From Candidatus Sungiibacteriota bacterium (GTDB lineage: Bacteria > Patescibacteriota > Minisyncoccia > Sungbacterales > JACQCQ01): a stretch of DNA of 42,835 nucleotides. A model generated the notes under the pieces. The model searched no databases, was not told the origin of the DNA, and saw only the letters and a program-made list of their open reading frames with translations. The stretch spans positions 1 through 42,835 of the forward strand of contig JACQCQ010000008.1 in assembly GCA_016201505.1 (NCBI GenBank). Reading direction: 5' to 3'. Numbering within the stretch: the first letter of the stretch is position 1; each line of letters starts with the position of its first letter. The translations under genes were made by a program, and so were the position numbers. Positions 1 through 42,835 of the stretch are shown here, piece by piece.

Positions 1-75
1 TTGGATGGAAGTCCCTTCATCTTTGATGGCGGACAAGATCTTGGCCCGCGTTTCGGGCGCGATGGTGGTGGACAT
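1..75 (-). CDS. IS3-family transposase OrfA, N-terminus (partial)
   Basis: ATG at 75, MSTTIAPETRAKILSAIKDEGTSIQ, resembles the start of an HTH_Tnp_1 domain. Confidence 0.6.
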   Translation of the reverse strand, partial: MSTTIAPETRAKILSAIKDEGTSIQ

Positions 76-141
76 GAGTGATTAAAAAAAACGGTATTAA
101 AAACACAGTCGACTACTGTCTAGTATATCTGGGACAGGTCA
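1..141 (-). mobile_element. Left end of an IS3-family insertion sequence (runs off the window)
   Basis: Minus strand from 141 reads TGACCTGTCCCAGATATACTAGACAG, a TG-started IS3-like terminal repeat. It is followed by an HTH-like ORF and abruptly cuts the recombinase frame. Confidence 0.7.
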
Positions 142-142
142 T

Positions 143-916
143 CGTCGTCACAGCTTCACCTACGGCGGGCTGATCCAGTGCGGTCAGTGCGGCTGCCGCG
201 TCACCGCCGAGCACAAGGTGAACCGCTACGGAACCCGCTACACTTATTACCATTGCACGCGGCGCCGGCCCTGCCGGCAACGGGTCATCGAGGAGCGCGC
301 CGTTGAACGCCAAATCGCCCGGTTCTTCGCCGGGCTCACCCTTCCGCCGCTGATCCTCGAGTGGGCCTTCGAGTACCTCGACGAGCCCGACCGCGGCGAC
401 GCCGATCACCGGGCCGCGGTCCTGCGGGCGATTGACCACGCCATCAGCCAGGCCGAGCGGGCGCTGTCCAATCTGACCCTCATGCGGGCGCGCGAAGTGA
501 TTACCGAGGCCGAATTCCTGACGGAACGTCCACGGCTGGAACGCGAGCTGGCGACTCTCCGAAGCCAGAGGCCGGTCCCCGTTGATCACGCGAGCCTCGC
601 TGAGGCCACGGCCGACACCTTTGTGACCGTCGCCTACGCCCTCATGGCCTTTGGCGAGGGAGATCCCGCCACCCGACGGGAGCTGGTCGAAACCGTCTGC
701 TCGAACCTTTTCCTGAAGGATAAAGTCCTCAGCATTGAAGCCAAGAAACAGTTCCGCATCATCAACGACGGACTTGGAGAGCTCGCGACCGGGCCGGGAG
801 CGTTCGAACCTCCCCAGGGGCGCTTCACCATGCGGGATTTGGTGGGGTTACCGACGAAGAAAAATACAATGTGGGCGACGGAAGGATCGAACTTCCGACC
901 TCGTCATTATCAGTGA
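143..916 (+). pseudogene. Large serine recombinase/integrase, C-terminal part (Zn ribbon plus coiled coil), disrupted by the IS3 element
   Basis: Frame is open from 143: RRHSFTYGGLIQCGQCGCRVTAEHK..YTYYHC..C, a recombinase Zn-ribbon motif. The catalytic N-terminus is absent. High GC; converges on the tRNA. Confidence 0.8.
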
Positions 917-943
917 CGCGCTCTACCACTGAGCTAGTCGCCC
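872..943 (-). tRNA. tRNA-Ile(GAT)
   Basis: GGGCGAC-TAGCTCAGTGGTAGAGC-G-CGTCA-CTGATAA-TGACG-AGGTC-GGAAGTTCGATCCTTCC-GTCGCCC-A folds as a cloverleaf. Confidence 0.95.
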
Positions 944-1065
944 CTGCCTTACACTCTCAAGATACTAATCAAAAGCCTAAATGTTATCAACTCTATCGCA
1001 ATGGCAGACCCTCCCCTAATTAGTTCCATTCTCTCAATCCATTTTCGCCTCCGTTGTATATTCGC

Positions 1066-1329
1066 CTATTCGAGCGAATTAGAGATGTATTTTGCGATGT
1101 GATGAAGGTGAGGCGAGAGTCTATACCAAACCCGCAAACTGCGCTATTCCTTATCAACAATATCGGCGGCCGAAAGTATGCCGAGATGTTTCGAAGTGGC
1201 TTTAAGGGAAATGCCGATCTTCCCCGCGATCTCACTGACCGAAGCCTCTTTCTCTTTTTTCAAATACTTAACGATTGAGAGCCGTCTCCGATTTGCCAAA
1301 GCCTTTAACACGCGCTCGAAATCTTTCAT
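1066..1329 (-). pseudogene. ArsR/SmtB-family HTH regulator with an internal TAG
   Basis: LKALANRRRLSIVKYL..SVSEIA..TSKHLGIL; TAG at 1144-1146, then the frame continues RSLRVWYRLS...* to 1066. Confidence 0.7.
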
Positions 1330-1435
1330 CAGTTCAGCATATCACCATCCAGATATACTATTCCACCATTCGCGCGAATTAGAGATATATAAGGTGAGAG
1401 AATAAAAAATCCAAAACAAAAGAGTCTATCTAAAA

Positions 1436-2014
1436 TTAAACAAAATGGGAAATAAATGAATCCCTATGAATTGGCAATGGAGCGTTGCCTTTCAGCATTT
1501 CAATATGCGCCCGCGTGCCGTAGCCTTTGTGCCGATCAAAATCCCAACCGGGGAATTTTTTGGCCATACGCACCATATATCGATCGCGGCGAATTTTGGC
1601 AATAATTGAAGCCGCCGCGACAACCGGAATCTTTGCGTCTCCGCCGATGACAATTTTATGCGGCAGATCGGCGCGCATGACGAGCGCCCCGTCTAAAAAT
1701 ACAAAGTGCGGCCGCTGCGCGCATTTCAAAATTAACCGCGCTGCGCCTCGATAGGTCGCCTCTTGAATATTCACGCGGTCAATGACTTTTGCTGAAACAT
1801 ACGTCTGATGCCAGACGAGTCTCGGATGATTGACGATGAACTGATACCAGAGCTCGCGTTTTTTGGGGCTTAGCTGTTTTGAATCCTTAATTTTCCCGAG
1901 TTCCTTCGTCCAAAAGCGAAAGCCTTTTGGCGCAATCACGAGTGCCACTGAGACTGGCCCGGCCAAAGGGCCCCGTCCCGCCTCATCAATTCCGCCGATT
2001 AACATCCGCTTCAT
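1436..2014 (-). CDS. rnhB: Ribonuclease HII
   Basis: GIDEAGRGPLAGPV, DSKQLS, AASIIAK..RD and HKGYGT motifs. Confidence 0.95.
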   Translation of the reverse strand: MKRMLIGGIDEAGRGPLAGPVSVALVIAPKGFRFWTKELGKIKDSKQLSPKKRELWYQFIVNHPRLVWHQTYVSAKVIDRVNIQEATYRGAARLILKCAQRPHFVFLDGALVMRADLPHKIVIGGDAKIPVVAAASIIAKIRRDRYMVRMAKKFPGWDFDRHKGYGTRAHIEMLKGNAPLPIHRDSFISHFV

Positions 2015-2081
2015 GAATTCATCATACATTCAGTCCTTGTCCACTACCAACGATCGCTCCGAGGCCTATACTATAGAAGCA

Positions 2082-5000
2082 ATGAGCCAAAGATTTGTCC
2101 ATCTTCACGTGCATTCTCACTATTCTCTTTTAGACGGCCTAACCAAGCTGGATGAATTAATCGCGCGCACAAAAGAGCTCGGCATGGATGCAGTCGCACT
2201 CACCGATCACGGCAATTTGTACGGCGCGATTGAGTTTTATCAGAAAGCCAAGAAAGCCGGCATAAAACCGATCATTGGCTGTGAGATGTATATTGCCTCG
2301 CGCGCGATGGAGGATAAAGAGCCGGGACTCGATGATAAACGCTTTCATTTAACGGTGCTTGCGCGTACCAATGAGGGCTATCAAAATCTCATCAAACTTG
2401 TCACCGCCGCGCATTTAAAAGGCTACTATTATAAGCCGCGGATTGATCACAAAATTTTGCGCGAACACGCCGCGGGCCTAATCGCGCTCTCGGGATGCCT
2501 GAATGGCGAAATTCCGCGCGCCATTCGGGCGGGCCAGATGGAGCGCGCGGAAGAATTAATCCGCGAATACCAAGAAATTTTTGGCAAGGAATATTTTTAT
2601 TTAGAACTGGCTCCAAAACGAAGTTACGAAGAGAAAGAGGGCGTGAATGACGCACTCATTAAACTTTCGAAAAGTCTGGGGGTGCCGGTTGTCGCAACCA
2701 ACGACGTCCACTACTGTCGTCCTGAAGATAAAGAAGCGCAAGATATTCTAGTCTCCGTCCAAACAGGCGCAAGATTCGAAGATGAAAACCGACTTACTAT
2801 GCGTGAAGATAACTATTCTATTCGCTCTCCGGAAGAGATGGCCTCTTTTTTCACCCATATCCCGGAAGCCATTGAAAATACTGCCCGCATCGCCGACTCA
2901 ATTGAAGTTAAAATTGAACTGGGGAAAAATAAAATACCCCCATTCGAGACTCCCGAAGGCTTTACCCAGGAATCGTACTTGGAAAAACTCTGTCTCGAGG
3001 GCATAAAAAATCGCTACGCCATTTCGGCAGGTGATCTAAAAAATTCAAAGGAGGCGGGTGTGGCCGCCGTTCGCGAGCGGTACAATTATGAACTCGAAAT
3101 TATCAAAAAAACCGGCTTCACCTCGTATTTTTTGGTCGTCCAGGATTTTGTAAATTGGGCGCGTGCCCAAAACATCATCGTCGGCCCGGGCCGCGGATCG
3201 GCTGCCGGCTCTTTAATTTCCTACGTTTTAAATATCACCAACATCGATCCGCTCCATTACAATCTCCTCTTTGAGCGCTTCTTAAATCCCGAGCGCATTG
3301 CGATGCCTGATATCGATCTTGATTTTGCCGACACGGGCCGAGATCAGGTCATTGACTATGTCCAAAAAAAATACGGTCGGGATAAGGTGGCACAGATTGT
3401 GACCTTCGGGACCATGGCGGCGCGGGCGGCCATCCGCGACACGGGCCGGGCGCTTGGCATGTCGTATTCGTTCTGCGATCAGATCGCGAAATTAATTCCT
3501 TTTAATCCGACACAGGGCATGAAAGAGGGCTGGCTGATTCAGTGTTTACGTGACGTCGAGGAGCTAAAAAATTTATATGAGCGAGATGCGGAAGCCAAGC
3601 GGCTTATTGACGCGGCACTGAAATTAGAAGGCGTCGTGCGACACGCCTCGATTCATGCCTCGGGTCTCGTGGTTGCCCCCGAGCCGCTTGTTCAGTACGT
3701 CCCGCTACAATACGCCACTCGTGCGAAAGGAGATGAAAAAGAGGAGGTTTTAGTTACTCAATATGACATGCACGGCGTTGAAGCCTTGGGTCTTTTGAAA
3801 ATGGATTTTCTGGGCCTTCGAAACTTGTCGATTATTGAGCGGACCGTTGAAATTGTCCGTCAAACCCGCGGTATTGAAATTGACATTGATACATTGGCAC
3901 TCGATGACAGGCCGACGTATAAACTTTTTCAGGAAGCAAAAACAACAGGAGTGTTTCAGTTTGAGTGCCTAGCCGGCGACACTATTGTTTCCAATACAAC
4001 AATCGAAAAACTTTATAAAAAAGGTAAACCGAGTTTACGTTCTGTGTTCCTGGATAAAGGAACGGTGCACAACAATAAAGTCCTTAAAATAATGCGAAGT
4101 GGCAAAAAAGAGATTTATGCACTGATTGCTGACGATGGAAGGTACATAAAAGCCACCATAAATCATAAATTTTTGACTGCAGACGGATGGAAAAAACTTG
4201 AAAATATTCGACCGGGAGAAAAAGTGCTTACTAAAATCAGGGCGAAATCTGAGATTTGGAATACATGTCAGATATGCAATAGGCAAATTGATGGGCAAAA
4301 AAATGGAAAAAGTAGATTCTGCTATCGCTGTTCAGCGTCATTTTATAGCAACCCCACGAAAGAAATGTCGCGGACGAAGATGTCTTCATCGAGAAGAAGA
4401 TTCTTCCTCAATGGAGGGCAGCCTTGGAATCTGCATAAGACGAGTGCTACAAACAATATCAATATCCTTTACGAAAATGGGAAGAAAATTTCTAAGGCCC
4501 TGACTGGTAAAACACTAGAAATGAGAGTTGGAAAAATGGAAGCAGAAAAATGGCGGCTGCGTCTTCAGCAACGTAGGCGTGGGCAAAATAACCCCATGTA
4601 CGGTAAACCTTCTCCTCATCGCAAAGGAGGATACCGCGCTGATCTTGGCCATTATGTACGGTCGAACTGGGAGGCAGACTTTGCTAGAATTCTCAACCTC
4701 CGTAAAGTTGAATACGCATACGAGCCACAACGTTTTGAGCTTAAGCGAAGAGACGGGAGTATCTGTTCTTATACGCCGGATTTCTATACTCCGCACGATG
4801 GCACATTCTATGAGATTAAGGGCTGGTTCCACGATGCAGACAAGGAAAAAATTGAACTTTTTAAAAAGCAACATCCCGACCGACGGTTTGTTTTGATCAG
4901 TGCAACAAGATTCGCTGAACTAGCTCTGCAATATAAAAATTTGATTGCTTGGGAATGCCCCGAGATTCCTGCTGGGTTTGGGTGGAGAGTGGTGAAAGAA

Positions 5001-6464
5001 ATTTTACCCGCAGGAAAAGAAATGACATATGACATTGCAATGGCATATCCCGCGAATAATTTCATTGCTAACGGCTTTGTGGTGCATAACTCATCCGGCA
5101 TGAAGCGCTACTTAAAAGAACTAAAACCAACCGAGCTGGAAGATTTAATCGCCATGGTCGCCCTCTATCGCCCCGGCCCGATGGAGTATATCCCTTCATA
5201 CATCAATCGCAAGCATAAAAAAGAGACCGTTACGTATTTGCATCCGAAGCTGGAGCCAATTTTGGGTCCGACCTACGGCATCGGCGTCTATCAGGAGCAG
5301 ATGATGCAGATCGCGCGGGATCTGGCCGGATTTACGCTCCCCGAAGCCGACACGCTGCGAAAAGCCATCGGCAAAAAGATTAAATCGCTACTGGCCGAGC
5401 AGGAAGAAAAAATGATCACTGGAATGATTAAAAATGGAATTAGCAAAGAAACGGCGGCGGCTGTATGGGGACTGTTTCCTGCTTTTGCACGATACGGCTT
5501 CCCCCGAGCTCACGCAGCTTGCTACGCCTTGGTCGCCTATCAAACAGCCTACTTAAAGGCCCATTTTCCCGCCGAATACATGGCGGCGCTGATGACGGCC
5601 GAAGGGTTTGAAATCGAGCGCGTCGCTTTCCTGATTGATGAAACGAAAGCCATGGGGATTGAGGTGTTGGCACCCGATGTCAATGAAAGTTTCGAGACGT
5701 TTACGGTCGTTGATAACGGGAACGAAAAAGAGAAAGAGGCAAAAATTCGATTTGGCCTTTCGGCCATCAAGAATGTCGGATCAAATATTGTCGAATCAAT
5801 TATTGCTTCGCGAAAAAAGAGCGGAAGATTCGTTTCGCTGACCGATTTTATTGAGCGGCTACCGGTAAAAGATTTAAACCGAAAATCAATTGAAGCGCTC
5901 GCCAAGTGCGGCGCACTCGACTCGCTCGCCGAGCGTAATCAAATTTTAGCAAACATGGACGTATTGCTTGAGTTTGCCCGAAACCGCGAACGCGAGGCCC
6001 TGTCAAACCAAAATTCATTGTTCGGCGGCGAGAGCGCGACTTTTTCAACGCTTAAGTTGCAGGAGGTGCCGCCAGCGGATAAACGCGAGCGGCTGCAATG
6101 GGAAAAAGAATTGCTCGGTCTGTATATCTCGGAGCATCCACTCGCCTCATTTATCCAGAAATTAAAAGCCAGTGACGCCATCCCCATTCGCGGACTTGAT
6201 GCCGAATCAATACGAGGCCGCGCGATTTCTATTGGGGGCGTGGTTTCCGGCATTAAAAAGATTATAACCAAAAGCGGCGAATCGATGTTATTTGTCACGG
6301 TCGAAGACCCAACCGCGAAAACCGAGGTTCTGGTATTTCCCTCGCTCTTAAAATCAAACCCGACGATCTGGCAGATGGATAAAATTTTGCTGGTTCGCGG
6401 CAAGGTCTCGGAAAAAGACGGCGAGCCGAAATTGCTTTGCGATCAGGTGAGCGAGCTAGTCTAA
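2082..6464 (+). CDS. dnaE: DNA polymerase III alpha subunit (intein-containing)
   Basis: FVHLHVHSHYSLLDG PHP domain, GPGRGSAAGS, PDIDLDF, KMDFLGL and a C-terminal OB fold. Start re-placed at MSQRF. Confidence 0.96.
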   Translation: MSQRFVHLHVHSHYSLLDGLTKLDELIARTKELGMDAVALTDHGNLYGAIEFYQKAKKAGIKPIIGCEMYIASRAMEDKEPGLDDKRFHLTVLARTNEGYQNLIKLVTAAHLKGYYYKPRIDHKILREHAAGLIALSGCLNGEIPRAIRAGQMERAEELIREYQEIFGKEYFYLELAPKRSYEEKEGVNDALIKLSKSLGVPVVATNDVHYCRPEDKEAQDILVSVQTGARFEDENRLTMREDNYSIRSPEEMASFFTHIPEAIENTARIADSIEVKIELGKNKIPPFETPEGFTQESYLEKLCLEGIKNRYAISAGDLKNSKEAGVAAVRERYNYELEIIKKTGFTSYFLVVQDFVNWARAQNIIVGPGRGSAAGSLISYVLNITNIDPLHYNLLFERFLNPERIAMPDIDLDFADTGRDQVIDYVQKKYGRDKVAQIVTFGTMAARAAIRDTGRALGMSYSFCDQIAKLIPFNPTQGMKEGWLIQCLRDVEELKNLYERDAEAKRLIDAALKLEGVVRHASIHASGLVVAPEPLVQYVPLQYATRAKGDEKEEVLVTQYDMHGVEALGLLKMDFLGLRNLSIIERTVEIVRQTRGIEIDIDTLALDDRPTYKLFQEAKTTGVFQFECLAGDTIVSNTTIEKLYKKGKPSLRSVFLDKGTVHNNKVLKIMRSGKKEIYALIADDGRYIKATINHKFLTADGWKKLENIRPGEKVLTKIRAKSEIWNTCQICNRQIDGQKNGKSRFCYRCSASFYSNPTKEMSRTKMSSSRRRFFLNGGQPWNLHKTSATNNINILYENGKKISKALTGKTLEMRVGKMEAEKWRLRLQQRRRGQNNPMYGKPSPHRKGGYRADLGHYVRSNWEADFARILNLRKVEYAYEPQRFELKRRDGSICSYTPDFYTPHDGTFYEIKGWFHDADKEKIELFKKQHPDRRFVLISATRFAELALQYKNLIAWECPEIPAGFGWRVVKEILPAGKEMTYDIAMAYPANNFIANGFVVHNSSGMKRYLKELKPTELEDLIAMVALYRPGPMEYIPSYINRKHKKETVTYLHPKLEPILGPTYGIGVYQEQMMQIARDLAGFTLPEADTLRKAIGKKIKSLLAEQEEKMITGMIKNGISKETAAAVWGLFPAFARYGFPRAHAACYALVAYQTAYLKAHFPAEYMAALMTAEGFEIERVAFLIDETKAMGIEVLAPDVNESFETFTVVDNGNEKEKEAKIRFGLSAIKNVGSNIVESIIASRKKSGRFVSLTDFIERLPVKDLNRKSIEALAKCGALDSLAERNQILANMDVLLEFARNREREALSNQNSLFGGESATFSTLKLQEVPPADKRERLQWEKELLGLYISEHPLASFIQKLKASDAIPIRGLDAESIRGRAISIGGVVSGIKKIITKSGESMLFVTVEDPTAKTEVLVFPSLLKSNPTIWQMDKILLVRGKVSEKDGEPKLLCDQVSELV
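3966..5090 (+). mobile_element. Intein (375 aa) with an internal endonuclease domain
   Basis: Exteins GVFQFE | SSGMKRYL; starts CLAGDT, block B ATINHKFLT, ends YDIAM..NNFIANGFVVHN; lower GC than the host gene. Confidence 0.93.
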
Positions 6465-6523
6465 CAATTATCGCCCCCTTTCGCCGAGCGAAAATTATAT
6501 GCTAGGCTCGGTATAATCAGTCT

Positions 6524-8230
6524 ATGTCAAACGACGAATCGCTGGAGAATCTCCGTCACTCGCTCGCCCATCTCCTTGCCGCCGCAGTTTTAGAACTCTG
6601 GCCAAATGCGAAGCCCACCATCGGCCCCGCCATTGAAAACGGGTTTTATTATGATTTCCAGTTTGTCCAGCCAATTTCAGAAAATGACCTTCCCAAGATT
6701 GAGGCCAAAATGCGTGAGATGCTGGGAAGCTGGGGCGGCATTACCGGAAAAGAAGTTTCGGCGGAAGAAGCAAAAGAGTTTTTTAAGGGAAACCTCTTCA
6801 AGCTCGAACTTATCGATGAAATAGTCTCAAGGGGTGAGCCGATTACCCTCTACACCTCTGGCAATTTTATCGACCTTTGCCGCGGCGGCCATGTTGAGAA
6901 TATTAAAGACATCAACCCCGAGGCCTTTAAACTGACTAAGGTCGCGGGTGCTTACTGGCGCGGCAGCGAAAAAAATCCCCAATTAACACGCATCTACGGC
7001 GTGGCATTCGAGACTCCCGAGGAATTAAAAAAGTATCTGACTATACTTGAAGAAGCCGAAAAGCGAGACCACCGAAAATTGGGTAGAGACCTTGAACTTT
7101 TTATGTTCCATGAGACCGCGCCCGGCATGCCCTATTGGCTGCCGAAGGGACTTATCGTCATCAATCAGTTGATCCACTTTTGGCGCACGGAACATCAAAA
7201 GCGCGGCTACCAGGAAATTAAATCTCCTCTTTTAAATAAGAAAGAGCTCTATACGACCTCGGGCCACTGGGATCATTATCTCGAAAATATGTTTATCTCG
7301 GAAACCGCAGAGGGCGAGACCTATGCCTTAAAACCCATGAATTGCCCGAATGCTATGGTTGTGTTTGATTCGAAACTCCGCAGCTATCGCGACCTGCCGC
7401 TGCGTCTTTCAGATACCGATACGCTCCATCGGTTTGAACGCTCCGGCACCTTAAGCGGACTGTTGCGGGTGAGAGAATTCTCCCAAGACGACGCTCATAT
7501 TTTTATCGCCGAAGACCAGATTCATTCGGAATACCAAGAAATATTTTCCATCGCCGAGCGTTTTTATTCAGTTTTTAATTTAGAGTATTCATTCCAGCTG
7601 GGAACGCGGCCGGAAAAATTCATTGGTGAGAAGTCTACTTGGGATAACGCTGAAAAACAATTAAAAGATATCCTCGCGCACAGCGGCAAATCATTTTCTA
7701 TCGCCCAAGGCGAGGGCGCCTTTTACGGACCTAAAATAGACATTTTAATGAAAGATTCGCTGGGACGAGACTGGCAAACGGGCACCATCCAGCTTGATTT
7801 TCAGCTGCCGCAGCGCTTTGACCTACGATACGTCTCGGCCGATGGAACGCCGAAAACCCCGATCGTTATTCATCGCGTCATCTACGGTTCACTTGAAAGA
7901 TTTTTGGGCATCTTGATTGAGCATACCGCCGGGGTGTTCCCCTTCTGGCTCGCGCCCGTACAGGTTGCGATTTTACCGATTAACGACAAAAATGCCGACT
8001 ACATTGAAAAAGTTGCGACACAATTGGCCGAAAAAAATATCCGACACCATACTGACTCGCGCAATGAATCTATCTCAAGAAAAATTCGCGATGCGGAACT
8101 CGAAAAAATTCCCTATTTATTCGTCATCGGCGATCGTGAAGCCGAAACCGGCAAGGTAGCCGTTCGCCAACGCGGCAAGGGAGACCTGGGCGCTAAAACT
8201 ATTGAAGAGTTTCTTGGTCAAGTTTTATAA
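6524..8230 (+). CDS. thrS: Threonyl-tRNA synthetase (no N-terminal TGS domain)
   Basis: RHSLAH, DLCRGGH, RDHRKLG, KPMNCP, FYGPKID, IHRVIYGSLERF. Confidence 0.97.
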   Translation: MSNDESLENLRHSLAHLLAAAVLELWPNAKPTIGPAIENGFYYDFQFVQPISENDLPKIEAKMREMLGSWGGITGKEVSAEEAKEFFKGNLFKLELIDEIVSRGEPITLYTSGNFIDLCRGGHVENIKDINPEAFKLTKVAGAYWRGSEKNPQLTRIYGVAFETPEELKKYLTILEEAEKRDHRKLGRDLELFMFHETAPGMPYWLPKGLIVINQLIHFWRTEHQKRGYQEIKSPLLNKKELYTTSGHWDHYLENMFISETAEGETYALKPMNCPNAMVVFDSKLRSYRDLPLRLSDTDTLHRFERSGTLSGLLRVREFSQDDAHIFIAEDQIHSEYQEIFSIAERFYSVFNLEYSFQLGTRPEKFIGEKSTWDNAEKQLKDILAHSGKSFSIAQGEGAFYGPKIDILMKDSLGRDWQTGTIQLDFQLPQRFDLRYVSADGTPKTPIVIHRVIYGSLERFLGILIEHTAGVFPFWLAPVQVAILPINDKNADYIEKVATQLAEKNIRHHTDSRNESISRKIRDAELEKIPYLFVIGDREAETGKVAVRQRGKGDLGAKTIEEFLGQVL

Positions 8231-8254
8231 TGGTGTGAGGAAGGAGGTGATGGG

Positions 8255-8530
8255 ATGCGCTTTTTGCGCATTGTCGCATCAATAGAACGGCGCCGGAGGG
8301 CTCGAAGAGAGTTTCTCGAGACTCTCAAAGTTGCCTGTCTTCAAGAAAAGCAGGCGACCGAATCCTGGCAGAAGAACCTGTACAGCCTCGACCGACGCGA
8401 AGCGGCCATCGCTTCACGCCGAAGTCTGCGGGAACTGGTCAGTCGCTATCGACGCACCTACCCCGACGAGATTCGTGCCTACCTTCGGCGATACGAAGTT
8501 CGAGGATTTCACCGACTCCTCCGCCGCTAA
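8255..8530 (+). CDS. Hypothetical Arg-rich protein
   Basis: ORF with a strong SD (AAGGAGGTGA) upstream. Confidence 0.55.
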   Translation: MRFLRIVASIERRRRARREFLETLKVACLQEKQATESWQKNLYSLDRREAAIASRRSLRELVSRYRRTYPDEIRAYLRRYEVRGFHRLLRR

Positions 8531-8582
8531 GCGCCGAGTGCTCATTGCACTCGGCGCCTTCACTGCTTGATATACTAAGCCT

Positions 8583-8864
8583 ATGAAAATTGCTTTGATA
8601 CTTGTTTTGTTAGCCGCTTTGGTTTCATTTGGCGCTTGGATCATACTCCAAAGTCAACCAAGCGAGACCCCCGTGATGGCGCGAGAGCCAGTTCTCGAGA
8701 CGCCCCCCAAAACACCGGCGGAAATTGATTTTGGCTATCCGCCATTTGGCCGCGATCATGCAGCCAGCAGCACAGAAATCAAAAACCAAATCGACACGGC
8801 TCTTCAGGAACTAAAGAGTCTCTACCAACAAAAATACGCGGCCTCAACCAGCCCCGCGCAGTAG
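8583..8864 (+). CDS. Hypothetical small exported or membrane-anchored protein
   Basis: N-terminal hydrophobic helix; TATACT 6 nt before the ATG. Confidence 0.7.
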   Translation: MKIALILVLLAALVSFGAWIILQSQPSETPVMAREPVLETPPKTPAEIDFGYPPFGRDHAASSTEIKNQIDTALQELKSLYQQKYAASTSPAQ

Positions 8865-8873
8865 TATGCCTCT

Positions 8874-8915
8874 AGAGAACATTCTCATATTCTTAAGAAT
8901 ATGAGAATGTTCTCT
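8874..8915. repeat. Perfect 42-bp palindrome
   Basis: AGAGAACATTCTCATATTCTT|AAGAATATGAGAATGTTCTCT. Confidence 0.95.
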
Positions 8916-8933
8916 GCTGCTCATGGGACAAAA

Positions 8934-9818
8934 ATGAATGACTTACCAAAACTTATTGCCATTGTTGGCCCGACGTCGTCAGGCAAATCAGCTCTCGCGG
9001 TGAAATTGGCGAGGTGTTTTGATGGTGAAGTTATATCGGCTGACTCGCGCCAAATTTACAAGGGCCTGGATATCGGGACCGGAAAAATCACCGAAAGCGA
9101 AATGCATGGTATCCCCCATTACTTGTTAAGCTTTGTCTCACTCCCAAGGCAGTATTCGGTAGCTCTCTACAAAAAGGCGGCTGATGGAGCGATCCGAAAA
9201 ATCCTAGATAAAAATAAGCTGCCGATTTTGGTTGGCGGGACGGGGCTGTATATTGATGCTGTTACGCGGGGCATTTATTTTCCGGATGTTCCGCCGGATT
9301 CTAAATTGAGAAAAAAATTGGAAAAAAGGAATGCAAAAATGCTGCTTGCAATACTAGAAAAGCTGGATTCAGCGCGAGCTAGTAAAATCGACCCGCAAAA
9401 CCGTCGTAGAATCATCCGCGCCATCGAGATAGCCAAAGTTTTACCGCGAACTCCGAAAAAATCCGTACAGCCGAACTATGATACCTTGTTTCTGGGAATC
9501 AGAAGAAGCCCGGTTGAACTAAGAAAGCGAATTAAAAATTCGGTGCATGATCGAATCCAGCGTGGCCTAATTCAAGAAACAAAAAAACTTCTAAAGTCCG
9601 GCCTATCCAAAAAGCGACTGGCTGAAATTGGGCTTGATTATCGATTTGCGATTGAGGCACTCGGGGGAAGGTTAAGCCGCCAAGAATTAATTGAAAAATT
9701 AGAAACTGCTAGCCGGCAATACGCCAAACGTCAGCATACCTGGTTTAAACGATACAAAGATATTCATTGGTTTAAAAATGAAAAAGAGGCCAAACAACTT
9801 GTTCTTCAATTTTTGTAA
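8934..9818 (+). CDS. miaA: tRNA dimethylallyltransferase
   Basis: GPTSSGKS, ISADSRQIY, VGGTGLY, YAKRQ.TW. Confidence 0.96.
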   Translation: MNDLPKLIAIVGPTSSGKSALAVKLARCFDGEVISADSRQIYKGLDIGTGKITESEMHGIPHYLLSFVSLPRQYSVALYKKAADGAIRKILDKNKLPILVGGTGLYIDAVTRGIYFPDVPPDSKLRKKLEKRNAKMLLAILEKLDSARASKIDPQNRRRIIRAIEIAKVLPRTPKKSVQPNYDTLFLGIRRSPVELRKRIKNSVHDRIQRGLIQETKKLLKSGLSKKRLAEIGLDYRFAIEALGGRLSRQELIEKLETASRQYAKRQHTWFKRYKDIHWFKNEKEAKQLVLQFL

Positions 9819-9833
9819 CCTTACGCCTTCTAC

Positions 9834-9861
9834 ATCATCCCACGCTATAGCGTGGGATGAT
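9834..9861. repeat. Perfect 28-bp palindrome
   Basis: ATCATCCCACGCTA|TAGCGTGGGATGAT; same core as 11449-11486. Confidence 0.95.
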
Positions 9862-9964
9862 TGTACTTACAAAATAAAAGCCGCCGGTCTCACATGCATG
9901 GCTGCACGCGAGACCGGCGTTGAATCCGAAGCAGGTTCTATACCTGCTGATACCGCTCGAAGGT

Positions 9965-10717
9965 TCACGTCGCCTCAGTGAAGTACAGCCGAGCGCGCTC
10001 CAGATTGAGATCATCTGCTGGCTTGTTCCGTAAGCGGCTTTCCGCATCGATGGAGAGGCCCGGGAACTCTTCGAGGAGCGGCTCGAGGAGTTGAATCGAC
10101 TGCGCATCGAGCCCTCCGGCGATGCCGAGACCGAGATCCCAGCCACGCTCGGCAATGGCGCGAAGAAACATCCGTGCTGATTCCGTGTTAAAAGGCTCCC
10201 CCTTCCCACCGGAGGGATCGATGAGAACGTCGTCAACGACCCCGGCATAATCTTCCAGACGATCAGAGACCTCCCGGGGATCGTGATTCATCTCCCCCAT
10301 TGCGCGACGTCCGATCTGGAGAACGATGCGTGGCTCCCATCCAAAAGCTCGTCGGTAATCATCAAGGAGTCGTGTCTCGGGCCACGCCATGTTGAGCTGG
10401 AATCCATGGAGATGCGGGCCCGCCAGCTCGTGGAGTCGAACAAGATCGCCGAGCGCCCCCATCTCGTTGTCCGTGTTGTAGTGGATAAGGTTCACCATGT
10501 TGAGATGCGCGGTGAAGATCGACTTTATGTCTTCGACCTTCGGGTAGCGCCCCGGCCATTTGTTGGTAAGGCCCACGAGCGTCTTTGAGCTTGCGAGCAC
10601 ACCGGACATGAGCCACCTGACCGGATTCTTGGTAGCGAGCGAATGCTGCACTCCCGCCATCCAGACCACTTCGTGCATAGTCATGAACCCTGTGATCCCA
10701 ATGTACGGTGGCTTCAT
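9965..10717 (-). CDS. Hypothetical TIM-barrel protein (remotely TrpF-like)
   Basis: YIGITGF, LIDPSGGKG, GIAGGL and IDAESRL resemble phosphate-binding barrel strands; SD GGAGG upstream. Confidence 0.6.
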   Translation of the reverse strand: MKPPYIGITGFMTMHEVVWMAGVQHSLATKNPVRWLMSGVLASSKTLVGLTNKWPGRYPKVEDIKSIFTAHLNMVNLIHYNTDNEMGALGDLVRLHELAGPHLHGFQLNMAWPETRLLDDYRRAFGWEPRIVLQIGRRAMGEMNHDPREVSDRLEDYAGVVDDVLIDPSGGKGEPFNTESARMFLRAIAERGWDLGLGIAGGLDAQSIQLLEPLLEEFPGLSIDAESRLRNKPADDLNLERARLYFTEAT

Positions 10718-10805
10718 TGCTTTCCCCTCCCTTTCTCTCAAAGATCAATATCTTAGGCTTGCAAATTATAACGTAATATCAAATATGTCAACGCGACTAA
10801 AGTGA

Positions 10806-11162
10806 TTACCGTCTAAAAAGGGACAAAAATGCCTGCCAAATTGAGGCAAAAAATCCGCGGGAGGTGGTTGAGGCGGAGCTGGTTGGCGACTGGATTATGA
10901 CCACGACTTCTTCGCCGGGCTTCTTTTCATTGAGCCGGGCTTTAGCGTCACGTTCGATGGCTTCGGGGGTGTTGGCGATACGCAGCTCCTCGCCTAATTT
11001 TTTGTTTTCTGCATTATAGTAAGAAGTTTTATCTTCGATTTTTGATTCGGAGACGCTCAAGCTGTAATAGGCACGCCAAACGCGGAAAATTTTTACCGAC
11101 ATCCAAATGATGAGGCTGATTAAAATAATAGACACGATCGGCGACTTCAAGATCTTTGACAT
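10806..11162 (-). CDS. Septum formation initiator family protein (FtsB/DivIC-like)
   Basis: TM helix, coiled coil, IERDAKARLNEKKPGEEVV. Confidence 0.8.
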   Translation of the reverse strand: MSKILKSPIVSIILISLIIWMSVKIFRVWRAYYSLSVSESKIEDKTSYYNAENKKLGEELRIANTPEAIERDAKARLNEKKPGEEVVVIIQSPTSSASTTSRGFFASIWQAFLSLFRR

Positions 11163-11201
11163 TGGGATTGGAATTTCCTAAAGTATACAGGACTTATGGA
11201 T

Positions 11202-11302
11202 CCCGTTAGAAGCCGCGATCGCGGAAACGGGGTAATGGAAGTATACTAAACTATAATTCAGCCAGCAGACAGAGATTTTGATCGCGATCTGCTTCTAACG
11301 GG
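11202..11302. repeat. CCCGTTAGA..TCTAACGGG inverted-repeat element (101 bp)
   Basis: CCCGTTAGAAGC / GCTTCTAACGGG ends, flanked by ATGGA on both sides. Confidence 0.85.
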
Positions 11303-11419
11303 ATGGAGAAGAAATCGAGAAAGAAAGCGGCGAGTATCGTCTGGATGATAATATCCGTCATCGCCATAGCTTCAATGGTGGCTTTTACATTTCTCCCCTT
11401 GCTCACTCTTCGACAGTAA
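11303..11419 (+). CDS. Small single-pass membrane protein (38 aa)
   Basis: MEKKSRKKAASIVWMIISVIAIASMVAFTFLPLLTLRQ: basic N-terminus plus TM helix; below the ORF-track cutoff. Confidence 0.65.
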   Translation: MEKKSRKKAASIVWMIISVIAIASMVAFTFLPLLTLRQ

Positions 11420-11448
11420 ACCGGGACAGCATAAATCAGAAATCGATG

Positions 11449-11486
11449 TATACCTTATCCCACGCTATAGCGTGGGATAAGGTATA
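11449..11486. repeat. Perfect 38-bp palindrome
   Basis: TATACCTTATCCCACGCTA|TAGCGTGGGATAAGGTATA, between convergent genes. Confidence 0.95.
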
Positions 11487-11549
11487 AGCAAATGAGGGGT
11501 AAATGGAAAGTAAAAAGTAATATGCGGACCGATAAGGAAATTGGGACCT

Positions 11550-13412
11550 TCAAGATCTCTTCAGCATTTTTAAAAACACGTCGGGCGGAATTTGAACACT
11601 CCCCATGCCAAGACCCGCCAGTTTTTTCTTGCCCTTTTTCTGTTTTTTCCAGAGCTTCATTTTTCTGGTTCTATCGCCGCCGTATAAATAGCCCGTTACG
11701 TCTTTTGACATAGCCGACAACGTCTCGCGCGCAATGACGCGGCCGGCAACCGTCGCTTGTATCGGTACGGCAAAAACCTGCGAAGGCAGAAGCGACTTTA
11801 ATTTTGCCACAATGCGTTTTCCTTCCTCATAGGCTTCGTCTTTCGTGATGACGACAGAAAATGCCCGCTCACGGCGTTCGGCAACTAAGATATCAAGCCG
11901 CACCAGATCCCCCGTTTCGTATCCCCCCAACTCGTAACCCATCGAGGCATAGCCGGAAGTCGCACTCTTTAGCCGGTCGTACAAATCAACAATGACTTCT
12001 TTTAGCGGCATCTCGTATTGGATGAGAATTCGCGCAGCGGAAAGGTAATTGGTTTCGACAAATCGGGCGCGTGTTGTCTCAAACAATTTTAAAATTCTGC
12101 CCTGATAGTCAGCGGGCGCAATAACCTCAAGCCGCACCCAAGGCTCGGCAATGGAAAGAATCTCACCTGCTTCGGGGATATCAGCGGCAGAGAAGACGGT
12201 CATCTCGCCGCCCTTTTTTAGCCTCACTTTATATGAAACGGAGGGCGTCGACACCAAAGTTTCAAGCCCGAACTCGCGCTTGACGCGTTCTGAAATAATT
12301 TCTAAATGCAGCATGCCTAAAAATCCAACCCGAAATCCGCGGCCCCAGGCTTCTGAGGCTTCAATTTCATAGGTGAGCGCGGCGTCATTTAGTTTTAATT
12401 TATTGAGTGCGTCTTGGAGTTTAAGAAAATCATCGGCCTCTGTCGGATACATCGAAGCAAACACGACGGGTTTTGGTTCTGCGTATCCGGGCAGCGGAGC
12501 GGCCAAAATATTTCCTTTTTCGACGATCGTGTCGCCAACGCGGATGCCGGTTTCTTTTAAGCCTGTCGCGATATAGCCGATTTCGCCCCCAGCCAATGAA
12601 TCTGCTGCTTGCATCTGGGGTTTAAAATAGCCGACTTCCAAAACTTCGGCGGCGATTTTTGTTTTGAGCATGATGATTGAGCTGGCTTTTTTGATACTTC
12701 CTGACATTACACGGACGTAGGCGATAACGCCTTTATACTGATCGAACTGCGAATCAAAAATTAAAGCCTTGAATCCTCCATTTGATTTTTTCGGCGGGGG
12801 AATACGGAGAATAATTTGTGCAAACAATTCATCAATGCCTTCGCCCGTTTTACCCGATACGCAAAGGACTGAACCTTCGGGGACCTCGAGGAGAGAGGCA
12901 ATTTCCGAAACTGCGCCTTCGATATCTGCGCCCAGCATGTCAATTTTATTTACGACCGGGATAATCGCGAGCCCCTCTTTTTTAGCCACATGCAAGTTAG
13001 CAATGGTTTGCGCTTGGATGCCCTGGGTCGCGTCCACCAGCAAGACGGCGCCTTCAACCGCAGCCAGCGCACGAGAAACCTCGTAGCCAAAATCAACATG
13101 CCCGGGAGTATCAATCAGATTCAGAATATATTCTGAATCTGAAAATTCTAAATTCAAAGCACTAGATTCTAAATTTTTTAGGATTTCGGATTTAGAGTTT
13201 CGGATTTCCGTATGATTTGGTCTCCAAATCATACGGACGGGCTGCATCTTAATCGTAATCCCCCGCTCACGCTCTAAATCCATTTGGTCCAAAACCTGCT
13301 CACGCATTTTGCGATCTTCAATCGTATGCGTTCGCTCAAGCAACCGATCCGCCAGAGTGCTTTTCCCATGGTCTATATGTGCGATAATTACAAAGTTTCT
13401 TATCTGGCTCAT
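11550..13412 (-). CDS. lepA: Elongation factor 4 (LepA) with an in-frame repeat-derived insertion
   Basis: IRNFVIIAHIDHGKSTLADR, ERERGITIK, DTPGHVDF, GFLGMLH, YGGD.TRK.KL. Confidence 0.96.
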   Translation of the reverse strand: MSQIRNFVIIAHIDHGKSTLADRLLERTHTIEDRKMREQVLDQMDLERERGITIKMQPVRMIWRPNHTEIRNSKSEILKNLESSALNLEFSDSEYILNLIDTPGHVDFGYEVSRALAAVEGAVLLVDATQGIQAQTIANLHVAKKEGLAIIPVVNKIDMLGADIEGAVSEIASLLEVPEGSVLCVSGKTGEGIDELFAQIILRIPPPKKSNGGFKALIFDSQFDQYKGVIAYVRVMSGSIKKASSIIMLKTKIAAEVLEVGYFKPQMQAADSLAGGEIGYIATGLKETGIRVGDTIVEKGNILAAPLPGYAEPKPVVFASMYPTEADDFLKLQDALNKLKLNDAALTYEIEASEAWGRGFRVGFLGMLHLEIISERVKREFGLETLVSTPSVSYKVRLKKGGEMTVFSAADIPEAGEILSIAEPWVRLEVIAPADYQGRILKLFETTRARFVETNYLSAARILIQYEMPLKEVIVDLYDRLKSATSGYASMGYELGGYETGDLVRLDILVAERRERAFSVVITKDEAYEEGKRIVAKLKSLLPSQVFAVPIQATVAGRVIARETLSAMSKDVTGYLYGGDRTRKMKLWKKQKKGKKKLAGLGMGSVQIPPDVFLKMLKRS

Positions 13413-13537
13413 GAGTTTCCAGGATTAACCCCGTTAGAGATCCGATTTGTGTGCGACAAATCGGCGTCAAGCTGTACTGGCTTATCTCTAACGGGGTCAA
13501 TATGGGCAATGATTACGAAATTTCTGATTTTAAGCAT
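13409..13537 (-). pseudogene. Duplicated lepA 5' fragment carrying a CCCGTTAGA element
   Basis: MLKIRNFVIIAHID-PVRDK...RISNG-VNPGNS*; the stop overlaps the lepA ATG. Confidence 0.8.
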
Positions 13538-13568
13538 GTCGAATATTAGCAGATAGCGATGCTACCCG

Positions 13569-15269
13569 CTAGCGAAAAGCCGCTCTATCCTCATCAATTT
13601 CTTGTGGCAGAATCGCGGGCTTAATGAGACGGCGGCGGAAGGGTTCGATGAAAGCATTCACCTGCTCACTGCCCAACATATACATAATCCCCGTGTAAAA
13701 AGCGGCCGCAACCATGAAGGTTGCACCGCCCTGCAACAGTACATGCAAAAATGTATCGAGTGGAATGTAGAGTGAAAGAAGATATAAAACTCCGTAGCCG
13801 ATGAATGTTGCGGCAATGGAGGCAAAGATGATTTTAAGTCCGGAGGCCAGCGTTTTTAATGGAATCCCGCCGCCGCCAAAATATTTCTTTGACTCGCGCG
13901 AGAGCGCCACCCAAAGAAAAATGAGATCGAGCAAATCACCTAAGGCGAATGCGAGTGCAAGTCCCAAAACCCCGACATCGTGCAAATCACCGACTTTTAG
14001 AAGATCGGCAATCAATTTGCCGGAGGCTCGGTGAGTGGTAAAAAGTGTCAGCAGAAAAGGCGCCAGCCCGATGACAAAGACGGTTGTAAAGAGCGAGGTG
14101 AAGAATGGGAGTTTCGTGTTGCCGATGGCATAAAAGGAGCGAATAAAAAGCGTGGCCAGACTCTCGCCGATAATGGCGAAGGCAAGTATGGCCAGTGTCG
14201 CGGCCGTAAGCCGCGTATCAACCCAGCTAAAGTGACCGGCTCCCAGGGCGAGCCGCACGACATGCGCGCGCAAAATTAAAAGAAAGCAGGCCAGCGGCAC
14301 CACCCAAAATAAAATTGATTCAATTAAAGCCGATAAATCCTCAAAGAATCCCTCTTTTGATTTTTTGGCCGCATGCTCGGCTAATCGAGAAAATCCAGCC
14401 ACCGAATACGAGACGCCGAAAATCCCGACTGGAATGAAACGCAAATTATCAGCGAGGCGAAACACTGCCACACTCCCGGCGGCCAACGTCGACGCGAGCG
14501 CCACCAGCATAACCGAAATAATCTGATCGAGCGAGAGCGCGGCGACCCGCGGAATCGAAACTAAAAAAACGTTTTTAATTTCAGGAATTTTTTTAAAGCT
14601 TAAAAACTGCGGCCGGAACGAAAGCGCACCAAGCGCCGGAATCTGCACTGCCATATGGAGGAAGGCTCCCAAAATAACCCCGTAGGCGAGCCCCTGCGGC
14701 CCAAAAACAGGTACAAAGGCGAGAATGCCGATAATAATACCGAGATTATAAAGAATTGAGGTGAGGGCAAATACGATAAATTGGCGATTGGCCTGTATGA
14801 CTGAGGAGAAAATATTGGAAACGCCGAGAAATATGGGCGAGATCATCATGATACGCGTCATGGTGATCATGAGAGCCCGCGAGGCGGGATCAAAACCGGG
14901 CGCAACGAGGCGCACGATGAAGGGGGCAAATATCGCAACGATTAAGGAGACGAGCGCCGCCGCCAGTGAGAAGATGATGAGCAATCCCCCAATGAATTCT
15001 TCGGCCTTTTTTTTATCGCGTTCCCAAATCGATATGAAGGTCGGCAAAATGGCCGCCGAGGCGGCACCAATCAAAAATAGCGTGTAAAGGAAATCCGGAA
15101 TTTGGAATGAGGCGTAGTAGATGTCGAGAGTACGCGAGGCTCCATAATGCGAGGCCAGCAGGCGGTCGCGGAAAAGTCCTAAAATTCTCGATAAAAACCC
15201 AGCGGCCCCGATGAGAAAGGCCGCTGCGTGAATCGATGAGATTTCTTTTTTCCAGAACGGTAAGACCAT
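13569..15269 (-). CDS. murJ: Lipid II flippase MurJ/MviN
   Basis: SRILGLFRDRLLA..YGA, F.IPD, about 14 TM segments. Confidence 0.92.
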   Translation of the reverse strand: MVLPFWKKEISSIHAAAFLIGAAGFLSRILGLFRDRLLASHYGASRTLDIYYASFQIPDFLYTLFLIGAASAAILPTFISIWERDKKKAEEFIGGLLIIFSLAAALVSLIVAIFAPFIVRLVAPGFDPASRALMITMTRIMMISPIFLGVSNIFSSVIQANRQFIVFALTSILYNLGIIIGILAFVPVFGPQGLAYGVILGAFLHMAVQIPALGALSFRPQFLSFKKIPEIKNVFLVSIPRVAALSLDQIISVMLVALASTLAAGSVAVFRLADNLRFIPVGIFGVSYSVAGFSRLAEHAAKKSKEGFFEDLSALIESILFWVVPLACFLLILRAHVVRLALGAGHFSWVDTRLTAATLAILAFAIIGESLATLFIRSFYAIGNTKLPFFTSLFTTVFVIGLAPFLLTLFTTHRASGKLIADLLKVGDLHDVGVLGLALAFALGDLLDLIFLWVALSRESKKYFGGGGIPLKTLASGLKIIFASIAATFIGYGVLYLLSLYIPLDTFLHVLLQGGATFMVAAAFYTGIMYMLGSEQVNAFIEPFRRRLIKPAILPQEIDEDRAAFR

Positions 15270-15289
15270 CGGCTGATGAGAACGTACTG

Positions 15290-17839
15290 CTACTTAGACG
15301 GCTGGCCGGAATCACTCACGGGAGGCTGTTTTCGCTGTGTAGGCGAGGGGGCGGGCGGCGAGATAGTGGCCAGAGCCGGTTTTCCGGCATGGAGATTTGC
15401 CAGAATGGTTTTGATTTCTTGATTATCGGGATTTAAGGCCTCGATTTTTTCGAACTCACCGATGGCTTTGTCTTTTTGACCGTTCTTGTCATAGATCAAT
15501 CCGAGGAAATAACGCGCATTGGAATAATTATCATTGATCGAGACGGCGCGCTCGAATTCCGCCTGGGCTCGCGCGAAGTCATTCGATTGGTAGTACAGCA
15601 CACCGAGTTGAAACGCGACACCGATATCAAAGGGTGCCAAGTTTTTTACCTGTTCAACCTGCTGGATAGCTCGCGGCAAATTTCCTTGCCTGATTAAAAC
15701 CTGGGCGAGCAGGTAATTCGACTGGGCCAGATCCGGTTTTAATTGAATCGAATGCTCGAGTGCAATGCGCGCGCCTTCCAAACCATTTCGTCCATCGGCC
15801 AGGATAGCACCCGCCGTATCCTGCGAGAGGCCGGGTTGGGAAAGCAGCAGCTGGTCTCGATCGACTAAAGCCACATAGGTCGTCGCCTTGCTGTAATCAT
15901 AGGTCGGGTTATAGGGATCGGTTTTTAAGGCATTATCAAATTGCTGAACGGCCAACTTTTCAGACCCCGAGATGAAGGGAACGATTGACTGATAGACATT
16001 CCCCAGGGATACCCAATTGAGCGAGTCGCTCGGGTTAATTTGCGTCGCCCGCTGTGAGGCCGCAATGGCTGATTGCACAGTATTCTGAAAATCAACCTGG
16101 AGATTGGCGCGATTGGCTCCACCTTGGGAGGCTTGCGAGATGATTCCCTGAAGCTTGGTGAGCAACATTTGAGAAAGTCCTCGGTAATAGGCATCATTGT
16201 TGGGATCAAGCGAGGTGGCGCGCGTGGTGCGTGTGATGGCATCATCAACATGGCTCTCTGAAAAAAGATTCGCGCCTGCGGCAAAATAATATGCGGCGAT
16301 GTATTGCTCCACGGTGCTATACAGCAGTGTAATGCCGCCAACCATCAAAAATATGATGGCCAGCGAGGTCGCGAAGGTTACCCAGGGCGCAGTGAAGGCG
16401 ATTGTTCGTTCGGATATTCTCCACCAGGATGGAGAAAATTCCGGTTCGTAGACTTCGGCAATGCGACTCACTAAAATCCCGAGCAAGACGAACACCGTGG
16501 TCCATAGCGTGAACGTGCTGGAATAGAGCGATAAAGCAATAAAGGAAAAAATGACCGCCACACTTCCGGCTATGAAAATTGGATTATCATCAATGGTCCG
16601 TGCAATTTGACGCAACAAAGAGCCAATGACCACAACAGCGAAGATAATCAAGGCGAGAACACCGAGCGCCCCGGTTGTGGCGAGCGAGGTCGTAAGAAAT
16701 GATGAACCGTTGTTAAACCTGACACCCCAAAAGTTTGTCTGATTGATGGACGGATCGCGATACATGCTGTAGTCGACACCAAACGTACCGGGGCCGGAAC
16801 CGAATACAATATTCTTTTTCAGCGCTTCTTTGGCAATAGTTAAGGTCGCTTTCAGCGAGGGTGAAACTTCGGCCGGTATCGCGCTGTTCTGCCAAACCGA
16901 AGCGCCGGAAAGCAGGAAGAAAATCACCAGAGCCAGAACCAGGAATGGCAAAGCCAAAGCCTTGGTGTCTAAAAATGATCGATCAGACTCGGAAAACGAC
17001 TGATGCAGAACTCGGAATCTGAAGGCGAGAATCACCACAATCGAAGCCAACAGTCCGATCCATACCGTCTTAAAGTTTAAAATCACAAGGTTGGCAAAGA
17101 GCGTTGCGGCCATGAGATAGAGGAGTCTTTGTACATTTTTCGAAAGGCCGGCATTTTCAGAGGTCAGCAGGCTCAGCGCAAAAACGAAGAAAATGCCAAG
17201 CATAACAGCCAGCGCATTCGTCGTGCCAATCGTGTTAACATCGGCGCGAGCCAAAGCCGCAATTGGTATGATTTTGGGTGCTATCAGCTGGACGAGAGAG
17301 AAAATCGAAAGCAGAAAACCTCCGGCCAGCAGCCAGCCAGCGTATCTTTGGGATTCTTCTTGATTTAAAATCACACCACCCGAGACAAAAAAGACGGCCG
17401 CCAAAACAAGAAACGAGATGAATCGCTCGCCAACCAAATCGCCGGCAAGCAACCCTTTTAATGCCTGGGGCGAGAAGAGAGTTGAGAGGAAAAGAACCAG
17501 CAGCAGCAAGAGTACCGCGGCATTAACGAGCGAGCGTTTATAGTAAACCCGACCGGAAAGAAGCGACTCTCCAAGCCAGGCGATAAAGGATACGAGAGCC
17601 AAAACCGAAACGACAACCTGCTTGATTAAGGTTGCCGGAACCGTCGAGTTCGAAAACAAAAGCGGGCTCGCAAAAGCGATGGCATACAAAGACCAGCGCG
17701 CAATTTTGCGCCAGACGCTTTCTTCGGAAATAACAACTGCTTCATCGACTTCTCGGACCTCACCGACTTCTCGGACCTCACCCTCGGCGAAACCGGCGCC
17801 GGCGAATCCGCCAAACCAGGCTCGAATATTCATATTCAT
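15290..17839 (-). CDS. Polytopic membrane protein (O-antigen ligase-like) with C-terminal TPR repeats
   Basis: About 13 TM helices, FGSGPGTF motif, TPR repeats (YSNARYFLGLIY). Confidence 0.8.
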   Translation of the reverse strand: MNMNIRAWFGGFAGAGFAEGEVREVGEVREVDEAVVISEESVWRKIARWSLYAIAFASPLLFSNSTVPATLIKQVVVSVLALVSFIAWLGESLLSGRVYYKRSLVNAAVLLLLLVLFLSTLFSPQALKGLLAGDLVGERFISFLVLAAVFFVSGGVILNQEESQRYAGWLLAGGFLLSIFSLVQLIAPKIIPIAALARADVNTIGTTNALAVMLGIFFVFALSLLTSENAGLSKNVQRLLYLMAATLFANLVILNFKTVWIGLLASIVVILAFRFRVLHQSFSESDRSFLDTKALALPFLVLALVIFFLLSGASVWQNSAIPAEVSPSLKATLTIAKEALKKNIVFGSGPGTFGVDYSMYRDPSINQTNFWGVRFNNGSSFLTTSLATTGALGVLALIIFAVVVIGSLLRQIARTIDDNPIFIAGSVAVIFSFIALSLYSSTFTLWTTVFVLLGILVSRIAEVYEPEFSPSWWRISERTIAFTAPWVTFATSLAIIFLMVGGITLLYSTVEQYIAAYYFAAGANLFSESHVDDAITRTTRATSLDPNNDAYYRGLSQMLLTKLQGIISQASQGGANRANLQVDFQNTVQSAIAASQRATQINPSDSLNWVSLGNVYQSIVPFISGSEKLAVQQFDNALKTDPYNPTYDYSKATTYVALVDRDQLLLSQPGLSQDTAGAILADGRNGLEGARIALEHSIQLKPDLAQSNYLLAQVLIRQGNLPRAIQQVEQVKNLAPFDIGVAFQLGVLYYQSNDFARAQAEFERAVSINDNYSNARYFLGLIYDKNGQKDKAIGEFEKIEALNPDNQEIKTILANLHAGKPALATISPPAPSPTQRKQPPVSDSGQPSK

Positions 17840-18021
17840 GGATTTAAAAATTATCGAACAATATGCTCGCGAAGGACTCGCGATCGTCTCCTTATCCCCA
17901 GAGTTTTAAATAGGATAAACAGTACCTACATCTTAGTGGCTAGGAAATGGCGGCGTCAACTGAAATAATACAGAGATCATCCCCTATTGCCAAAAGAGAA
18001 TTTCTAATATATAATCGAGCC

Positions 18022-18603
18022 ATCTTTTACATCGTTATGGCCGCCCCGCACTTTTATTAGCTTTTGAGCTAATAAAAGTGCGGGGAGGAAAGTCCGAACA
18101 CTTGACTCTTACATGAGTTGTCGTGATAGCGGCTAACGGCCGCCCCGAGTCGTGCATGGCATGGAAATTCGAAATTCGAAACCCTAAATTCTAAACAAAT
18201 TCGAAAACTCAAAACTTCGAAATTCAAAACGTTTAGGATTTAGCAATTAGGATTTAGGATTTGCGCGCTGTGCGCGGCCAAAGGTGAAAAGTAATCCGCG
18301 AAGGATTTCTCGTGATTGGTAACAGTCACGAGTGGAAAACCCTATCTAGTGCAAGGACAAACACCGTGCATGGCGCGGAAATTCGAGATTCGAACCCCTA
18401 AATTCTAAACAAATTCGAAAACTCAAAACTTCGAAATTCAAAACGTTTAGGATTTAGAAATTAGGATTTAGTGTTTCCGCGCCGTGCGCGGTGACAAGTA
18501 GTCCGCTCGACCCCGAGAGTAATCGAGGGGCTAGACAGATGGCCATACCGGCAAATGAAAATTTTGCCGAGAACAGAATTCGGCTTATGAATGTAACAAG
18601 ATA
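18022..18603 (+). ncRNA. rnpB: RNase P RNA with two ~126-nt hairpin insertions
   Basis: GAGGAAAGTCCGAAC near 18085 and AACAGAATTCGGCTTAT near 18572 (P4); P2 TATGGCC/GGCCATA; long P3 hairpin; ends approximate. Confidence 0.9.
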
Positions 18604-18609
18604 TCAAGG

Positions 18610-18640
18610 TCTCCGCCCTAAAAGCGGGGATTTTGTTTTA
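18610..18640 (+). terminator. Probable intrinsic terminator of rnpB
   Basis: TCTCCGC-loop-GCGGGGA followed by TTTTGTTTT. Confidence 0.6.
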
Positions 18641-18641
18641 T

Positions 18642-18815
18642 GAAGCCCCCACGGCCGTACGGCCGTGGTATCTCGCAATTCGCCTTCAGGCGGACTCTTG
18701 CGAGATCAGCGGAATCCGCCAAAGCATCTACCCTTCAACTTAGCTCGGGGTTATCCGCCGCTTTTCGCATTCATCCACCGGTTTAGGCTAGTGGTCTTTT
18801 GCGCCGGCAGATAAA
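18642..18815. repeat. REP-like multi-hairpin element
   Basis: CCACGGCCGTACGGCCGTGG hairpin at the left and a degenerate CCAC..GTGG hairpin at the right. Confidence 0.5.
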
Positions 18816-18844
18816 AAATTGTGCGGGCCCACGAGGGCCCGCAC
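18815..18844 (-). terminator. Terminator of the 18849-19181 gene
   Basis: GTGCGGGCCC-loop-GGGCCCGCAC followed by AATTTTTT on the minus strand. Confidence 0.7.
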
Positions 18845-18848
18845 GGAA

Positions 18849-19181
18849 TCACGCCAGATGACTGACCAGATTGAACGGCGCTTCGCACTTTCTCGAACTG
18901 TCTTGCGCCAGCCTGGTGGCTAACTCGCGAGCCAGCTGGAGTAGCAAGTGCCTCAGCTCTTCTACGTCATTTGCCGCGGATCGAATTTCGGAGAGAGCCT
19001 CCGACACTTCAGGCAGAGGGAGCTGCATTTCCGCTTGCAACGATGAGCTGTCGCACGGCACGCCGATTCGCTCGAGCTCCCTAACTGATTCCACCAGAAC
19101 GCCGAAGGCGGTTCCGTTGCACCTCCGCGCAACATCGACTATGAGACCGTCCCAGAGATCTTTCCTCGGGATTTCGGCCAT
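18849..19181 (-). CDS. Hypothetical protein
   Basis: ORF with GGGGGGTGA SD-like sequence and a downstream terminator. Confidence 0.6.
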   Translation of the reverse strand: MAEIPRKDLWDGLIVDVARRCNGTAFGVLVESVRELERIGVPCDSSSLQAEMQLPLPEVSEALSEIRSAANDVEELRHLLLQLARELATRLAQDSSRKCEAPFNLVSHLA

Positions 19182-19241
19182 GTCTCACCCCCCGTTTTTG
19201 ATGGCAAACCCATCTTAAGCAAAAAACCAAGTTCGTACAAC

Positions 19242-19919
19242 TTAGTTTTTAAACAGGTTGATCTCATTGAATGCCAAAACCCTCCATTCGCCGGGTTTTA
19301 AATTCCTGATACCAATATCACCAATCCGCACGCGGGTTAATTGGACGACGGTTAGCCCGACAGCCGCCGCCATCCGGCGGATCTGTCGATTTTTACCCTG
19401 AACCAAAACTATCTGAAATGACTTCTTGCCTGTTTTCATGGCGTGGGCCGGTTTTGTCAGGCCATCCGAAAGCCGGATGCCGCCCGACAGTCTTTGCATC
19501 ATTGCCGGCGTTACATCTTCTTGGGTCTTGACTTCATATTCTTTTTCCACTGCATACTTTTCAGCCGTAAGATGCGAGGCGAGCACTCCGTCATCCGTCA
19601 AAATGAGCATGCCCGAACTTCCTTTATCGAGTCTCCCGACGTAGGCCAAATTTTGAAACGCTTTCGGCAGCCAGTGATAAATCGTCTGGCCCTCTTTTGC
19701 CCCCTTTGTTACCACATACCCCTCGGGTTTATTGAGCAGAATTGCTCTTCTCTCCCTCCTCCCCAGCACCTCGACTCTATCTTTTGCGGGATCGATTTTT
19801 GTGCCGAGCGTCCTCTCAACTTTCCCATTTACCATAATCTTCCCCGCCAAAATTAAGCGCTCGGCCTCGCGCCGCGAGGCCATGCCTTTTTCCGATAAAT
19901 ATTTTTGGATGCGAATCAT
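19242..19919 (-). CDS. rRNA pseudouridine synthase (RsuA/RluB family)
   Basis: S4 domain SRREAE, VGRLD, GKNRQIRRM. Confidence 0.93.
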   Translation of the reverse strand: MIRIQKYLSEKGMASRREAERLILAGKIMVNGKVERTLGTKIDPAKDRVEVLGRRERRAILLNKPEGYVVTKGAKEGQTIYHWLPKAFQNLAYVGRLDKGSSGMLILTDDGVLASHLTAEKYAVEKEYEVKTQEDVTPAMMQRLSGGIRLSDGLTKPAHAMKTGKKSFQIVLVQGKNRQIRRMAAAVGLTVVQLTRVRIGDIGIRNLKPGEWRVLAFNEINLFKN

Positions 19920-21682
19920 TATACAATAAACCCGCCAACTTGGAGCTCCCAGAGTTTTTTGTAAAGGCTATCGGAGGTATCAAGCAGCATCTGATGTGTT
20001 CCTTCTTCCAGCCTAGCCCCATCTTTCATCACCACGATGCGATCGAGTCTCATAATCGTCGAGAGCCGGTGGGCAATCACAATTGTCGTTTTGCCTTTCA
20101 TTAAGTTCGCCAACGCATCCTGAATGAGAGATTCGGAATGAGAATCGAGACTTGAGGTTGCTTCATCTAAGACCAATATCGGCGCATTCTTCAAAATAGC
20201 GCGCGCAATCGCCACCCGTTGACGTTCCCCGCCGGATAATTTAATTCCCCGCTCGCCGACATAGGTATTATATTTTTCCGGCAAGGCTTCAATAAACTCA
20301 TCACAATGCGCCAGGCGCGCCGCGCTAATGACTGCCTGATCGGTCGCATCCCGCCGCCCGTATCGCATATTCTCCATCAAACTGCGGTGGAAAAGAATCG
20401 GCTCCTGCGGGACGAGCGAAATATTTGACCGCAGAGACTCTTGGGTGACATCGGCGATATTTTGTCCGTCAAAAAGAATCTGACCCGACCGAACATCATA
20501 AAATCGGAAGAGAAGTGCGGACAGGGTCGTTTTTCCCGCACCGGATGCGCCGACGATGCCGACGCGTTCACCCGGTTGGATGATAAGATTAAAATTCTTC
20601 ATCACTGACCGGCCATTTTTGTAGGTAAACGAAACGTCGCGAAATTCTATTTTGCCTGCTTGCACTACCAAGTGGGGAGCCGCTGGTTCATTTTGAATTT
20701 CGTGCGGCGTGTTTAAAATTTCCGTCATCTCTTCAGCGTCAGCCAAGTTTTTATAGAGCTGGCGGAATATGCGGCCGAAGTTCCAGAGCTGGTGGATCGT
20801 GGTTAACACATAGGCCTGCAGCAAAACAAAATCACCAATCGTTAATCGGCCCTCGCGCCAGAGATGTAAAGCCGCCCAAAAAATCAGGAACTCGAGTATG
20901 ACCGTAAGCGCGGCCTGAACTGCTTCAATATAGCCGCCTAAGTTCCAGACAAACCGACTCATTTTGTACTCTTCATCTGTCAGCCTCCTAAATGAGGCGA
21001 CTTCATCGCGAAATCCGGTAAAAAGCTTGATCGTAACATTATTCGTAATCGTATCGGCCAGCCGGGCAGTCACCCGCGTGTCAATTTCAGCGCTCCGGAT
21101 GTCGTATTTCAGTTTATAGATGGCGAGTGAATAATTGATCGCCATGAAGAGAACCGCCCAGCCAAGCATCAGCCAGCCAAGCAGCGCGCTTTTTATAAAC
21201 AGCACGATGAGAATACCCGAGATTTTTATGACCAAAGGAAACAGGTCCCAATAGAGCTTATCGGCAATATTCTCGAAAGCGCCCGAGAATCGATTAACTT
21301 TCCGCACCAAAGCGCCGGCAAATCGATTGACAAAAAAGCCGTAGGAATGTTCGTGTAAGTACTCGAAGGCGGTATTGATCAGGTTCGTCATAACTCGCGG
21401 CTGCAGAAAGTTATTTGAGAAAACTGAAATACGCCACAGCCCCCATGAGAGCGCGTTTAAGGCCAAGACCTGAAGCACGATCGCAAATAATTTGGGAAAT
21501 GTCGCCGCCGGGTTTGAAGACCCGGCCGCAATCACATCAAAAAATTTCTTATAGAAAAGGGGTGTCACAACATCCAGCGCCGTAACCAGCGCCAGCGAAA
21601 GCACCATTAAAACCACAATCCCGCGGTAGGGTTTTGTGTGTTGCCAGTAGACCTTATAGGTGTCTTTAGTTAACTGCTTCAT
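19919..21682 (-). CDS. ABC exporter, fused permease/ATPase
   Basis: TM domain; GASGAGKT, LSGGERQR, LDEATSSLD, IAHRLST. Confidence 0.95.
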   Translation of the reverse strand: MKQLTKDTYKVYWQHTKPYRGIVVLMVLSLALVTALDVVTPLFYKKFFDVIAAGSSNPAATFPKLFAIVLQVLALNALSWGLWRISVFSNNFLQPRVMTNLINTAFEYLHEHSYGFFVNRFAGALVRKVNRFSGAFENIADKLYWDLFPLVIKISGILIVLFIKSALLGWLMLGWAVLFMAINYSLAIYKLKYDIRSAEIDTRVTARLADTITNNVTIKLFTGFRDEVASFRRLTDEEYKMSRFVWNLGGYIEAVQAALTVILEFLIFWAALHLWREGRLTIGDFVLLQAYVLTTIHQLWNFGRIFRQLYKNLADAEEMTEILNTPHEIQNEPAAPHLVVQAGKIEFRDVSFTYKNGRSVMKNFNLIIQPGERVGIVGASGAGKTTLSALLFRFYDVRSGQILFDGQNIADVTQESLRSNISLVPQEPILFHRSLMENMRYGRRDATDQAVISAARLAHCDEFIEALPEKYNTYVGERGIKLSGGERQRVAIARAILKNAPILVLDEATSSLDSHSESLIQDALANLMKGKTTIVIAHRLSTIMRLDRIVVMKDGARLEEGTHQMLLDTSDSLYKKLWELQVGGFIV

Positions 21683-21787
21683 GAAGGGACACTGCGCGCT
21701 AAACGCGGCGAGCCGCCACAAATGATGTGACGGCCTGAAAGTTGACCGAATTTATTTTTAGCAGAAAAATCAAAGCCGTCAATCCTT

Positions 21788-21823
21788 TATACCTATAACA
21801 TCCTATAGGATGTTATAGGTATA
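21788..21823. repeat. Perfect 36-bp palindrome
   Basis: TATACCTATAACATCCTA|TAGGATGTTATAGGTATA. Confidence 0.95.
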
Positions 21824-21839
21824 GGGATGATGGGGGTTA

Positions 21840-22298
21840 TTAAAAGAGGCTTCCCTTAATTTGATCAAGCGCTTGGTTTACCAATCGATCGGCCTGGCGA
21901 TTTTTTTCGCGGAATACGTGAGTAAACGTGACTAATTTATAATCAAGCATTAAATTCCAAAGCTGGATGAATAAAGGAATCACCTGATCGGATTCAATTT
22001 TATATTGGTGATTCAATTGGCGCACGAGTAACTCTGAATCGGCGCGGATATCGATTGAAAGTTGTTTGGTTTTTTCTTTGCCGACAAGCGCTTTTATTTT
22101 TTTAAGCGCAAAAATGACTGCGGCATACTCGGCCTCGTTGTTTGTCTTTACCCCCAGCGTTTCGCCGTATGATTTTACGTGATTGGCTTTGGCATCGGTA
22201 ATATAAACCCCAAGCGCCGCCGGTCCCGGATTGCCCCTCGACCCGCCATCGGTGTAGACAATAAGTTTATCTGAAATTAAGTCTTTGATCTTGGGCAT
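21840..22298 (-). CDS. rnhA: Ribonuclease HI family protein
   Basis: YTDGGSRGNPGPA, TNNEAEY, DSELLVRQ, RE.N..AD. Confidence 0.9.
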   Translation of the reverse strand: MPKIKDLISDKLIVYTDGGSRGNPGPAALGVYITDAKANHVKSYGETLGVKTNNEAEYAAVIFALKKIKALVGKEKTKQLSIDIRADSELLVRQLNHQYKIESDQVIPLFIQLWNLMLDYKLVTFTHVFREKNRQADRLVNQALDQIKGSLF

Positions 22299-22408
22299 AG
22301 AATAATCTCATTATTTCATCCGCATGGACGCCAGAGTAAAATCAGATTATTCAGGTATGGGTCAAGATGACGCCGACAATAAAAACCTTCATCATATTTT
22401 CACATCAA

Positions 22409-23224
22409 TTAATTGTTTATAATTAATTGATGTGGCGGGCCGGAGCGCAAAATTAATTGAATCGAATAAGTTTTACCGCCGACACTAAATGATGCGAGAT
22501 TATTTTCGGCCAATCTTTTGGAAATAGAGACAATTTTATGTTCATTTGCAGTTTTCACGGCAAACTGATACGGGACATCGAATCCCGGCGCGGGCGGAAG
22601 ATATTCCACAGAAAAGTCGGAGAAGGTTATACGCTTATTTACTTTATAATCTATTGGCTTCCCATATGGTGCGACAGTCGTACTTTCAGAATCTGTGGGT
22701 CGAAAACTCTCAATCACGGTTTTGAAGAAGAGGTCTTTATCAAAAGTATTATCTGCAACACCCGCTAGTCTTATTTTTATTTCTGAATTGCTCACCCAAA
22801 AATTAACTCCGTTTTCAACTTTTCCATAACCTATTTGATTCGGATTTGAAAATGGGAACGTTGAAGTGAAAAAGTGGGCATCTGGGTTTGTGGGTTGTCC
22901 TTTGGTCACCAGTATTTCCTGTTCTTTCTTATATTTGGCGCTTTTAAATAACATGCTGCAAATATCAGGCAGATTTTCTTTCGAAGAAGGACCTTTTTCG
23001 GAAATTACCATGGAAATTTCAACGTCCCAATCCCTAAACACCGGGTACTTGAAAATAAAGCCGGACATGCCTGGGCAGGAGAAGTCTCTGACCTCGACGA
23101 CATTATTTTGCGGCCGGTCGAAATAGTGCCAATTAATTGCCCGGCCAGCTTTATAGGCTTCATGGCCAAAAACTACCAACACAATGCCTGCAATGAAAGC
23201 TAAAATGATCATTGGTTTTTTCAT
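22409..23224 (-). CDS. Hypothetical exported protein
   Basis: N-terminal signal or TM helix; AT-rich. Confidence 0.7.
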   Translation of the reverse strand: MKKPMIILAFIAGIVLVVFGHEAYKAGRAINWHYFDRPQNNVVEVRDFSCPGMSGFIFKYPVFRDWDVEISMVISEKGPSSKENLPDICSMLFKSAKYKKEQEILVTKGQPTNPDAHFFTSTFPFSNPNQIGYGKVENGVNFWVSNSEIKIRLAGVADNTFDKDLFFKTVIESFRPTDSESTTVAPYGKPIDYKVNKRITFSDFSVEYLPPAPGFDVPYQFAVKTANEHKIVSISKRLAENNLASFSVGGKTYSIQLILRSGPPHQLIINN

Positions 23225-23713
23225 TCTATGTAAAACGTAATCGACTTTTCATCAAAAAACGAGTAGGCATCCTGGTCGAAATCTATTGACAAAATGTAAT
23301 TCCCGCCATGATCACTCGGTACTAAACCGAATCTGAAGTCCCGATTGCTTGAGATTAGGTCATAAATACCAATGCCATTTATGGTACGGCAGTTTACCCT
23401 TCCGCTGCCAAAACACAAACCTTCATCCTTTTCCCCACACACATCAAGTGAAATCGTTGCATGTAAATTTTTAGCCAGAAGAAAACGTGCGCCACAAAAT
23501 TGGATACGTCCTCCACTTTCCAACCCAAAGTCAGATCAAATGAGAAGTTGAGAAGGGTGAGAGATCTTTGGACGGAGGTGCTTTGAAATGTCGTGGGCTT
23601 TGTGATCTGTTGGCGTCCTATGAACTACACCAATCTACCCACAATGAACATAAGAGCGACTAAGATAAGAACGGGAAGTTTAAAACCAAGCGGTGGCTTA
23701 TTCGTTTAACATG
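23221..23713 (-). pseudogene. Probable decayed exported-protein gene
   Basis: Signal-like segment (FKLPVLILVALMFIVG) with an in-frame TAG and frameshifts, upstream of the 23221-23523 ORF. Confidence 0.35.
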
Positions 23714-23772
23714 TTTTTCTCTAGTGTAGCAAAGCGAGCTCAACGTGAACATAGGCGACTGCGTGAGTGTAA

Positions 23773-24570
23773 TTATCTCAAATACCCGACTTGCTTTAAC
23801 CAATAGTCATTCTCCCACTCCCAAAGAGTTTTGGCGGCGAGAAAGGCCTTGGCGTCGCGGTAATAATAGGGAAACTCTTTTAGTTCGATATCCCCTTCCG
23901 GCCCATTAAACTCATGCTCCGCTTCCGGACAGGGCTTCACTGCATTTCGTCTGCCATTTCTGATTTTGGACCTTCCGCCTTTTTCGCGAAGCTTGGCGCC
24001 ACATTTTTTGCAGACCGAATGCTGATTGATACGCAAGATCCAGCGCGTTTCTACGGCCCGAGTAAGCCCCAGGGCTTTTTTCATCTGATACTCTTGCAAG
24101 GCCTGAATGTAGGCCGCAGTCTGCAAATTATATTCGGGATAAAATCCGGGCGAGGTTTTTATATCCAGCACGCCGAACTTCCCATCAATGATGCAAAGCG
24201 CATCGACAGTCCCCGCATAGCGGTGTGACCTGGACCAAATTTGTTTTTCAATATACTCGGGAATAAATTCCATCTTCCGTTCTTCGTTAAATTGCATAAG
24301 TGTTTCCAGGGCGGCGGCAAATTCGGGCGGGATCTCGACAGCTGCACCGGTTAAAAGTTTTTGGGCAGTTTCATGAATCAGCGAGCCTTCTTCGGCTGAT
24401 TTATTCTTTACCTCTTCGGCTGATTCATACGAGCCCATCTCGCGAAAAAATGAATCGAGCGCAGGCTTTGATTTAATATCCAAAATCTTGGTAACCCGCG
24501 GATACCAAACCCCGTCAATGTGATATCCCATCTCCTCTTTAAATTTATTGCCGTCAGAAAACCATCCCAT
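23773..24570 (-). CDS. PD-(D/E)XK nuclease superfamily protein
   Basis: YPRVT.IL, GS.IH, YAGTVD, LDIKTS, QTAAY; C-terminal CxxC..C..H. Confidence 0.8.
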   Translation of the reverse strand: MGWFSDGNKFKEEMGYHIDGVWYPRVTKILDIKSKPALDSFFREMGSYESAEEVKNKSAEEGSLIHETAQKLLTGAAVEIPPEFAAALETLMQFNEERKMEFIPEYIEKQIWSRSHRYAGTVDALCIIDGKFGVLDIKTSPGFYPEYNLQTAAYIQALQEYQMKKALGLTRAVETRWILRINQHSVCKKCGAKLREKGGRSKIRNGRRNAVKPCPEAEHEFNGPEGDIELKEFPYYYRDAKAFLAAKTLWEWENDYWLKQVGYLR

Positions 24571-24767
24571 TAGAAAATTAATCAGTTTAACTTTGGTAAT
24601 GCTTACACGTATATTCAGTATAGCAGTTTACTAACATATTCCTTATCATTTTAATTTTCTAACGGGATAATCCCGTTAGAAAATTAATCAGTTTAACTTT
24701 GGTAATGCTTACACGTATATTCAGTATAGCAGTTTACTAACATATTCCTTATCATTTTAATTTTCTA
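24566..24767. repeat. Tandem pair of CCC(A/G)TTAGA elements (101 bp plus a truncated copy)
   Basis: 24566-24666 and 24672-24767 are near-identical; TIR CCCRTTAGAAAATTAA / TTAATTTTCTAACGGG. Confidence 0.9.
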
Positions 24768-24918
24768 GAGTTCAAACGGACCTCGCTTATTCGTGTAGCT
24801 ACCTTTACTACCCCTATTGTGCTGGTTGAGGCGTTTCCGCAAGTCGGCAGTGAACCCGGTATAGAATCTGTTTGATTTTAAGCTTCTCAGTACATAGACA
24901 TAGAACATAGATAGGTCT

Positions 24919-26076
24919 CTAATGGGACCGCCTTTCAAGCGCCCTGATCCCCGCTAGCGTCCCGTTGGCCGCGAGCTCGAGCAACGCCCCGCCCGCGGTT
25001 GAAATATAAATCCCCGGGTTTCTAATATGCTCACGCGCCAAGACACCGGAGAGATCCCCGCCGCCTAAAATGATTTCCGCCCTGGATGACCGAAGGGCCC
25101 TGGCGGCGCGCGCGGTCCCCTCATTGGTTTTTTGAAGCTCCATATACCCCAAGGGGCCATTCCAAAGAATGGTTTTCGATTTTTTTATTTCGCTCACCAA
25201 AAATTCGGTTGCCGCGCCGCCGACCTCAACAATGTATTCATTTTTTTGGACCTGGGTAATTTTTTTATTTTTGGGAGCCGCACGTGAGGCCAGGCTCGGC
25301 AGTGTCTTTACATCTCGGGGCAAATATATCCCTTTGACGCGCAACAATTTTTTTGCGATTGAAAGAGAATCTTTATCATAGATCGACTTACCGATTTCAT
25401 AGCCTTTGGCTGCTAAAAAAGTATTAAGCATCGCCCCGCCGATAAATATAAAATTTGACCTTCGGGCTAGGGCTTCGATGTAGGCGATTTTTGTGCTGAC
25501 TTTGGCGCCACCTATGATTACCAGAAATGGTTTCTTGGGATTCTTGAAGCTTTTTCCCAAGTGCGTAACTTCTTTTATAAAATCAATGCCCGCATAGGCC
25601 GGCAGCAACTGCGGAAGCTGAACGATTGAGGCCGCATTTCGATGCGACACGGAGAAGGCCTCGTTTACATACACATCGCCCCAACGGGCAATGGATCGCG
25701 CAAATTTTGCCTCATTTTTCTGTTCGCCCGGCCAAAAACGCAGATTTTCGGAAAATAAAATGGGAGTTGAATGGCTATCGGGATTTTCTTTTACCGGATC
25801 GGAAACGAAGCCGATCTTTTTGCCGAGTAATTTTTCCAGCCGACTTACAATCGGTCGGATTGACATTCGAGTATCACGGCCCTTCGGCTCGCCTAAATGA
25901 GCAATGATAAAAAGCCGGCCGCGATGGGCTAAAACCCATTTGATCGTGGGCAGTGCCGCCTGGATGCGAAAATCGTCGAGAATCTTTCCTCGAACCAGCG
26001 GCACATTCATATCCACCCGAAGAATCACGCGTTTTCCCTCAAAATTTCTGACAGTCTCAATAGTTCGAATTTTCAT
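24919..26076 (-). CDS. pgk: Phosphoglycerate kinase
   Basis: RVDMNVP, HLGEP, ENLRF, GGAKVSTK, WNGPLG, STAGGA.LE. Confidence 0.95.
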   Translation of the reverse strand: MKIRTIETVRNFEGKRVILRVDMNVPLVRGKILDDFRIQAALPTIKWVLAHRGRLFIIAHLGEPKGRDTRMSIRPIVSRLEKLLGKKIGFVSDPVKENPDSHSTPILFSENLRFWPGEQKNEAKFARSIARWGDVYVNEAFSVSHRNAASIVQLPQLLPAYAGIDFIKEVTHLGKSFKNPKKPFLVIIGGAKVSTKIAYIEALARRSNFIFIGGAMLNTFLAAKGYEIGKSIYDKDSLSIAKKLLRVKGIYLPRDVKTLPSLASRAAPKNKKITQVQKNEYIVEVGGAATEFLVSEIKKSKTILWNGPLGYMELQKTNEGTARAARALRSSRAEIILGGGDLSGVLAREHIRNPGIYISTAGGALLELAANGTLAGIRALERRSH

Positions 26077-26120
26077 TGTCTCGTGATGGTCTAGTCTTGA
26101 TATACTAAGTATAACAACTT

Positions 26121-27398
26121 ATGCCGGAAACCAAGAAAAATATTGTCATTGCGGGCGGCGGATTCGGCGGGATTCTTGCCGCCGTTTATTTAGATAAAGG
26201 CTTAAAAAAGAATCCGGCTATTGCAAAAAACTACCAGCTGATCTTAATAAATAACCATCACTTGCATCTCTACACGCCGGCTCTCTATGAAATCGCCTCG
26301 ATTCCTCAAGGAAAACATAATCTTGAATATGTAAAATCATCCATCACGATACCCCTCATCGAAATTTTCGAGCATCGAAATGTCGAGTGGAGGGAGGAGA
26401 CAATTATCAGCATTGACCGAACGAAAAAAGAATTAGCGTTTCAAAGCGGAAAAGCACTCCCCTACGAATATCTAATATTGGCTCTCGGTTCTGAAACTTC
26501 ATACTTCAATATCCCCGGCGCCAAAGAGCATGGTCTGCCGCTTAAAACATTCGCCGATGCGGTACATCTTCGGGATGCAATCGAAAATGGCTTGATGTCG
26601 GGCACTTCGCATCTGGATATCGTGGTGGCGGGGGCGGGAGCTTCTGGCGTTGAGGTGGCAGCCGAATTTGAAAATTTTGTCTCTTCCATTCAGAAAATTG
26701 GCCAGGCCTGCCAGGTCACTGTCTCACTGGTTGAAGGCTCACCTGAAATTCTCCCGGGATTTGATGCTTGGGTGGTCCAAAAAGCCAAAAAACGGCTTGA
26801 ATCGCTAGGCGTAAAGATTATAACGAACGCCCTGATTACCCAAGTCGATAAAACCATGATCAGGTTTAAAAATGGCTCGACGCGTCCCTATACGATTTTA
26901 GTTTGGGCGGGAGGGGTGAAGGCGGCTTCGGTACTCGCATCCATGGGGATTCAATTATCGCCAAAAGGTGGTGCACCTATCAATCAATTTCTTGAGGTAG
27001 GGAGAAGTATTTTTGCCGTTGGAGACAGTGCTGCGTTTATCCATCCTAAAACCGGAAAACCATTGCCCTGGAATGTACCAATTGCCGAAGCCCAAGCCAA
27101 AACCGCGGCGGCCAATATCATCCGAGAAATCAGCGGGAAGCCGAAGCTTCCCTTTCGCCCAAAGATTAAATACCCATTTATCCTGGCCGTTGGCGAAACC
27201 TATGCCATTGCCGACCTAAATCTCTTCCATCTCGCCGGCTTCTCCGCCTGGATTTTAAAACAGGCTATTGAATTAAAATATCTCCTAACCATTCTCCCAT
27301 TCTTTCAGGCCATCCCGACTTGGCTCAAGTTCATGGCGGTTGCGCGGTCAAACGATGTCAGGATGTCTACTAAGACTCAATCTCCTCAAGCGAACTAA
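26121..27398 (+). CDS. ndh: Type II NADH:quinone oxidoreductase-like flavoprotein
   Basis: GGGFGG, LALGS, GAGASGVEVAAE, WAGG, FAVGD. Confidence 0.8.
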   Translation: MPETKKNIVIAGGGFGGILAAVYLDKGLKKNPAIAKNYQLILINNHHLHLYTPALYEIASIPQGKHNLEYVKSSITIPLIEIFEHRNVEWREETIISIDRTKKELAFQSGKALPYEYLILALGSETSYFNIPGAKEHGLPLKTFADAVHLRDAIENGLMSGTSHLDIVVAGAGASGVEVAAEFENFVSSIQKIGQACQVTVSLVEGSPEILPGFDAWVVQKAKKRLESLGVKIITNALITQVDKTMIRFKNGSTRPYTILVWAGGVKAASVLASMGIQLSPKGGAPINQFLEVGRSIFAVGDSAAFIHPKTGKPLPWNVPIAEAQAKTAAANIIREISGKPKLPFRPKIKYPFILAVGETYAIADLNLFHLAGFSAWILKQAIELKYLLTILPFFQAIPTWLKFMAVARSNDVRMSTKTQSPQAN

Positions 27399-28161
27399 TA
27401 ATCTTTGCAAAATCGTCTTTTAAGGATGCACCGCCAACTAGAACACCCTGAACTTCGCCGGAGGTTTCGCGAATGAACGAGGCCACGTTTGTCGAAGTGA
27501 TCGATCCGCCGTATAAAACTCTGGCGTGCGAGACACTGCCCTCGCCATGCATTTCGGCCAAAACTTTTCGTATATAAATTGCGGCTTTATGCATACTCTC
27601 CGGCGTGTCCGGCTTTCCCGTCCCGATCGCCCAAACCGGCTCATACGCCACGACGAGAGACTCAATAAACATTCCGGAAATTCCTTGGGTCGCCTTTTTT
27701 AATTGATCGCCAACAATTTCTGGGATATCATCGCCCATTCGTTCTTTTTCACCGATGCACAGTATCGGATGCAGCCCAGTCTCAAATGCGCGCTGTAACT
27801 TTTTATTTACCATCTCGTCCGTCTCGCCGAGAAGTCGCCTACGCTCTGAATGACCAATGATGACATACGAAACGCCGAGTTCCTTTTCCATCGGCCCCGA
27901 AACTTCGCCGGTATAGGCGCCGTCTCGCTCCCAGAAAAGATCCTGCGCGCCAAGATGAACCGCGGCCTCACTGCGCATCTCAAGATCATGAATTCCCCAC
28001 CTGCGCTCGATGGCCGATAAAAACGGGAAGGGCGGACAAACCACGACCTCAACATTTCTGGCAGATTTGGCGGCGTTCAAAGTCGTGGAAAATAAATCCA
28101 GAGCTTCCCCCTCCGTCCCCGGATTCATTTTCCAGTTAGCAACCGCGAGGTATTTTTTCAT
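27370..28161 (-). CDS. tpiA: Triosephosphate isomerase
   Basis: ANWKMN, GHSERR, AYEPVWAIGTG, YGGS, LVGGASL. Confidence 0.97.
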   Translation of the reverse strand: MKKYLAVANWKMNPGTEGEALDLFSTTLNAAKSARNVEVVVCPPFPFLSAIERRWGIHDLEMRSEAAVHLGAQDLFWERDGAYTGEVSGPMEKELGVSYVIIGHSERRRLLGETDEMVNKKLQRAFETGLHPILCIGEKERMGDDIPEIVGDQLKKATQGISGMFIESLVVAYEPVWAIGTGKPDTPESMHKAAIYIRKVLAEMHGEGSVSHARVLYGGSITSTNVASFIRETSGEVQGVLVGGASLKDDFAKIISSLEEIES

Positions 28162-28261
28162 CCCATTAGAGAATTAATTAATAACTTCATTGCACGTTTA
28201 ATGTTTTTATGGCTGCGAATCTCATTTTCGAGATACGGCTTCTGGTTAATTCTCTAATGGG
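28162..28261. repeat. CCCATTAGA element (100 bp) at the galT/tpiA junction
   Basis: CCCATTAGAGAATTAA / TTAATTCTCTAATGGG, a perfect 16-bp TIR. Confidence 0.9.
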
Positions 28262-28266
28262 ACAAA

Positions 28267-29304
28267 CTAGCTGACTTTAACCGAGCGCAAAAATTCGGCG
28301 GCCGATTCGGGTGTAATGGTCGAGATTTCAATGCCGGTGGCAAACTCAAATCCAGCCAGCGTACTTGTTATCGGCAAAATCTCGAGATGCCAATGATAGT
28401 GCGAGTATCCCGAAGCGGATTTCGCCGGTGCGGTATGAATAAAGAAGTTGTGTGACGGATCGTTTAGGCCTTTATCGAGTTTGGCGAGGGACACCCGCAA
28501 GGCCTCGGCAAAGGGCGTTATTTCGTTATCGCTGATATTTTGAAATTCAGAGGCATGGAGTTTGGGAAAAATCCGCACCTCAAATGAGGTATGCGAAGCA
28601 AAGGGCGCAAATGCCACAAATAAATCATTTTCAAAAATAATACGGTGTCTTTCTTGCAATTCAAACTCAATGATTACGCAATGAATGCATTTTTTATTCT
28701 CGCGAAAGTATCGTTCGGAACCGGCCAGCGAGCGCAACAGTTCAGGCGAGACAACAGGAATGGCGATTAACTGTGAATGCGGATGCGTAATGGAAGCTCC
28801 CGAATGCGGGCCATGGTTATGGATAATAGAAACGTATTCAACGCATTCTTCAAACGACAACGTGCTCATCCGTTCGCGATAGCTACGAATTACGAGGGCG
28901 GCTTCGTCATTTGTCATCTGGGCAATCGACTTATGATGATCGCGGGATACGATAACTTCGTGAAAGCCATTGCCGTCGGTAAACTTATGCGGACCCAAAG
29001 GTAAAATAACGGGGCAGATCGGGCTGGGATAAAATGCCGGAAACTTGTTGGGGATCACCTCGATAAACCAATCGGCTGCGGCGGGGCTATCAAAATCAGT
29101 TACGATTTCTCCCTTTTTTGAAATGACTAATTTGGCATCACTTTCTAATTTCTCAAAGGGACAGGTCTCGATATTGTTCGTTGGCTTTTCTTCTTTCGAG
29201 ACAAAATCATTTGGGCGCCGGGCGCGGCCCGTCGCAATCACCACCCATTCGCCGGTCACAACATCCTGGCGCAGTTCAGTTAATTTTTTTCCAGCATCAA
29301 GCAT
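28267..29304 (-). CDS. galT: Galactose-1-phosphate uridylyltransferase family protein
   Basis: RARRP, CPF, NKFPA, GASITHPHSQ, YHWHLEI. Confidence 0.9.
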   Translation of the reverse strand: MLDAGKKLTELRQDVVTGEWVVIATGRARRPNDFVSKEEKPTNNIETCPFEKLESDAKLVISKKGEIVTDFDSPAAADWFIEVIPNKFPAFYPSPICPVILPLGPHKFTDGNGFHEVIVSRDHHKSIAQMTNDEAALVIRSYRERMSTLSFEECVEYVSIIHNHGPHSGASITHPHSQLIAIPVVSPELLRSLAGSERYFRENKKCIHCVIIEFELQERHRIIFENDLFVAFAPFASHTSFEVRIFPKLHASEFQNISDNEITPFAEALRVSLAKLDKGLNDPSHNFFIHTAPAKSASGYSHYHWHLEILPITSTLAGFEFATGIEISTITPESAAEFLRSVKVS

Positions 29305-29587
29305 ACCGGGTAGTATAAATTTGGCTATTTTTTTGATTATAGCAGAATTCTTTCAACATACGCTTTAATAGTCTAGCGCCCTGACTCGTTTTTAAATAGT
29401 GCCCTCTTCGCTTCGCATCTGATTCATTCAAATAGGCTTCGTAATGAATCAAATGCCAGGGCGCGTAAGGCTCGGTAGACTTATTCTTTTTGGAATTATG
29501 TTCCACGATTCTTTTTCTTAAATCTTTTGTGTAACCAACGTAGAGTCCATTCGCTCTATTTTGTAAAAGATAGATATAGTGGAACAT
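29297..29587 (-). CDS. GIY-YIG nuclease family protein
   Basis: YIYLL..LYVGYTKDLRKRIVEHN..ST..PW.LIHYEAY. Confidence 0.9.
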   Translation of the reverse strand: MFHYIYLLQNRANGLYVGYTKDLRKRIVEHNSKKNKSTEPYAPWHLIHYEAYLNESDAKRRGHYLKTSQGARLLKRMLKEFCYNQKNSQIYTTRYA

Positions 29588-29619
29588 AATTCACAGCCAA
29601 ATTTTCACTACCTGGCATA
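29302..29619 (-). mobile_element. Inverted-repeat-flanked GIY-YIG cassette with TATG duplication
   Basis: 25-bp imperfect IRs at 29302-29326 and 29595-29619 (20/25 identical). Confidence 0.75.
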
Positions 29620-30198
29620 GGTTCCTTTTAGATCATTCCATTTAATGATTAAAAGTTCGCGGAAGGTTGAAACATAGGCAGAAAGGCCGACTTTAGAGCC
29701 CGGCGGATTGTGCCAAATAACTGGGACTTCTTTAATTTTTAAGCCAGATTTTTCACCTACTATTAATAACTCTGAGTCGAAAAACCATGCTTTATCTTCA
29801 ACAAGCGGCAACAGCTCATCGATGACCGCGCCCGCGAGTTCAATTGAACCAATCACCAGATCATAGCCTTGCTGTAAATAGGGTTCCATTTTGCCGAAAT
29901 GATCGGGCGCGGTTGAGTTGTCGGCATCAGAAAATAACCGAACCGCACCCCCGGCTTTTAGCATTCCATCAAGAACGGCACCGCCCTTGCCCGCATCATT
30001 TGCCTCAAGAATGGAAAGCTCGCGAATTTCCTTCATCAAGCGCTCAACAATTTCTCGCGTTCGATCGCCCGAATGGCTGTCTACGACAATGATTTCATAT
30101 TCAATAGCGCGTCCGGAAAGATAGGCGTTAACTTCCCGAATCGATTTTTCAATATTTCGTTCCTCATTTTTTGACGGAATAATCCAGGAGAGATACAT
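29608..30198 (-). CDS. GT2 glycosyltransferase (Dol-P-glucosyltransferase-like), apparently internally deleted
   Basis: IIPSKNEE, VVDSHSGD, GKGGAV, FSDADNS, FDSELL; the DTQCGFK segment is missing. Confidence 0.75.
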   Translation of the reverse strand: MYLSWIIPSKNEERNIEKSIREVNAYLSGRAIEYEIIVVDSHSGDRTREIVERLMKEIRELSILEANDAGKGGAVLDGMLKAGGAVRLFSDADNSTAPDHFGKMEPYLQQGYDLVIGSIELAGAVIDELLPLVEDKAWFFDSELLIVGEKSGLKIKEVPVIWHNPPGSKVGLSAYVSTFRELLIIKWNDLKGTYAR

Positions 30199-30202
30199 GG
30201 GA

Positions 30203-30305
30203 GCAGAATTTCTAAGGCCTAATGTCTAATTTTTAAAATTGAGCATGCCGGAAACAAGATCTGCCTAGAGATTAGAAATTAGACATTTATAATTTAGCAT
30301 TTCGA
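30203..30305. repeat. Heptamer-repeat hairpin insert at the yqgF/GT2 junction
   Basis: TCTAAGG-CCTAATG-TCTAATT ... ATTAGAA-ATTAGAC-ATTTATA. Confidence 0.6.
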
Positions 30306-30307
30306 TT

Positions 30308-30697
30308 CTATTGTACTCTATTCCGTTTGTCCAAAAAACTTTGCAGAATGAGCGCTGCCGCCGAGGCATCAGAGTTCTCTTTTGAGTGCATTTCAGCTAT
30401 TTTAGTCGTAAACATCTCGTCCTCAAAGTGCACCTTGGCCGGGCATCGCGAGGCAAGATTCTTGCCGAAGTTTTCAATTTCTTCTCTGACGTCACGCACC
30501 ATGCCCAGGATGGCCTGCGGCTCACCTAAAACGACATTTTCCACCCCCTCCTCACGAACGAGGAGGCAGACCGCGTCAATGATTTCTTCTGCCGAATTAT
30601 TTGCGAGGACTGTATGCGGAAAGGCTATCTTGCCCTCCACATCCGAAAGCGAGATGCCGACCCGCGCCCTGCCGTAATCGATTCCCAAGTATTTCAT
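30308..30697 (-). CDS. yqgF: YqgF/RuvX pre-16S rRNA nuclease
   Basis: YLGIDYG..RVGISLSD, DEMFTT, DASAAALILQSFLD; the start overlaps the map stop. Confidence 0.92.
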   Translation of the reverse strand: MKYLGIDYGRARVGISLSDVEGKIAFPHTVLANNSAEEIIDAVCLLVREEGVENVVLGEPQAILGMVRDVREEIENFGKNLASRCPAKVHFEDEMFTTKIAEMHSKENSDASAAALILQSFLDKRNRVQ

Positions 30698-31506
30698 CCC
30701 GTTATAACTTGATGTCCATCTTTTGTTACCACAACCGTATGCTCGAAGTGAGCCGCCAATTTTCCATCGGCAGTGCGGAAGGTCCATTCATCGGGATCGA
30801 GCCTGACGCGCCAGGTCCCTTCAGTCGCCATCGGCTCGATGGCGATGACCATGCCTTCTTTTAATACGAGGCCCTTCCCCCGCTCGCCGAAATTAGGCAC
30901 AAAGGGATCTTCATGCACTTTATACCCCACGCCGTGCCCGGCGAGATCCCGCACCACGCCGAATCCGTGATTCTCGATGTGCGCCTGGATTGCCGCTCCG
31001 ATATCGCCGATTGTAGCACCCGCTTTTACTTCTTTAATCCCCAAGTCAAGCGACTCGCGCGTCACACGAATTAATTTTTCAGCCGTCTTTGAAATTGCGC
31101 CGACACCGACGGTAATCGCCATATCAGTTGCCATCGGCCGCACGCCACTTAATTCTTTATTCTTTATTCTTAATTCTTTTCCCGGCCACCACATTCCAAT
31201 ATCAAGACTCACCACATCGCCGTCTTGGAAGATTTGCGTTTTTGGGGGAATAGCGTGAACCACTGCGTCATTCACCGATACGCAAATCGAAGCCGGATAG
31301 GGAGTTTTGGCGCCATAGGGATTATACCCTTTAAATGAAGGCTCACCGCCTGCGGCTCGAATCAATCTCTCGGCGAGTCTATCAATCTCACCCGCCGAAA
31401 CGCCGGACGCGACCGCCTGCGACACCTCACGCAAAACTTCAGCGAGCCGCCGCCCGCCTTCACCTAAAGTCTTAATCTCTGCTTTAGATTTAATGCTAAG
31501 GTTCAT
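30694..31506 (-). CDS. map: Methionine aminopeptidase type I
   Basis: CVSVND.VVH, GHGVG..HEDP, AIEPM, AHFEHT. Confidence 0.96.
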   Translation of the reverse strand: MNLSIKSKAEIKTLGEGGRRLAEVLREVSQAVASGVSAGEIDRLAERLIRAAGGEPSFKGYNPYGAKTPYPASICVSVNDAVVHAIPPKTQIFQDGDVVSLDIGMWWPGKELRIKNKELSGVRPMATDMAITVGVGAISKTAEKLIRVTRESLDLGIKEVKAGATIGDIGAAIQAHIENHGFGVVRDLAGHGVGYKVHEDPFVPNFGERGKGLVLKEGMVIAIEPMATEGTWRVRLDPDEWTFRTADGKLAAHFEHTVVVTKDGHQVITG

Positions 31507-31606
31507 CCCGTCAGAAAATTAACTCCTGACTTTTCAGAAATTTATCTACGCTATAATAGTTTTGGTCTCTAATGTATCCCATAGCACGCCTCAATTTTTT
31601 AACCGG
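31507..31606. repeat. Degenerate CCCGTTAGA element (100 bp) at the adk/map junction
   Basis: CCCGTCAGAAAATTAA / TCAATTTTTTAACCGG. Confidence 0.75.
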
Positions 31607-31607
31607 A

Positions 31608-32294
31608 CTATCCCAATACTTTCAAGAAATTTTCTTTTAGAGACTGGGATACTATATCAGCGAGAGGCTCGCCGTCAATTTCTATCACCGGTATATTTTT
31701 CGATCGCAGATAATTGAGAACGGGCTCGGTCAGCCGATGAAAGACCTTGAGCCGCTCGCCGATTATTTCGGACGTGTCATCCGGCCGAGACGAGACCGTG
31801 CCACCGCAATCCGGGCATAAGAGAGGCGCCGGCTCATTCGGTGACCAGGGGAATACCCGGCCGCATTCGGTGCAAATTTTTCTTTTGGTATTCCTAAAAA
31901 GTGAGGTGTCGTCTTTTACCACAATCGAGAAGGCGGCCATTCTCCCAGGATAAAGAATTTGTATTTCAGGAATTTCTTTGTCCGCTTCAACTAATGTTCT
32001 CGGATTTCCCGAGAAGATAATACTTTTTCCTTCAGCCGCGAGCTCCTTTACTTTTTGAATCACCATGCTTTCCACCCACATTGAATCATTCAACTGGCCG
32101 GCGTCGTATTTCGCTTTTTCTTCTTTAATTTTTGGGTCACCCGTTTTTGATGGGTCGTGGAGCATTTCGCGCAGGAGTTCGCCGGAATCCAAATCCACCG
32201 CCCCGAATTCTTGCGCCAAAAACGCCGCCTGGGTTGATTTCCCCGATCCCGGCGGCCCGAAGACAAATACGGCGAATGGTTTTAGCGATTCCAT
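31608..32294 (-). CDS. adk: Adenylate kinase (Zn-lid type)
   Basis: GPPGSGKSTQA, G.PR, CxxC..CxxC lid, R.DD. Confidence 0.9.
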   Translation of the reverse strand: MESLKPFAVFVFGPPGSGKSTQAAFLAQEFGAVDLDSGELLREMLHDPSKTGDPKIKEEKAKYDAGQLNDSMWVESMVIQKVKELAAEGKSIIFSGNPRTLVEADKEIPEIQILYPGRMAAFSIVVKDDTSLFRNTKRKICTECGRVFPWSPNEPAPLLCPDCGGTVSSRPDDTSEIIGERLKVFHRLTEPVLNYLRSKNIPVIEIDGEPLADIVSQSLKENFLKVLG

Positions 32295-32300
32295 CGGCGC

Positions 32301-32825
32301 TTACTGACTCTGCAATTCACCTACCACAAATCGTTCCATGACGGCGTGTCCCTCTTGCATCACCGGCACGTCGACTTGGTAATCAAATTGATGATCGCCG
32401 TTATCGGAATGAATCATGGCGTAGTAGACGCCCAAGACCGTCGGCCGCAAGAGATCAATCATTTTGTTTTCTGATGTACCCTTCCCTATGTAAAGAGCAC
32501 CCAAAATATTTCCTGGCTTTCCATCTTTGTCTTCATGAATCACGGCCCAGCCGTTATCTGTCATGCTGACTGATTTGATGACGACCGAATCCCCCGCCTT
32601 TTGATCATCTACCATGATTGAGTATCCGCCGCCCGACGAAGATGAAATCGAGGGACTCGAAAGATCTAAAGAGCTTGAAGCATATTGCGTTTCTTCGGTT
32701 TTACCGTTCGTTGAAACTGGCTGACGCAGAGAATAGCGCCCCGCCAAAAACCCGGCGCCGCCGGCAACAACAGCCGCAATGGCAAGGCCCGCAACAAACT
32801 GCCGGTTGGTATACATCATGATCAT
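32301..32825 (-). CDS. Hypothetical membrane-anchored beta-sandwich protein
   Basis: N-terminal TM helix; GWAVIH..G.ILGA and YYAMIH.DNGD motifs. Confidence 0.7.
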   Translation of the reverse strand: MIMMYTNRQFVAGLAIAAVVAGGAGFLAGRYSLRQPVSTNGKTEETQYASSSLDLSSPSISSSSGGGYSIMVDDQKAGDSVVIKSVSMTDNGWAVIHEDKDGKPGNILGALYIGKGTSENKMIDLLRPTVLGVYYAMIHSDNGDHQFDYQVDVPVMQEGHAVMERFVVGELQSQ

Positions 32826-32983
32826 CTTGGTAGAATACTTACTTTATTTGTATCTCCATCATAATAGCTTCGTCTTCAGCCTGTCGACTTGACACTCTAT
32901 ATACAATATGATAATAAATACGAAGAGCACATTTTAGTTCCCACTTGGATAACTTGCGGTTAACCCCTACTCGGAGGCATGCT

Positions 32984-33511
32984 GTGATCTACGAATGGAA
33001 GCTCCATCAGTGCGAAGCCGGTCACTTTCACTTCATCTCACTCCCCGATTTTCCTTCGTGGCCGTTCTGGTCACATTGGGCAGGCAAGCTGATGTTGAAG
33101 CTCATCTCAAGGAACACTGAAAGGTGGCCGATCGAGAATCAGATTCTCTGGGAGAAAGAGATTGCGAGGATGCGTCTCGAGCTTGCAAAGCTCGTGGGAC
33201 GTCGCCGTCGCAACAAGCTCGGTCAGTTCGTTAAGGGTCGCGGAAACGATCGCTTCGTGCTAACCCAGAACCAGCACCAGTTCGATCAAGACTTGATAGC
33301 CGAACAGTGGGAGGAGTTTTTCGGTGGTAAGACAAAGAACGTCTTCCTGCGCCATGAGCTTCTGCGATACATCCCGCTCTCCTGTGATTTCGTGAATCGT
33401 CCTGGCGAGAATCAGAAAGAGCCGTGGCTGATCAATGATTTGATGAACCTCCCGGCTAGGCCAGTAACGCCGCTACGGCGAGGAATCAAGTTGAAGAAGC
33501 TCGTGGCCTGA
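32984..33511 (+). CDS. Hypothetical protein
   Basis: GGAGG before the GTG; TTGACA..-10-like promoter near 32889-32917; hairpin downstream. Confidence 0.55.
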   Translation: MIYEWKLHQCEAGHFHFISLPDFPSWPFWSHWAGKLMLKLISRNTERWPIENQILWEKEIARMRLELAKLVGRRRRNKLGQFVKGRGNDRFVLTQNQHQFDQDLIAEQWEEFFGGKTKNVFLRHELLRYIPLSCDFVNRPGENQKEPWLINDLMNLPARPVTPLRRGIKLKKLVA

Positions 33512-33596
33512 TTAAGTCTTGCGAGTTCAAGTCTCGCGCAGGAAAGTTCCTCGCAGGACTTTTCTGTTTCTAATAAGAGGATGTAAAATCAAATTT

Positions 33597-34292
33597 ATGG
33601 GTGCACAAATTTACGAAGATAATCCGTTTGAAGATGAAATAGTAGCCAAAGAGTGGATAAATTCAATCGAGAATGAGCACGGAATGATCCGTGATAAAGA
33701 ACTCTATCCCAAACTTAAAGATTGGGTTGTTTTAACGGCTGCTGAAGTCATCGTAGAAATTGGCTCCGGACAAGGAATTTGTGCAGAAAAATCCATTCCT
33801 AACTCAATGCAGTATATTGGCATTGAACCATCAGAGACATTAGTTAAACGAGCTGAAGAACTATACCTCAGACCAAATAGAAAATTTATTATTGGGAATG
33901 CTTATAATCTACCCTTACCAGATTTGTATGCAGATGCAGCGTTTTCGATAAATGTTTGGTTTCACCTTAGAGATCTCCCGACTGCTTCAAAAGAACTACA
34001 GCGTATACTGAAACCGGGAGCCAGGTTTTGTGTCATGACAGTGAATCCCAATATGAATAATGTTTGGGAGTCGTTTTACTTTGATTATAAAAAGGAAGGA
34101 AATGCCATTGATGGCAAGGTGATGATCCCAGTAAACCCGTTATCACGAAATGTATTCTACCAACATACTTTGGAAGAAATTTTGGAGGCTCTCAAATCTA
34201 ATAATCTTGTGATGGAAAAGATCGAAAACTTTGGCTTTACCGATACCAAGGATGACGGACTATTTATTAATATTATTGGACATAAAAATTAG
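33597..34292 (+). CDS. Class I SAM-dependent methyltransferase
   Basis: VEIGSGQG, GNAYNLP, RILKPG. Confidence 0.88.
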   Translation: MGAQIYEDNPFEDEIVAKEWINSIENEHGMIRDKELYPKLKDWVVLTAAEVIVEIGSGQGICAEKSIPNSMQYIGIEPSETLVKRAEELYLRPNRKFIIGNAYNLPLPDLYADAAFSINVWFHLRDLPTASKELQRILKPGARFCVMTVNPNMNNVWESFYFDYKKEGNAIDGKVMIPVNPLSRNVFYQHTLEEILEALKSNNLVMEKIENFGFTDTKDDGLFINIIGHKN

Positions 34293-34470
34293 AGAAATTA
34301 CCTATACCAAAAGCACTTAGAGAGTACTTTTTGGTATGGGTCTCTCACTTTTAACGGCGAATATAAGACACCAACGACGCTACCTTAAGCAAGCCTCAAG
34401 TGAAAATACGCTTTCTAGAAACGCTCGACAAAAGTTTCGAAGAAACTACCATCGGCAAGCCTAAAACGAA

Positions 34471-34590
34471 GAGCCCTTTACCAAAACGCTCGGCCGACGA
34501 TGCGACCCGGTTCTCGCGAAACGAGATCGCAAGGAGGCCGGCGAGTCGAAATTTCCGGTGGGAAATGAGACGCTTTTGGTAAAGCGGCTC
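34471..34590. repeat. Inverted-repeat element immediately after the secY stop
   Basis: GAGCCCTTTACCAAAACGCTC ... GAGACGCTTTTGGTAAAGCGGCTC. Confidence 0.7.
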
Positions 34591-34593
34591 GAG

Positions 34594-35859
34594 CTAGTCA
34601 TATTCGCGCATCACGAGCTGCGCATCCACTTGCTTCATGGTCTCGAGAATTACCGAGACCACAATGAGTAACGCCGTACCACCGAGCGTAATGGCTTTAA
34701 TGCTTAGAAGATTTTGAATAATTAGGGGCAGAACCGCAATCGCGCCAAGAAATAAGGCGCCGGCCAGCGTAATGCGCGAGAGAATTTTAGAAAGATACTC
34801 TGCAGTCGGACGCCCCGGCCGAATGCCTAAAATAAATCCGCCTTGTTTTTGGATGTTTTCTGAAATGGCACCGGGATCAAAGGTGAGGCCGGTGTAGACA
34901 TAGGTGAAGGCAAATACCAAAAGAAAATAAACCGCGGCATAAATCCAGGTATTATTGAAGGCTGCAATCAAGAAATGCGAGGTTGCTTGCGCCCAGCCGG
35001 CACTCACCCCGGCTAAAATATTTCCCACTAGTCCCGGAAATAATACAATCGAGATCGCAAAAATAATCGGAATAACGCCGGCCTGATTGACGCGCAACGG
35101 CAAATGCGTCGAGACGCCGCCATAAACGCGCATGCCGCGGACACGCTTGGCATACGAGACCGGAATATTGCGCTGGCCTTCTGAAATTAAGACGACGCCG
35201 CCGATCACAGTTAAGGCAACGATTAAGAAAACGAGATAAACCGGAACCTGCGAGGGATCAAACGTCGTTAATGCATTTCCGAAGTCGCTCGGGAGACGCG
35301 AGACGATACCAGCAAAAATCAAAAGCGAAACACCGTTCCCAATTCCCTTTTCCGTGATCAATTCACCCAGCCACATCAAGACCAGCGTCCCGGCAGTCAC
35401 TACCGCAATATTTGTGAGAAATCCAAAGGGCGTTAAATGCGGCAAAACCTGCTTACGGATAAGTAATATCAGAAGTCCGTAGGACTGCAAAATGGCGAGC
35501 GGCACTGTGAGTATCCGCGAATACTGATTGAAGCGCTGGCGGCCGGCCTCACCCTCTTCCTGGTAGATTTCTTTGAGCCGCGGGAAAATCATCGTCAGCA
35601 ACTGCATAATAATCGAGGCCGTAATATAGGGCCCGACACCGAGCATGACAATCGAAAGATTATTTAAAGCACCACCCGAGAAAATATTTAAGAGGCCGAA
35701 GAATTGATTTCCCTGAAAAAATGAGCGAAGGCGGGTAGGATCAACCCCCGGCACAGGAATGGCGGCGAACAAGCGGAATACGACGAGCATCCCCAAAATA
35801 AACAGGAATTTGTTGCGAAGTTCAGGGGTTGTTACGATTTGTTTTAATTTTTGCAACAT
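34594..35859 (-). CDS. secY: Preprotein translocase SecY
   Basis: LGVGPYITASII, GIGNGVSL, AGVIPIIFA, GIRPG. Confidence 0.97.
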   Translation of the reverse strand: MLQKLKQIVTTPELRNKFLFILGMLVVFRLFAAIPVPGVDPTRLRSFFQGNQFFGLLNIFSGGALNNLSIVMLGVGPYITASIIMQLLTMIFPRLKEIYQEEGEAGRQRFNQYSRILTVPLAILQSYGLLILLIRKQVLPHLTPFGFLTNIAVVTAGTLVLMWLGELITEKGIGNGVSLLIFAGIVSRLPSDFGNALTTFDPSQVPVYLVFLIVALTVIGGVVLISEGQRNIPVSYAKRVRGMRVYGGVSTHLPLRVNQAGVIPIIFAISIVLFPGLVGNILAGVSAGWAQATSHFLIAAFNNTWIYAAVYFLLVFAFTYVYTGLTFDPGAISENIQKQGGFILGIRPGRPTAEYLSKILSRITLAGALFLGAIAVLPLIIQNLLSIKAITLGGTALLIVVSVILETMKQVDAQLVMREYD

Positions 35860-35861
35860 GG

Positions 35862-35970
35862 AGTAATCTCTAATATACGAATACACACCAAATACACAAA
35901 TAACATACCGGCATATTCGATACTCGTTTTAGCATACTCGTATATTTTGCCAGAATTTGTATATTCGCGA
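35862..35970. repeat. Short-period repeat hairpin insert at the rplO/secY junction
   Basis: AATATACGAAT..AAATACACAAAT ... ATTTGTATATTCG. Confidence 0.65.
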
Positions 35971-36405
35971 TTACTTCCTCACTGATCCTCCAGCATTCTC
36001 GATCATGGCGCGGGCACTCTTCGAAACCGGAATGCCAACCAATGAAAGATTCTTAGACATGGGAGTATTGCCAAGAATCTTTACCCGCGGCAGTTTCCCG
36101 TTTCTGGTTGAAATCATCTTCTTGCGAGCCAAGTTTCTCATTGAGACGATGTCGCCTTTGGCGAAGGCATCCTCAAGTCTCGTAAGCGAGATGGCCACGA
36201 CCGGCGTCTGAAACGAGCGGAACTTATAGCCGCGAAGCTTGGGGATACGTTTAATAACATCGCGCATCTCCGGCCGAATTTTATGCCCGGCGCGAGCTTT
36301 TTGGCCTTTCGTACCGCGGCCAGCGGTAGTCCCCCGTTTTCCGCCGCGCCCGACCCTCTGGCCGCGGCGTAAATGTTTACTTCTTTCTAGTGAATAGAGT
36401 TGCAT
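35971..36405 (-). CDS. rplO: 50S ribosomal protein L15
   Basis: RVGRGGKRGTTAGRGTKGQKAR. Confidence 0.95.
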   Translation of the reverse strand: MQLYSLERSKHLRRGQRVGRGGKRGTTAGRGTKGQKARAGHKIRPEMRDVIKRIPKLRGYKFRSFQTPVVAISLTRLEDAFAKGDIVSMRNLARKKMISTRNGKLPRVKILGNTPMSKNLSLVGIPVSKSARAMIENAGGSVRK

Positions 36406-36408
36406 GTG

Positions 36409-36891
36409 TTATTCAAATGACTGTAATTGCTTTAACGCCTCGATGGTCGCTCTGGCATTGTTTAATTTGTTGGCTGATCGGGAGATAATTTTTGAAGTCA
36501 GATTCTGAATGCCGGCGAGATTGGCGACAGTTCGCACGGGACCGCCAGCGATAAGTCCGCGGCCTTCAGAGGCTGGGCGGAGCTTTACGATAGCGCTGCC
36601 ATATTTAGCCATGACGTCATGGGCGATACTGCCTGCTTTCGTAATTGGGACTTGCAGCATATTGCGCTTGGCGTTACTCGCCGCCTTATCGATTGAAAGA
36701 GCAACGTCAGCGCCTTTGCCAATCCCAACCGCAACGCGCCCCTTTCGGTTTCCCATCACAATAGTAGTACGAAAACTAAATCGGCGGCCGCCTTTTACGA
36801 CACGGGCAACACGCCGGATATCCAGCGTCTTCTGATCGTATTCGGACCGTTCTCTTGGCGGTCCTTGTCGTCTAAATTCACGTCGTGCCAT
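36409..36891 (-). CDS. rpsE: 30S ribosomal protein S5
   Basis: RVARVVKGGRRFSF. Confidence 0.96.
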   Translation of the reverse strand: MARREFRRQGPPRERSEYDQKTLDIRRVARVVKGGRRFSFRTTIVMGNRKGRVAVGIGKGADVALSIDKAASNAKRNMLQVPITKAGSIAHDVMAKYGSAIVKLRPASEGRGLIAGGPVRTVANLAGIQNLTSKIISRSANKLNNARATIEALKQLQSFE

Positions 36892-37083
36892 GCCTTTGAT
36901 GTCTAAATTTGTAAAGTCCCTGCTGTAGCAAATGTAGCCGCGGCCAAGAGCACCCAGCCAAGTTTTTCAGCGGCTGTATGCCCACCTTGAAATAGCAAGT
37001 TATCATAGCTGAAAAACTTGGGCGGGTAAAGGTTTTGTGACATAATTTTTTTCATAGTCAGGCAAAAATTCTGACAAAGCCCT
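36892..37083 (-). repeat. CCCGCCCAA hairpin element filling the rplR/rpsE junction
   Basis: GGGCTTTGTCAGAATT...CCCGCCCAAGTTTTTCAGC-loop-GCTGAAAAACTTGG. Confidence 0.85.
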
Positions 37084-37455
37084 TTAAAATGCTAGTCCAG
37101 CTTTACGCGCCGCATCGGCTAAGGCTTTAATCCGACCATGATATTTATATCCGCCGCGATCAAACACAACCGCTTTTATCTTTTTCTCCAAAGCTTTTTT
37201 AGCAATCTCGGCGCCGACATAGGTTGCTCGTTCGATCGGGGTTGGTTTCTTCTTTCCCCCTGCTCTTTTCATTGCGTCATGGGCTGAAACAATGGTTTTC
37301 CCTACCGCGTCATCAATAATTTGAGCATACATATGCTTCCCAGAGCGGAAAATTGAAAGACGGGGCAGAGTTCGGCTCACAGCGCGAAGTTTGAAGCGGG
37401 TCCTTCGCGCGCGCGTTTTTTGCTGTATTCGTTTTCGTGATGAAGTAAGTCCCAT
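37084..37455 (-). CDS. rplR: 50S ribosomal protein L18
   Basis: [25 protein letters not shown]. Confidence 0.96.
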
Positions 37456-37460
37456 ATGAG

Positions 37461-37588
37461 TTAAACCCTAAATCCGAAATTCAAAATACGAAACAAATTC
37501 AAAGCTCCAAACTCGAAACGTTTTTGATTTTGGACTTTTATGATTTTCATATTTGTTTAGGATTTAGGATTTCGTGCTTTGGGTTTTT
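37461..37588. repeat. Heptamer-repeat hairpin insert at the rplF/rplR junction
   Basis: AAACCCTAAATCCGAAAT ... TTTAGGATTTAGGATTTCG; same family as the rnpB and lepA inserts. Confidence 0.85.
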
Positions 37589-37589
37589 A

Positions 37590-38135
37590 CTACGCAGCGC
37601 CCGTTGAGGCTTTCTTACCGGCTTTGCGGCGGATCGTCTCGCCCAGGTAATGAATCCCTTTGCCTTTATAGGGCTCGGGCTTTTTAAGGCTCCTGATTTT
37701 GGCAGCCGTCTCGCCGACCGCATCTTTACTGAAACCAGAAACCGTAATCACGTTTTTTTCTACTTTAAATTGAATCCCGTCGGGCGCATCAAACATAACC
37801 GGATGCGAAAATCCAAGCGCGAAAACTAAATTCTTGCCTTCCAAATTTACTCGATATCCCACACCCTCCAACTCCAATTTTTTTTCAAATCCTTTCAAGA
37901 CTCCTTCAATCGAGTGAGCCAGAATCGCGCGCGTTAGGCCCCAGAAAGCCTGAGTCTTTTTAGTTTTTTGTGCCGGGTTAATGAGGATCTGATTGTCTTT
38001 CACTGCCACTTTAATTTCCGGCCGGATGTGTCGAACAATCTCGCCTTTGGGGCCTTTCATTTTTACTTCGTCACCAGAAAGCGTGACGGTGACACCTCCG
38101 GGGACTGAGATCGGTTGTTTTCCAATGCGGCTCAT
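37590..38135 (-). CDS. rplF: 50S ribosomal protein L6
   Basis: MSRIGK, PEPYKGKGI. Confidence 0.97.
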   Translation of the reverse strand: MSRIGKQPISVPGGVTVTLSGDEVKMKGPKGEIVRHIRPEIKVAVKDNQILINPAQKTKKTQAFWGLTRAILAHSIEGVLKGFEKKLELEGVGYRVNLEGKNLVFALGFSHPVMFDAPDGIQFKVEKNVITVSGFSKDAVGETAAKIRSLKKPEPYKGKGIHYLGETIRRKAGKKASTGAA

Positions 38136-38526
38136 GCCAATTTTGTTGAAATTATTGAGTAAGGATGCCCGAACGAAAAGAATTGCGCTACAAAACTGAG
38201 CACCCGCCCAAGTTTTTCAACTGATGTGCATACCATTAATTTCGTATTTCTTGTTCGCATTTTCATTTCTTGATTCATAGTCTTGAAAAATTTGGGCGGG
38301 TAAAGGTTTTGTTGCATCATTTTTTTCATAGTCATTCAAAAATTCTGACAAAGCCCTTACCCCGCCCCAATCTAAACGACGTTCGACCGAACCATCAAGA
38401 TTATGAGCCGTCAGACGGCTTCGCCTTCCGTTATCATTTACCCCATCGTTCATGGTTGAGATTGGGGCGGGGTAAGGTTTTGGTATAAAATTTTGTTCGC
38501 TTCGCTCCATAATTCTAACAAAGCCC
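38136..38526 (-). repeat. Two tandem CCCGCCC(C)AA hairpin elements at the rpsH/rplF junction
   Basis: TAAGGGCTTTGT occurs at both about 38529 and 38359; two GC stems. Confidence 0.85.
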
Positions 38527-38925
38527 TTACCAAATTTCTGCTATAATTTCTCCGCCTAATTTTTTCTTTTTGGCTTCATCATTTGAGAGAACCCCGGCGG
38601 AAGTTGAAATCACCGCGATGCCATGGCCGTACTTTACCGGCCTAATTTCAGAGGCTTTGACATAGAGGCGGCGCGAGGGTTTTGAGATTCTGCGTCCTCC
38701 AGCGAATGCCGGAGTCCCATCTTTATACTTCAGTGATATCTCCATGAACTTTCGCGCTTTCTTTCCCTTCTTTTCAATGCCGGCAATATAGCCTTTCCGC
38801 TCTAAGACCTTGGCAATGGATTCTTTTACATTGGAATGCGGAACAACCACCGCCTCTTTCTTGGCCCGGTAGCCATTCTGTATTCGTATGATCATATCCC
38901 CGATGGGATCAGTTATGACTGACAT
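38527..38925 (-). CDS. rpsH: 30S ribosomal protein S8
   Basis: DPIGDMIIRI.N, ISKPSRR.Y, GGEII. Confidence 0.97.
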   Translation of the reverse strand: MSVITDPIGDMIIRIQNGYRAKKEAVVVPHSNVKESIAKVLERKGYIAGIEKKGKKARKFMEISLKYKDGTPAFAGGRRISKPSRRLYVKASEIRPVKYGHGIAVISTSAGVLSNDEAKKKKLGGEIIAEIW

Positions 38926-39157
38926 ATGCCAGTGCTCTCTAAATTTTAGAGTGATTTAACGAATAAAATTTAGTTGAGTCACTGAGCACCCCGCCCCAAT
39001 CTAAACGACGTCCAGCCGAACTGTCGGGGCTGTAAGCCGCCAGGCGGCTTCGCTGTAGATTGTCTGTGGTTTGGTAATTCATGGTTGAGATTGGGGCGGG
39101 GGAAGGTTTTGGCATAAATTTTGTTCGCTGTCGTGCTCCATAATTTAGACCAAGCCC
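38926..39157 (-). repeat. CCCGCCCCAA hairpin element at the rpsN/rpsH junction
   Basis: Homologous to 38357-38526. Confidence 0.85.
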
Positions 39158-39343
39158 TTACCAGGAAGATTTTTTAACTCCGGGAATTTCGCCGCGATTT
39201 GCGAGTTCCCGAAAACAAATCCGGCATAAATCAAAATCGCGCATATAGCCGTGCTTCCGTCCGCAGCGGAAACAGCGCCTGACTTTGCGGGATGAAAATT
39301 TCGGCTTCTTTTTGGACCTGGCGATAACTGAAGTTTTTGCCAT
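39158..39343 (-). CDS. rpsN: 30S ribosomal protein S14 (Zn-binding type Z)
   Basis: [24 protein letters not shown]. Confidence 0.96.
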
Positions 39344-39352
39344 CTTTTTGCT

Positions 39353-39413
39353 TATCGACTACTGACCACGGACTACCGCACAACTGTATGCCGTAGTCTG
39401 TAGTCAGTAGATA
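39353..39413. repeat. Heptamer hairpin at the rplE/rpsN junction
   Basis: CTACTGACCACGGACTAC ... GTAGTCTGTAGTCAGTAG. Confidence 0.75.
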
Positions 39414-39416
39414 CAG

Positions 39417-39953
39417 TTATGTCTGAATGGGAAAGCCTAAACTGCGAAGGAGCGACATGCCTTCTTCTTTTGTTCTGGCAGTTGTGACAATTGTAACTTC
39501 CAAGCCAAAAATAAATCGGACGTCTTCACCGATCATTTCCGGAAAAACAATATGCTCTTTGACGCCAATCGTCAAGTTGCCGCGGCCGTCAAAGGCCGTT
39601 GCCGGAATACCCTTAAAATCGCGTGTTCGGGGAAGAGCAATACCCACCAGTCTATCCAAAAATTCATACATGCGTGCCCCGCGTAGCGTCACCGAGTAGC
39701 CGATGATCTGCCCCAGGCGCGTCTTAAATGAGGCGATGGCCTTTTTAGCCCGGCGCGGTACCGCGTGCTGCCCCGTAATGGCGGACAAGGATTTTTGTAC
39801 AATCTCACGCTGCTTTTCATCGACGATACGGCCCACGCCGGAGTTTACAACTACTTTTATAATTTTCGGCACCGCCAAAATATTCGAGTATTCGAACTCT
39901 TTTTTTAGTGCCGGTATGGCTTCCTTTTGGTATCGTTCTTTTATAACTGACAT
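39417..39953 (-). CDS. rplE: 50S ribosomal protein L5
   Basis: VTLRG.RMYEFLDRL, RDFKG, FDGRGN. Confidence 0.97.
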   Translation of the reverse strand: MSVIKERYQKEAIPALKKEFEYSNILAVPKIIKVVVNSGVGRIVDEKQREIVQKSLSAITGQHAVPRRAKKAIASFKTRLGQIIGYSVTLRGARMYEFLDRLVGIALPRTRDFKGIPATAFDGRGNLTIGVKEHIVFPEMIGEDVRFIFGLEVTIVTTARTKEEGMSLLRSLGFPIQT

Positions 39954-40336
39954 GTCAGTGTGCTTAAAATTATTGAGTGAGTGAAGCGAACGAAAAGAAT
40001 TTCGCTACAAAAGTGAGCACCCCGCCCAAGTTTTTCAGCGGCCGTATGCTCACATTGAAACAGCACATCATCATGGCTGAAAAATTTGGGCGGGTAAAGG
40101 TTTGGTGTGCCGCATGAGGCGCAAACGACCATAGCGGCCGAGGCGGAAAATGAGGCAGGAATCTCAACAACCTCACCGCGTTTTCCTTCCTGCCGCGGGC
40201 GGATATGCTTTTTCTTTATATTGATGCCTTCGGCCAGCAGTCTCGCCTCCTTCGGCCAGACATGCAAAACCTTCGCGGTTTTGCCGCGATCTTTGCCGGC
40301 CATGATCTGAATCGTGTCGCCCTTTTTGATTTTCAT
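39941..40336 (-). CDS. rplX: 50S ribosomal protein L24, C-terminus replaced by repeat sequence from about 40103
   Basis: MKIKKGD..AGKDRGK; after CASCG the frame reads into the repeat (NLYPPKFF). Confidence 0.85.
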   Translation of the reverse strand: MKIKKGDTIQIMAGKDRGKTAKVLHVWPKEARLLAEGINIKKKHIRPRQEGKRGEVVEIPASFSASAAMVVCASCGTPNLYPPKFFSHDDVLFQCEHTAAEKLGRGAHFCSEILFVRFTHSIILSTLTCQL

Positions 40337-40473
40337 GCCAATTTTGTCGAAATTATTGAGTGAGTGAAGCGAACGAAAAGAATTTCGCTACAAAAGTGAG
40401 CACCCCGCCCAAGTTTTTCAGCGGCCGTATGCTCACATTGAAACAGCACATCATCATGGCTGAAAAATTTGGG
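40337..40473 (-). repeat. CCCGCCCAA element (partial), identical to 42699-42835
   Basis: 137-nt identity by eye. Confidence 0.9.
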
Positions 40474-40690
40474 CTTTGCGGCGATAGGAATTTCTCTGCC
40501 GGACAATCACCGCGCGGACCACATCTTTTTTCTTTACCTGCTTTCTGGGTTCTGCAATTTTAACCGAAGCCACGATAATATCCCCCAGCTGGGCGTATCG
40601 CCGTCTCGTTCCGCCCAGCACTTTAATGACCTGGAGCAGTTTGGCTCCAGAATTATCGGCGACTTGTAACATGGATCGCGGCTGAATCAT
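40454..40690 (-). pseudogene. rplN: 50S ribosomal protein L14, truncated at a repeat (likely assembly artefact)
   Basis: [19 protein letters not shown]; lacks the C-terminal ~50 aa (IRFD..RIFGPV). Confidence 0.85.
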
Positions 40691-40831
40691 ACCTAGTGTT
40701 ATAACTTCGGAAGGCCACTTGAGGCGACCAGCTGAAACCGATAGTTATCCTTTCGACTTTTTATCTTTATTCTGTACGTATTCTTTTCCATGATTGATAT
40801 TCTGCATCCGAAGTTATAACGACCGGGCATA
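40688..40831 (-). repeat. 144-bp TATG-flanked inverted-repeat element at the rpsQ/rplN junction
   Basis: GTTATAACTTCGGA / TCCGAAGTTATAAC; homologous to 41300-41443. Confidence 0.9.
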
Positions 40832-40834
40832 TAA

Positions 40835-41110
40835 TTATTCTTCTTCAGTAACGGCTGTATTTCCTTTTGATTCAAGGACTTCTACGACTTTCCAGCGTTT
40901 ATCTTTGGACAGGGGCCTGGTTTCCTGAATCTTGACCACATCGCCAACTTTAAGCGAGTTATCTTCATCATGCACCTTAAATTTGGTCGAACGCTTTTCG
41001 TATTTTAAATACTTAGGATTTTTTTTGAGGCGCGAAACCAAAACCACCGCAGTTTTCTGCATTTTGTTTGAAGCCACCGTGCCTTCTAATGTTCGGGGAT
41101 GCTTTTCCAT
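40835..41110 (-). CDS. rpsQ: 30S ribosomal protein S17
   Basis: [20 protein letters not shown]. Confidence 0.96.
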
Positions 41111-41119
41111 ATTACTGTA

Positions 41120-41302
41120 TTACTGTTCTCGAATAACGGTCAGAATTCTCGCGATATCTTTTTTGACTCCGGCAAGCGACTTTACGTTCTTTACTTTTTT
41201 TCGTTCAGTATCAAATCGCAGGGTCTCGACTTTGGCGCGAAGATCAAGCAGCTTGTTGGTTAACTCATCTTTTGTTTTTTTCCGCAGTTCAATGGCTTTC
41301 AT
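41120..41302 (-). CDS. rpmC: 50S ribosomal protein L29
   Basis: ELRKK..EL, KKDIARILT; operon position. Confidence 0.93.
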   Translation of the reverse strand: MKAIELRKKTKDELTNKLLDLRAKVETLRFDTERKKVKNVKSLAGVKKDIARILTVIREQ

Positions 41303-41443
41303 ACCCGGTGTTACAATTTCGGAAGGTCGCTCGGTGCGACCACCTGAAACCGATGGTTATCCTTTCGACTTTTTATCTTTATTCTGTGCGTATTCTTTTC
41401 CATGATTGATATTCTGCATCCGAAGTTATAACGACCGGGCATA
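41300..41443 (-). repeat. 144-bp TATG-flanked inverted-repeat element at the rplP/rpmC junction
   Basis: TATGCCCGGTCGTTATAACTTCGGA ... TCCGAAATTGTAACACCGGGTATG. Confidence 0.9.
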
Positions 41444-41839
41444 GACAAATCTCGTCTTCATGGGTAATTTGTGAGCCGCGCGCTCGAGCGCTTGCTCGGC
41501 CACTTCTTTCGTAACTCCATCCATCTCAAACAAAATCCTGCCGGGTTTTACCGGATAAACATAAAACTCGACACCGCCTTTGCCGCCGCCCATGGTTACC
41601 TCCGGTGGGCGTCTCGTGATCGGCTTATCGGGAAATACACGAATCCAGACTTTACCGCCGCGCTGAATATAGTGCGTGATGGCGCGACGTGCGGCTTCAA
41701 TTTGGCGCGCCGTAATCCAGCGTCGCTCAAGAGCTTTTAATCCGTAACTGCCATAGGCGAGTGCCGTCCCTCGAGTCTCAACGCCGGGAGAACGCATTTT
41801 TTGCCACTTTCTGTGTTTTACTTTTTTAGGCTGCAACAT
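41426..41839 (-). CDS. rplP: 50S ribosomal protein L16
   Basis: [30 protein letters not shown]. Confidence 0.97.
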
Positions 41840-41841
41840 AA

Positions 41842-42027
41842 TTATTCGCCATTCGTCGTTTGAAAATCGTTCACTCGCCCCGGCGCGGCTCGCTCACTCA
41901 CGTCCGCGCTCGCTCTTTTGCCTCGCAAAATCCAAGCCCGCGAGCACTCCCAAGTGTTTTCAAACAAGAATGTCTCACCGGAGGCTTTCTGAATGTAGCC
42001 CTTCGGGCTTTGATTCACATTAATCAT
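41842..42027 (-). other. Hairpin insert and 61-codon bridging ORF at the rpsC/rplP junction
   Basis: GTTTGAAAA...TTTTCAAAC stem with GCTCGCTC repeats; the ORF overlaps the rpsC stop and ends 2 nt before rplP. Confidence 0.6.
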
Positions 42028-42698
42028 ACATTTTTCTTTTCTTCAAAAATCTGGCCCTTATAAATCCAGACTTTGATGCCAATGACGCCGTAGGTGGTAT
42101 ACGCCTCTTTTTGAGCATAATCAATATGAGCACGCAGCGTCTGCAAGGGGATACGCCCCTTTTTAATCCATTCATAGCGAGCCATTTCCGAACCATCAAG
42201 CCGCCCCGAGATGGCAATTTTTACGCCTTCCACACCTTTGGACTGGATTACTTTTTCGGAGGTTTGTTTTAGAACGCGACGAAAAGGCAGACGTTTTTCA
42301 AGATCATCGGCGATCATCTGACCGACAATTGCCGCATGCGCTTCAGGCGTTTTTACCTCCTCGACGGTAAGTTTTAAGTCGCGCTTGTCAGCGGCCGCAT
42401 TTTTATTTATGCCGCTAATTTTTTTAGCAATTTCTTGTTTTAATTTTTCAGCCCACTCTCCCCCGCGGCCGATCAAAATTCCGGGACGTGAAGTCCGGAT
42501 GATGATATTCATGGTCGTGGGCGACCGTTCAATTTCGATGGCATCGATGTGTGCCGCTCTTAATTTTTTCCGCAGCCACTCGCGAACAACCGTGTCTTCG
42601 CGTAAATAATCTTTATATTTTTTTTCATTAAACCAGCGCGACTTCCAGGTCGTGTTAATGCCTAATCTGAAAATGTAGGGGTGGACTCGGTGGGTCAT
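42024..42698 (-). CDS. rpsC: 30S ribosomal protein S3
   Basis: VHPYIFRLG..W.SRWF, RPGILIGRGG, GRIPLQTLR, GIKVWI. Confidence 0.97.
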   Translation of the reverse strand: MTHRVHPYIFRLGINTTWKSRWFNEKKYKDYLREDTVVREWLRKKLRAAHIDAIEIERSPTTMNIIIRTSRPGILIGRGGEWAEKLKQEIAKKISGINKNAAADKRDLKLTVEEVKTPEAHAAIVGQMIADDLEKRLPFRRVLKQTSEKVIQSKGVEGVKIAISGRLDGSEMARYEWIKKGRIPLQTLRAHIDYAQKEAYTTYGVIGIKVWIYKGQIFEEKKNV

Positions 42699-42835
42699 GC
42701 CAATTTTGTCGAAATTATTGAGTGAGTGAAGCGAACGAAAAGAATTTCGCTACAAAAGTGAGCACCCCGCCCAAGTTTTTCAGCGGCCGTATGCTCACAT
42801 TGAAACAGCACATCATCATGGCTGAAAAATTTGGG
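42699..42835 (-). repeat. CCCGCCCAA element upstream of rpsC (runs off the window)
   Basis: Ends ...CGACAAAATTGGC directly before the rpsC ATG. Confidence 0.9.

Follow-up and report, generated by a model that had tools for sequence, protein, structure and literature searches.

What kind of element are the short repeats that stop exactly where genes begin in a 42,835-nucleotide stretch of a Candidatus Sungiibacteriota genome (GCA_016201505.1, JACQCQ010000008.1:1-42835; hereafter the window), and why are they found at start codons? A sequence-only reading had described five copies as a family of fixed ~100-bp length with conserved ends and unrelated interiors, unlike ordinary MITEs.

Anatomy of the element family

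All five copies were located where they had been described (Table 1), four of them with good ends and the one before map with degenerate ends (CCCGTCAGA ... TTTAACCGG). Each element is bounded by inverted repeats, (A)TCCCGTTAGA...TCTAACGGGA(T), in which a 9-11-mer is invariant. The window has 10 occurrences of CCCRTTAGA, whereas shuffled versions average 0.50 and none of 100 reached that count; the proposal of a real family with conserved ends is upheld. Over the whole genome, 108 exact end motifs were counted in 815,893 bp, with ~50 paired copies; the curated set of 50 pairs was obtained from 54 automatic pairs by removing three long pairs in coding sequence, one pair of 129 bp with a mismatch at both ends, and one hairpin of 25 bp, and by adding the degenerate map copy manually. 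Most of these (37/50) are 93-112 bp long, four are 58-66 bp, and nine are 123-275 bp, and mini-hairpins or mini-palindromes of 25 bp also occur. The length thought to be fixed is thus modal: the genome-wide distribution is peaked at ~100 bp, but with tails (full range 25-275 bp). By interior, copies genome-wide fall into two large families (17 and 13 copies), two small ones (3 and 2), and 15 singletons, and the copies in the window are members of different interior subfamilies. The claim of unrelated interiors therefore fails, and so does the argument that the family is unlike ordinary MITEs, because copies of one subfamily have homologous interiors. A match to a known IS was not obtained for any interior, the libraries searched being other than dedicated IS collections. 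In the window, tRNA was the only Rfam covariance-model match at gathering score, and relaxing the threshold to E values up to 1 gave no match on the elements of 18 named loci or on those of 11 loci in this genome.

Folded as RNA, the copy at 11202-11302 is predicted to form a single long hairpin with the end repeats pairing at its base (z-scores in Table 1). Arm positions 10-12 are complementary in 126/146 copies, with 19 different triplets used. The stem co-varies between arms, and its asymmetric bulge is conserved: a CT-containing 4-nt bulge is carried by the gene-proximal arm in 86/146 copies, and by the distal arm in 10/146. Tandem arrays and nested copies were also found, and at array junctions an arm is followed by a 6-nt spacer, ATGAAT, and then by another arm. 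In the window, the composite at 24672-24926 contains 96 bp that are 99% identical to the neighboring copy at 24566-24666. The stop of pgk (TAG, 24919-24921) does lie in an end motif, TCTAATGGG at 24918-24926, as had been suggested, but this is the right end of the composite and not a solo half-site. The half-site proposed at the map stop and yqgF start exists as CCCGTTATA, with one mismatch; it may be a relic or chance, since one-mismatch sites are common in this genome. Two of the 50 copies (63 and 66 bp) lie in frame within ORFs, one of them inside the genome's only Xer recombinase ORF. Among contigs from four DNA runs of one study, aligned on 11100-31000, none spans an element as an empty-site allele; contig joints inside 11220-11286, with sides of <30 letters, probably derive from other copies or organisms, and a joint from 24682 to 24768 looks like the collapse of a tandem duplicate.

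Table 1. Element copies and adjoining features in the window, with the z-score of the predicted RNA fold
Feature	Position	Strand	Context	Fold z
Promoter-like site (TTGACA, 17 nt, TAAAGT)	11156..11184	+	consensus match only; stops 11 nt before distal ATGGA	
Distal ATGGA of target duplication	11196..11200	+	proximal twin at 11303-11307	
Family-A copy, 101 bp	11202..11302	+	gene-proximal end adjoins ATG at 11303 of 38-aa ORF	-3.92
38-aa membrane-like ORF	11303-11419	+	ATG directly after GGG	
Short copy, 66 bp, AC...GT-flanked class	13430..13495	.	17 nt upstream of lepA start; no start codon adjoining	-8.06
Copy, 101 bp, AAAATTAA-type arms	24566..24666	-	265-aa ORF (23773-24570) begins at ATG inside variant end CCCATTAGA	-4.54
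Composite	24672..24926	-	second copy of 24566 element, truncated ~24768, fused to part of longer element	
TIM/tpiA	27370-28161	-	ATG directly after GGG	
Family-B copy, 100 bp	28162..28261	-	occupies entire spacer, galT-like gene stop to tpiA ATG	-6.37
Peptidase_M24/map	30694-31506	-	ATG directly after GGG	
Half-site with one mismatch	30698..30706	-	adjoins likely ruvX/yqgF ATG, overlaps map stop	
Degenerate copy, 100 bp	31507..31606	-	occupies spacer, adk stop to map ATG	only -1.15

Start codons and the duplicated target

The start codons of tpiA, map, and the 38-aa ORF directly follow the GGG of an element, just as had been noticed, and the ATG at 24570 indeed lies inside the repeat. The element end falls exactly at the A of ATG. 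In this genome, 25 of 100 element ends adjoin an ATG opening at least 40 codons, against 0.5 expected. In named Patescibacteria records, for which the search pattern itself imposed AT flanks, 110 of 120 oriented copies adjoin an ATG opening at least 60 codons, compared with 28.5% of all 4,056 ATGRA sites (p about 4e-48), so the bias toward start codons is real and very strong. Pfam matches were obtained for 61 of the 110 products, many alignments beginning at residue 1-10 of housekeeping families. With 92% of copies at genuine starts, the preference seems stronger than the target sequence by itself would produce. Genes downstream of elements are functionally diverse, and a hairpin stands against the start codon of the essential genes rpoD, tsf, ssb, pheT, tpiA, and map.

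Both flanks of the element carry a direct repeat of 4-5 bp, ATGAA or ATGGA. The duplication of ATGGA reported at 11196 is confirmed, and is one case of a general target-site duplication. Of 169 copies taken from this genome and 126 named loci, 147 have an ATG at one end but not at the other, and 98 of those 147 have an identical 5-mer on both sides; the fourth, variable base of the repeat co-varies (A/A 91, G/G 26, discordant 30). About a third of the copies lack a clean duplication, and its length is 3-5 bp depending on the boundary drawn for the element. No element position tracks duplication type, and therefore the repeat is the target's and not the element's. A "guide" covariation between the two was rejected: no arm position reached p<0.001, the best value being p=0.0015 (distal-arm position 11 and proximal-arm position 31), and the sole position at p<0.001 is the flank base immediately upstream of the distal repeat.

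The mini-ORFs said to bridge two of the copies read as described, but such coupling is not general: among 104 copies, frames read from the distal ATG stop within the element in 71, at the TAA of the end repeat in 23, and at an ATGA overlap in nine. None of the 104 reads through in frame from the distal ATG into the gene, and an ancestral Shine-Dalgarno motif before the distal ATG was seen in only 9/104, which led us to reject both ideas. Shine-Dalgarno-like motifs precede only 53/604 long ORFs in this genome. Across the genome, a -10-like hexamer is more frequent at 6 nt upstream of ATG (51) than at other spacings (roughly 10-30), and it is also in excess 6-9 nt upstream of an element's distal ATG. 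Judging from sequence, a transcript starting at the promoter-like site at 11156-11184 would have the whole 11202-11302 element as its 5' leader. As for the element being a promoter cassette itself, interiors are AT-rich, but -10-like hexamers number 103 sense and 106 antisense over 146 copies, and -35/-10 pairs number 62/66, 25/27, and 8/5 (sense/antisense) at rising stringency, and with no bias between strands the idea was dropped.

Mobility, distribution, and candidate enzymes

Orthologous sites in relatives are empty at four genes: at tpiA in G001, G002, and G004, at map in G002, G003, and G006 (in G001 this site is occupied by a copy of another family), at ssb in 14/14 relatives, and at tsf in 12/12. 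The tsf element sits in the rpsB/tsf ATGA overlap, with ATGA on both sides. Copies at separate loci can be 96-100% identical, and the distribution is patchy and bursty, with the family in 19/41 genomes of the same order and 24/401 of a phylum sample; a reversed-pattern control gave 0 matches in all genomes of both searches. The identical 11-mer end is present in very distant Patescibacteria classes as well as in some Planctomycetota and Omnitrophota records, and such a wide spread, with no visible transposase, is unusual for a MITE. A phage link was considered and rejected, with one match in a viral contig collection.

No autonomous copy was found in this genome: no end pair encloses a transposase, and there was no parent IS with the same ends. 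Three candidates for long, ORF-bearing copies (712, 762, and 1,298 bp) were dismissed, since their ends are mismatched and they are located in coding sequence; small contigs ending in the motif were not found. The genome has a RAYT-like gene (REP_Tyr_transpos 74.7 bits vs cut-off 80; Pfam Y1_Tnp 28.1 bits vs cut-off 23), flanked not by the element motif but by another palindrome, 30 nt long, of which the genome has only two copies. Across 41 genomes, motif and Y1_Tnp occur together in 10, motif alone in 9, Y1_Tnp alone in 19, and neither in 3, which is no positive association. DDE_Tnp_1 is found in only 2/19 motif-bearing genomes, and G001 and G006 (scored 100% complete) hold 8-9 exact-pattern copies with neither Y1_Tnp nor DDE_Tnp_1. 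For want of co-occurrence across relatives, RAYT and IS5-type transposases were rejected as partners. The only tyrosine recombinase is one Xer-type enzyme (XerA 234.3 bits vs cut-off 220; integrase_gron 142.5 vs 265).

Readings of the family and meaning for the host

At a probability of roughly 60%, we read the family as short, non-coding, palindromic mobile elements (MITE-like) that insert in one fixed orientation at ATGRA or (A)TGRA, in practice the first bases of ORFs. Directly observed are how the element is built, the duplicated target, the fixed orientation, empty sites at orthologous loci, bursts in particular lineages, and the abutment of true starts; the reading builds on these. As with bacterial MITEs, copies are short and non-coding (by their lengths, and with frames from the distal ATG that mostly stop inside), have terminal inverted repeats and a target duplication, and differ in presence or absence with recent copies; the parent IS is the missing part. 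Insertion would duplicate 4-5 bp of the target. The upstream copy would remain with the preceding promoter or with the overlapping TGA stop of the previous gene, and the downstream copy would restore an intact ATG and second codon right after the ...TCTAACGGG end; with both the ATG and the upstream context preserved, both neighboring genes would survive. Because the rebuilt target would be open to new insertion, tandem arrays with ATGAAT spacers could form. Movement would presumably be by staggered-cut transposition by an enzyme acting in trans, and the element would then be borne as a 5'-leader or inter-cistronic hairpin, probably tolerated because the lineage rarely uses Shine-Dalgarno sites. 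Some facts fit a plain MITE poorly, namely the tRNA-enclosing pairs, the swapped tRNA stems, and a second family with different ends (CCCGCCTAAATTTT), which likewise flanks and duplicates ATG and also flanks tRNAs.

In this genome, 3/47 tRNA genes lie precisely inside a pair of ends, and a fourth has the 3' half only. The stem around tRNA-Leu(CAG) is the same in G004, and that around tRNA-Val(CAC) is the same in G002, with the G003 ortholog keeping the outer flanks and having the stem replaced by the CCCGCCTAAA type. Other tRNAs have other CCCCG-headed stems, and orthologous tRNA loci in relatives keep a leader-trailer stem, its sequence the same or swapped, which is not explained by simple insertion. 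These observations lend themselves to a possible, if doubtful, alternative, in which the element is an RNA module used by the host. Its CCCG.../...CGGG stem would be a leader-trailer processing signal, a cut at its base would free tRNAs and yield AUG-first (leaderless) or insulated mRNAs, and it would spread because it is useful, a reading that is compatible with the element also being mobile. The rarity of Shine-Dalgarno sites, the -10-like hexamer before ATG and distal ATG alike, the element's termination exactly at the A of ATG, and the co-varying stem with its conserved bulge and strong predicted folds are consistent with this. However, mobility alone accounts for the duplication, empty sites, and bursts; a core processing signal is expected to be more uniform than 24/401 genomes; most genes and tRNAs have no element; and none of 130 copies in named loci encloses a tRNA. 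Unlikely, in our estimate, is a fuller version, a portable RNA-processing and start-site cassette: cleavage at the foot of the CCCG/CGGG stem by a host nuclease would free tRNAs and give mRNAs with AUG at their very 5' end, and operon genes could be translated leaderless in a lineage with little use of Shine-Dalgarno sites. If it were true, the apparent aim at start codons would reflect selection for function, or mechanistic coupling to initiation sites.

The paired conserved ends, the asymmetric unpaired spacer between them, the variable loop of variable length, and the location between cistrons recall integron attC sites. With arm, 6 nt, arm at array junctions and one Xer-type recombinase in the genome, one could imagine a folded-DNA recombination site (attC-like or Xer-exploiting) moved by a tyrosine recombinase, the 5-6-bp repeat being the crossover region. 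The attC consensus opens (5') with RYYYAAC and closes (3') with GTTRRRY. Here the box order is opposite on either strand (5' GTTAGA and 3' TCTAAC in direct reading), the recombinase falls well below the integron-integrase cut-off, gene-cassette arrays are absent, and Xer is near-universal, which makes its co-occurrence uninformative; this reading is quite improbable. Very improbable is that the elements are REPIN-like, moved as single-stranded DNA by a RAYT-like (HUH/Y1) enzyme and inserted on the 3' side of ATGRA, the ATGRA on the right being part of the element itself. REP/REPIN repeats are hairpin-forming and extragenic, and a RAYT-like gene, a whole-element hairpin, orientation-specific insertion, and arrays explained by a regenerated target would all suit it. 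Yet the repeats on the two sides vary together with the target and not with any element position, and the features that mark REPIN/RAYT systems, a motif-flanked RAYT gene, gene-element co-occurrence across relatives, and absence of target duplication, are not those found here. That no mobile element is involved, and the ends are sites for a DNA-binding protein (a regulon operator) or a DNA-uptake signal, is the remotest of these alternatives: the conserved 11-mer adjoins many gene starts and 25-bp mini-palindromes occur, but a spacing of ~100 bp between half-sites is unlike an operator, the genes downstream are diverse in function, and duplications, empty sites, arrays, and in-frame ORF copies would be unexpected.

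Among known repeats, the Correia repeat-enclosed elements of Neisseria and the ERIC/IRU of enterobacteria are non-coding, ~100-150 bp long, and without a transposase of their own. They resemble the present elements, in a functional sense only, in inverted-repeat ends, a short target duplication, many copies near genes, and a co-transcribed hairpin. However, their target is TA, whereas here it is ATGRA at the start codon, which is rebuilt; in addition, orientation to the gene is fixed here, the ends are conserved over a phylum-level radiation, and some pairs hold tRNAs. Rickettsia palindromic elements can sit in frame in protein genes, as do 2/50 copies here, but most copies here are outside ORFs, exactly at ATG, and with an evident target duplication. 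By title and abstract, no paper was found on the motif strings or on miniature inverted repeats of Patescibacteria, nor did titles and abstracts on bacterial MITEs, start codons, promoters, and target-site duplication yield an element aimed at start codons.

The genomes of Patescibacteria are tiny and tightly packed, and are thought to be poor in mobile elements. In this 816-kb genome a hairpin element has risen to about 50 copies by way of the start codon, the one site, 4-nt stop/start overlaps included, at which insertion can spare both neighbors. This is a neat way to transpose when hardly any DNA is spare. Since a strong hairpin stands directly at the start codons of essential genes, the family bears on translation initiation in these organisms. 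The conserved ends offer a simple marker for tracing the mobilizing enzyme, and the tRNA-enclosing copies raise the question of whether the host has recruited the stem for RNA processing.

Copies, lengths and interior families of the repeat

The genome that contains the window as contig C12 (G000) spans 815,893 bp in 20 contigs, with a completeness score of 100%. Within the 42.8-kb window, CCCRTTAGA occurs ten times where 0.5 occurrences are expected, a count reached in 0 of 100 shuffles, and the five copies picked out by the sequence-only reading are all present where it had placed them. Exact end motifs number 108 across the genome. An initial set of 54 pairs was obtained from ends with no more than one mismatch; from it we removed three long pairs with mismatched ends within coding sequence, one 129-bp pair with a mismatch in both ends, and one 25-bp mini-hairpin; the degenerate copy at map was put in by hand, giving a final set of 50 elements. 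Lengths fall at 93–112 bp in 37 of these, with a mode of 101 bp (12 copies), and the remainder at 58–66 bp (four) and 123–275 bp (nine). Because of these tails, the length of about 100 bp that had been described as fixed is a strong mode and not a single value.

The interiors had been described as unrelated, which does not hold genome-wide. BLAST clustering of the 50 copies yields families of 17 (A), 13 (B), 3 and 2 members plus 15 singletons, and alignments show homologous interiors inside each family; the copies in the window look dissimilar since they happen to belong to different families. Family A has the arms CCCGTTAGAAGCCGCGATCGC ... GATCGCGATCTGCTTCTAACGGG, and family B CCCGTTAGAGAATTAA ... 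TTAATTCTCTAACGGG. Nested within longer family A variants are conserved modules of ~55 nt (in the 160-bp variants) or ~120 nt, at the same insertion point on the proximal arm, which is the arm at the gene's ATG, and neither module has an Rfam match. RNA folding turns each of the five window copies into a single long hairpin closed by the end repeats, with z-scores of −3.9 to −8.1 for four copies and −1.15 for the decayed copy at map. Upstream of the 16S gene by ~1.2 kb, two 25-nt mini-hairpins, consisting of the end repeats only with a 4–7-nt loop, flank a 76-nt hairpin.

Coordinates of element variants and associated features (G000 unless stated)
Feature	Contig or locus	Positions
Long family A variant, ~120-nt module	C5	92635-92869
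Long family A variant, ~120-nt module	C11	59007-59229
Long family A variant, ~120-nt module	C16	79509-79736
Long family A variant, ~260 bp, partner end not found	C18	from 4120
Further long family A variant	C16	34202-34566
Further long family A variant	C18	113140-113300
Second-family site	window	38203-38300
Second-family site	window	40021-40094
Second-family site	C2	16682-16787
Second-family site	C5	199820-199937
Second-family site	C7	28505-28614
In-frame copy in Xer-type recombinase ORF	C7 (L203)	56404-56466 (1795-1857)
Region of the mini-hairpin pair	C18 (L162)	112500-113450
Region of the interrupted 16S gene	C18 (L190)	104000-114000
Region of the RAYT-like gene	C4 (L147)	1224-3120
Palindromic insert at galT–tpiA (G003)	C22 (L137)	

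Start codons as duplicated targets

Proximity to start codons, as seen in the window, extends to the whole genome: 25 of 100 element ends abut the ATG of an ORF of at least 40 codons, compared with 0.5 per 100 ends expected for random positions. These ends belong to 25 of the 50 elements, and never do both ends of one element lie at such an ATG. The genes served include pheT, tsf, ssb, rpoD, gpmI, tpiA, map, an RNase J-like gene and rarA. In named loci, which are copies from species-representative records, 110 of 120 oriented copies among the matches listed abut an ATG that opens at least 60 codons, against only 28.5% of all 4,056 ATGRA sites in G000 that open as many (binomial p ~4e-48). Among the matches listed, 61 of these 110 N-terminal fragments match Pfam families at E up to 1e-5 (PGK, TIM, SSB, L9, RRF, ADK, DnaN, deformylase and several aminoacyl-tRNA synthetases), many of the alignments starting at residue 1–10 and profile position 1–4. 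The abutted ATGs are true starts.

For the flanks, we combined G000 with at least 126 named loci from the species-representative scan into a set of 169 copies. With AT imposed on both flanks by the named-locus search pattern, exactly one end abuts an ATG in 147 copies, both ends in 7 and neither in 15; copies were oriented by the abutting end. The commonest flank on the gene-distal side is ATGAAT (78 copies), followed by ATGGAT (24); on the proximal side the flank reads ATGAAN or ATGGAN. The same 5-mer stands on both sides of 98 of the 147 oriented copies, and its variable fourth base co-varies across the element (A/A in 91, G/G in 26, discordant in 30). Since neither arm has a position that follows the A or G type at p<0.001, the repeat derives from the target and is a target-site duplication; its length is 3–5 bp, according to whether the constant distal T and proximal A are assigned to the element or to the flank. 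Tandem arrays with 6-nt ATGAAT spacers, present at several loci, are expected if every insertion rebuilds its own target. The two arms also differ with respect to the gene: among 146 copies, 86 have a 4-nt bulge (ATCT, TCCT or ACCT) on the proximal arm and 10 have one on the distal arm. Past the bulge, 37 of those 86 retain a further 7-bp stem, in 12 different sequences and in the bulged register only.

Empty sites, patchy distribution and candidate enzymes

At tpiA, where G000 has a 100-bp element, relatives G001, G002 and G004 have a 0–6-nt spacer or an ATGA overlap. In G003 the galT–tpiA junction is occupied, upstream of tpiA, by a palindromic insert of a different kind, ~110 bp long and without CCCGTTAGA ends. 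Stop/start overlaps occupy the map site in G002, G003 and G006, and G001 has a copy of another family there. The ssb site, which in G000 holds two tandem copies with ATGAAT before each, carries the element in 0 of 14 relatives, and the tsf site in 0 of 12. In several relatives the rpsB stop overlaps the tsf start as ATGA, and ATGA on both sides of the G000 element allows both reading frames to survive.

Copies at separate loci are 96–100% identical. At least one exact pair occurs in 19 of 41 same-order genomes (21 in G000, 0–9 in the others) and in 24 of 401 genomes of a phylum-wide sample (up to 14 copies), with 0 hits for the reversed pattern in all genomes of both searches. The distribution is thus patchy and bursty. 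Named public records with the element are almost all Patescibacteria, and some labelled Planctomycetota or Omnitrophota have their own element subfamily.

G000 encodes four candidate mobilising enzymes (a RAYT-like Y1 protein, an IS5-like transposase, a weak IS3/IS481-like protein and one Xer-type recombinase), and the element's end motif bounds none of the four genes. Y1_Tnp was rejected as a partner, as its presence is not associated with the element across the 41 genomes (10 with both, 9 with the motif only, 19 with Y1 only, 3 with neither), and so was DDE_Tnp_1, found in only 2 of 19 carriers. The RAYT-like gene lies downstream of polA, and before it stand two copies of a 30-nt imperfect palindrome with no further occurrence in G000.

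Stems, transcripts and affinities

Several observations strain a simple MITE reading. Exactly inside an element pair lie 3 of 47 tRNA genes (Leu-CAG, Val-CAC and Ser-CGA), and tRNA-Pro has the 3' half of an element only. The same stems occur at the orthologues of tRNA-Leu in G004 and of tRNA-Val in G002; in G003 the tRNA-Val orthologue retains the outer flanks with a stem of CCCGCCTAAA type instead, and further CCCCG-headed stems are found on other tRNAs in relatives. A second palindromic family with ends CCCGCCYAARTTTT gives 62 hits at up to two mismatches and 15 pairs of 35–299 bp in G000; ATG-containing direct repeats flank 3 of the 15, and the family also flanks tRNA-Glu and tRNA-Pro. Long ORFs contain two of the 50 main-family copies in frame (63 and 66 bp), the shorter in the only Xer-type tyrosine recombinase ORF of the genome; the orthologues in G001 and G006 lack this insertion, and G004 has a different palindromic in-frame insert in the same place. 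Given the tRNA stems, the second family and the in-frame copies, the stems may have a host-level RNA function.

The 16S gene is interrupted by insertions (two Rfam matches ~900 bp apart), with a group I intron and a group II intron fragment nearby and a second-family copy forming a perfect 59-nt hairpin inside the 16S match. In addition, at the window ends (1–60 and 42776–42835), C12 starts with the reverse complement of the end of C16, and its own end overlaps the start of C16, where a second-family element sits; thus the two contigs adjoin at repeats.

Just 53 of 604 long ORFs in G000 are preceded by a Shine-Dalgarno-like motif. In the same genome, −10-like hexamers that end 6 nt upstream of the ATG are over-represented, suggesting frequent leaderless or very short-leader messages. 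Before the distal ATG of genes with an element, such hexamers occur at 6, 7 and 9 nt in 18, 9 and 16 copies and at other spacings in ~2–8 (n=104). Within the window, a TTGACA-17-TAAAGT site has its end 11 nt upstream of the distal ATGGA, and a transcript from it would carry the element. From this promoter-like spacing, many elements would form the first ~100 nt of a message, or an inter-cistronic hairpin. Promoter-like sequence inside the elements has no strand bias, and we therefore do not claim internal promoters.

The element has every property of a MITE except a known parent IS, and would appear to work like Correia/ERIC-type MITEs; the two in-frame copies are reminiscent of Rickettsia palindromic elements. 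It failed the tests for a REPIN/RAYT system and for an integron attC site, and no Rfam family fits it. Titles and abstracts of the searched literature held no prior description. What is new is that the target is a start codon, rebuilt by duplication, that the orientation of the element is fixed relative to the gene, and that its ends are conserved across Patescibacteria.

Follow-up and report, generated by a model that had tools for sequence, protein, structure and literature searches.

The window analysed here (the whole 42,835-nucleotide stretch of contig JACQCQ010000008.1, from a Candidatus Sungiibacteriota bacterium) carries a 310-bp unit at 29306–29615, between a family-2 glycosyltransferase (GT2) gene and galT. 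The unit has 21-nt terminal inverted repeats, TATG at either end and, as its sole open reading frame (ORF), an intact gene for a 96-amino-acid GIY-YIG nuclease; no DDE, DEDD, HUH, serine or tyrosine recombinase is encoded. An earlier reading of the letters without database searches (the sequence-only reading) had described a nuclease gene bracketed by inverted repeats with TATG at both ends, and this description holds (Table 1). A repeat finder places the arms at 29303–29326 and 29595–29618 (24 nt, 83% complementary, spacing of 268 nt); in a local-alignment test of the flanks, the observed score was reached in 0 of 200 shuffles. With up to 3 mismatches allowed, the 25-nt arm is found a single time in the window (expected, 0).

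Table 1. Positions of the element at the GT2/galT junction, its host genes and related elements in the window
Feature	Position	Strand	Basis
Left 4-bp direct repeat TATG (old galT start codon plus preceding T)	29616–29619	-	Sequence, repeat finder
Left terminal inverted repeat, CCAGGTAGTGAAAATTTGGCT; in the GT2 frame it contains the tandem stops TAG-TGA	29595–29615	-	Repeat finder; canonical arm in 28/41 close homologs
Right terminal inverted repeat, AGCCAAATTTATACTACCCGG on the gene strand	29306–29326	-	Repeat finder, flank shuffles
Right direct repeat TATG; ATG at 29302–29304 is the present galT start	29302–29305	-	
GIY-YIG nuclease gene, 96 amino acids, intact	29297–29587	-	ORF, profile, structure matches
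Internal 17-nt inverted repeat (29576–29592 with 29493–29509, 94%)	29493–29592	-	Repeat finder
Upstream host gene: family-2 glycosyltransferase, 196 amino acids, stop now supplied by the element	29608–30198	-	
Downstream host gene: galT-like (galactose-1-phosphate uridylyltransferase/HIT family), 345 amino acids	28267–29304	-	
ORF-less 136-bp element, same terminal type (CCCGG...), TATG on both sides, S17/L14 junction	40692–40827	-	
Second ORF-less copy, 92% identical, TATG on both sides, L16/L29 junction; L29 ATG in the right TATG	41304–41439	-	
ORF-less 102-bp element, TCCC(A/G)TTAGA type, between galT and tpiA	28161–28262	.	
Second GIY-YIG cassette, degenerate, of a different terminal type (TCCCGTTAGA...); ORF truncated after about 47 codons; a 103-bp ORF-less element is joined to it	24671–24927	-	

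The GT2 stop codon (TAG, 29608–29610) now falls within the left arm, and the last 10 codons of the nuclease gene run through the right arm and the TATG to a TGA that is host sequence; the sequence-only reading had anticipated both the new stop and the nuclease stop outside the insert. The left arm contributes the upstream stop codons, and the right end with the duplicated target remakes the downstream start codon, an arrangement that many other copies have as well. The nuclease stop lies on or beside the rebuilt start codon, so that the cassette fits as one extra cistron between host genes; with stops in its ends and a rebuilt start, the element can therefore lie within a tightly packed operon and leave it unbroken. 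The internal 17-nt repeat could restrain translation of the nuclease because its 5′ arm overlaps the nuclease start codon. As a family-wide trait a nested second stem was rejected, a further internal repeat being present in only 9 of the 70 flanked cassettes that we retained from related genomes (see below).

The sequence-only reading had also counted three of five arm mismatches as G–U pairs on the mRNA strand, a hint of a single-stranded hairpin. Two of the four mismatches in the 24-nt arms are of this kind. The hint fails across the family: among 52 mismatches in 1175 pairs from 70 members, 19 are G.T on the sense strand and 14 would be G.U on the antisense strand, with no strand bias.

Insertion at the GT2/galT junction

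A search for empty alleles at this junction in relatives had been proposed. The order ruvX–GT2–galT–tpiA is kept in 29 of 29 relatives' loci, none of which has a GIY-YIG gene between GT2 and galT. Of the 26 junctions shown, 16 have a GT2 stop that overlaps or adjoins the region of the galT start. The left arm was at first taken for host DNA because, in the same-family genome G004, TATG is followed directly by 15 nt of which 14 are identical to the canonical left arm; the right arm would then be an inverted copy of native sequence. This reading was ruled out by the 41 close homologs found with the single 96-amino-acid protein as query, 28 of which, in unrelated genomes from other Patescibacteria, are bounded by near-identical arms, mostly with TATG on both sides. 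The stretch in G004 is therefore a remnant. The element at the GT2/galT junction is an insertion, and the arms are its termini rather than host DNA. The window copy is an old insertion with an intact gene: its arms have diverged to 83% complementarity, and the remnant persists in the sister genome.

Public contigs from four groundwater runs of one study contain the filled form only, with no empty or excised allele and no joints. This result and the diverged arms would also suit a resident UPF0213 housekeeping gene that does not move, with the inverted repeat serving as a regulatory or terminator-like hairpin, and UPF0213 proteins are indeed encoded by single resident genes in many bacteria. 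We consider such a gene highly improbable here. It is missing from the site in all 29 relatives, up to 13 GIY-YIG copies occur per genome at non-syntenic places, many of them with internal stops, and both target duplications and near-identical cassettes in different families are found.

A family of cassettes and their ORF-less relatives

The sequence-only reading had further suggested a census of small GIY-YIG genes. We found 107 such places in 61 related genomes, 76 of them with flanking inverted repeats at no more than 1 in 100 shuffles; six places (five loci) were removed because the 'arms' there were direct copies of self-palindromes. The 70 tightly flanked cassettes that remain are 256–433 bp in length (median, 292 bp). 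In the genome studied here, 8 of 16 GIY-YIG copies are flanked by inverted repeats. At least four terminal types unrelated to one another have arms that lie, left and right, within about 10 nt of the ORF. On the protein tree, cassettes of one terminal type cluster together, with 29 changes of type compared with a shuffled mean of 58 (0 of 200 shuffles as low). As delimited from these genomes, the family appears to consist of miniature cassettes of about 275–330 bp with two 14–25-nt terminal inverted repeats, whose outer ends start with CCC or CCNGG, and one 85–100-amino-acid GIY-YIG gene of the UPF0213/Slx1 clade. Comparison of the genomes shows, at the level of sequence, that arms and gene are gained and lost as one unit and exchanged between genomes. 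The GIY-YIG copies inside this genome have at most 57% protein identity to one another, and thus there is no sign of recent copying of cassettes within it.

Of the 70 cassettes, 26 have a 4-bp direct repeat immediately outside the arms, compared with 2.9 on average and at most 8 for permuted pairs (200 trials); in a second (class-B) set the repeat is present in 16 of 28 cassettes (permuted mean, 4.4). The other 44 of the 70 have no such repeat. The flanking 4-mers differ by site (TATG, TACG, AAAG, GAGG, TGGA, TTCA and others), as expected of true duplication. Within a type they are near uniform, with TATG in 9 of 16 (class-B set) and TGAA or TGAG in 10 of 26 (order set), and TATG also flanks class-B/C elements elsewhere. 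These patterns point to a 4-bp target duplication that often flanks the cassettes: TATG for the type described here and TGAA, TGAG or TNNA for others.

The start codon of the host gene spans the right boundary of 22 of 70 cassettes, and the stop of the upstream gene lies at or in the left arm in 18 of 67 (inside the arm in 8 of these). Stop/start junctions of tightly packed genes are preferred sites, frequent though not the sole ones. The proposed targeting of translation starts holds to this extent; other copies are found within genes for RNase P RNA, next to tRNA genes and within other repeats. Cassettes as tRNA introns were considered and rejected: deletion of each of the 76 flanked units, in 11,780 variants altogether, yielded a tRNA across the junction for only four of them (L092, L099, L117 and L134), one of which rests on two variants.

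By manual count, about 25 of the 70 cassettes occupy a few recurrent sites across genomes, among them a helix of the RNase P RNA (L060 and L073), a single position of a Zn-ribbon-like gene and a single position within another repeat. At the Zn-ribbon site, two cassettes from different families (G048 and G001) have 91.7% DNA identity; the 9 and 11 nt that adjoin the element are identical, the farther flanks are unrelated, and the identical stretches look like a co-conversion tract. Filling of the same sites in distant genomes is the pattern predicted for a homing-type selfish gene, in which the nuclease cuts empty sites and break repair copies the cassette in. The 4-bp 'duplications' would then be micro-homologies, as their near uniformity within a type might suggest, and the inverted repeats would insulate the insert: they would provide stops, remake the start and form a stem that RNA can tolerate or have processed. 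We regard homing as unlikely, if deserving of serious weight: most sites are non-homologous and have differing 4-bp flanks, and homing leaves unexplained the far commoner elements that have the same ends and flanks and no ORF.

Nuclease-less elements with similar ends, given as 144 bp in the sequence-only reading, do exist in the window. Both 136-bp elements read TATG + CCCGG ... CCGGG + TATG on the gene strand, and the terminal A of the 102-bp element forms the tpiA ATG with the flanking TG. Each of the three main terminal types of this genome has ORF-less copies as well as a cassette. Pairs of the TCCCGTTAGA type number 41 in this genome, and the directly flanking 4-mers are identical in 18 of these, compared with 1, 0, 0 and 0 at outward shifts of the left 4-mer. 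ORF-less elements are several-fold commoner than the cassettes, with which they share the ends and the kind of 4-bp flank. A 62–74-bp subtype of class-A elements is present in 12 of 61 genomes, a figure that comes from a pattern with a gap of 40–70 nt, outside which the elements of about 100 bp fall, and that is not a census. Origin of the ORF-less elements by internal deletion of cassettes was rejected, as the match is confined to the 14–22-nt termini, the only part that the two have in common.

Shared termini alone would also be expected if the repeats were ordinary non-autonomous elements, moved by a Y1/RAYT-like or DDE transposase, and the GIY-YIG gene were a passenger with a role in repair, defence or addiction. 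The element itself encodes no transposase, as had been stated; candidates are nevertheless available in the genome. A screen of this genome (PF01609, PF13358, PF00665, PF01797 and PF07282) found one DDE_Tnp_1 gene, one weak rve-like match and one Y1_Tnp gene on three tiny contigs. In the relatives, screened for the DDE_Tnp_1 and Y1_Tnp families, Y1_Tnp-like genes, often several per genome, are present in 45 of 61 genomes and DDE_Tnp_1 in 11 of 61; IS5-group DDE elements, moreover, make 4-bp duplications. We nonetheless judge a passenger gene to be improbable. Neither family was found in G001, G006, G014 and G021, well-assembled genomes that all have flanked cassettes, and, in the genome studied here, the contigs with the DDE, rve-like and Y1 genes lack the termini of cassettes and ORF-less elements. 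Y1/HUH transposition leaves no target duplication, whereas duplications are seen here. Repeated capture of a cargo gene would not be expected to give tight arms in at least four unrelated terminal types, with the type tracking the protein clade, and a passenger role sits poorly with the invariant catalytic residues and strong purifying selection of the nuclease.

The nuclease and a possible route of transposition

The 96-amino-acid protein matches the Pfam GIY-YIG model (PF01541) with 52.2 bits (cut-off, 22.6; E = 7.7e-14). Seven residues (Y6, Y16, G18, R26, H30, E50 and R61, numbered by the window protein) are identical in all 52 intact flanked copies, and dN/dS is 0.06–0.09 in the three pairs with estimable dS, values from which the nuclease appears to be under strong purifying selection. 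An AlphaFold model (mean pLDDT of 88) has a beta-beta-alpha-beta-alpha core. By sequence, the nearest structures are 1ZG2 (E = 3.7e-6) and 1YWL (E = 4.3e-4); Foldseek ranks 1ZG2 first, followed by Slx1 entries (r.m.s.d. of about 2 Å), with UvrC and I-TevI lower. The nuclease is UPF0213/Slx1-like, and its closest structures are UPF0213 BH0048 and Slx1, nucleases of branched DNA. Searches with defence-system models (PADLOC) gave no match better than E = 0.0075.

These matches bear on homing in both directions. GIY-YIG is the classic fold of homing endonucleases, and I-TevI is among the fold matches. However, the nearest folds are those of structure-selective nucleases, the protein has no second or DNA-binding domain, and it scores 18.5 bits against the intron-endonuclease model TIGR01453 (cut-off, 56.05). 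In an Rfam scan of the window one tRNA alone reached the gathering score, and the scan thus gave no group I or group II intron.

A homodimer was predicted with a model score of 0.74 (best control, 0.08); runs agree in at least 92% of contacts, with a partner pLDDT of at least 77. Of the proteins solved as pairs, 20 of 30 attained the mark used, compared with 1 of 23 solved as single chains. The pass may echo likeness to solved Slx1 homodimers. The predicted interface takes in the catalytic E50, and the dimer might be an inactive form, like the reported Slx1 homodimer (PMC7017083).

The features by which insertion sequences are generally recognized are present: terminal inverted repeats, a 4-bp target duplication in part of the copies, empty sites in relatives and occurrence in multiple non-homologous places. 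On balance, we give about even credence to the cassette being a mobile element whose own nuclease frees and inserts it and moves its ORF-less relatives. The nuclease, probably as a homodimer, would recognize paired or symmetric ends and make staggered cuts, by which the element would be freed and inserted; the same nuclease would move the ORF-less relatives in trans, and host repair and ligation would complete insertion. We invoke host repair because GIY-YIG enzymes are hydrolytic nucleases and none is known to us to join DNA.

A stronger proposal, which we put forward tentatively and with somewhat less than even confidence, is that the family would constitute a new autonomous class of prokaryotic DNA transposon, the smallest known (about 0.3 kb). 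Its sole protein, an 85–100-amino-acid GIY-YIG nuclease of the Slx1/UPF0213 type, would act on its own inverted-repeat ends and generate 4-bp duplications. Such an element would be built for harmless entry into stop/start junctions and the helices of RNA genes, and would be the parent of abundant miniature repeats in Patescibacteria. We know of no precedent for such a transposon; to our knowledge, every accepted bacterial class uses a DDE/DEDD, HUH, serine or tyrosine enzyme. The sequence-only reading knew of no described insertion-sequence class of this kind, and our literature search found no description of such an element.

Known systems and significance

A parallel in organization is REPIN–RAYT, which likewise combines tens of copies of short, hairpin-forming inverted repeats with a small gene that has these repeats on either side, and in which each repeat type has its own protein lineage. 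Here, by contrast, the enzyme is GIY-YIG rather than Y1/HUH, the gene has multiple copies and has been exchanged among genomes, there are 4-bp duplications and the coding unit is about 0.3 kb; the repeat motifs are absent from the available DNA around the one Y1-like gene of this genome (contig C4). Terminal inverted repeats, short target duplications, positions at gene boundaries and effects on the expression of neighbours are also features of bacterial miniature inverted-repeat elements (MITEs, for example Correia elements) and of the smallest insertion sequences, the IS200/IS605 group (about 0.7 kb). MITEs, however, rely or are presumed to rely on classical transposases, and the autonomous elements are at least twice as long and encode DDE or HUH enzymes.

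The GIY-YIG homing endonucleases I-TevI and T4 Seg share the catalytic fold and residues, selfish insertion between or in conserved genes and some recurrence of sites. They differ in having more than 200 amino acids, compared with 96 here in a protein that lacks their DNA-binding domain and falls below the TIGR01453 cut-off, and the present elements have terminal inverted repeats, target duplications and ORF-less derivatives, with no intron detected. The structure-selective nucleases Slx1, At-HIGLE and UPF0213 (YhbQ, YazA, BH0048 and EF2693) give the best sequence and fold matches, and the homodimer predicted here parallels that reported for Slx1. They are treated as resident genes of repair or unknown function, and Slx1 has an additional zinc finger and needs Slx4; a literature search by these names found no link to repeat-bounded mobile units.

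GIY-YIG ORFs have been reported in the rRNA genes of the same bacterial group (CPR), in sparse inserts that, according to that report, are unlike group I or II introns and are not explained by homing (PMC11270868). The presence of such ORFs in non-intron inserts could itself be taken to favour homing for the cassettes. Compared by description only, the two sets differ in that the available text makes no mention of inverted repeats, target duplications or junctions of protein-coding genes (PMC11270868).

If the cassettes move by their own nuclease, transposition would have a new class that uses a plain hydrolytic enzyme, the known size limit of autonomous elements would fall by more than half, and the widespread UPF0213 family would gain its first biological role. 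The family may be the smallest self-contained mobile elements known, and a tiny nuclease with a defined preference for DNA ends or structures may have practical use. Remnants of the ends turn into coding sequence of host proteins, as in the sister genome G004. The same elements could explain odd non-intron inserts in the RNA genes of Patescibacteria and, if true, may account for the short palindromic repeats and the many small GIY-YIG genes of these tiny genomes.

The element and its site between GT2 and galT

The family-2 glycosyltransferase gene (GT2), the 96-aa GIY-YIG gene and the galT-like gene stand head to tail, all on the minus strand, and the inverted repeat around the GIY-YIG gene has a score that was matched in none of 200 shuffles; its 25-nt arm occurs only once in the window with up to three mismatches allowed. 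Read on the gene strand, the order is TATG, a 21-nt arm beginning CCAGG, 7 nt, the ORF, a mirror arm ending CCCGG, and TATG. The left arm holds the GT2 stop (TAG, then TGA), the nuclease ORF runs across the right arm to a TGA just past it, and the right TATG contains the galT ATG. An earlier, sequence-only reading had proposed this layout, a 0.3-kb repeat-bounded unit with TATG duplicated at a start codon, and the sequence and the repeat search bear it out. Removing the unit (29306–29615) and one TATG in silico gives an overlapping GT2/galT junction, at which GT2 ends two codons past a conserved Tyr.

Positions of features in the window
Feature	Position	Strand	Basis or remark
GT2	29608–30198	−	ORF and domain match
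GIY-YIG gene, 96 aa	29297–29587	−	PF01541, E 7.7e-14
galT-like gene	28267–29304	−	ORF and domain match
Inverted repeat around GIY-YIG gene	29303–29326 with 29595–29618		24 nt, 83% complementary
Class-A element	28161–28262		between galT and tpiA
Decayed cassette	24564–24927		
Truncated GIY-YIG ORF	24765–24905		within decayed cassette
RNase P RNA gene	18024–18603	+	96.8 bits, gathering score 100
127-nt repeat copies in RNase P RNA	18151–18277 and 18365–18491		one in P12 region, one in P15–17 region
Ribosomal-protein operon	36900–42835		short repeats between and running into genes
L14 gene	40454–40690		open for 78 codons only
141-nt repeat	40333–40473		entered by L14
Identical copy of 141-nt repeat	42695–42835		contig end

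Empty junctions, which that reading had named as a check on mobility, do exist. The galT locus was fetched from 60 related genomes and the loci of the 29 best relatives were scanned by tblastn; no GIY-YIG match falls between GT2 and galT in any of these 29. GT2, galT and tpiA keep the window's order in 26 of them (24 also with ruvX), the other three (L028, L038 and L046) being truncated or incomplete on the GT2 side. Of 26 relatives' junctions examined, 16 have a GT2 stop that overlaps or adjoins the start region of galT.

In a genome of the same family (G004), 14 of the 15 nt directly after TATG are identical to the left arm of the element, and shorter, more decayed left-arm-like stretches occur at the junctions of G001 and G002. 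The G004 match suggested that the arm might be native host DNA, a reading that we rejected because the arm is a canonical element terminus in many unrelated genomes. Judged by its sequence, G004 keeps a remnant of the same insertion, which now encodes the last GT2 residues and the first galT residues. Such a remnant would mean that the site was cleared after having been filled, either already in a common ancestor or by more than one invasion. The 310-bp unit is, on this comparison of alleles, an insertion that can be lost; that the gene is non-mobile seems to us scarcely credible.

The window's GT2 is 196 aa long, and relatives' matches cover around 241 codons. Public contigs from the same study part from the window at 29746 and 29814, and one has about 196 nt where the window has 67 nt (29747–29813) in GT2, so a longer allele is present in the population. 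The class-A element between galT and tpiA gives the A of the tpiA ATG; without it and one TG the position reads TTG, so the insertion may have made a TTG start into ATG.

Cassettes and ORF-less relatives

The 816-kb genome of the window contains 16 tblastn matches to the nuclease (25–57% identity), and 49 of the 61 related genomes have at least one and at most 13 each, many with internal stops and at positions that are not syntenic. We analysed 107 GIY-YIG places in 105 loci: 16 from the window's own genome, 29 returned by the search and 60 picked by E-value, rows with internal stops being excluded from the last group with one exception. Counting as flanked those places at which the inverted repeat was reached in at most 1 of 100 shuffles, 76 have a flanking repeat and 31 have none. 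Six places (5 loci) were set aside, as both 'arms' were direct copies of a self-palindrome, leaving 70 cassettes of 256–433 bp (median 292). In most, no more than about 10 nt separate the left arm from the ATG, and the right arm extends over the stop; complementarity of the arms is 95.6% (52 mismatches in 1,175 pairs), and the outer ends are CCC...GGG in 56 of the 76 flanked units. The arms fall into types A (TCCCGTTAGA), B (CCNGGTAGT, that of the window's copy), C (CCCGCC), D (CCCCCAC) and E (CCCTCCC), and types A, B and C all have a stop codon a few bases inside the outer end.

When a species-level genome collection was scanned separately, 48 loci proved to code for close homologs; their genomes carry the labels Paceibacteria, Zambryskibacteria, Portnoybacteria, Komeilibacteria, Doudnabacteria, Azambacteria and others; class-B arms flank 28 of the 41 homologs tested. 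These arms nearly always differ at two adjacent bases, one arm having TAG-TGA and its partner TAG-TAG in either order, which looks like selection for stops and not for pairing. The argument of the sequence-only reading from G–U pairs, by which arm mismatches hinted at a single-stranded hairpin, fails; its central observation is confirmed and applies widely outside the window.

Mapped onto a tree of 97 proteins, terminal type changes 29 times against a shuffled mean of 58 (0 of 200 shuffles as low); kin share labels, so this clustering shows long association of arms and gene, not function. The protein tree departs from host relationships. Cassettes of G048 and G001, genomes of different families whose galT proteins are each 51–67% identical to the window's, share 91.7% DNA and 94% protein identity. 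Both interrupt a small Zn-ribbon-like gene, at L058 in G048 and at L064 in G001, in one and the same position; immediately beside the element 9 and 11 nt are identical, and the farther flanks have diverged. Recurrent sites and co-conversion-like flanks would fit homing of the nuclease gene, and free-standing GIY-YIG homing endonucleases have traits in common with the element. Their DNA-binding domain and any intron are absent here: the 96-aa nuclease contains no DNA-binding domain, and the intron-endonuclease model scores far below its cut-off. We regard homing as possible but rather doubtful.

ORF-less relatives, also claimed earlier, are present. A census of the window's genome gave 197 inverted-repeat pairs; a targeted count found 41 class-A pairs, mostly 100–115 bp, and class-B and class-C copies also occur, among them two 136-bp elements in the window's ribosomal-protein operon, each flanked by TATG on both sides. 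They have only 14–22-nt termini in common with cassettes, and each of the three main terminal types in this genome has both forms.

The decayed cassette consists of two tandem class-A copies of about 103 bp (99% alike) adjoining the truncated ORF, with a class-A right-hand terminus retained at 24927. In the repeat-crowded ribosomal-protein operon, L14 runs into the 141-nt repeat; its shortness may reflect collapsed assembly rather than a truncated gene. A hairpin-forming repeat of 127 nt is present twice, in copies 93% alike, in the window's RNase P RNA gene, which is 580 nt long against a 367-position model. Elements of 62–74 bp with class-A ends and two inner hairpins occur at G000:C2:6477-6544, in the window's own genome, and at 21 further places in 11 other genomes; their inner stems differ among genomes with pairing kept, which suggests selection on a three-way-junction fold, in RNA or single-stranded DNA.

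Target duplication and choice of site

With the arm boundary shifted symmetrically by up to 4 nt, a 4-bp direct repeat abuts the arms in 26 of the 70 cassettes, compared with 2.9 on average and never more than 8 in 200 permutations of left and right flanks. Among the 28 class-B homologs of the wider collection the count is 16 (permuted mean 4.4), three of which are CCGG matches inside the arms and are to be discounted. Identical 4-mers stand directly outside 18 of the 41 ORF-less class-A pairs, falling to 1, 0, 0 and 0 as the left 4-mer is slid outward; these are TGAA (9, some common to tandem copies), TTCA (3), TGGA (2) and four others once each. Around cassettes, TATG flanks most class-B and some class-C units, TGAA or TGAG class A, and TNNA others; single cases of TACG, AAAG and GAGG indicate that the flank varies with the site.

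A same-strand host ORF starts between −3 and +12 nt of the right end in 30 of 70 cassettes; for 22 of the 30, that end falls within the start codon, to which the element supplies A or AT and the flank the rest. An upstream ORF stops at the left end in 18 of 67, inside the arm in 8 of them. Six of the 16 own-genome copies (L005, L008, L009, L011, L012 and L014) have a tRNA gene no more than about 220 nt away, and some cassettes sit inside other repeats. At C5:25097-25393 of the same genome (G000), the 3′ end of tRNA-Gln appears partly repeated downstream of the cassette.

Whole cassettes also occur inside RNase P RNA genes, at L060 (G023) 1225–1876 and L073 (G039) 126–648. The genes score 134.9 and 109.9 bits, respectively, the inserts lie in the same peripheral helix region, and the arms take the place of a helix. 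The arms are the same and the flanks similar at L088, L093 and L101, where Rfam makes no call at the gathering score.

The nuclease and the movement of the element

Searching solved structures by sequence returned only the UPF0213 proteins 1ZG2 and 1YWL. The AlphaFold model of the nuclease (mean pLDDT 88) lies closest to 1ZG2, then to Slx1 and plant HIGLE, which are cutters of branched DNA; UvrC and I-TevI rank lower. UPF0213 and Slx1 are its fold group. All 52 intact flanked copies keep the same seven residues, among them the catalytic Tyr, Arg, His and Glu. Of nine pairs, three have unsaturated dS, and their dN/dS values are 0.06, 0.09 and 0.08. A predicted homodimer scores 0.74 (best control 0.08), a mark that 20 of 30 proteins solved as pairs attained, against 1 of 23 among those solved as single chains; contact agreement between runs is at least 92%, partner pLDDT is at least 77 and the predicted interface includes catalytic E50. 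The predicted pair may echo the solved Slx1 homodimer, in which the active site is reported to be blocked (PMC7017083).

In the window's genome, three contigs of 1.9–3.1 kb carry, one apiece, a DDE_Tnp_1 gene, a weak rve-like hit and a Y1-type gene, and the terminal motifs are absent from all three; DDE_3 and TnpB-type models have no match in this genome. Across the 61 genomes this screen of a few transposase families found DDE_Tnp_1 in 11 and Y1_Tnp in 45, yet neither in G001, G006, G014 and G021, which are 98–100% complete and carry flanked cassettes. The Y1_Tnp-like ORFs are about 220–290 aa long, number at most 5 per genome and mostly match only the C-terminal two-thirds of the Pfam model. 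To our knowledge, Y1 enzymes make no target duplications. Taken together, these points leave the GIY-YIG nuclease as the best candidate mover, and we consider it an unlikely reading that its gene is a passenger. Self-mobilisation by the nuclease we hold to be evenly balanced, and readings other than these, homing and a non-mobile gene have a very small share. In the mechanism that the sequence-only reading proposed, the nuclease would be the mobilising enzyme and a hairpin its putative substrate. A point against self-mobilisation is that, as far as we know, joining DNA is not within the chemistry of a hydrolytic nuclease; the reading has to call on host ligation or repair, which would complete the insertion after the cut.

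Structurally the element is an insertion sequence in all but the kind of enzyme. REPIN–RAYT is the nearest functional analogue, from which it differs in enzyme class and in its target duplications. The full-text literature searched, whose scope leaves out most subscription journals, contains no description of a repeat-bounded GIY-YIG element, and in our rating the element falls into none of the described classes of bacterial mobile element. One report describes GIY-YIG ORFs in non-intron inserts of CPR rRNA genes, unexplained by homing (PMC11270868); these inserts may be the same elements.

Follow-up and report, generated by a model that had tools for sequence, protein, structure and literature searches.

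Palindromic repeats with sense-strand mini-ORFs occupy almost every S10/spc operon junction of a small groundwater bacterium

Few bacterial gene arrays are as conserved and compact as the S10/spc cluster. We analysed it in a stretch of 42,835 nt (hereafter the window; contig JACQCQ010000008.1, positions 1 to 42,835, of Candidatus Sungiibacteriota assembly GCA_016201505.1), in which the genes lie on the minus strand in the order rpsC, rplP, rpmC, rpsQ, rplN, rplX, rplE, rpsN, rpsH, rplF, rplR, rpsE, rplO and secY; rpmD is absent from this order. The host is a small groundwater bacterium with a genome of 816 kb, and the L30-less operon together with this genome size gives it what we take to be a CPR-like look. 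The initial annotation had described inserts at all junctions except rpmC/rpsQ and rpsE/rplO, and this proved correct from rpsC to secY, with insert sizes of 73-391 nt (Table 1). We regard the gaps as inserts because the same junctions in order-level relatives mostly measure -4 to +20 nt. Every insert is flanked by co-directional genes, which belong to the S10/spc, alpha or str operon; occupancy of the junctions differs between relatives, and the ancestral junctions are compact.

Table 1. Junctions of the S10/spc region in operon order, with the inserts and mini-ORFs found at each.
Junction	Gap (nt)	Insert position	Strand	Insert	Mini-ORF or remark
rplV (contig C16)/rpsC		42699..42835	-	family A element, 3' part; window ends inside element	59 aa; TGA overlaps rpsC ATG (ATGA)
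rpsC/rplP	184	41840..42023	-	family E insert	41842-42027, 61 aa; starts as ATGA on rpsC stop, ends 2 nt before rplP
rplP/rpmC	123	41303..41425	-	family B insert	41311-41442, 43 aa; ends 8 nt before rpmC
rpmC/rpsQ	9		-		
rpsQ/rplN	144	40691..40834	-	family B insert	40699-40830, 43 aa; ends 8 nt before rplN
rplN/rplX		40337..40473	-	family A element upstream of rplX	misjoined to rplN codon 73 at 40473/40474
rplX/rplE		39954..40107	-	family A element upstream of rplE	misjoined to rplX at 40107/40108
rplE/rpsN	73	39344..39416	-	short strong hairpin, dG -34, z -8.1	without mini-ORF
rpsN/rpsH	232	38926..39157	-	family C element (A/C superfamily)	39079-39141 (20 aa) linked by ATGA to 38939-39082, which ends 13 nt before rpsH
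rpsH/rplF	391	38136..38526	-	tandem C + A elements	38217-38510 (97 aa); 38132-38335 (67 aa), TGA overlapping rplF ATG
rplF/rplR	134	37456..37589	-	family D palindrome	37461-37550, 29 aa; starts in apical loop, ends 5 nt before rplR
rplR/rpsE	192	36892..37083	-	family A element	36903-37055, 50 aa; ends 11 nt before rpsE
rpsE/rplO	3		-		
rplO/secY	111	35860..35970	-	hairpin insert	35870-35935, 21 aa; ends 10 nt before secY ATG at 35859

All six mini-ORFs reported initially are present, and their distances to the next ATG agree with our own. They had further been said to bridge the inserts, which holds only in part: at rplF/rplR and rplO/secY the ORFs start 39 and 35 nt past the upstream stop and therefore do not bridge. 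The two family B mini-ORFs (41311-41442 and 40699-40830) are additions to the earlier list. An ATGA overlap with the downstream start is found at three junctions, upstream of rpsC, rplX and rplF; the other mini-ORFs mostly end 2-15 nt before it. Their starts mostly lie 16-90 nt past the upstream stop, and only those of family E, family B and the copy at rpmJ/rpsM are placed at -17 to +4 nt.

The assembly was checked against Logan contigs. Those from two samples, from one of which the window may derive, reproduced positions 35800-39996 with no differences and no gaps. The joins 40107/40108 and 40473/40474 are bridged by no Logan contig; instead, the contigs at both joins continue into the missing C-termini of L24 and L14, indicating that rplX and rplN are truncated by local misassembly. 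In the window, rplN covers only positions 1-73 of the 122 of Pfam L14, and rplX only positions 1-41 of the 65 of Pfam L24. Loose ends occur at 40474, one of which reads DGSYIRFDEN and matches L14 of relatives, and at 40107 and 40108, where the sequence evidence for the rplX misjoin is CGKPTRVGTKTS and the element contig has a depth of 23 compared with 9-13 in the flanks. The 3' half of rplN and the 5' part of the element upstream of rplX are thus missing from the assembly, whereas the elements themselves are genuinely present at both misjoined junctions (rplN/rplX and rplX/rplE). It was the identical repeats that caused this silent misassembly. rplN and rplX serve as markers in ribosomal-protein phylogenies, so the error is also of practical relevance.

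The inserts are palindromic MITE-like repeats: they are small, have inverted ends and carry no transposase gene, as judged from five window mini-ORFs compared with Pfam. They had been assigned to several unrelated families, and we distinguish about five, the largest of which (A/C) unites A and C, which are in fact related to each other. The window's genome contains ten copies of A/C, 18 loci of D and two copies each of B and E. Three family A copies share 100% identity, and it is within one of these that the contig ends: the partial element at the window's end is 100% identical to 40337-40473 and shares a 73-nt overlap with the start of contig C16, giving a rebuilt gap of 198 nt. Family E has homologues at rplB/rpsS in the window's genome and in the relative G001, and the frame is open in all three copies. 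Short repeats related to the rplE/rpsN hairpin occur at other places in the genome. Apart from one tandem C + A composite, the units are single palindromes. Predicted folds show inverted arms with stems of 14-22 bp, and 16 of 21 inserts reach z <= -2, based on only 20 shuffles each. For 11 of the 21 inserts, the prediction pairs the terminal 25 nt of one end with those of the other, so that stop and start would sit together at the foot of a closed hairpin. The sense RNA was the more stable strand in six of 20 comparisons and the antisense RNA in 14. Since sense RNA is no more stable than antisense, the hairpins look like a property of the DNA element rather than a selected RNA structure. A weak motif resembling a terminator comes after the stem of family A. 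No insert matched an Rfam covariance model at the gathering score, and at E <= 0.1 there was one chance-level miRNA match only.

Placement of the A/C elements is exact. They fill the whole interval between the upstream stop (TAA-(A)GGGCTTTGTC...) and the downstream start (...GGC-ATG) without a gap, always in sense orientation; this arrangement, following a stop and abutting an ATG, was found in 10/10 copies of the window's genome and in 9/9 copies read in relatives. Among 82 metagenome matches to the 5' module, the TRA of the motif terminates an ORF of at least 60 aa in frame in 62. In the flanks (TAA ... ATG), no repeated bases indicating a target-site duplication were visible. The 3' end of the element is also present in six genome records, two of them titled Candidatus Saccharibacteria.

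From their sequence, the A/C elements appear to be an empty version of a hairpin cassette that elsewhere carries a GIY-YIG nuclease gene in its loop. On contig C11, outside the range of the window, at positions 69786-70215, a GIY-YIG ORF (PF01541, E 4.5e-12) directly upstream of the nusA ATG is enclosed by the 5' and 3' modules and the 20-nt stem arms known from A/C; the relative G003 has a short form upstream of its own nusA. The whole genome contains 16 PF01541 matches. The 5' module was found on at least 120 metagenome contigs, and a GIY-YIG ORF is present in 5 of the 82 metagenome matches to it, so that full forms comprise this one locus and five metagenome loci. In the three of these five that were examined, the ORF lies between inverted arms of 17-22 nt, and at locus L107, read base by base, the element reaches exactly to the next ATG. 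The cassette ORFs encode 82-97 aa, corresponding to the catalytic domain alone, without a DNA-binding part. To our knowledge, a small GIY-YIG protein of this kind is not a known transposase, and we know of no mechanism by which it would transpose. The hairpin-enclosed GIY-YIG gene points to a widespread type of element.

The initial annotation proposed comparing the mini-ORFs with shuffled and antisense controls. We scored a junction as positive if it contained a sense ATG-ORF of at least 20 aa with its end in the interval from 15 nt ahead of the next ATG to 4 nt beyond it; controls were shuffles of the insert interior with the last 20 nt kept native, and the interior antisense strand. The predicted excess was found: 16 of 22 junctions of the window's genome have the feature, compared with 2.88 in shuffles and one on the antisense strand. 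Within the window, the count is eight of nine (0.98 in shuffles, none in the interior antisense), and for the junctions outside it 8/13 (1.90 in shuffles; P 5e-5), although such per-junction P values overstate the case, as the copies of one family lack independence from one another. Counted by sequence family instead, six have the feature and four do not (~6/10). Relatives of the same family gave 15/21, compared with 3.6 in shuffles and 4 in antisense, and a further set 5/7 against 0.5, so that 20 of 28 junctions are positive in the four pooled relatives. The wider superfamily in metagenomes showed 15/53 (4.3 in shuffles, 7 in antisense), and relatives outside the family showed no excess (7/46, with 5.5 expected). 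Two further observations concern single families: based on crude gene calls, the feature is present in 6/6 family D copies at ribosomal-protein or rpoA junctions but in 0/6 at other junctions, and in family A two offsetting 1-nt indels hold the frame in register with the ATGA.

The host context is that of a genome poor in Shine-Dalgarno (SD) sites, as had been assumed: SD-like 4-mers precede 48/438 long genes, compared with 40/438 in a control window. The RNA-binding domain of Rho was not detected in the genome, which is rated 100% complete. Promoter-like sites are not in excess in the region (4, compared with 8.3 in shuffles). Within this setting, a mini-ORF ending at the next start may explain how the cell tolerates the repeats. 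We consider it moderately probable that MITE-like repeats colonised the junctions and that their mini-ORFs deliver ribosomes to the following gene, which would be helpful but not required, the peptide being functionless. About five palindromic repeat families would have spread into the junctions between stop and start codons of ribosomal-protein and transcription operons of this lineage, against a background of a small genome, few SD sites and no detected Rho. The inserts would be co-transcribed with the operon. A ribosome translating the mini-ORF would melt the 3' arm of the hairpin and, once released at the SD-less start codon, could re-initiate there or clear the way for initiation, much as in MIRUs and bicistronic designs. 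Copies with such a frame would have had an advantage in the highly expressed operons of this family, with the frame acting as an aid rather than a requirement and the peptide itself having no function.

Alternatively, the mini-ORFs could be incidental baggage, with fresh initiation at unstructured SD-less starts while the palindromes fold out of the way. The end-to-end pairing predicted for about half of the inserts fits this possibility, as do the lack of an excess outside the family and the related genome G038, in which strong palindromic hairpins fill 17 junctions with no terminal ORF. We still regard it as rather unlikely, because the excess over interior shuffles and antisense, spread over six unrelated families and repeated at out-of-sample junctions, speaks against it, as do the context split of family D and the compensating indels of family A. 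The same genome bears on the stronger proposal of the initial annotation, that coupled mini-ORFs pass ribosomes from stop to start and that inserts survive only where such a relay exists. An unbroken relay with hops of at most 20 nt does span 9/21 junctions, compared with 2.1 in shuffles and 2 in antisense, and the few mini-ORFs starting close to the upstream stop would suit it; with GTG and TTG allowed as starts, however, the excess is weak (13, with 7.4 expected and 7 in antisense). The other 12/21 junctions have no chain, the typical mini-ORF starts well downstream of the stop, only one of seven extra junctions in the relatives G001 and G002 has a chain, and G038, equally SD-poor, has none in its 17. 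Inserts thus need no relay to survive, and we consider the strict requirement very improbable.

That the hairpins are sites of RNA processing or stability, with RNase III cutting the stems to release separate messages, would be compatible with ribosome delivery and draws on the length of the stems, on an RNase III encoded in the genome and on the Correia elements, which are cut by RNase III at their inverted repeats (PMC10969869). As the main explanation it appears improbable, since it leaves the strand-specific ORFs unexplained and sense RNA is not the more stable strand. The mini-ORFs had also been suggested to be a source of de novo micro-peptides, and their frames do remain open across diverged family E copies; functional small proteins nevertheless have next to no likelihood in our view. 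In Pfam searches at E <= 0.1, four of five window mini-ORFs had no match and the fifth only a sub-threshold one to SpoIIE (E 0.057), and no candidate homologue of two mini-ORF peptides was found among 5.8 billion proteins. The peptide sequences shift frame between copies, and codon use is not gene-like: the mini-ORF frame scored best of six in only 2/14 cases, with a mean of 0.009 compared with about 0.2 in short real genes. Both the lack of homologues and this codon use also favour the view that the ORFs are incidental. The codon use further counts against ribosome delivery, together with G038, the missing excess outside the family, the incomplete relays, the stability of sense relative to antisense RNA, the weak terminator-like motif and the lack of a visible target-site duplication.

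Almost every S10/spc junction is here occupied by mobile DNA, yet a balanced output of ribosomal proteins is still required. The strand-specific mini-ORFs suggest natural and repeated use of a leader ORF to deliver the ribosome without SD sites or detected Rho, and make initiation and coupling in such SD-poor organisms directly testable with reporters. More tentatively, and with some doubt on our part, the junction itself might be the niche of undescribed mobile "junction cassettes", whose gene-less forms saturate ribosomal-protein operons and evolved delivery mini-ORFs. Such a cassette would consist of a module after the stop codon, a hairpin that may hold a bare GIY-YIG nuclease gene, and a final module from which the next gene would obtain its SD-less initiation region; it would take the place of the spacer with exact boundaries at stop and start, and would have reached saturation in one lineage. 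Most ribosomal-protein translation would then depend on sequences borne by mobile elements.

By analogy, the closest precedent is the mycobacterial MIRUs, which are short direct repeats, often in tandem, in SD-using actinobacteria, and whose ORF start overlaps the upstream stop. PMC12548453 describes them as mobile repeats between operon genes that adjoin start codons (Supply et al. 1997, cited therein), with a sense ORF coupled to the downstream gene at a -4 spacing that is thought to permit insertion with little effect on expression. Both are intra-operon mobile repeats beside start codons with a sense ORF whose stop abuts or overlaps the downstream start. The elements described here differ in being palindromes of 70-390 nt, from several families and mostly single, in that the ATGA overlap is the exception and most ORFs begin well past the upstream stop, in the tie of one family to a GIY-YIG cassette, and in filling almost every junction of the ribosomal-protein operons. 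Correia/nemis, ERIC, REP/BIME and RPE repeats are likewise small, non-autonomous, inverted-end elements transcribed within operons (PMC10969869), with hairpins able to affect mRNA processing. That MITE review makes no mention of translational coupling, start codons or stop codons, and the roles it lists include neither flush placement between stop and start nor strict orientation in sense nor delivery ORFs; our elements also lack a visible target-site duplication. REP/REPIN sequences, GC-rich palindromes of 20-40 nt with a GTAG or CGTC tag (PMC3733652) and linked to RAYT transposases (PMC3337134), differ from our inserts in size and sequence. For the cassette, the free-standing GIY-YIG homing endonucleases encoded by the seg genes in intergenic gaps of T4-like phages (PMC2988022) offer a parallel, as both lie between conserved genes with RNA hairpins at or around the nuclease gene start; the cassette, known from sequence alone, is distinguished by its catalytic-domain-only product of 82-97 aa, its cellular genome and a conserved shell with gene-less derivatives. 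Finally, in synthetic bicistronic designs the end of a short leader ORF coincides with the start of the gene to be expressed (reference 78 in PMC12548453), and the arriving ribosome strips secondary structure and delivers initiation, an engineered arrangement that would here be natural and borne by mobile elements.

On the minus strand of the window, the genes follow the order rpsC, rplP, rpmC, rpsQ, rplN, rplX, rplE, rpsN, rpsH, rplF, rplR, rpsE, rplO and secY, with no rpmD in this ribosomal-protein array. The window is one entire contig of the genome studied, G000 (816 kb in 20 contigs, from groundwater metagenomes). The operon's upstream half (tuf, rpsJ ... rplV) lies on another contig, C16, whose start shares 73 nt of repeat sequence with the window end. 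As the initial annotation had claimed, inserts fill all junctions of this operon but rpmC/rpsQ and rpsE/rplO, with gaps of 73-391 nt as compared to 9 and 3 nt at these two. In 12 relatives from the same taxonomic order, most junctions span -4 to +20 nt, and the expanded ones vary by genome. Because the junctions of the relatives are mostly compact and the expanded set is genome-specific, the long G000 gaps are insertions.

Two junctions, rplN/rplX and rplX/rplE, were excluded from every junction count. The Pfam L14 match of rplN is limited to positions 1-73 of 122 and the L24 match of rplX to positions 1-41 of 65, no second copy of either gene was found in the G000 genome, and the joins 40107/40108 and 40473/40474 are spanned by no Logan contig. 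Logan contigs at the loose ends continue as CGKPTRVGTKTS (L24) and DGSYIRFDEN (L14), as expected from relatives; those of the element continue into the repeat, whose 5′ part is longer there, and the element contig shows a depth of 23 compared to 9-13 for its flanks. Since contigs continue into the missing C-termini and none bridges the joins, the truncations are collapses into identical repeat copies, while the elements themselves are genuinely present at both junctions. An intron or bypass at the interrupted genes was ruled out, as the Logan contigs enter the missing C-termini directly. The collapse at window positions 40108 and 40474 involves identical repeat copies of 137 nt, and the truncation is silent. 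Both genes serve as markers in ribosomal-protein phylogenies, for which the G000 copies are defective. Positions 35800-39996 are matched without difference by Logan contigs of two samples, from one of which the window may derive. The four runs listed for this stretch all consist of DNA contigs, and no RNA run was among them. A Logan joint from 41824 to 42042 (depth 3-8, 23-nt sides) resembles a relative that co-occurs and whose rpsC/rplP junction is compact, and was set aside as too weak.

The inserts belong to several palindromic repeat families, with singletons besides. Families A and C have in common a 5′ module (TAA-(A)GGGCTTTGTC...) and a 3′ module (...AATTTCGACAAAATTGGC-ATG), with a variable long stem-loop between them. 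G000 contains 10 copies, eight in the S10/spc operon, one at rpsK/rpsD and one upstream of nusA; in relatives, the element also occurs at secE/nusG, at rpoB/rpoC and upstream of nusA. All copies that were read (10 from G000 and nine from relatives) lie directly after a stop codon, end at the next ATG and have the sense orientation. No target-site duplication was seen for the A/C element, and the 3′-module pattern also matched four Flavobacteriaceae records, possibly by chance. Families B and E are each represented by two copies in G000, and E has a homologue at rplB/rpsS of the relative G001. Family D, an A/T-rich palindrome, occupies 18 G000 loci, 12 or 13 of which span a co-directional stop-to-start gap to within ~12 nt on each side. 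Separately, two tandem 127-nt repeats with family D-like palindromes lie in a long non-coding stretch (window 18151-18491).

The A/C copy upstream of nusA differs between genomes: in G000, a 97-codon GIY-YIG frame is enclosed by the 5′ module, 20-nt stem arms and the 3′ module, whereas the relative G003 has a short form without a gene at this position. Overall, G000 yielded 16 GIY-YIG hits in 816 kb, several with inverted arms of 10-14 nt and several beside tRNA genes. An exact scan of metagenome contigs with the 5′ module matched at least 120 contigs, from which 80 loci with 82 hits were analysed. Among the matches listed, 62 of 82 have an upstream ORF of at least 60 aa that terminates in frame at the TRA of the motif, common 3′ ends are ...attggc directly followed by ATG and similar, and a GIY-YIG ORF lies just past the 5′ module in 5 of 82. 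All three metagenome GIY-YIG ORFs examined are flanked by inverted arms of 17-22 nt; the element of one of them (L107), read base by base, is flush with the ATG of the next gene. Of 53 tested junctions among the matches listed, 40 had no match to the ribosomal-protein reference set on either flank. Based on the shared modules and arms at nusA and at the metagenome loci, the A/C inserts are empty shells of a hairpin cassette able to hold a bare GIY-YIG gene. In the ribosomal-protein junctions of the 83 fetched loci (L001-L083) no GIY-YIG gene was found; a home-made HMM picked up only the G000 nusA copy, on two overlapping loci. The window also contains two further small GIY-YIG frames (29384-29581 and 24744-24908), the latter with an in-frame TAG and adjoining a 98-nt tandem duplication (24564-24661 and 24670-24767).

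We scored junctions for a mini-ORF, defined as a sense ATG-ORF of at least 20 aa whose end lies at most 15 nt before or 4 nt past the next ATG. To discount the clustering of stops near starts, the last 20 nt of each insert were kept native in the controls, and only the interior was dinucleotide-shuffled or reverse-complemented. The comparison with shuffled and antisense controls proposed by the initial annotation showed an enrichment in G000, both inside and outside the window.

Junctions carrying a terminal mini-ORF, compared with interior-shuffled and interior-antisense controls
Junction set	Observed	Shuffled	Interior antisense	P
G000 ribosomal-operon junctions of at least 60 nt, all	16/22	2.88	1	
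G000, inside the window	8/9	0.98	0	
G000, outside the window	8/13	1.90	1	5e-5
Four relatives of the same family	15/21	3.6	4	
Further junctions of those four relatives	5/7	0.5	1	
Metagenome copies, crude start calls, among the matches listed	15/53	4.3	7	

Copies within one repeat family are not independent in these per-junction counts. Counted by G000 sequence family, six have the feature (A/C, B, D, E, rplD/rplW and rplO/secY) and four do not. The family D mini-ORF is present at all six ribosomal-protein or rpoA junctions and at none of six others, whose flanking gene calls are crude. Non-family relatives show no excess (7/46, with 5.5 expected).

What might such a frame do? The genome was described as SD-poor, and indeed SD-like 4-mers upstream of starts are not enriched (48/438 compared to 40/438 in the control); a short 16S motif was not found in the assembly. 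It was further suggested that inserts survive only if ribosomes are relayed across them. A strict relay, i.e. a chain of ATG-ORFs from at most 20 nt past the upstream stop to at most 20 nt before the next start, exists at just 9 of 21 G000 junctions (2.14 in shuffles, 2 in antisense), and this excess almost disappears once GTG and TTG starts are allowed. The majority of mini-ORFs begin 16-90 nt past the upstream stop, those of family D in the apical loop, so that each would have to be initiated independently. The S10/spc operon of the relative G038, whose ribosomal genes are equally SD-poor, speaks directly against the survival argument: 17 of 19 measurable junctions are filled by strong, near-perfect palindromes of a few repeat families (z -4.7 to -9.3), flush with start codons, and these 17 inserts contain no terminal ORF and no relay. 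This proves that a ribosome-delivering frame is not required for insert persistence. The idea of a source of micro-peptides found no support. The mini-ORFs matched no Pfam family (one sub-threshold hit only), a search of 5.8 billion proteins gave no candidate homologue for two of them, and codon usage does not resemble that of genes, the mean score being 0.009 per codon, compared to ~0.2 in six of seven short real genes. Between the copies compared, the peptide shifts frame, yet the frame remains open.

A role of the hairpins as RNA structures was also considered. Most inserts (16/21) are more stable than shuffles (z ≤ -2, 20 shuffles per insert), and G000 encodes RNase III. The sense strand is the more stable one in only six of 20 inserts and the antisense strand in 14, so that no selection at the RNA level was seen and the hairpins look like a property of mobile DNA. 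The inserts matched no known RNA family in Rfam, start regions are predicted to be 0.15-0.67 unpaired without a clear pattern, and promoter-like sites show no enrichment. For terminator-like sites there is a slight surplus over shuffles (16 compared to 10.4, sd 3.3), including a weak one 3′ of the family A stem. As G000, rated 100% complete, yielded no Rho RNA-binding domain, long untranslated spacers would not trigger Rho polarity.

The rpsJ/rplC spacer on C16 (L045 4155-4599; 445 nt) is predicted to fold very stably (dG -160, z -5.9), is 68% alike between G000 and the relative G004 over 315 nt and has no Rfam match; in each of the 10 measurable relatives the junction is also long, at 165-962 nt, and in some it contains a coiled-coil-like ORF. 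At rpsC/rplP, G000 has a family E repeat, whereas G001, G004 and G026 carry a DUF3850 gene of ~87-99 codons (L033 3197-3490, L035 8429-8725 and L040 5078-5344). DUF3850 was the sole Pfam match, three times and always at rpsC/rplP, among the relatives' insert frames of at least 55 aa (15 of 64 scanned). Upstream of tuf, where fusA is expected, C16 carries ORFs without relation to the operon over ~2 kb (L045 6568-8400); a C-terminal EF-G-like frame (L045 8608-8928) is the only trace of fusA seen there.

Taken together, the best-supported account is that mobile palindromic repeats colonised operon junctions, with one family deriving from a GIY-YIG cassette. The account also includes that most insert copies in the highly expressed operons of this family of organisms contain a sense frame running up to the next start. 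This frame probably serves ribosome delivery: it would bring the ribosome through the 3′ arm of the insert to an SD-less start. A literature search at the level of abstracts and a few text passages found nothing linking such repeats to Saccharibacteria or CPR genomes, and the available text of a 2024 review of prokaryotic MITEs (PMC10969869) does not use “translational coupling”, “start codon” or “stop codon”. The principle itself is already in print for MIRUs, which, according to the available part of PMC12548453, are thought to act by such ribosome delivery. In synthetic bicistronic designs, a leader frame likewise delivers the ribosome to a start. For the cassette, the available part of PMC2988022 describes free-standing GIY-YIG genes between conserved genes of T4-like phages, with hairpins at their starts.

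Follow-up and report, generated by a model that had tools for sequence, protein, structure and literature searches.

The ribosomal-protein operon studied here carries repeat units which occupy the spacers between genes from the stop codon of one to the start codon of the next, and we consider them, with a probability of roughly 0.7, to be composite, gene-less selfish DNA of the MITE type, the nested relics of hairpin cassettes that encode a GIY-YIG nuclease and target start codons. In the best reading of the sequences, the middle hairpin of a unit would be a miniature of a GIY-YIG cassette of ~0.3 kb, flanked by two related palindromic arms. The window analysed (42,835 nucleotides) is an entire contig, and its end falls inside a unit copy that carries on at positions 1-137 of contig C16. 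The repeats that the first-pass annotation had claimed at seven stretches were present at all of them, on the minus strand of the operon and far beyond chance.

Unit A1 (36889..37086, minus strand as all the following; R1 70.5 bits, R2 54.8 bits) lies between L18 and S5 and consists of a 5' arm that begins with the TAA of L18 (37027-37086), a central hairpin of 73 nt (36954-37026) and a 3' arm that ends in the ATG of S5 (36889-36953). The same parts are found in unit A2 (38133..38360; R1 64.7 bits, R2 70.5 bits) at 38301-38360, 38204-38300 (97 nt) and 38133-38203, the last ending in the ATG of L6. A2 stands in tandem directly downstream of half-unit B1 (38361..38530; R1 64.4 bits), which follows S8 with a 5' arm beginning at the S8 TAA (38472-38530) and a B-type central hairpin (38361-38471), and which has no 3' arm of its own, the 5' arm of A2 adjoining immediately. 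Unit B2 (38925..39161; R1 52.5 bits, R2 70.7 bits), between S14 and S8, comprises a 5' arm (39101-39161), a central hairpin (38990-39100) and a 3' arm (38925-38989) and is 77% identical to B1. Unit A3 (39951..40107; R2 50.4 bits), upstream of L5, retains the 3' arm and the central hairpin but of the 5' arm only a stub, while A4 (40334..40473; R2 83.5 bits), upstream of L24, has the 3' arm and most of the central hairpin. Unit A5 (42696..42835), upstream of S3, comprises the 3' arm and part of the central hairpin before it is cut by the contig end; the remainder, including the 5' arm after L22, was located at C16:1-137, where the start of C16 overlaps the window by 73 nt and the completing 5' arm scores 51 bits with R1 (C16:78-137).

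The copies at 36892-37083 and 38136-38345 are diverged members of the A type with the stem CCCGCCCAA..TTGGGCGGG, and those at 38346-38526 and 38926-39157 form type B, whose stem reads CCCCGCCCCAATCT..AGATTGGGGCGGGG. In family D1 the stretches 40333-40473 and 42695-42835 do not differ at all over 141 nt (100% identity), and 39950-40090 matches both at 94%. For three identical whole units, gene conversion between existing units would be as easy a source as transposition.

Each unit is built of three adjoining hairpins, namely the 5' arm, a variable central hairpin and the 3' arm. The basal helix of the 5' arm includes the upstream stop codon (UAAAGG pairs with CCUUUA) and that of the 3' arm takes in A and U of the AUG that follows downstream (GUGCU pairs with GGCAU). 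The central hairpin measures 95-111 nt in most copies, has stems of 15-20 bp and is bounded by terminal inverted repeats that begin with CCC and finish with GGG. The finer anatomy proposed earlier was recovered on the minus strand: the unit begins at the upstream stop with TAA followed by GGGCTT, AAAACCTT stands directly ahead of the stem, the loop has an ATG ~20 nt in, and the unit finishes with GGC-ATG, the start of the next gene. All 41 of the 5' arms begin on a stop codon, preceded in 30 of the 41 by at least 60 open codons, and 28 of the 31 3' arms end exactly in an ATG, with 30 of the 31 opening an ORF of at least 37 codons. The description of the family as stop-to-start modules with a conserved stem and an interchangeable loop thus holds; centres of the A, B and CCCCGTTAGA types occur between the same arms, and a given gene junction carries different centres from one genome to another.

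The architecture recurs on contigs C16, C18, C11 and C5 of this 0.82-Mb genome, with copies outside the operon as well. Of the 11 sites in the genome, eight are between ribosomal-protein genes; nusA and mraZ each have one on their 5' side, and one separates secE from nusG. A covariance-model search detected the 5' arm in 39 of 62 genomes of the order, at 0-54 copies per genome, and, under stricter filters and with 35 candidates per genome scored, found no match to it at E<=1e-5 in 150 further genomes drawn from across the phylum. Diverged arms elude this model, as is seen at locus L084, which has the same A-type repeats with diverged arm-like hairpins, followed by a Shine-Dalgarno sequence.

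Comparing G000, G001, G003 and G006 junction by junction, we found that the junctions occupied here measure 4-15 nt or overlap in G006 and are differently occupied in G001, G002 and G003. G006 carries solo central-type hairpins at S8|L6 and L29|S17, flanked by the direct repeats ATGAGT and ATGAG; these repeats of 5-6 bp duplicate the start codon, and both the stop and the start codon are kept. Within arms, only AT..AT or no direct repeat at all surrounds the central hairpin, and without a direct repeat of 5-6 bp there, simple serial insertion does not account for left arm, centre and right arm always standing in this order. G044 holds an arm pair without a centre, where the junction reads ..CCTT-ATG-CC.., and hairpins nested within arms were seen in G001, G044 and G014. 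In some B-type copies the loop is inverted with respect to the arms, which fits behaviour at the level of DNA and not a function of the sense-strand RNA or of a protein. The units thus show the terminal inverted repeats, the many copies and the presence or absence at the same sites among relatives that are features of MITEs.

The variable loop had been proposed to be the remnant of a nuclease gene, and long forms of the unit bear this out, since their central loop holds an ORF of the Pfam GIY-YIG family. Those in G000, G026 and G044 matched with E-values of 3.6e-12, 7.2e-14 and 2.4e-11, respectively; the three are single-domain proteins of 78-85 aa, nearly the full length of which is covered by PF01541 above the cut-off. 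In G014 the loop of a fourth long form holds an ORF like these, recognised by translation only. The long cassette is ~0.3 kb in size, has the GIY-YIG gene as its sole gene and is enclosed by the same inverted repeats as the central hairpin; it is thus a longer relative with the same ends, its role in mobilising the units being putative. A full copy with the same A-type repeat is found upstream of nusA in this genome, in which PF01541 has 16 matches, many of the small ORFs among them lying within their own inverted repeats beginning with CCC. As 13 of the ~14 small GIY-YIG genes in this genome are without arms, the nuclease does not need the arms. A scan of genome contigs for close relatives of the loop nuclease turned up only 4 loci, L084 among them; NCBIfam returned sub-threshold hits only and no PDB relative exceeded the threshold.

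We suggest that cassettes of this family insert at ATG triplets, from which their pile-up and nesting at start codons would follow. By analogy with the Ssn nucleases discussed below, the encoded nuclease might cut hairpin-forming single-stranded DNA and might mobilise full and miniature copies in trans. In essential operons that lack Shine-Dalgarno sequences, the survivors would be those inserts which keep the stop codon, restore the ATG and fold compactly in the mRNA. A GIY-YIG hydrolase alone is unable to join DNA. If the reading of the units as nested MITE-like relics holds, the most conserved and highly expressed operons of very small bacteria would be a preferred home of minimal selfish elements, tolerated because the stop and start codons of the neighbouring genes are kept. 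The units would further offer a natural test of translation coupling over a long structured spacer without a Shine-Dalgarno sequence, and an 85-aa nuclease paired with likely DNA hairpins would be of interest for single-strand DNA tools after the work on Ssn.

An alternative is that the arms, and perhaps the whole unit, are mRNA structures selected by the host, in which ~230 nt are folded away and the stop codon is placed beside the next start. Terminating ribosomes might then re-initiate in a shunt-like manner, or the units might be processing sites that release near-leaderless mRNAs, with the nuclease cassette only an occasional passenger in the middle loop. The arms show strong compensatory change, as both members of a pair have changed in 13 of 20 pairs of the 5' arm and in 12 of 22 pairs of the 3' arm. 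In a MAFFT alignment of 34 sequences, 93.7% of the cells of the 5' arm were paired against 79.5% in shuffles, and for the 3' arm (23 sequences) the values were 95.2% and 80.9%; none of 500 shuffles reached the observed pairing in either arm, and slid controls gave 33-59% and 31-41%, respectively. Either a selected RNA structure or a DNA palindrome would give compensatory change of this kind. In favour of the RNA are two near-invariant G-U pairs in the basal part of the 3' arm, which exist on the sense strand only. At the other positions, G-U and A-C cells number 5 and 12 in the 3' arm and 7 and 7 in the 5' arm, and since wobble pairs outside the two G-U positions do not exceed A-C mismatches in the 3' arm, the folding strand is not identified by them.

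The minimum-energy fold consists of three separate hairpins in 22 of 25 units, and folding z-scores of -3.7 and -9.0 were obtained for two units, while unit A1 alone (z -1.2) folds no better than its shuffles. The first-pass annotation had envisaged that the outer ends pair with each other and so bring stop and start together. Each arm was found to fold on itself in 22 of 25 units, and an arm-to-arm duplex was better than two hairpins in only 1 of 25; the two codons would nonetheless be brought near each other by either fold. Basal helices that abut, 0-1 nt apart, contain the stop codon and the AU of the AUG, and all the units are oriented with transcription, both as a host-selected structure would have it. 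The operon genes lack Shine-Dalgarno sequences and unoccupied spacers are 4-15 nt or overlapping, which points to coupled translation that an insert of 230 nt would otherwise break. Against these observations, related genomes manage without units at the same junctions, 11 of the 41 5' arms are not preceded by a gene, some copies have inverted loops, and a copy number of 0-54 within one order is the behaviour of a repeat family. Rfam has no matching family either, a scan of 20000-42835 at E up to 1 having returned two chance-level hits only (mir-266 and sR58). We regard host-selected mRNA structure as a tentative and rather unlikely explanation. Across 36000-42835, promoter-like sites numbered 3 against 7.1 expected and terminator-like sites 16 against 9.7 expected; the GGGCGGGGTGCTCA-TTTT junctions make up some of the latter and were not read as terminators.

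A bolder form of the mobile-element idea, which we consider unlikely, would make the ~0.3-kb cassette an autonomous transposon of a new class that works on hairpin single-stranded DNA and lands on start codons, its wrapper being an adaptation that hides the 230-nt insert from translation. The order-specific wrapper of three hairpins would supply the stop and restore the AUG, and the ribosome would terminate at the foot of the first hairpin and re-initiate at the foot of the third. If true, this would be a bacterial counterpart of ribosome shunting.

The closest published system is that of the Ssn single-strand DNA nucleases with their NTS/SRM hairpin repeats (Chenal et al. 2025, PMC11893778), and its authors liken the arrangement NTS-ssnA-NTS to an insertion sequence. 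Both systems have a single-domain GIY-YIG protein (~80-95 aa in Ssn), hairpin-repeat flanks and many gene-less intergenic copies of the repeat. They differ in that the flanking repeats here pair mutually and enclose the gene, and in that the units extend precisely from stop codon to start codon inside a wrapping of two further hairpins. The likeness of a hairpin-gene-hairpin order around an ~85-aa single-domain gene, with gene-less intergenic copies, to NTS-ssnA-NTS of that paper would also suit hairpins that are not mobile and serve as recognition sites of a domesticated Ssn-type nuclease, controlling DNA uptake or recombination near conserved genes in the manner of the NTS/SRM repeats of Neisseria. 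The published SRM search motif, however, is not enriched (4 genomic matches, where five shuffles gave 4.6 on average), is absent from all the units and lies within 300 nt of none of the 15 small GIY-YIG genes. The ~14 nuclease genes of the genome, moreover, differ from one another and have separate repeats of their own, and the exact stop-to-start placement together with the direct repeats at start codons points to insertion events. Such a domesticated recognition system is, in our estimate, quite improbable.

A protein-coding role for the frames NLYPPKFF...EKLG and RSRL...RRLDWGGV noted in the earlier annotation, which would make the units genes for small proteins, is scarcely credible: although the noted frame stays open through 6 of the 7 A-type centres and ORFs of 50-97 codons span several units, differences among B copies show no preference for a codon position (8/9/13, 9/9/10 and 9/15/8) and no third-position excess, an indel in B3 shifts the frame, the A-type loops share similarity in the stems only, with no common residues outside them, a stop in 1 of 7 copies and the conserved ATG in different frames, some loops are inverted, and in the long copy the noted frame is none other than the GIY-YIG reading frame itself. 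The recurrence of the peptide motifs is real, but they are translations of conserved nucleotides and mark no gene.

Among other known systems, the Correia/NEMIS elements of Neisseria are bacterial MITEs co-transcribed within operons, and resemble the units in being short and gene-less, with terminal inverted repeats, many copies, presence varying among relatives and transcription with the neighbours. They differ in that the gene-carrying relative here encodes only a GIY-YIG nuclease and no known transposase, and in the exact stop and start placement and nested three-hairpin build seen here. The seg genes of phage T4, free-standing GIY-YIG homing endonuclease genes between conserved phage genes, similarly place a small GIY-YIG gene in the spacer of conserved co-transcribed genes. 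A homing endonuclease carries an additional DNA-binding domain and has a single cognate site, whereas many sites, miniature copies and enclosing repeats are found here. The present units resemble REP/BIME elements in forming mosaics of palindromes between operon genes, and IS200/IS605 elements in having two similar, directly oriented hairpins at the ends of the unit and a fixed short sequence ahead of the left end. They differ in having no HUH/Y1 transposase and a nuclease that is a hydrolase without known strand transfer, and they show no sign of a single-strand circle. REP/BIME mosaics with RAYT and the single-strand transposons IS200/IS605 are named in the discussion of PMC11893778. Insertions that encode GIY-YIG proteins, along with many uncharacterised ORF-less ones of <200 bp, are reported from CPR rRNA genes in PMC11270868; that paper is confined to rRNA genes, and the passages used here make no mention of inverted repeats, of placement at start codons or of units with three hairpins. 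The literature searched held no description of the present units, and the supplements of PMC11893778, outside that search, may list relatives.

The genes L14 and L24 are truncated in the assembly next to the truncated units A3 and A4, and all these are most probably assembly errors. A3 is joined at 40107/40108 to the interior of L24, and Logan contigs extend position 40107 into a normal 5' arm and position 40108 into further L24 coding sequence. A4 is joined at 40473/40474 to codon 73 of L14, of which the assembly holds Pfam positions 1-73 of 122 only; contigs of runs X1, X2 and X4 extend L14 and one X3 contig extends the element. A real truncation of L14 and L24 by the element was rejected on the strength of these contigs, which continue the genes or the element. 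Identical units of this kind break and mis-join metagenome assemblies in marker genes used for phylogeny and completeness estimates, and the false truncation of L14 and L24 here apparently arose from such mis-joining.

The ribosomal-protein operon occupies 34.6-42.8 kb on the minus strand of the window, in the order S3, L16, L29, S17, L14, L24, L5, S14, S8, L6, L18, S5, L15 and SecY, and all unit sequences are given here in the minus-strand (mRNA) sense. The window is one complete contig of a 0.82 Mb genome assembled in 20 contigs, and the public runs matching this genome (G000) are groundwater metagenomes. Each of the repeated stretches listed in the first-pass annotation was found to be real, and the best reading makes the units nested relics of GIY-YIG hairpin cassettes, reduced in size and set between two order-specific palindromic arms; the earlier observation was thus confirmed and its interpretation was mostly right. 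A complete unit begins with a 5' arm of ~60 nt, which opens with the stop codon of the upstream gene and closes with AAACCTTTA, continues with a central hairpin whose inverted repeats have CCC at the start and GGG at the end, and finishes with a 3' arm of ~70 nt that runs from GTGCTCA to ..TTGGC-ATG, this ATG being the start codon of the next gene. Diverged units with an A-type centre (stem CCCGCCCAA) were located at L18|S5 and S8|L6, those with a B-type centre (stem CCCCGCCCCAATCT) at 38346-38526 and 38926-39157, and the copies 5' of L5, L24 and S3 share 94-100% identity across 141 nt. As A, B and CCCCGTTAGA-type centres are all held within the same arm types, the centre is interchangeable, just as had been proposed for the loop. 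The S8|L6 spacer holds a tandem, in which a complete A unit comes immediately after a B half-unit made up of 5' arm and centre.

Outside the window, copies were found on four other contigs of the genome. The copy at the end of the window runs on into C16:1-137 with an overlap of 73 nt, and more units are present at L23|L2 (C16), at S11|S4 (C18), 5' of nusA (C11) and 5' of mraZ (C5), along with a partial unit (centre and 3' arm) at secE|nusG on C5. Spacers of ribosomal-protein genes hold 8 of the 11 sites of the genome. The stop-to-start placement proved general among the fetched loci, where a stop codon opens all 41 5' arms (TAA in 36, TGA in 4, TAG in 1) and at least 60 in-frame open codons lie upstream of 30 of the 41. 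The 3' arm ends exactly in ATG in 28/31 cases and opens an ORF of at least 37 codons in 30/31, the downstream genes including S5, SecY, S13, S11, L2, S3, L6, NusA, L36, L33, S4, S7 and SSB. Essential operons probably tolerate the units because both codons are left intact. Ahead of the unit at nusA, a promoter-like TTGACA-17-TATAGT is followed by a 14-codon ORF (ATG..CAT; C11:70215-70260) which ends exactly on the TAA opening the 5' arm and is a possible short leader ORF; nothing comparable precedes the mraZ copy.

To examine the fold, arms were gathered from related genomes by BLAST (with a match in 18/61 genomes) and nhmmer and aligned with MAFFT. The 5' arm (34 sequences) was predicted by RNAalifold as one long hairpin with a basal helix pairing UAAAGG, stop codon included, with CCUUUA. 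Changes on both sides were seen in 13/20 of its pairs, and 93.7% of cells were paired vs 79.5% after shuffling (0/500 shuffles as high; slid controls 33-59%). The 3' arm (23 sequences) has a basal helix of GUGCU with GGCAU, whose final AU is part of the start codon, with 12/22 compensatory pairs and 95.2% paired cells vs 80.9% shuffled (0/500 as high; slid controls 31-41%). The covariation for which the first-pass annotation had called is therefore present in both arms. In a model-fitted alignment of 46 5'-arm matches, a kind of alignment biased towards structure, 15/20 pairs were compensatory. On folding whole units, two gave three abutting hairpins with z of -3.7 and -9.0, and the unit at L18|S5 folded alone was no better than its shuffles (z -1.2). 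Three separate hairpins were obtained in 22/25 complete units; the three exceptions, in which the arms pair with each other, are all from G000. Relatedness between the two palindromic arms thus makes the outer-end pairing suggested earlier possible in this genome, yet what is conserved is the fold into separate hairpins, an arm-to-arm duplex being better than two hairpins in only 1/25 complete units. Apart from two near-invariant G-U pairs at the foot of the 3' arm, wobble pairs are not more numerous than A-C mismatches, so the folding molecule may be RNA or DNA.

The origin of the centre is indicated by its long forms. Upstream of nusA, the same arms and A-type repeat (CCCGCCCAAATTTTT) enclose a 298-nt loop with an 85-aa ORF, and long forms with other repeats were found in two related genomes, G026 (293 nt) and G044 (273 nt); CCCGTTAGA-type repeats accompany another of the nucleases. 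The ORFs of G000, G026 and G044 match Pfam GIY-YIG above threshold (E 3.6e-12, 7.2e-14 and 2.4e-11, respectively), and a fourth long form was recognised in G014 from translation only. The search for long versions with an ORF in the loop was thus successful, and the guess that the loop is the remnant of a nuclease is borne out. Among 29 paired units the centre measures 95-111 nt in 22 and 273-298 nt in 3, with one tandem of 268 nt and three of 39, 61 and 73 nt. The ATG noticed near the loop start of the units occupies the position of the nuclease start codon in the long form. G000 has 16 matches to PF01541, one with a 441-aa open frame and the others small ORFs, many of which lie within their own inverted repeats starting with CCC and several of which adjoin tRNA genes. 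Two small GIY-YIG genes inside the window, at 29384-29581 and at 24744-24908 (minus strand), each have their own flanking inverted repeats; a TAG interrupts the latter, and after it come two tandem copies of 98 nt (24564-24767) with TCTAACGGGAT-type repeats at their boundaries.

The claim of a conserved protein frame did not hold. In the long A copy that frame is the nuclease frame; among the miniature A copies similarity is confined to the stems, a stop interrupts the frame in 1/7, and the conserved ATG falls in varying frames. Differences between B copies are spread evenly across codon positions (8/9/13, 9/9/10 and 9/15/8), one B copy (B3) has a frame-shifting indel, and the inner part of the B loop has the opposite orientation to the arms in G001 and in the mraZ copy. 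Hence no evidence was found for the units as protein-coding. Passages of Chenal et al. 2025 (PMC11893778) describe Ssn enzymes as single-domain GIY-YIG proteins of ~94 aa that cut single-stranded DNA beside hairpin repeats, with NTS/SRM hairpin repeats flanking their genes, and to the extent of that description the architecture is clearly like that of our units. However, the published SRM pattern was not enriched in G000 (4 matches vs 4.6 in shuffled sequence), with none in the units or near 15 small nuclease genes. Among the rRNA-gene insertions of CPR bacteria, PMC11270868 describes non-intron ones with GIY-YIG genes and numerous short ones that lack an ORF. No description of stop-to-start three-hairpin units was found in the literature searched. 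How the units insert, what the nuclease does and whether the fold serves translation are matters of inference.

The covariance model of the 5' arm matched 39/62 genomes of the order, G000 included, at E up to 1e-4, with 4/4, 5/6, 19/36, 0/3 and 10/12 by family; three genomes searched singly gave 54, 48 and 40 matches. With stricter filters, no match was obtained in 150 other genomes sampled over the phylum, a result to be read with a model that is narrow, as a diverged armed copy exists in another MAG. This locus (L084, labelled Saccharibacteria) carries at 630-1040 an A-type GIY-YIG cassette with the same CCCGCCCAA repeats, diverged arm-like hairpins on its flanks and a GGAGG Shine-Dalgarno between the 3' hairpin and ATG. 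G006 gave no arm matches; its operon spacers are 4-15 nt or the genes overlap, and no Shine-Dalgarno sequence was seen in these short spacers. Junctions occupied in G000 are empty in G001, G003 or G006, and others are occupied there by different elements. G006 has two solo middle-type hairpins between direct repeats, ATGAGT at S8|L6 and ATGAG at L29|S17; in each pair the stop codon is kept by the upstream repeat and the start codon by the downstream one. A centre-less arm pair in G044 has the junction ..CCTT-ATG-CC.., whose ATG appears to be the triplet where cassettes insert, and additional hairpins are nested within arms. The junction differences, direct repeats, empty junction and nesting fit repeated insertion at ATG triplets, which leaves unexplained the fixed order of the three parts and the three identical whole units in the window; these may stem from mobility of entire units or from gene conversion. 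A 3'-arm-like hairpin (39.7 bits) also lies in frame within the EF-G gene at C16:10462-10508, shortly before the ..YRINIIDTPGH motif, adding extra residues to the G domain.

In the assembly, L14 covers only Pfam positions 1-73 of 122, and L24 reads into a unit past its CxxC motif. At 40107/40108 and 40473/40474 the window is contradicted by independent Logan contigs, assembled from four runs (X1-X4) of a single study. At 40474 the contigs of X1, X2 and X4 go on with the minus-strand reading ..RRK-DGSYIRFDEN, which reads as the usual continuation of the L14 consensus, and that of X3 leads into a normal 5' arm. At the 40107/40108 join, a normal 5' arm follows in one contig and more L24 (..CG-KPTRVGTKT) in another. 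None of the Logan pieces among the matches listed spans either join. The truncations and the adjoining 'incomplete' units are therefore most likely mis-joins brought about by the three identical units, a minority deletion variant being the less likely alternative.

Nearly all operon spacers longer than 20 nt consist of a hairpin-type repeat. A distinct repeat of ~140 nt is present at 40691-40834 (S17|L14) and 41303-41425 (L16|L29), its two copies being 92% identical with terminal inverted repeats TATAACTTCGGA.. / ..TCCGAAGTTATA, and spacer-filling repeats also occur at 41840-42023 (S3|L16) and 39344-39416 (L5|S14), the latter with weak relatives on several contigs. The L6|L18 spacer (37456-37589) is filled by an AT-rich palindromic element of the TAAATCCTAAA-type, for which BLAST returned ~20 relatives spread over six further contigs, and short repeats resembling it are found at 13176, 18231 and 18445 of the window.

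Follow-up and report, generated by a model that had tools for sequence, protein, structure and literature searches.

What has placed two closely similar inserts of 144 bp at the start codons of two ribosomal protein genes in a Candidatus Sungiibacteriota bacterium, and why does a short reading frame run through each of them? The window, that is, the whole stretch of 42,835 nucleotides analyzed here, is one contig of an 816-kb, 20-contig genome and has at its right end the minus-strand S10/spc operon of ribosomal protein genes. Copy A (40688..40831, minus strand, both flanking TATG included) lies between the rpsQ stop and the rplN start, and copy B (41300..41443, minus strand, delimited in the same way) lies at the end of rplP and the start of rpmC. 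The reading reached below, which we hold with good confidence, is that both inserts are MITE deletion derivatives of very small GIY-YIG elements of Patescibacteria that use the start codons of host genes.

Position and anatomy of the inserts

Copies A and B align over 144 nt without gaps and differ at 12 positions (92% identity; E = 1.1e-54 for copy B against copy A in a BLAST search within the genome). Each consists of 140 nt plus a duplicated TATG and has TATG at both edges, read in gene sense, which agrees with an earlier note on this DNA that had described homologous inserts of equal length flanked by TATG. In copy A, the upstream TATG (40828..40831, minus strand) occupies the original start position of rplN and now opens a frame of 43 codons, and the downstream TATG (40688..40691, minus strand) provides the ATG at 40690-40688 that is the working rplN start. 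Between them lie the 5′ inverted end (40805..40827, minus strand), which begins with CCCGGT, and the 3′ inverted end (40692..40714, minus strand); the frame with its TAA (40699..40830, minus strand) stops within the latter, 8 nt before the rplN ATG. Copy B, on the same strand, has its 5′ and 3′ inverted ends at 41417..41439 and 41304..41326 and a 43-codon frame with TAA at 41311..41442, the stop lying 8 nt before the rpmC ATG at 41302-41300. A frame leading from the original ATG to a stop 8 nt short of the re-created one, as claimed earlier, is accordingly present in both copies. The inverted ends of the two copies are about 23 nt long, have CCCGGT at their start and contain one bulged base in the 5′ arm, and in the sense-strand RNA they pair, even with inclusion of both UAUG copies, into a stem of 23-24 bp (z-scores of -3.9 and -4.0 for the two copies, and from -3.9 to -4.8 overall). 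The sole frame of the 144-bp elements is that of 43 codons, which has no match in NCBIfam, and no GIY-YIG domain is encoded. A search of 34000-42835 with the Rfam 15 covariance models at E values up to 1 found no relevant family, introns and ribosomal protein leaders included; one chance match to a miRNA model fell outside this range.

The inserts lie exactly on native start codons, because the rplN and rpmC proteins start as they do in 13 relatives: the rplN N-terminus, MIQ.RSM.., is the same in 13 of 13, and that of rpmC, MKA.ELR.., is the same in the closest of them. Virtual excision of 140 nt and one TATG leaves, at the site of copy A, the rpsQ stop, four bases ending in T and the rplN ATG, and at the site of copy B an rplP TGA that overlaps the first rpmC codons; with copy B present, rplP terminates within the element (..ARSL). 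This reading of the sequence confirms that excision restores canonical rpsQ/rplN and rplP/rpmC junctions, and the empty S10 operons of more distant relatives, which the earlier note had proposed for comparison, have compact junctions at the sites of copies A and B, with TATG overlapping each start in one of them (L092).

Members of the family in this genome and in others

A genome-wide BLASTN search, also proposed earlier, revealed a third copy, copy C (G000:C18:2204-2347), on another contig. It is equal in length to copies A and B and 68% identical, is flanked by TATG at both edges, occupies the pyrG ATG, and keeps its 43-codon frame open. Together, covariance model and paired-end searches count 12 family members with CCNGGT-type ends in this genome, namely three full-size GIY-YIG cassettes (the window's own, an intact one on contig C7 and a decayed one on contig C17) and nine MITE-size elements; element ends were located by paired-end regular expressions, and a looser fuzzy search returned noise only. 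Eight of the 12 are found at start-codon position. The exceptions are a member whose TATG lies two codons before the stop of a gene, a member flanked by TATA, a 127-bp member that has duplicated CTGG within the 16S rRNA gene (Rfam SSU match of 538 bits), and the decayed C17 cassette, which ends 4 nt before the next ATG. Copies A and B have the features of MITEs: they are short, possess TIR and a target duplication, occur as dispersed copies, and have longer relatives that code for an enzyme.

The covariance model has matches in 15 of 101 related genomes, and a strict pattern of the ends in 11 of 401 genomes of the class; this pattern missed the copies of the present genome because one of their arms has the bulged base. 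Covariance-model and pattern-search matches were combined into 22 distinct elements, 20 of which have matching 4-mers at their flanks (TATG in 17, CATG in two, TATA in one). Inner and outer bases co-vary, and the 4-mers therefore represent a 4-bp target duplication and not the continuation of a longer inverted repeat. An ORF of 100 codons or more begins at the 3′ ATG in 17 of the 22 elements, and two more are truncated by contig ends. A scan for bare ends (TATG and CCCGGT, 110-140 nt, ACCGGG and TATG), restricted to one genome per species, gave at least 120 matches, mostly in MAGs of Patescibacteria; by our own arithmetic, about 34 chance matches are expected at uniform base composition. Among the matches listed, 68 of 81, at 80 loci, have extended inverted ends, and in these 68 listed MITEs the 3′ ATG opens a host ORF of at least 100 codons in 62 cases and an ORF of at least 60 codons in 65.

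Two null expectations were taken from the present genome, in which 245 of 4767 TATG sites (5.1%) serve as first start codon of a called ORF; relative to the TATG sites outside called ORFs, these 245 amount to 29%. The association of the MITEs with start codons is far stronger than either predicts, with a binomial P of 3e-27 against the 29% null, a figure that is indicative because related copies are not independent. The tabulation of target sites suggested in the earlier note came out largely in its favor, in that other copies do lie at duplicated ATGs. Since MITEs with no expression need of their own cluster at start codons, these data suggest that targeting of start codons is partly mechanistic and not the work of selection alone.

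At the level of subfamilies, the exact pattern of copies A, B and C had no match in the metagenome contigs or genome contigs searched, and this subfamily is known only from this genome. A different genome, G443, contains eight copies of one MITE subfamily at eight different gene starts, 78-99% identical to one another. A subterminal GC hairpin was considered as a marker of orientation and dropped, being present in only 11 of the 68 elements among the matches listed, and on either side.

Full-size elements with a GIY-YIG gene

The window itself holds a full-size element of 318 bp (29302..29619, minus strand), composed of TATG, inverted ends similar to those of the MITEs, a GIY-YIG gene and again TATG, and sitting on the ATG (29304-29302) of a GalT-like gene at 28267-29304. 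Its ORF (29297..29587, minus strand) codes for a UPF0213-like nuclease of 96 amino acids that matches PF01541 with E = 7.7e-14 (52.2 bits against a cut-off of 22.6) and shows sequence similarity to two proteins of known structure, 1zg2 (E = 3.7e-6) and 1ywl (E = 4.3e-4); the NCBIfam model for group I intron endonucleases reaches only E = 0.0016 and 18.5 bits, below its cut-off of 56. In this cassette, a stop ends the frame of the duplicated ATG after 20 codons and the nuclease starts at an internal ATG, and its TGA overlaps the host start. The PF01541 profile has 16 matches in this genome, and GIY-YIG genes of similar size are present in 36 of 41 related genomes. Inverted repeats flank 27 of the 44 GIY-YIG genes examined, nearly all with spans of 260-325 bp, and these repeats belong to several unrelated families of ends.

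The link to the 144-bp elements is closest in a genome of the same family, L058, whose cassette has the very ends of the 144-bp element with TATG on both sides. The nuclease ORF of this cassette shares its stop with the 144-bp element, namely the TAA of the right end 8 nt ahead of the host ATG; the frame opened by the duplicated ATG is interrupted, and translation has to begin at an internal ATG. A metagenome scan for the same ends placed 265-295 nt apart gave 71 matches, of which 38 have extended inverted ends. GIY-YIG proteins are encoded by 34 of these 38 (E from 1e-25 to 1e-47), all in the sense orientation, and a host ORF of at least 100 codons follows in 28 of the 38 elements of about 300 bp, with the locus ending too early in nine more. 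In the 33 matches that lack extended ends, an internal control to which two borderline elements belong, a host ORF of this length was found in only three. The kinship of the full-size parent elements and the MITEs is evident from these data, and the earlier description of the inserts as MITE-like relatives of the window's GIY-YIG cassette, which shares their TATG duplication, is borne out.

The intact parents also explain where an end-to-end frame comes from. In 28 of the 34 distinct elements with such ends, the nuclease ORF begins at the upstream duplicated ATG, and among these 28 the stop precedes the host ATG by 6 nt in 12 elements, by 8 nt in five and by 14-46 nt in 11. The left end codes for the first nuclease residues (MPG..) and the right end for the last (..SKL or ..SKLY), and many elements have no methionine ahead of the catalytic YVY motif. 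The target duplication therefore supplies the start codon, because the element proper is without one and its nuclease ORF opens with the duplicated ATG. The intact C7 element (G000:C7:36239-36553) follows this layout: 102 codons lead from the duplicated ATG to a stop that leaves 9 nt to the host ATG. Elements with a second family of ends (CCCGTTAGAG.., ATGAG being duplicated) are built likewise, their stop overlapping the host ATG.

Selection on the nuclease is strongly purifying (median dN/dS of 0.09 over 41 pairs), and this matters for the question of which enzyme moves the elements. The MITEs might be moved by a different enzyme, from the host or from an unrelated transposon, with the GIY-YIG gene present as cargo or as a homing-type nuclease in the same shell. 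We know of no precedent for a GIY-YIG nuclease as transposase, the literature search gave no transposase of this fold either, and to our knowledge no chemistry for a 4-bp staggered insertion has been established for it; moreover, the MITEs in this genome outnumber the intact cassettes. However, the elements of about 300 bp hold only one ORF between their ends, this ORF is the one under purifying selection, and GIY-YIG genes are enclosed by ends of several unrelated families, all of which makes the involvement of another enzyme unlikely. The GIY-YIG protein would then be the enzyme that moves the elements.

Proposed mechanism and expression of the host gene

The MITEs of the S10/spc operon may accordingly be understood as remnants of the following design. 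A full element of about 300 bp consists of two inverted ends of about 20 nt (CCCGGT..) and one UPF0213-family GIY-YIG gene for about 95 residues. Upon insertion it duplicates four target bases, nearly always TATG, the ATG of which is the start codon of a host gene. The nuclease frame runs from the upstream ATG copy as MPG.. through the left end to a stop in the right end, 6-8 nt before the downstream ATG copy, which again starts the host gene, so that the element would take over the transcription and initiation signals of that gene. The host gene itself is most likely translated by termination-reinitiation a few bases past the stop of the element, a translational coupling that would feed it from the frame upstream. 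The nuclease, perhaps acting on the paired ends, would move the full elements. The 144-bp copies keep the ends only, which accounts for their 43-codon mini-frame, and an intact element, for which the one on C7 is a candidate, probably mobilizes them in trans. Whether all this amounts to an undescribed class of prokaryotic DNA transposons, the smallest known, with about 300 bp and one gene, a GIY-YIG transposase, borrowing of TATG and swarms of MITEs across Patescibacteria, and including the non-intron inserts of rRNA genes, seems to us about evenly balanced.

A ribosome-binding site carried by the element was tried as an explanation of the design and rejected, since Shine-Dalgarno-like motifs are rare at both ATGs. 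They precede the upstream ATG at nine of 68 MITE sites among the matches listed and at two of 38 cassette sites, and the host ATG at one of the 68 listed MITE sites and at none of the 38 cassette sites. A TATAAT-like box lies 4-9 nt before the upstream ATG at 24 of 106 sites, compared with five of 106 in a control window (MITE sites again being those among the matches listed). This hints, as a lead only, that many targets are leaderless genes, for which the borrowed 5′ ATG would be essential.

The long stem raises the possibility that the elements have been co-opted as cis-acting RNA, the hairpin being functional as an RNase III site, a stabilizer or a bridge to the second AUG, and the frame being irrelevant. 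The closing stem of 23-24 bp does pair even the UAUG copies, one member lies inside the 16S rRNA gene, where such stems are usually excised, and the frames are closed in most members of the family. Nevertheless, copies stand at unrelated genes (pyrG, the GalT-like gene and many others), there is no match to an Rfam family, and the stem is simply the pair of transposon ends. This alternative, which we regard as quite improbable, addresses an effect on the host and does not conflict with an origin as mobile elements.

Nature of the 43-codon frame

The 43-codon frame is a miniature of the end-to-end ORF of the parent element and not a conserved peptide. A comparison of copies A and C counts 14 synonymous against 34 non-synonymous substitutions, distributed as 14/14/20 over the codon positions, and their amino-acid identity is 23/47 in this frame and 22/48 and 20/47 in the other two. 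Mini-ORFs of one MITE subfamily elsewhere have dN/dS values of 0.38-1.19 (six pairs). Tested in these two ways, purifying selection on the peptide came out negative. The openness of the frame in this genome is likewise not telling by itself: on interior shuffles, the chance of an open frame is 0.09-0.27 per copy (A/B and C), and three open copies in two lineages therefore prove little.

The earlier note had regarded the openness as significant, and over the wider family this holds in part. Among the matches listed, the frame opened by the upstream ATG stays open as far as the right end in 22 of 68 MITEs, about three times the shuffle expectation of 7.4, with a stop within 12 nt of the host ATG or an overlap of the frame with the host start in these 22; the other two sense frames are open in two and five of the 68 listed. 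After clustering at 65-80% identity (at 60%, everything merged), the frame is open in 14 of 55 clusters of listed matches (p about 0.002). One antisense frame, however, is also open more often than expected (17 vs. 8.9 for the same 68 listed MITEs), so that the signal is only moderate, and a non-coding constraint may add to it.

The mini-frame is closed in 46 of the 68 MITEs among the matches listed, in 21 of 21 elements with an upstream ATG among the 22 distinct elements of related genomes and, by eye, in two weaker copies of the present genome, after 23 and 31 codons; it is open in all eight copies of the G443 subfamily. A full-length frame is therefore not needed for persistence, because most copies of the family are closed, and openness is probably inherited and mildly favored, yet not required. 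The idea of the earlier note that the inserts preserve translational coupling has to be divided accordingly: the layout is the parent's own and is kept by copies A, B and C, each with a gap of 8 nt between stop and ATG, but for most of the listed MITEs an intact frame is not part of it. Where the frame is open, the mini-frame would presumably be translated.

That the 43-codon frames are genuine genes for small proteins with a function of their own is very unlikely. They are open in three copies here, each with its ATG at a former gene start, and open frames are in excess across the family; against this stand the substitution pattern of copies A and C, whose identity is the same whichever frame is compared, the subfamily dN/dS values and the lack of an NCBIfam match.

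Assembly support and mobility

Logan contigs from four public groundwater DNA runs of one study, possibly the source sample, cover both copies; no RNA run is listed among the public runs that contain the region. Short-read contigs link copy A to rplN (40474-40831), and others run from the gene-distal end of copy A via rpsQ and rpmC into copy B (40802-41385). No joints skipping copy A or copy B were seen in the contigs of the four runs, a form of data that shows neither starts nor strands nor rare empty alleles. The window's contig does contain a misassembly, about 200 bp away, at a repeat of a different family. Despite that neighboring misassembly, an assembly artefact or a chance similarity has a negligible probability as the source of the repeat, because the copies differ at 12 positions, independent short-read contigs tie each of them to its unique flanks, a third copy is found on a different contig, and there are hundreds of relatives.

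Traces of movement are provided by the sister subfamily in G443. One of its MITE sites is empty at the orthologous position in three relatives (G461, G456 and G460), with the flanks 8-20 nt apart in these genomes vs. 169 nt in G443. A single TATG is found at the start codon of the orthologue in one of the three, and another of these empty-site relatives has the same MITE subfamily at other loci.

Implications

A search of open-access papers and bioRxiv, supplements aside, found neither GIY-YIG genes bounded by inverted repeats nor MITEs at start codons. The two inserts represent a new MITE family, and the design of the parent element appears to be new as well. If the GIY-YIG protein moves the elements, DNA transposition would gain a new class of enzyme, and the element would come close to a minimal autonomous transposon. 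The design would also be an unusual route to expression for a parasite, and nearly harmless in tiny, gene-dense genomes. For annotation, many ‘hypothetical’ genes of 40-50 codons and UPF0213 genes at gene starts of Patescibacteria are parts of such elements, and host start codons beside them are easily miscalled; repeats of this kind also break assemblies, of which the present contig is an example. A short insert placed precisely on start codons might, moreover, find use as a tool.

Comparison with known systems

Among known repeats, Correia/NEMIS of Neisseria and ERIC of enterobacteria are operon MITEs of about 100-150 bp with TIR, short target duplications, many copies and long RNA hairpins. 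The 144-bp inserts share with them size, TIR, duplication, copy number, an intergenic position in operons and the RNA hairpin, but differ in that the target duplication is the start codon itself (TATG), in that the apparent autonomous partner codes for a GIY-YIG nuclease and not for a DDE transposase, and in their descent from a parent whose whole length is coding. Rickettsia palindromic elements (RPE) are, like the inserts, palindromic mobile repeats compatible with reading frames; however, they lie inside host ORFs and become part of the host protein, whereas the inserts stand ahead of the host ORF as a separate upstream frame. In REP/RAYT and in PATE of IS200/IS605, a small single-domain nuclease is also accompanied by many short palindromic, non-autonomous copies, but the enzyme is an HUH tyrosine transposase, and neither target duplication nor start codons are involved.

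GIY-YIG homing endonucleases, such as T4 Seg and I-TevI, are likewise selfish nucleases of the same fold wedged among host genes and co-expressed with them. Homing enzymes have large DNA-binding domains, no inverted ends and no target duplication, and are copied to the same locus by repair, whereas the present elements have inverted ends and duplications and are spread over many unrelated loci. Stand-alone GIY-YIG proteins of UPF0213/COG2827 match the window nuclease in sequence and are equal to it in size; they are annotated as being of unknown function, and no report of their mobility was found. In contrast to these, the gene described here is bounded by inverted ends that code for its first and last codons.

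A further parallel comes from the rRNA genes of CPR bacteria, for which GIY-YIG-coding inserts that are neither introns nor homing-like have been described in the accessible passages of one paper (PMC11270868). Those inserts share phylum and protein family with the elements analyzed here, although the same passages make no mention of inverted ends, target duplication, MITE derivatives or start-codon sites for them. The present genome has a 127-bp member in its own 16S rRNA gene, and as far as those passages describe them, this member fits the non-intron rRNA inserts of CPR bacteria.

Signals Around the Insertion Sites

The MITEs are short elements with inverted ends that mostly duplicate the TATG of a host start codon, so that the copies at such sites lie between an upstream ATG and the ATG that starts the host gene. 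Upstream signals were counted in the 45 nt before the 5′ TATG at 106 insertion sites, covering the MITE loci (L103-L182) and the loci of the approximately 300-bp GIY-YIG cassettes (L223-L292). A TATAAT-like box lies 4-9 nt 5′ of the upstream ATG at 24 of the 106 sites, compared with 5 of 106 in the control window, and Shine-Dalgarno-like motifs are scarce (11/106). Many of the target genes of these elements may be leaderless. On the antisense strand of the MITEs, the frame holding the complement of the host ATG is stop-free in 17 of the 68 elements from L103-L182, where 8.9 are expected, and in seven of the eight copies of one subfamily in another genome, G443.

Other Inserts and Repeats in the Window

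At least seven further palindromic inserts separate ribosomal protein genes of the window, at 36952-37027, 38202-38301, 38337-38495, 38989-39101, 39950-40107, 40333-40473 and 42695-42835, and start codons mostly follow directly after them. By their ends they fall into two further families, one with ACCCGCCCAAGTTTTT.. and the other with CCCCGCCCCAATCT.., and these ends are similar to those of GIY-YIG cassettes elsewhere in the genome (C11:69930 and C5:21117). At the same gene junctions, relatives carry still different palindromic inserts.

Elsewhere in the window, a decayed GIY-YIG gene (24744-24908; profile positions 1-57, one internal TAG) lies directly downstream of pgk and overlaps two tandem 98-nt repeats (24564-24767) that are 99% identical. 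A pair of 127-nt direct repeats, 93% identical and 214 nt apart, occupies 18151-18491, where no long ORF is present. In the product of the gene for DNA polymerase III alpha (1863-6464), residues 712-1076 form an intein (Intein_splicing), which itself holds a weak match to an endonuclease.

Truncated rplN and rplX

In the window, rplN matches its Pfam model over positions 1-73 of 122 and no further, and rplX matches the ribosomal_L24 model (PF17136) over just positions 1-41 of 65; the rest of L14 turns up nowhere in the assembly. The contig is misjoined at 40107/40108 and 40473/40474, at copies of D1, a repeat family other than the MITEs. Beyond 40474 and 40108, public contigs extend the sequence and, read on the minus strand, carry rplN and rplX on normally; therefore, both truncations are assembly artefacts.

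A Member in the 16S rRNA Gene

The CCAGGT end family, a variant of the CCNGGT-type ends of the MITEs and cassettes, has a 127-bp member within the 16S rRNA gene of the same genome (G000:C18:110036-110162, L097). It is inserted at the conserved GCTGCTGG/CAC site, with CTGG on either side. Through this member, the CCAGGT end family is linked with the non-intron inserts already known from the rRNA genes of CPR bacteria.
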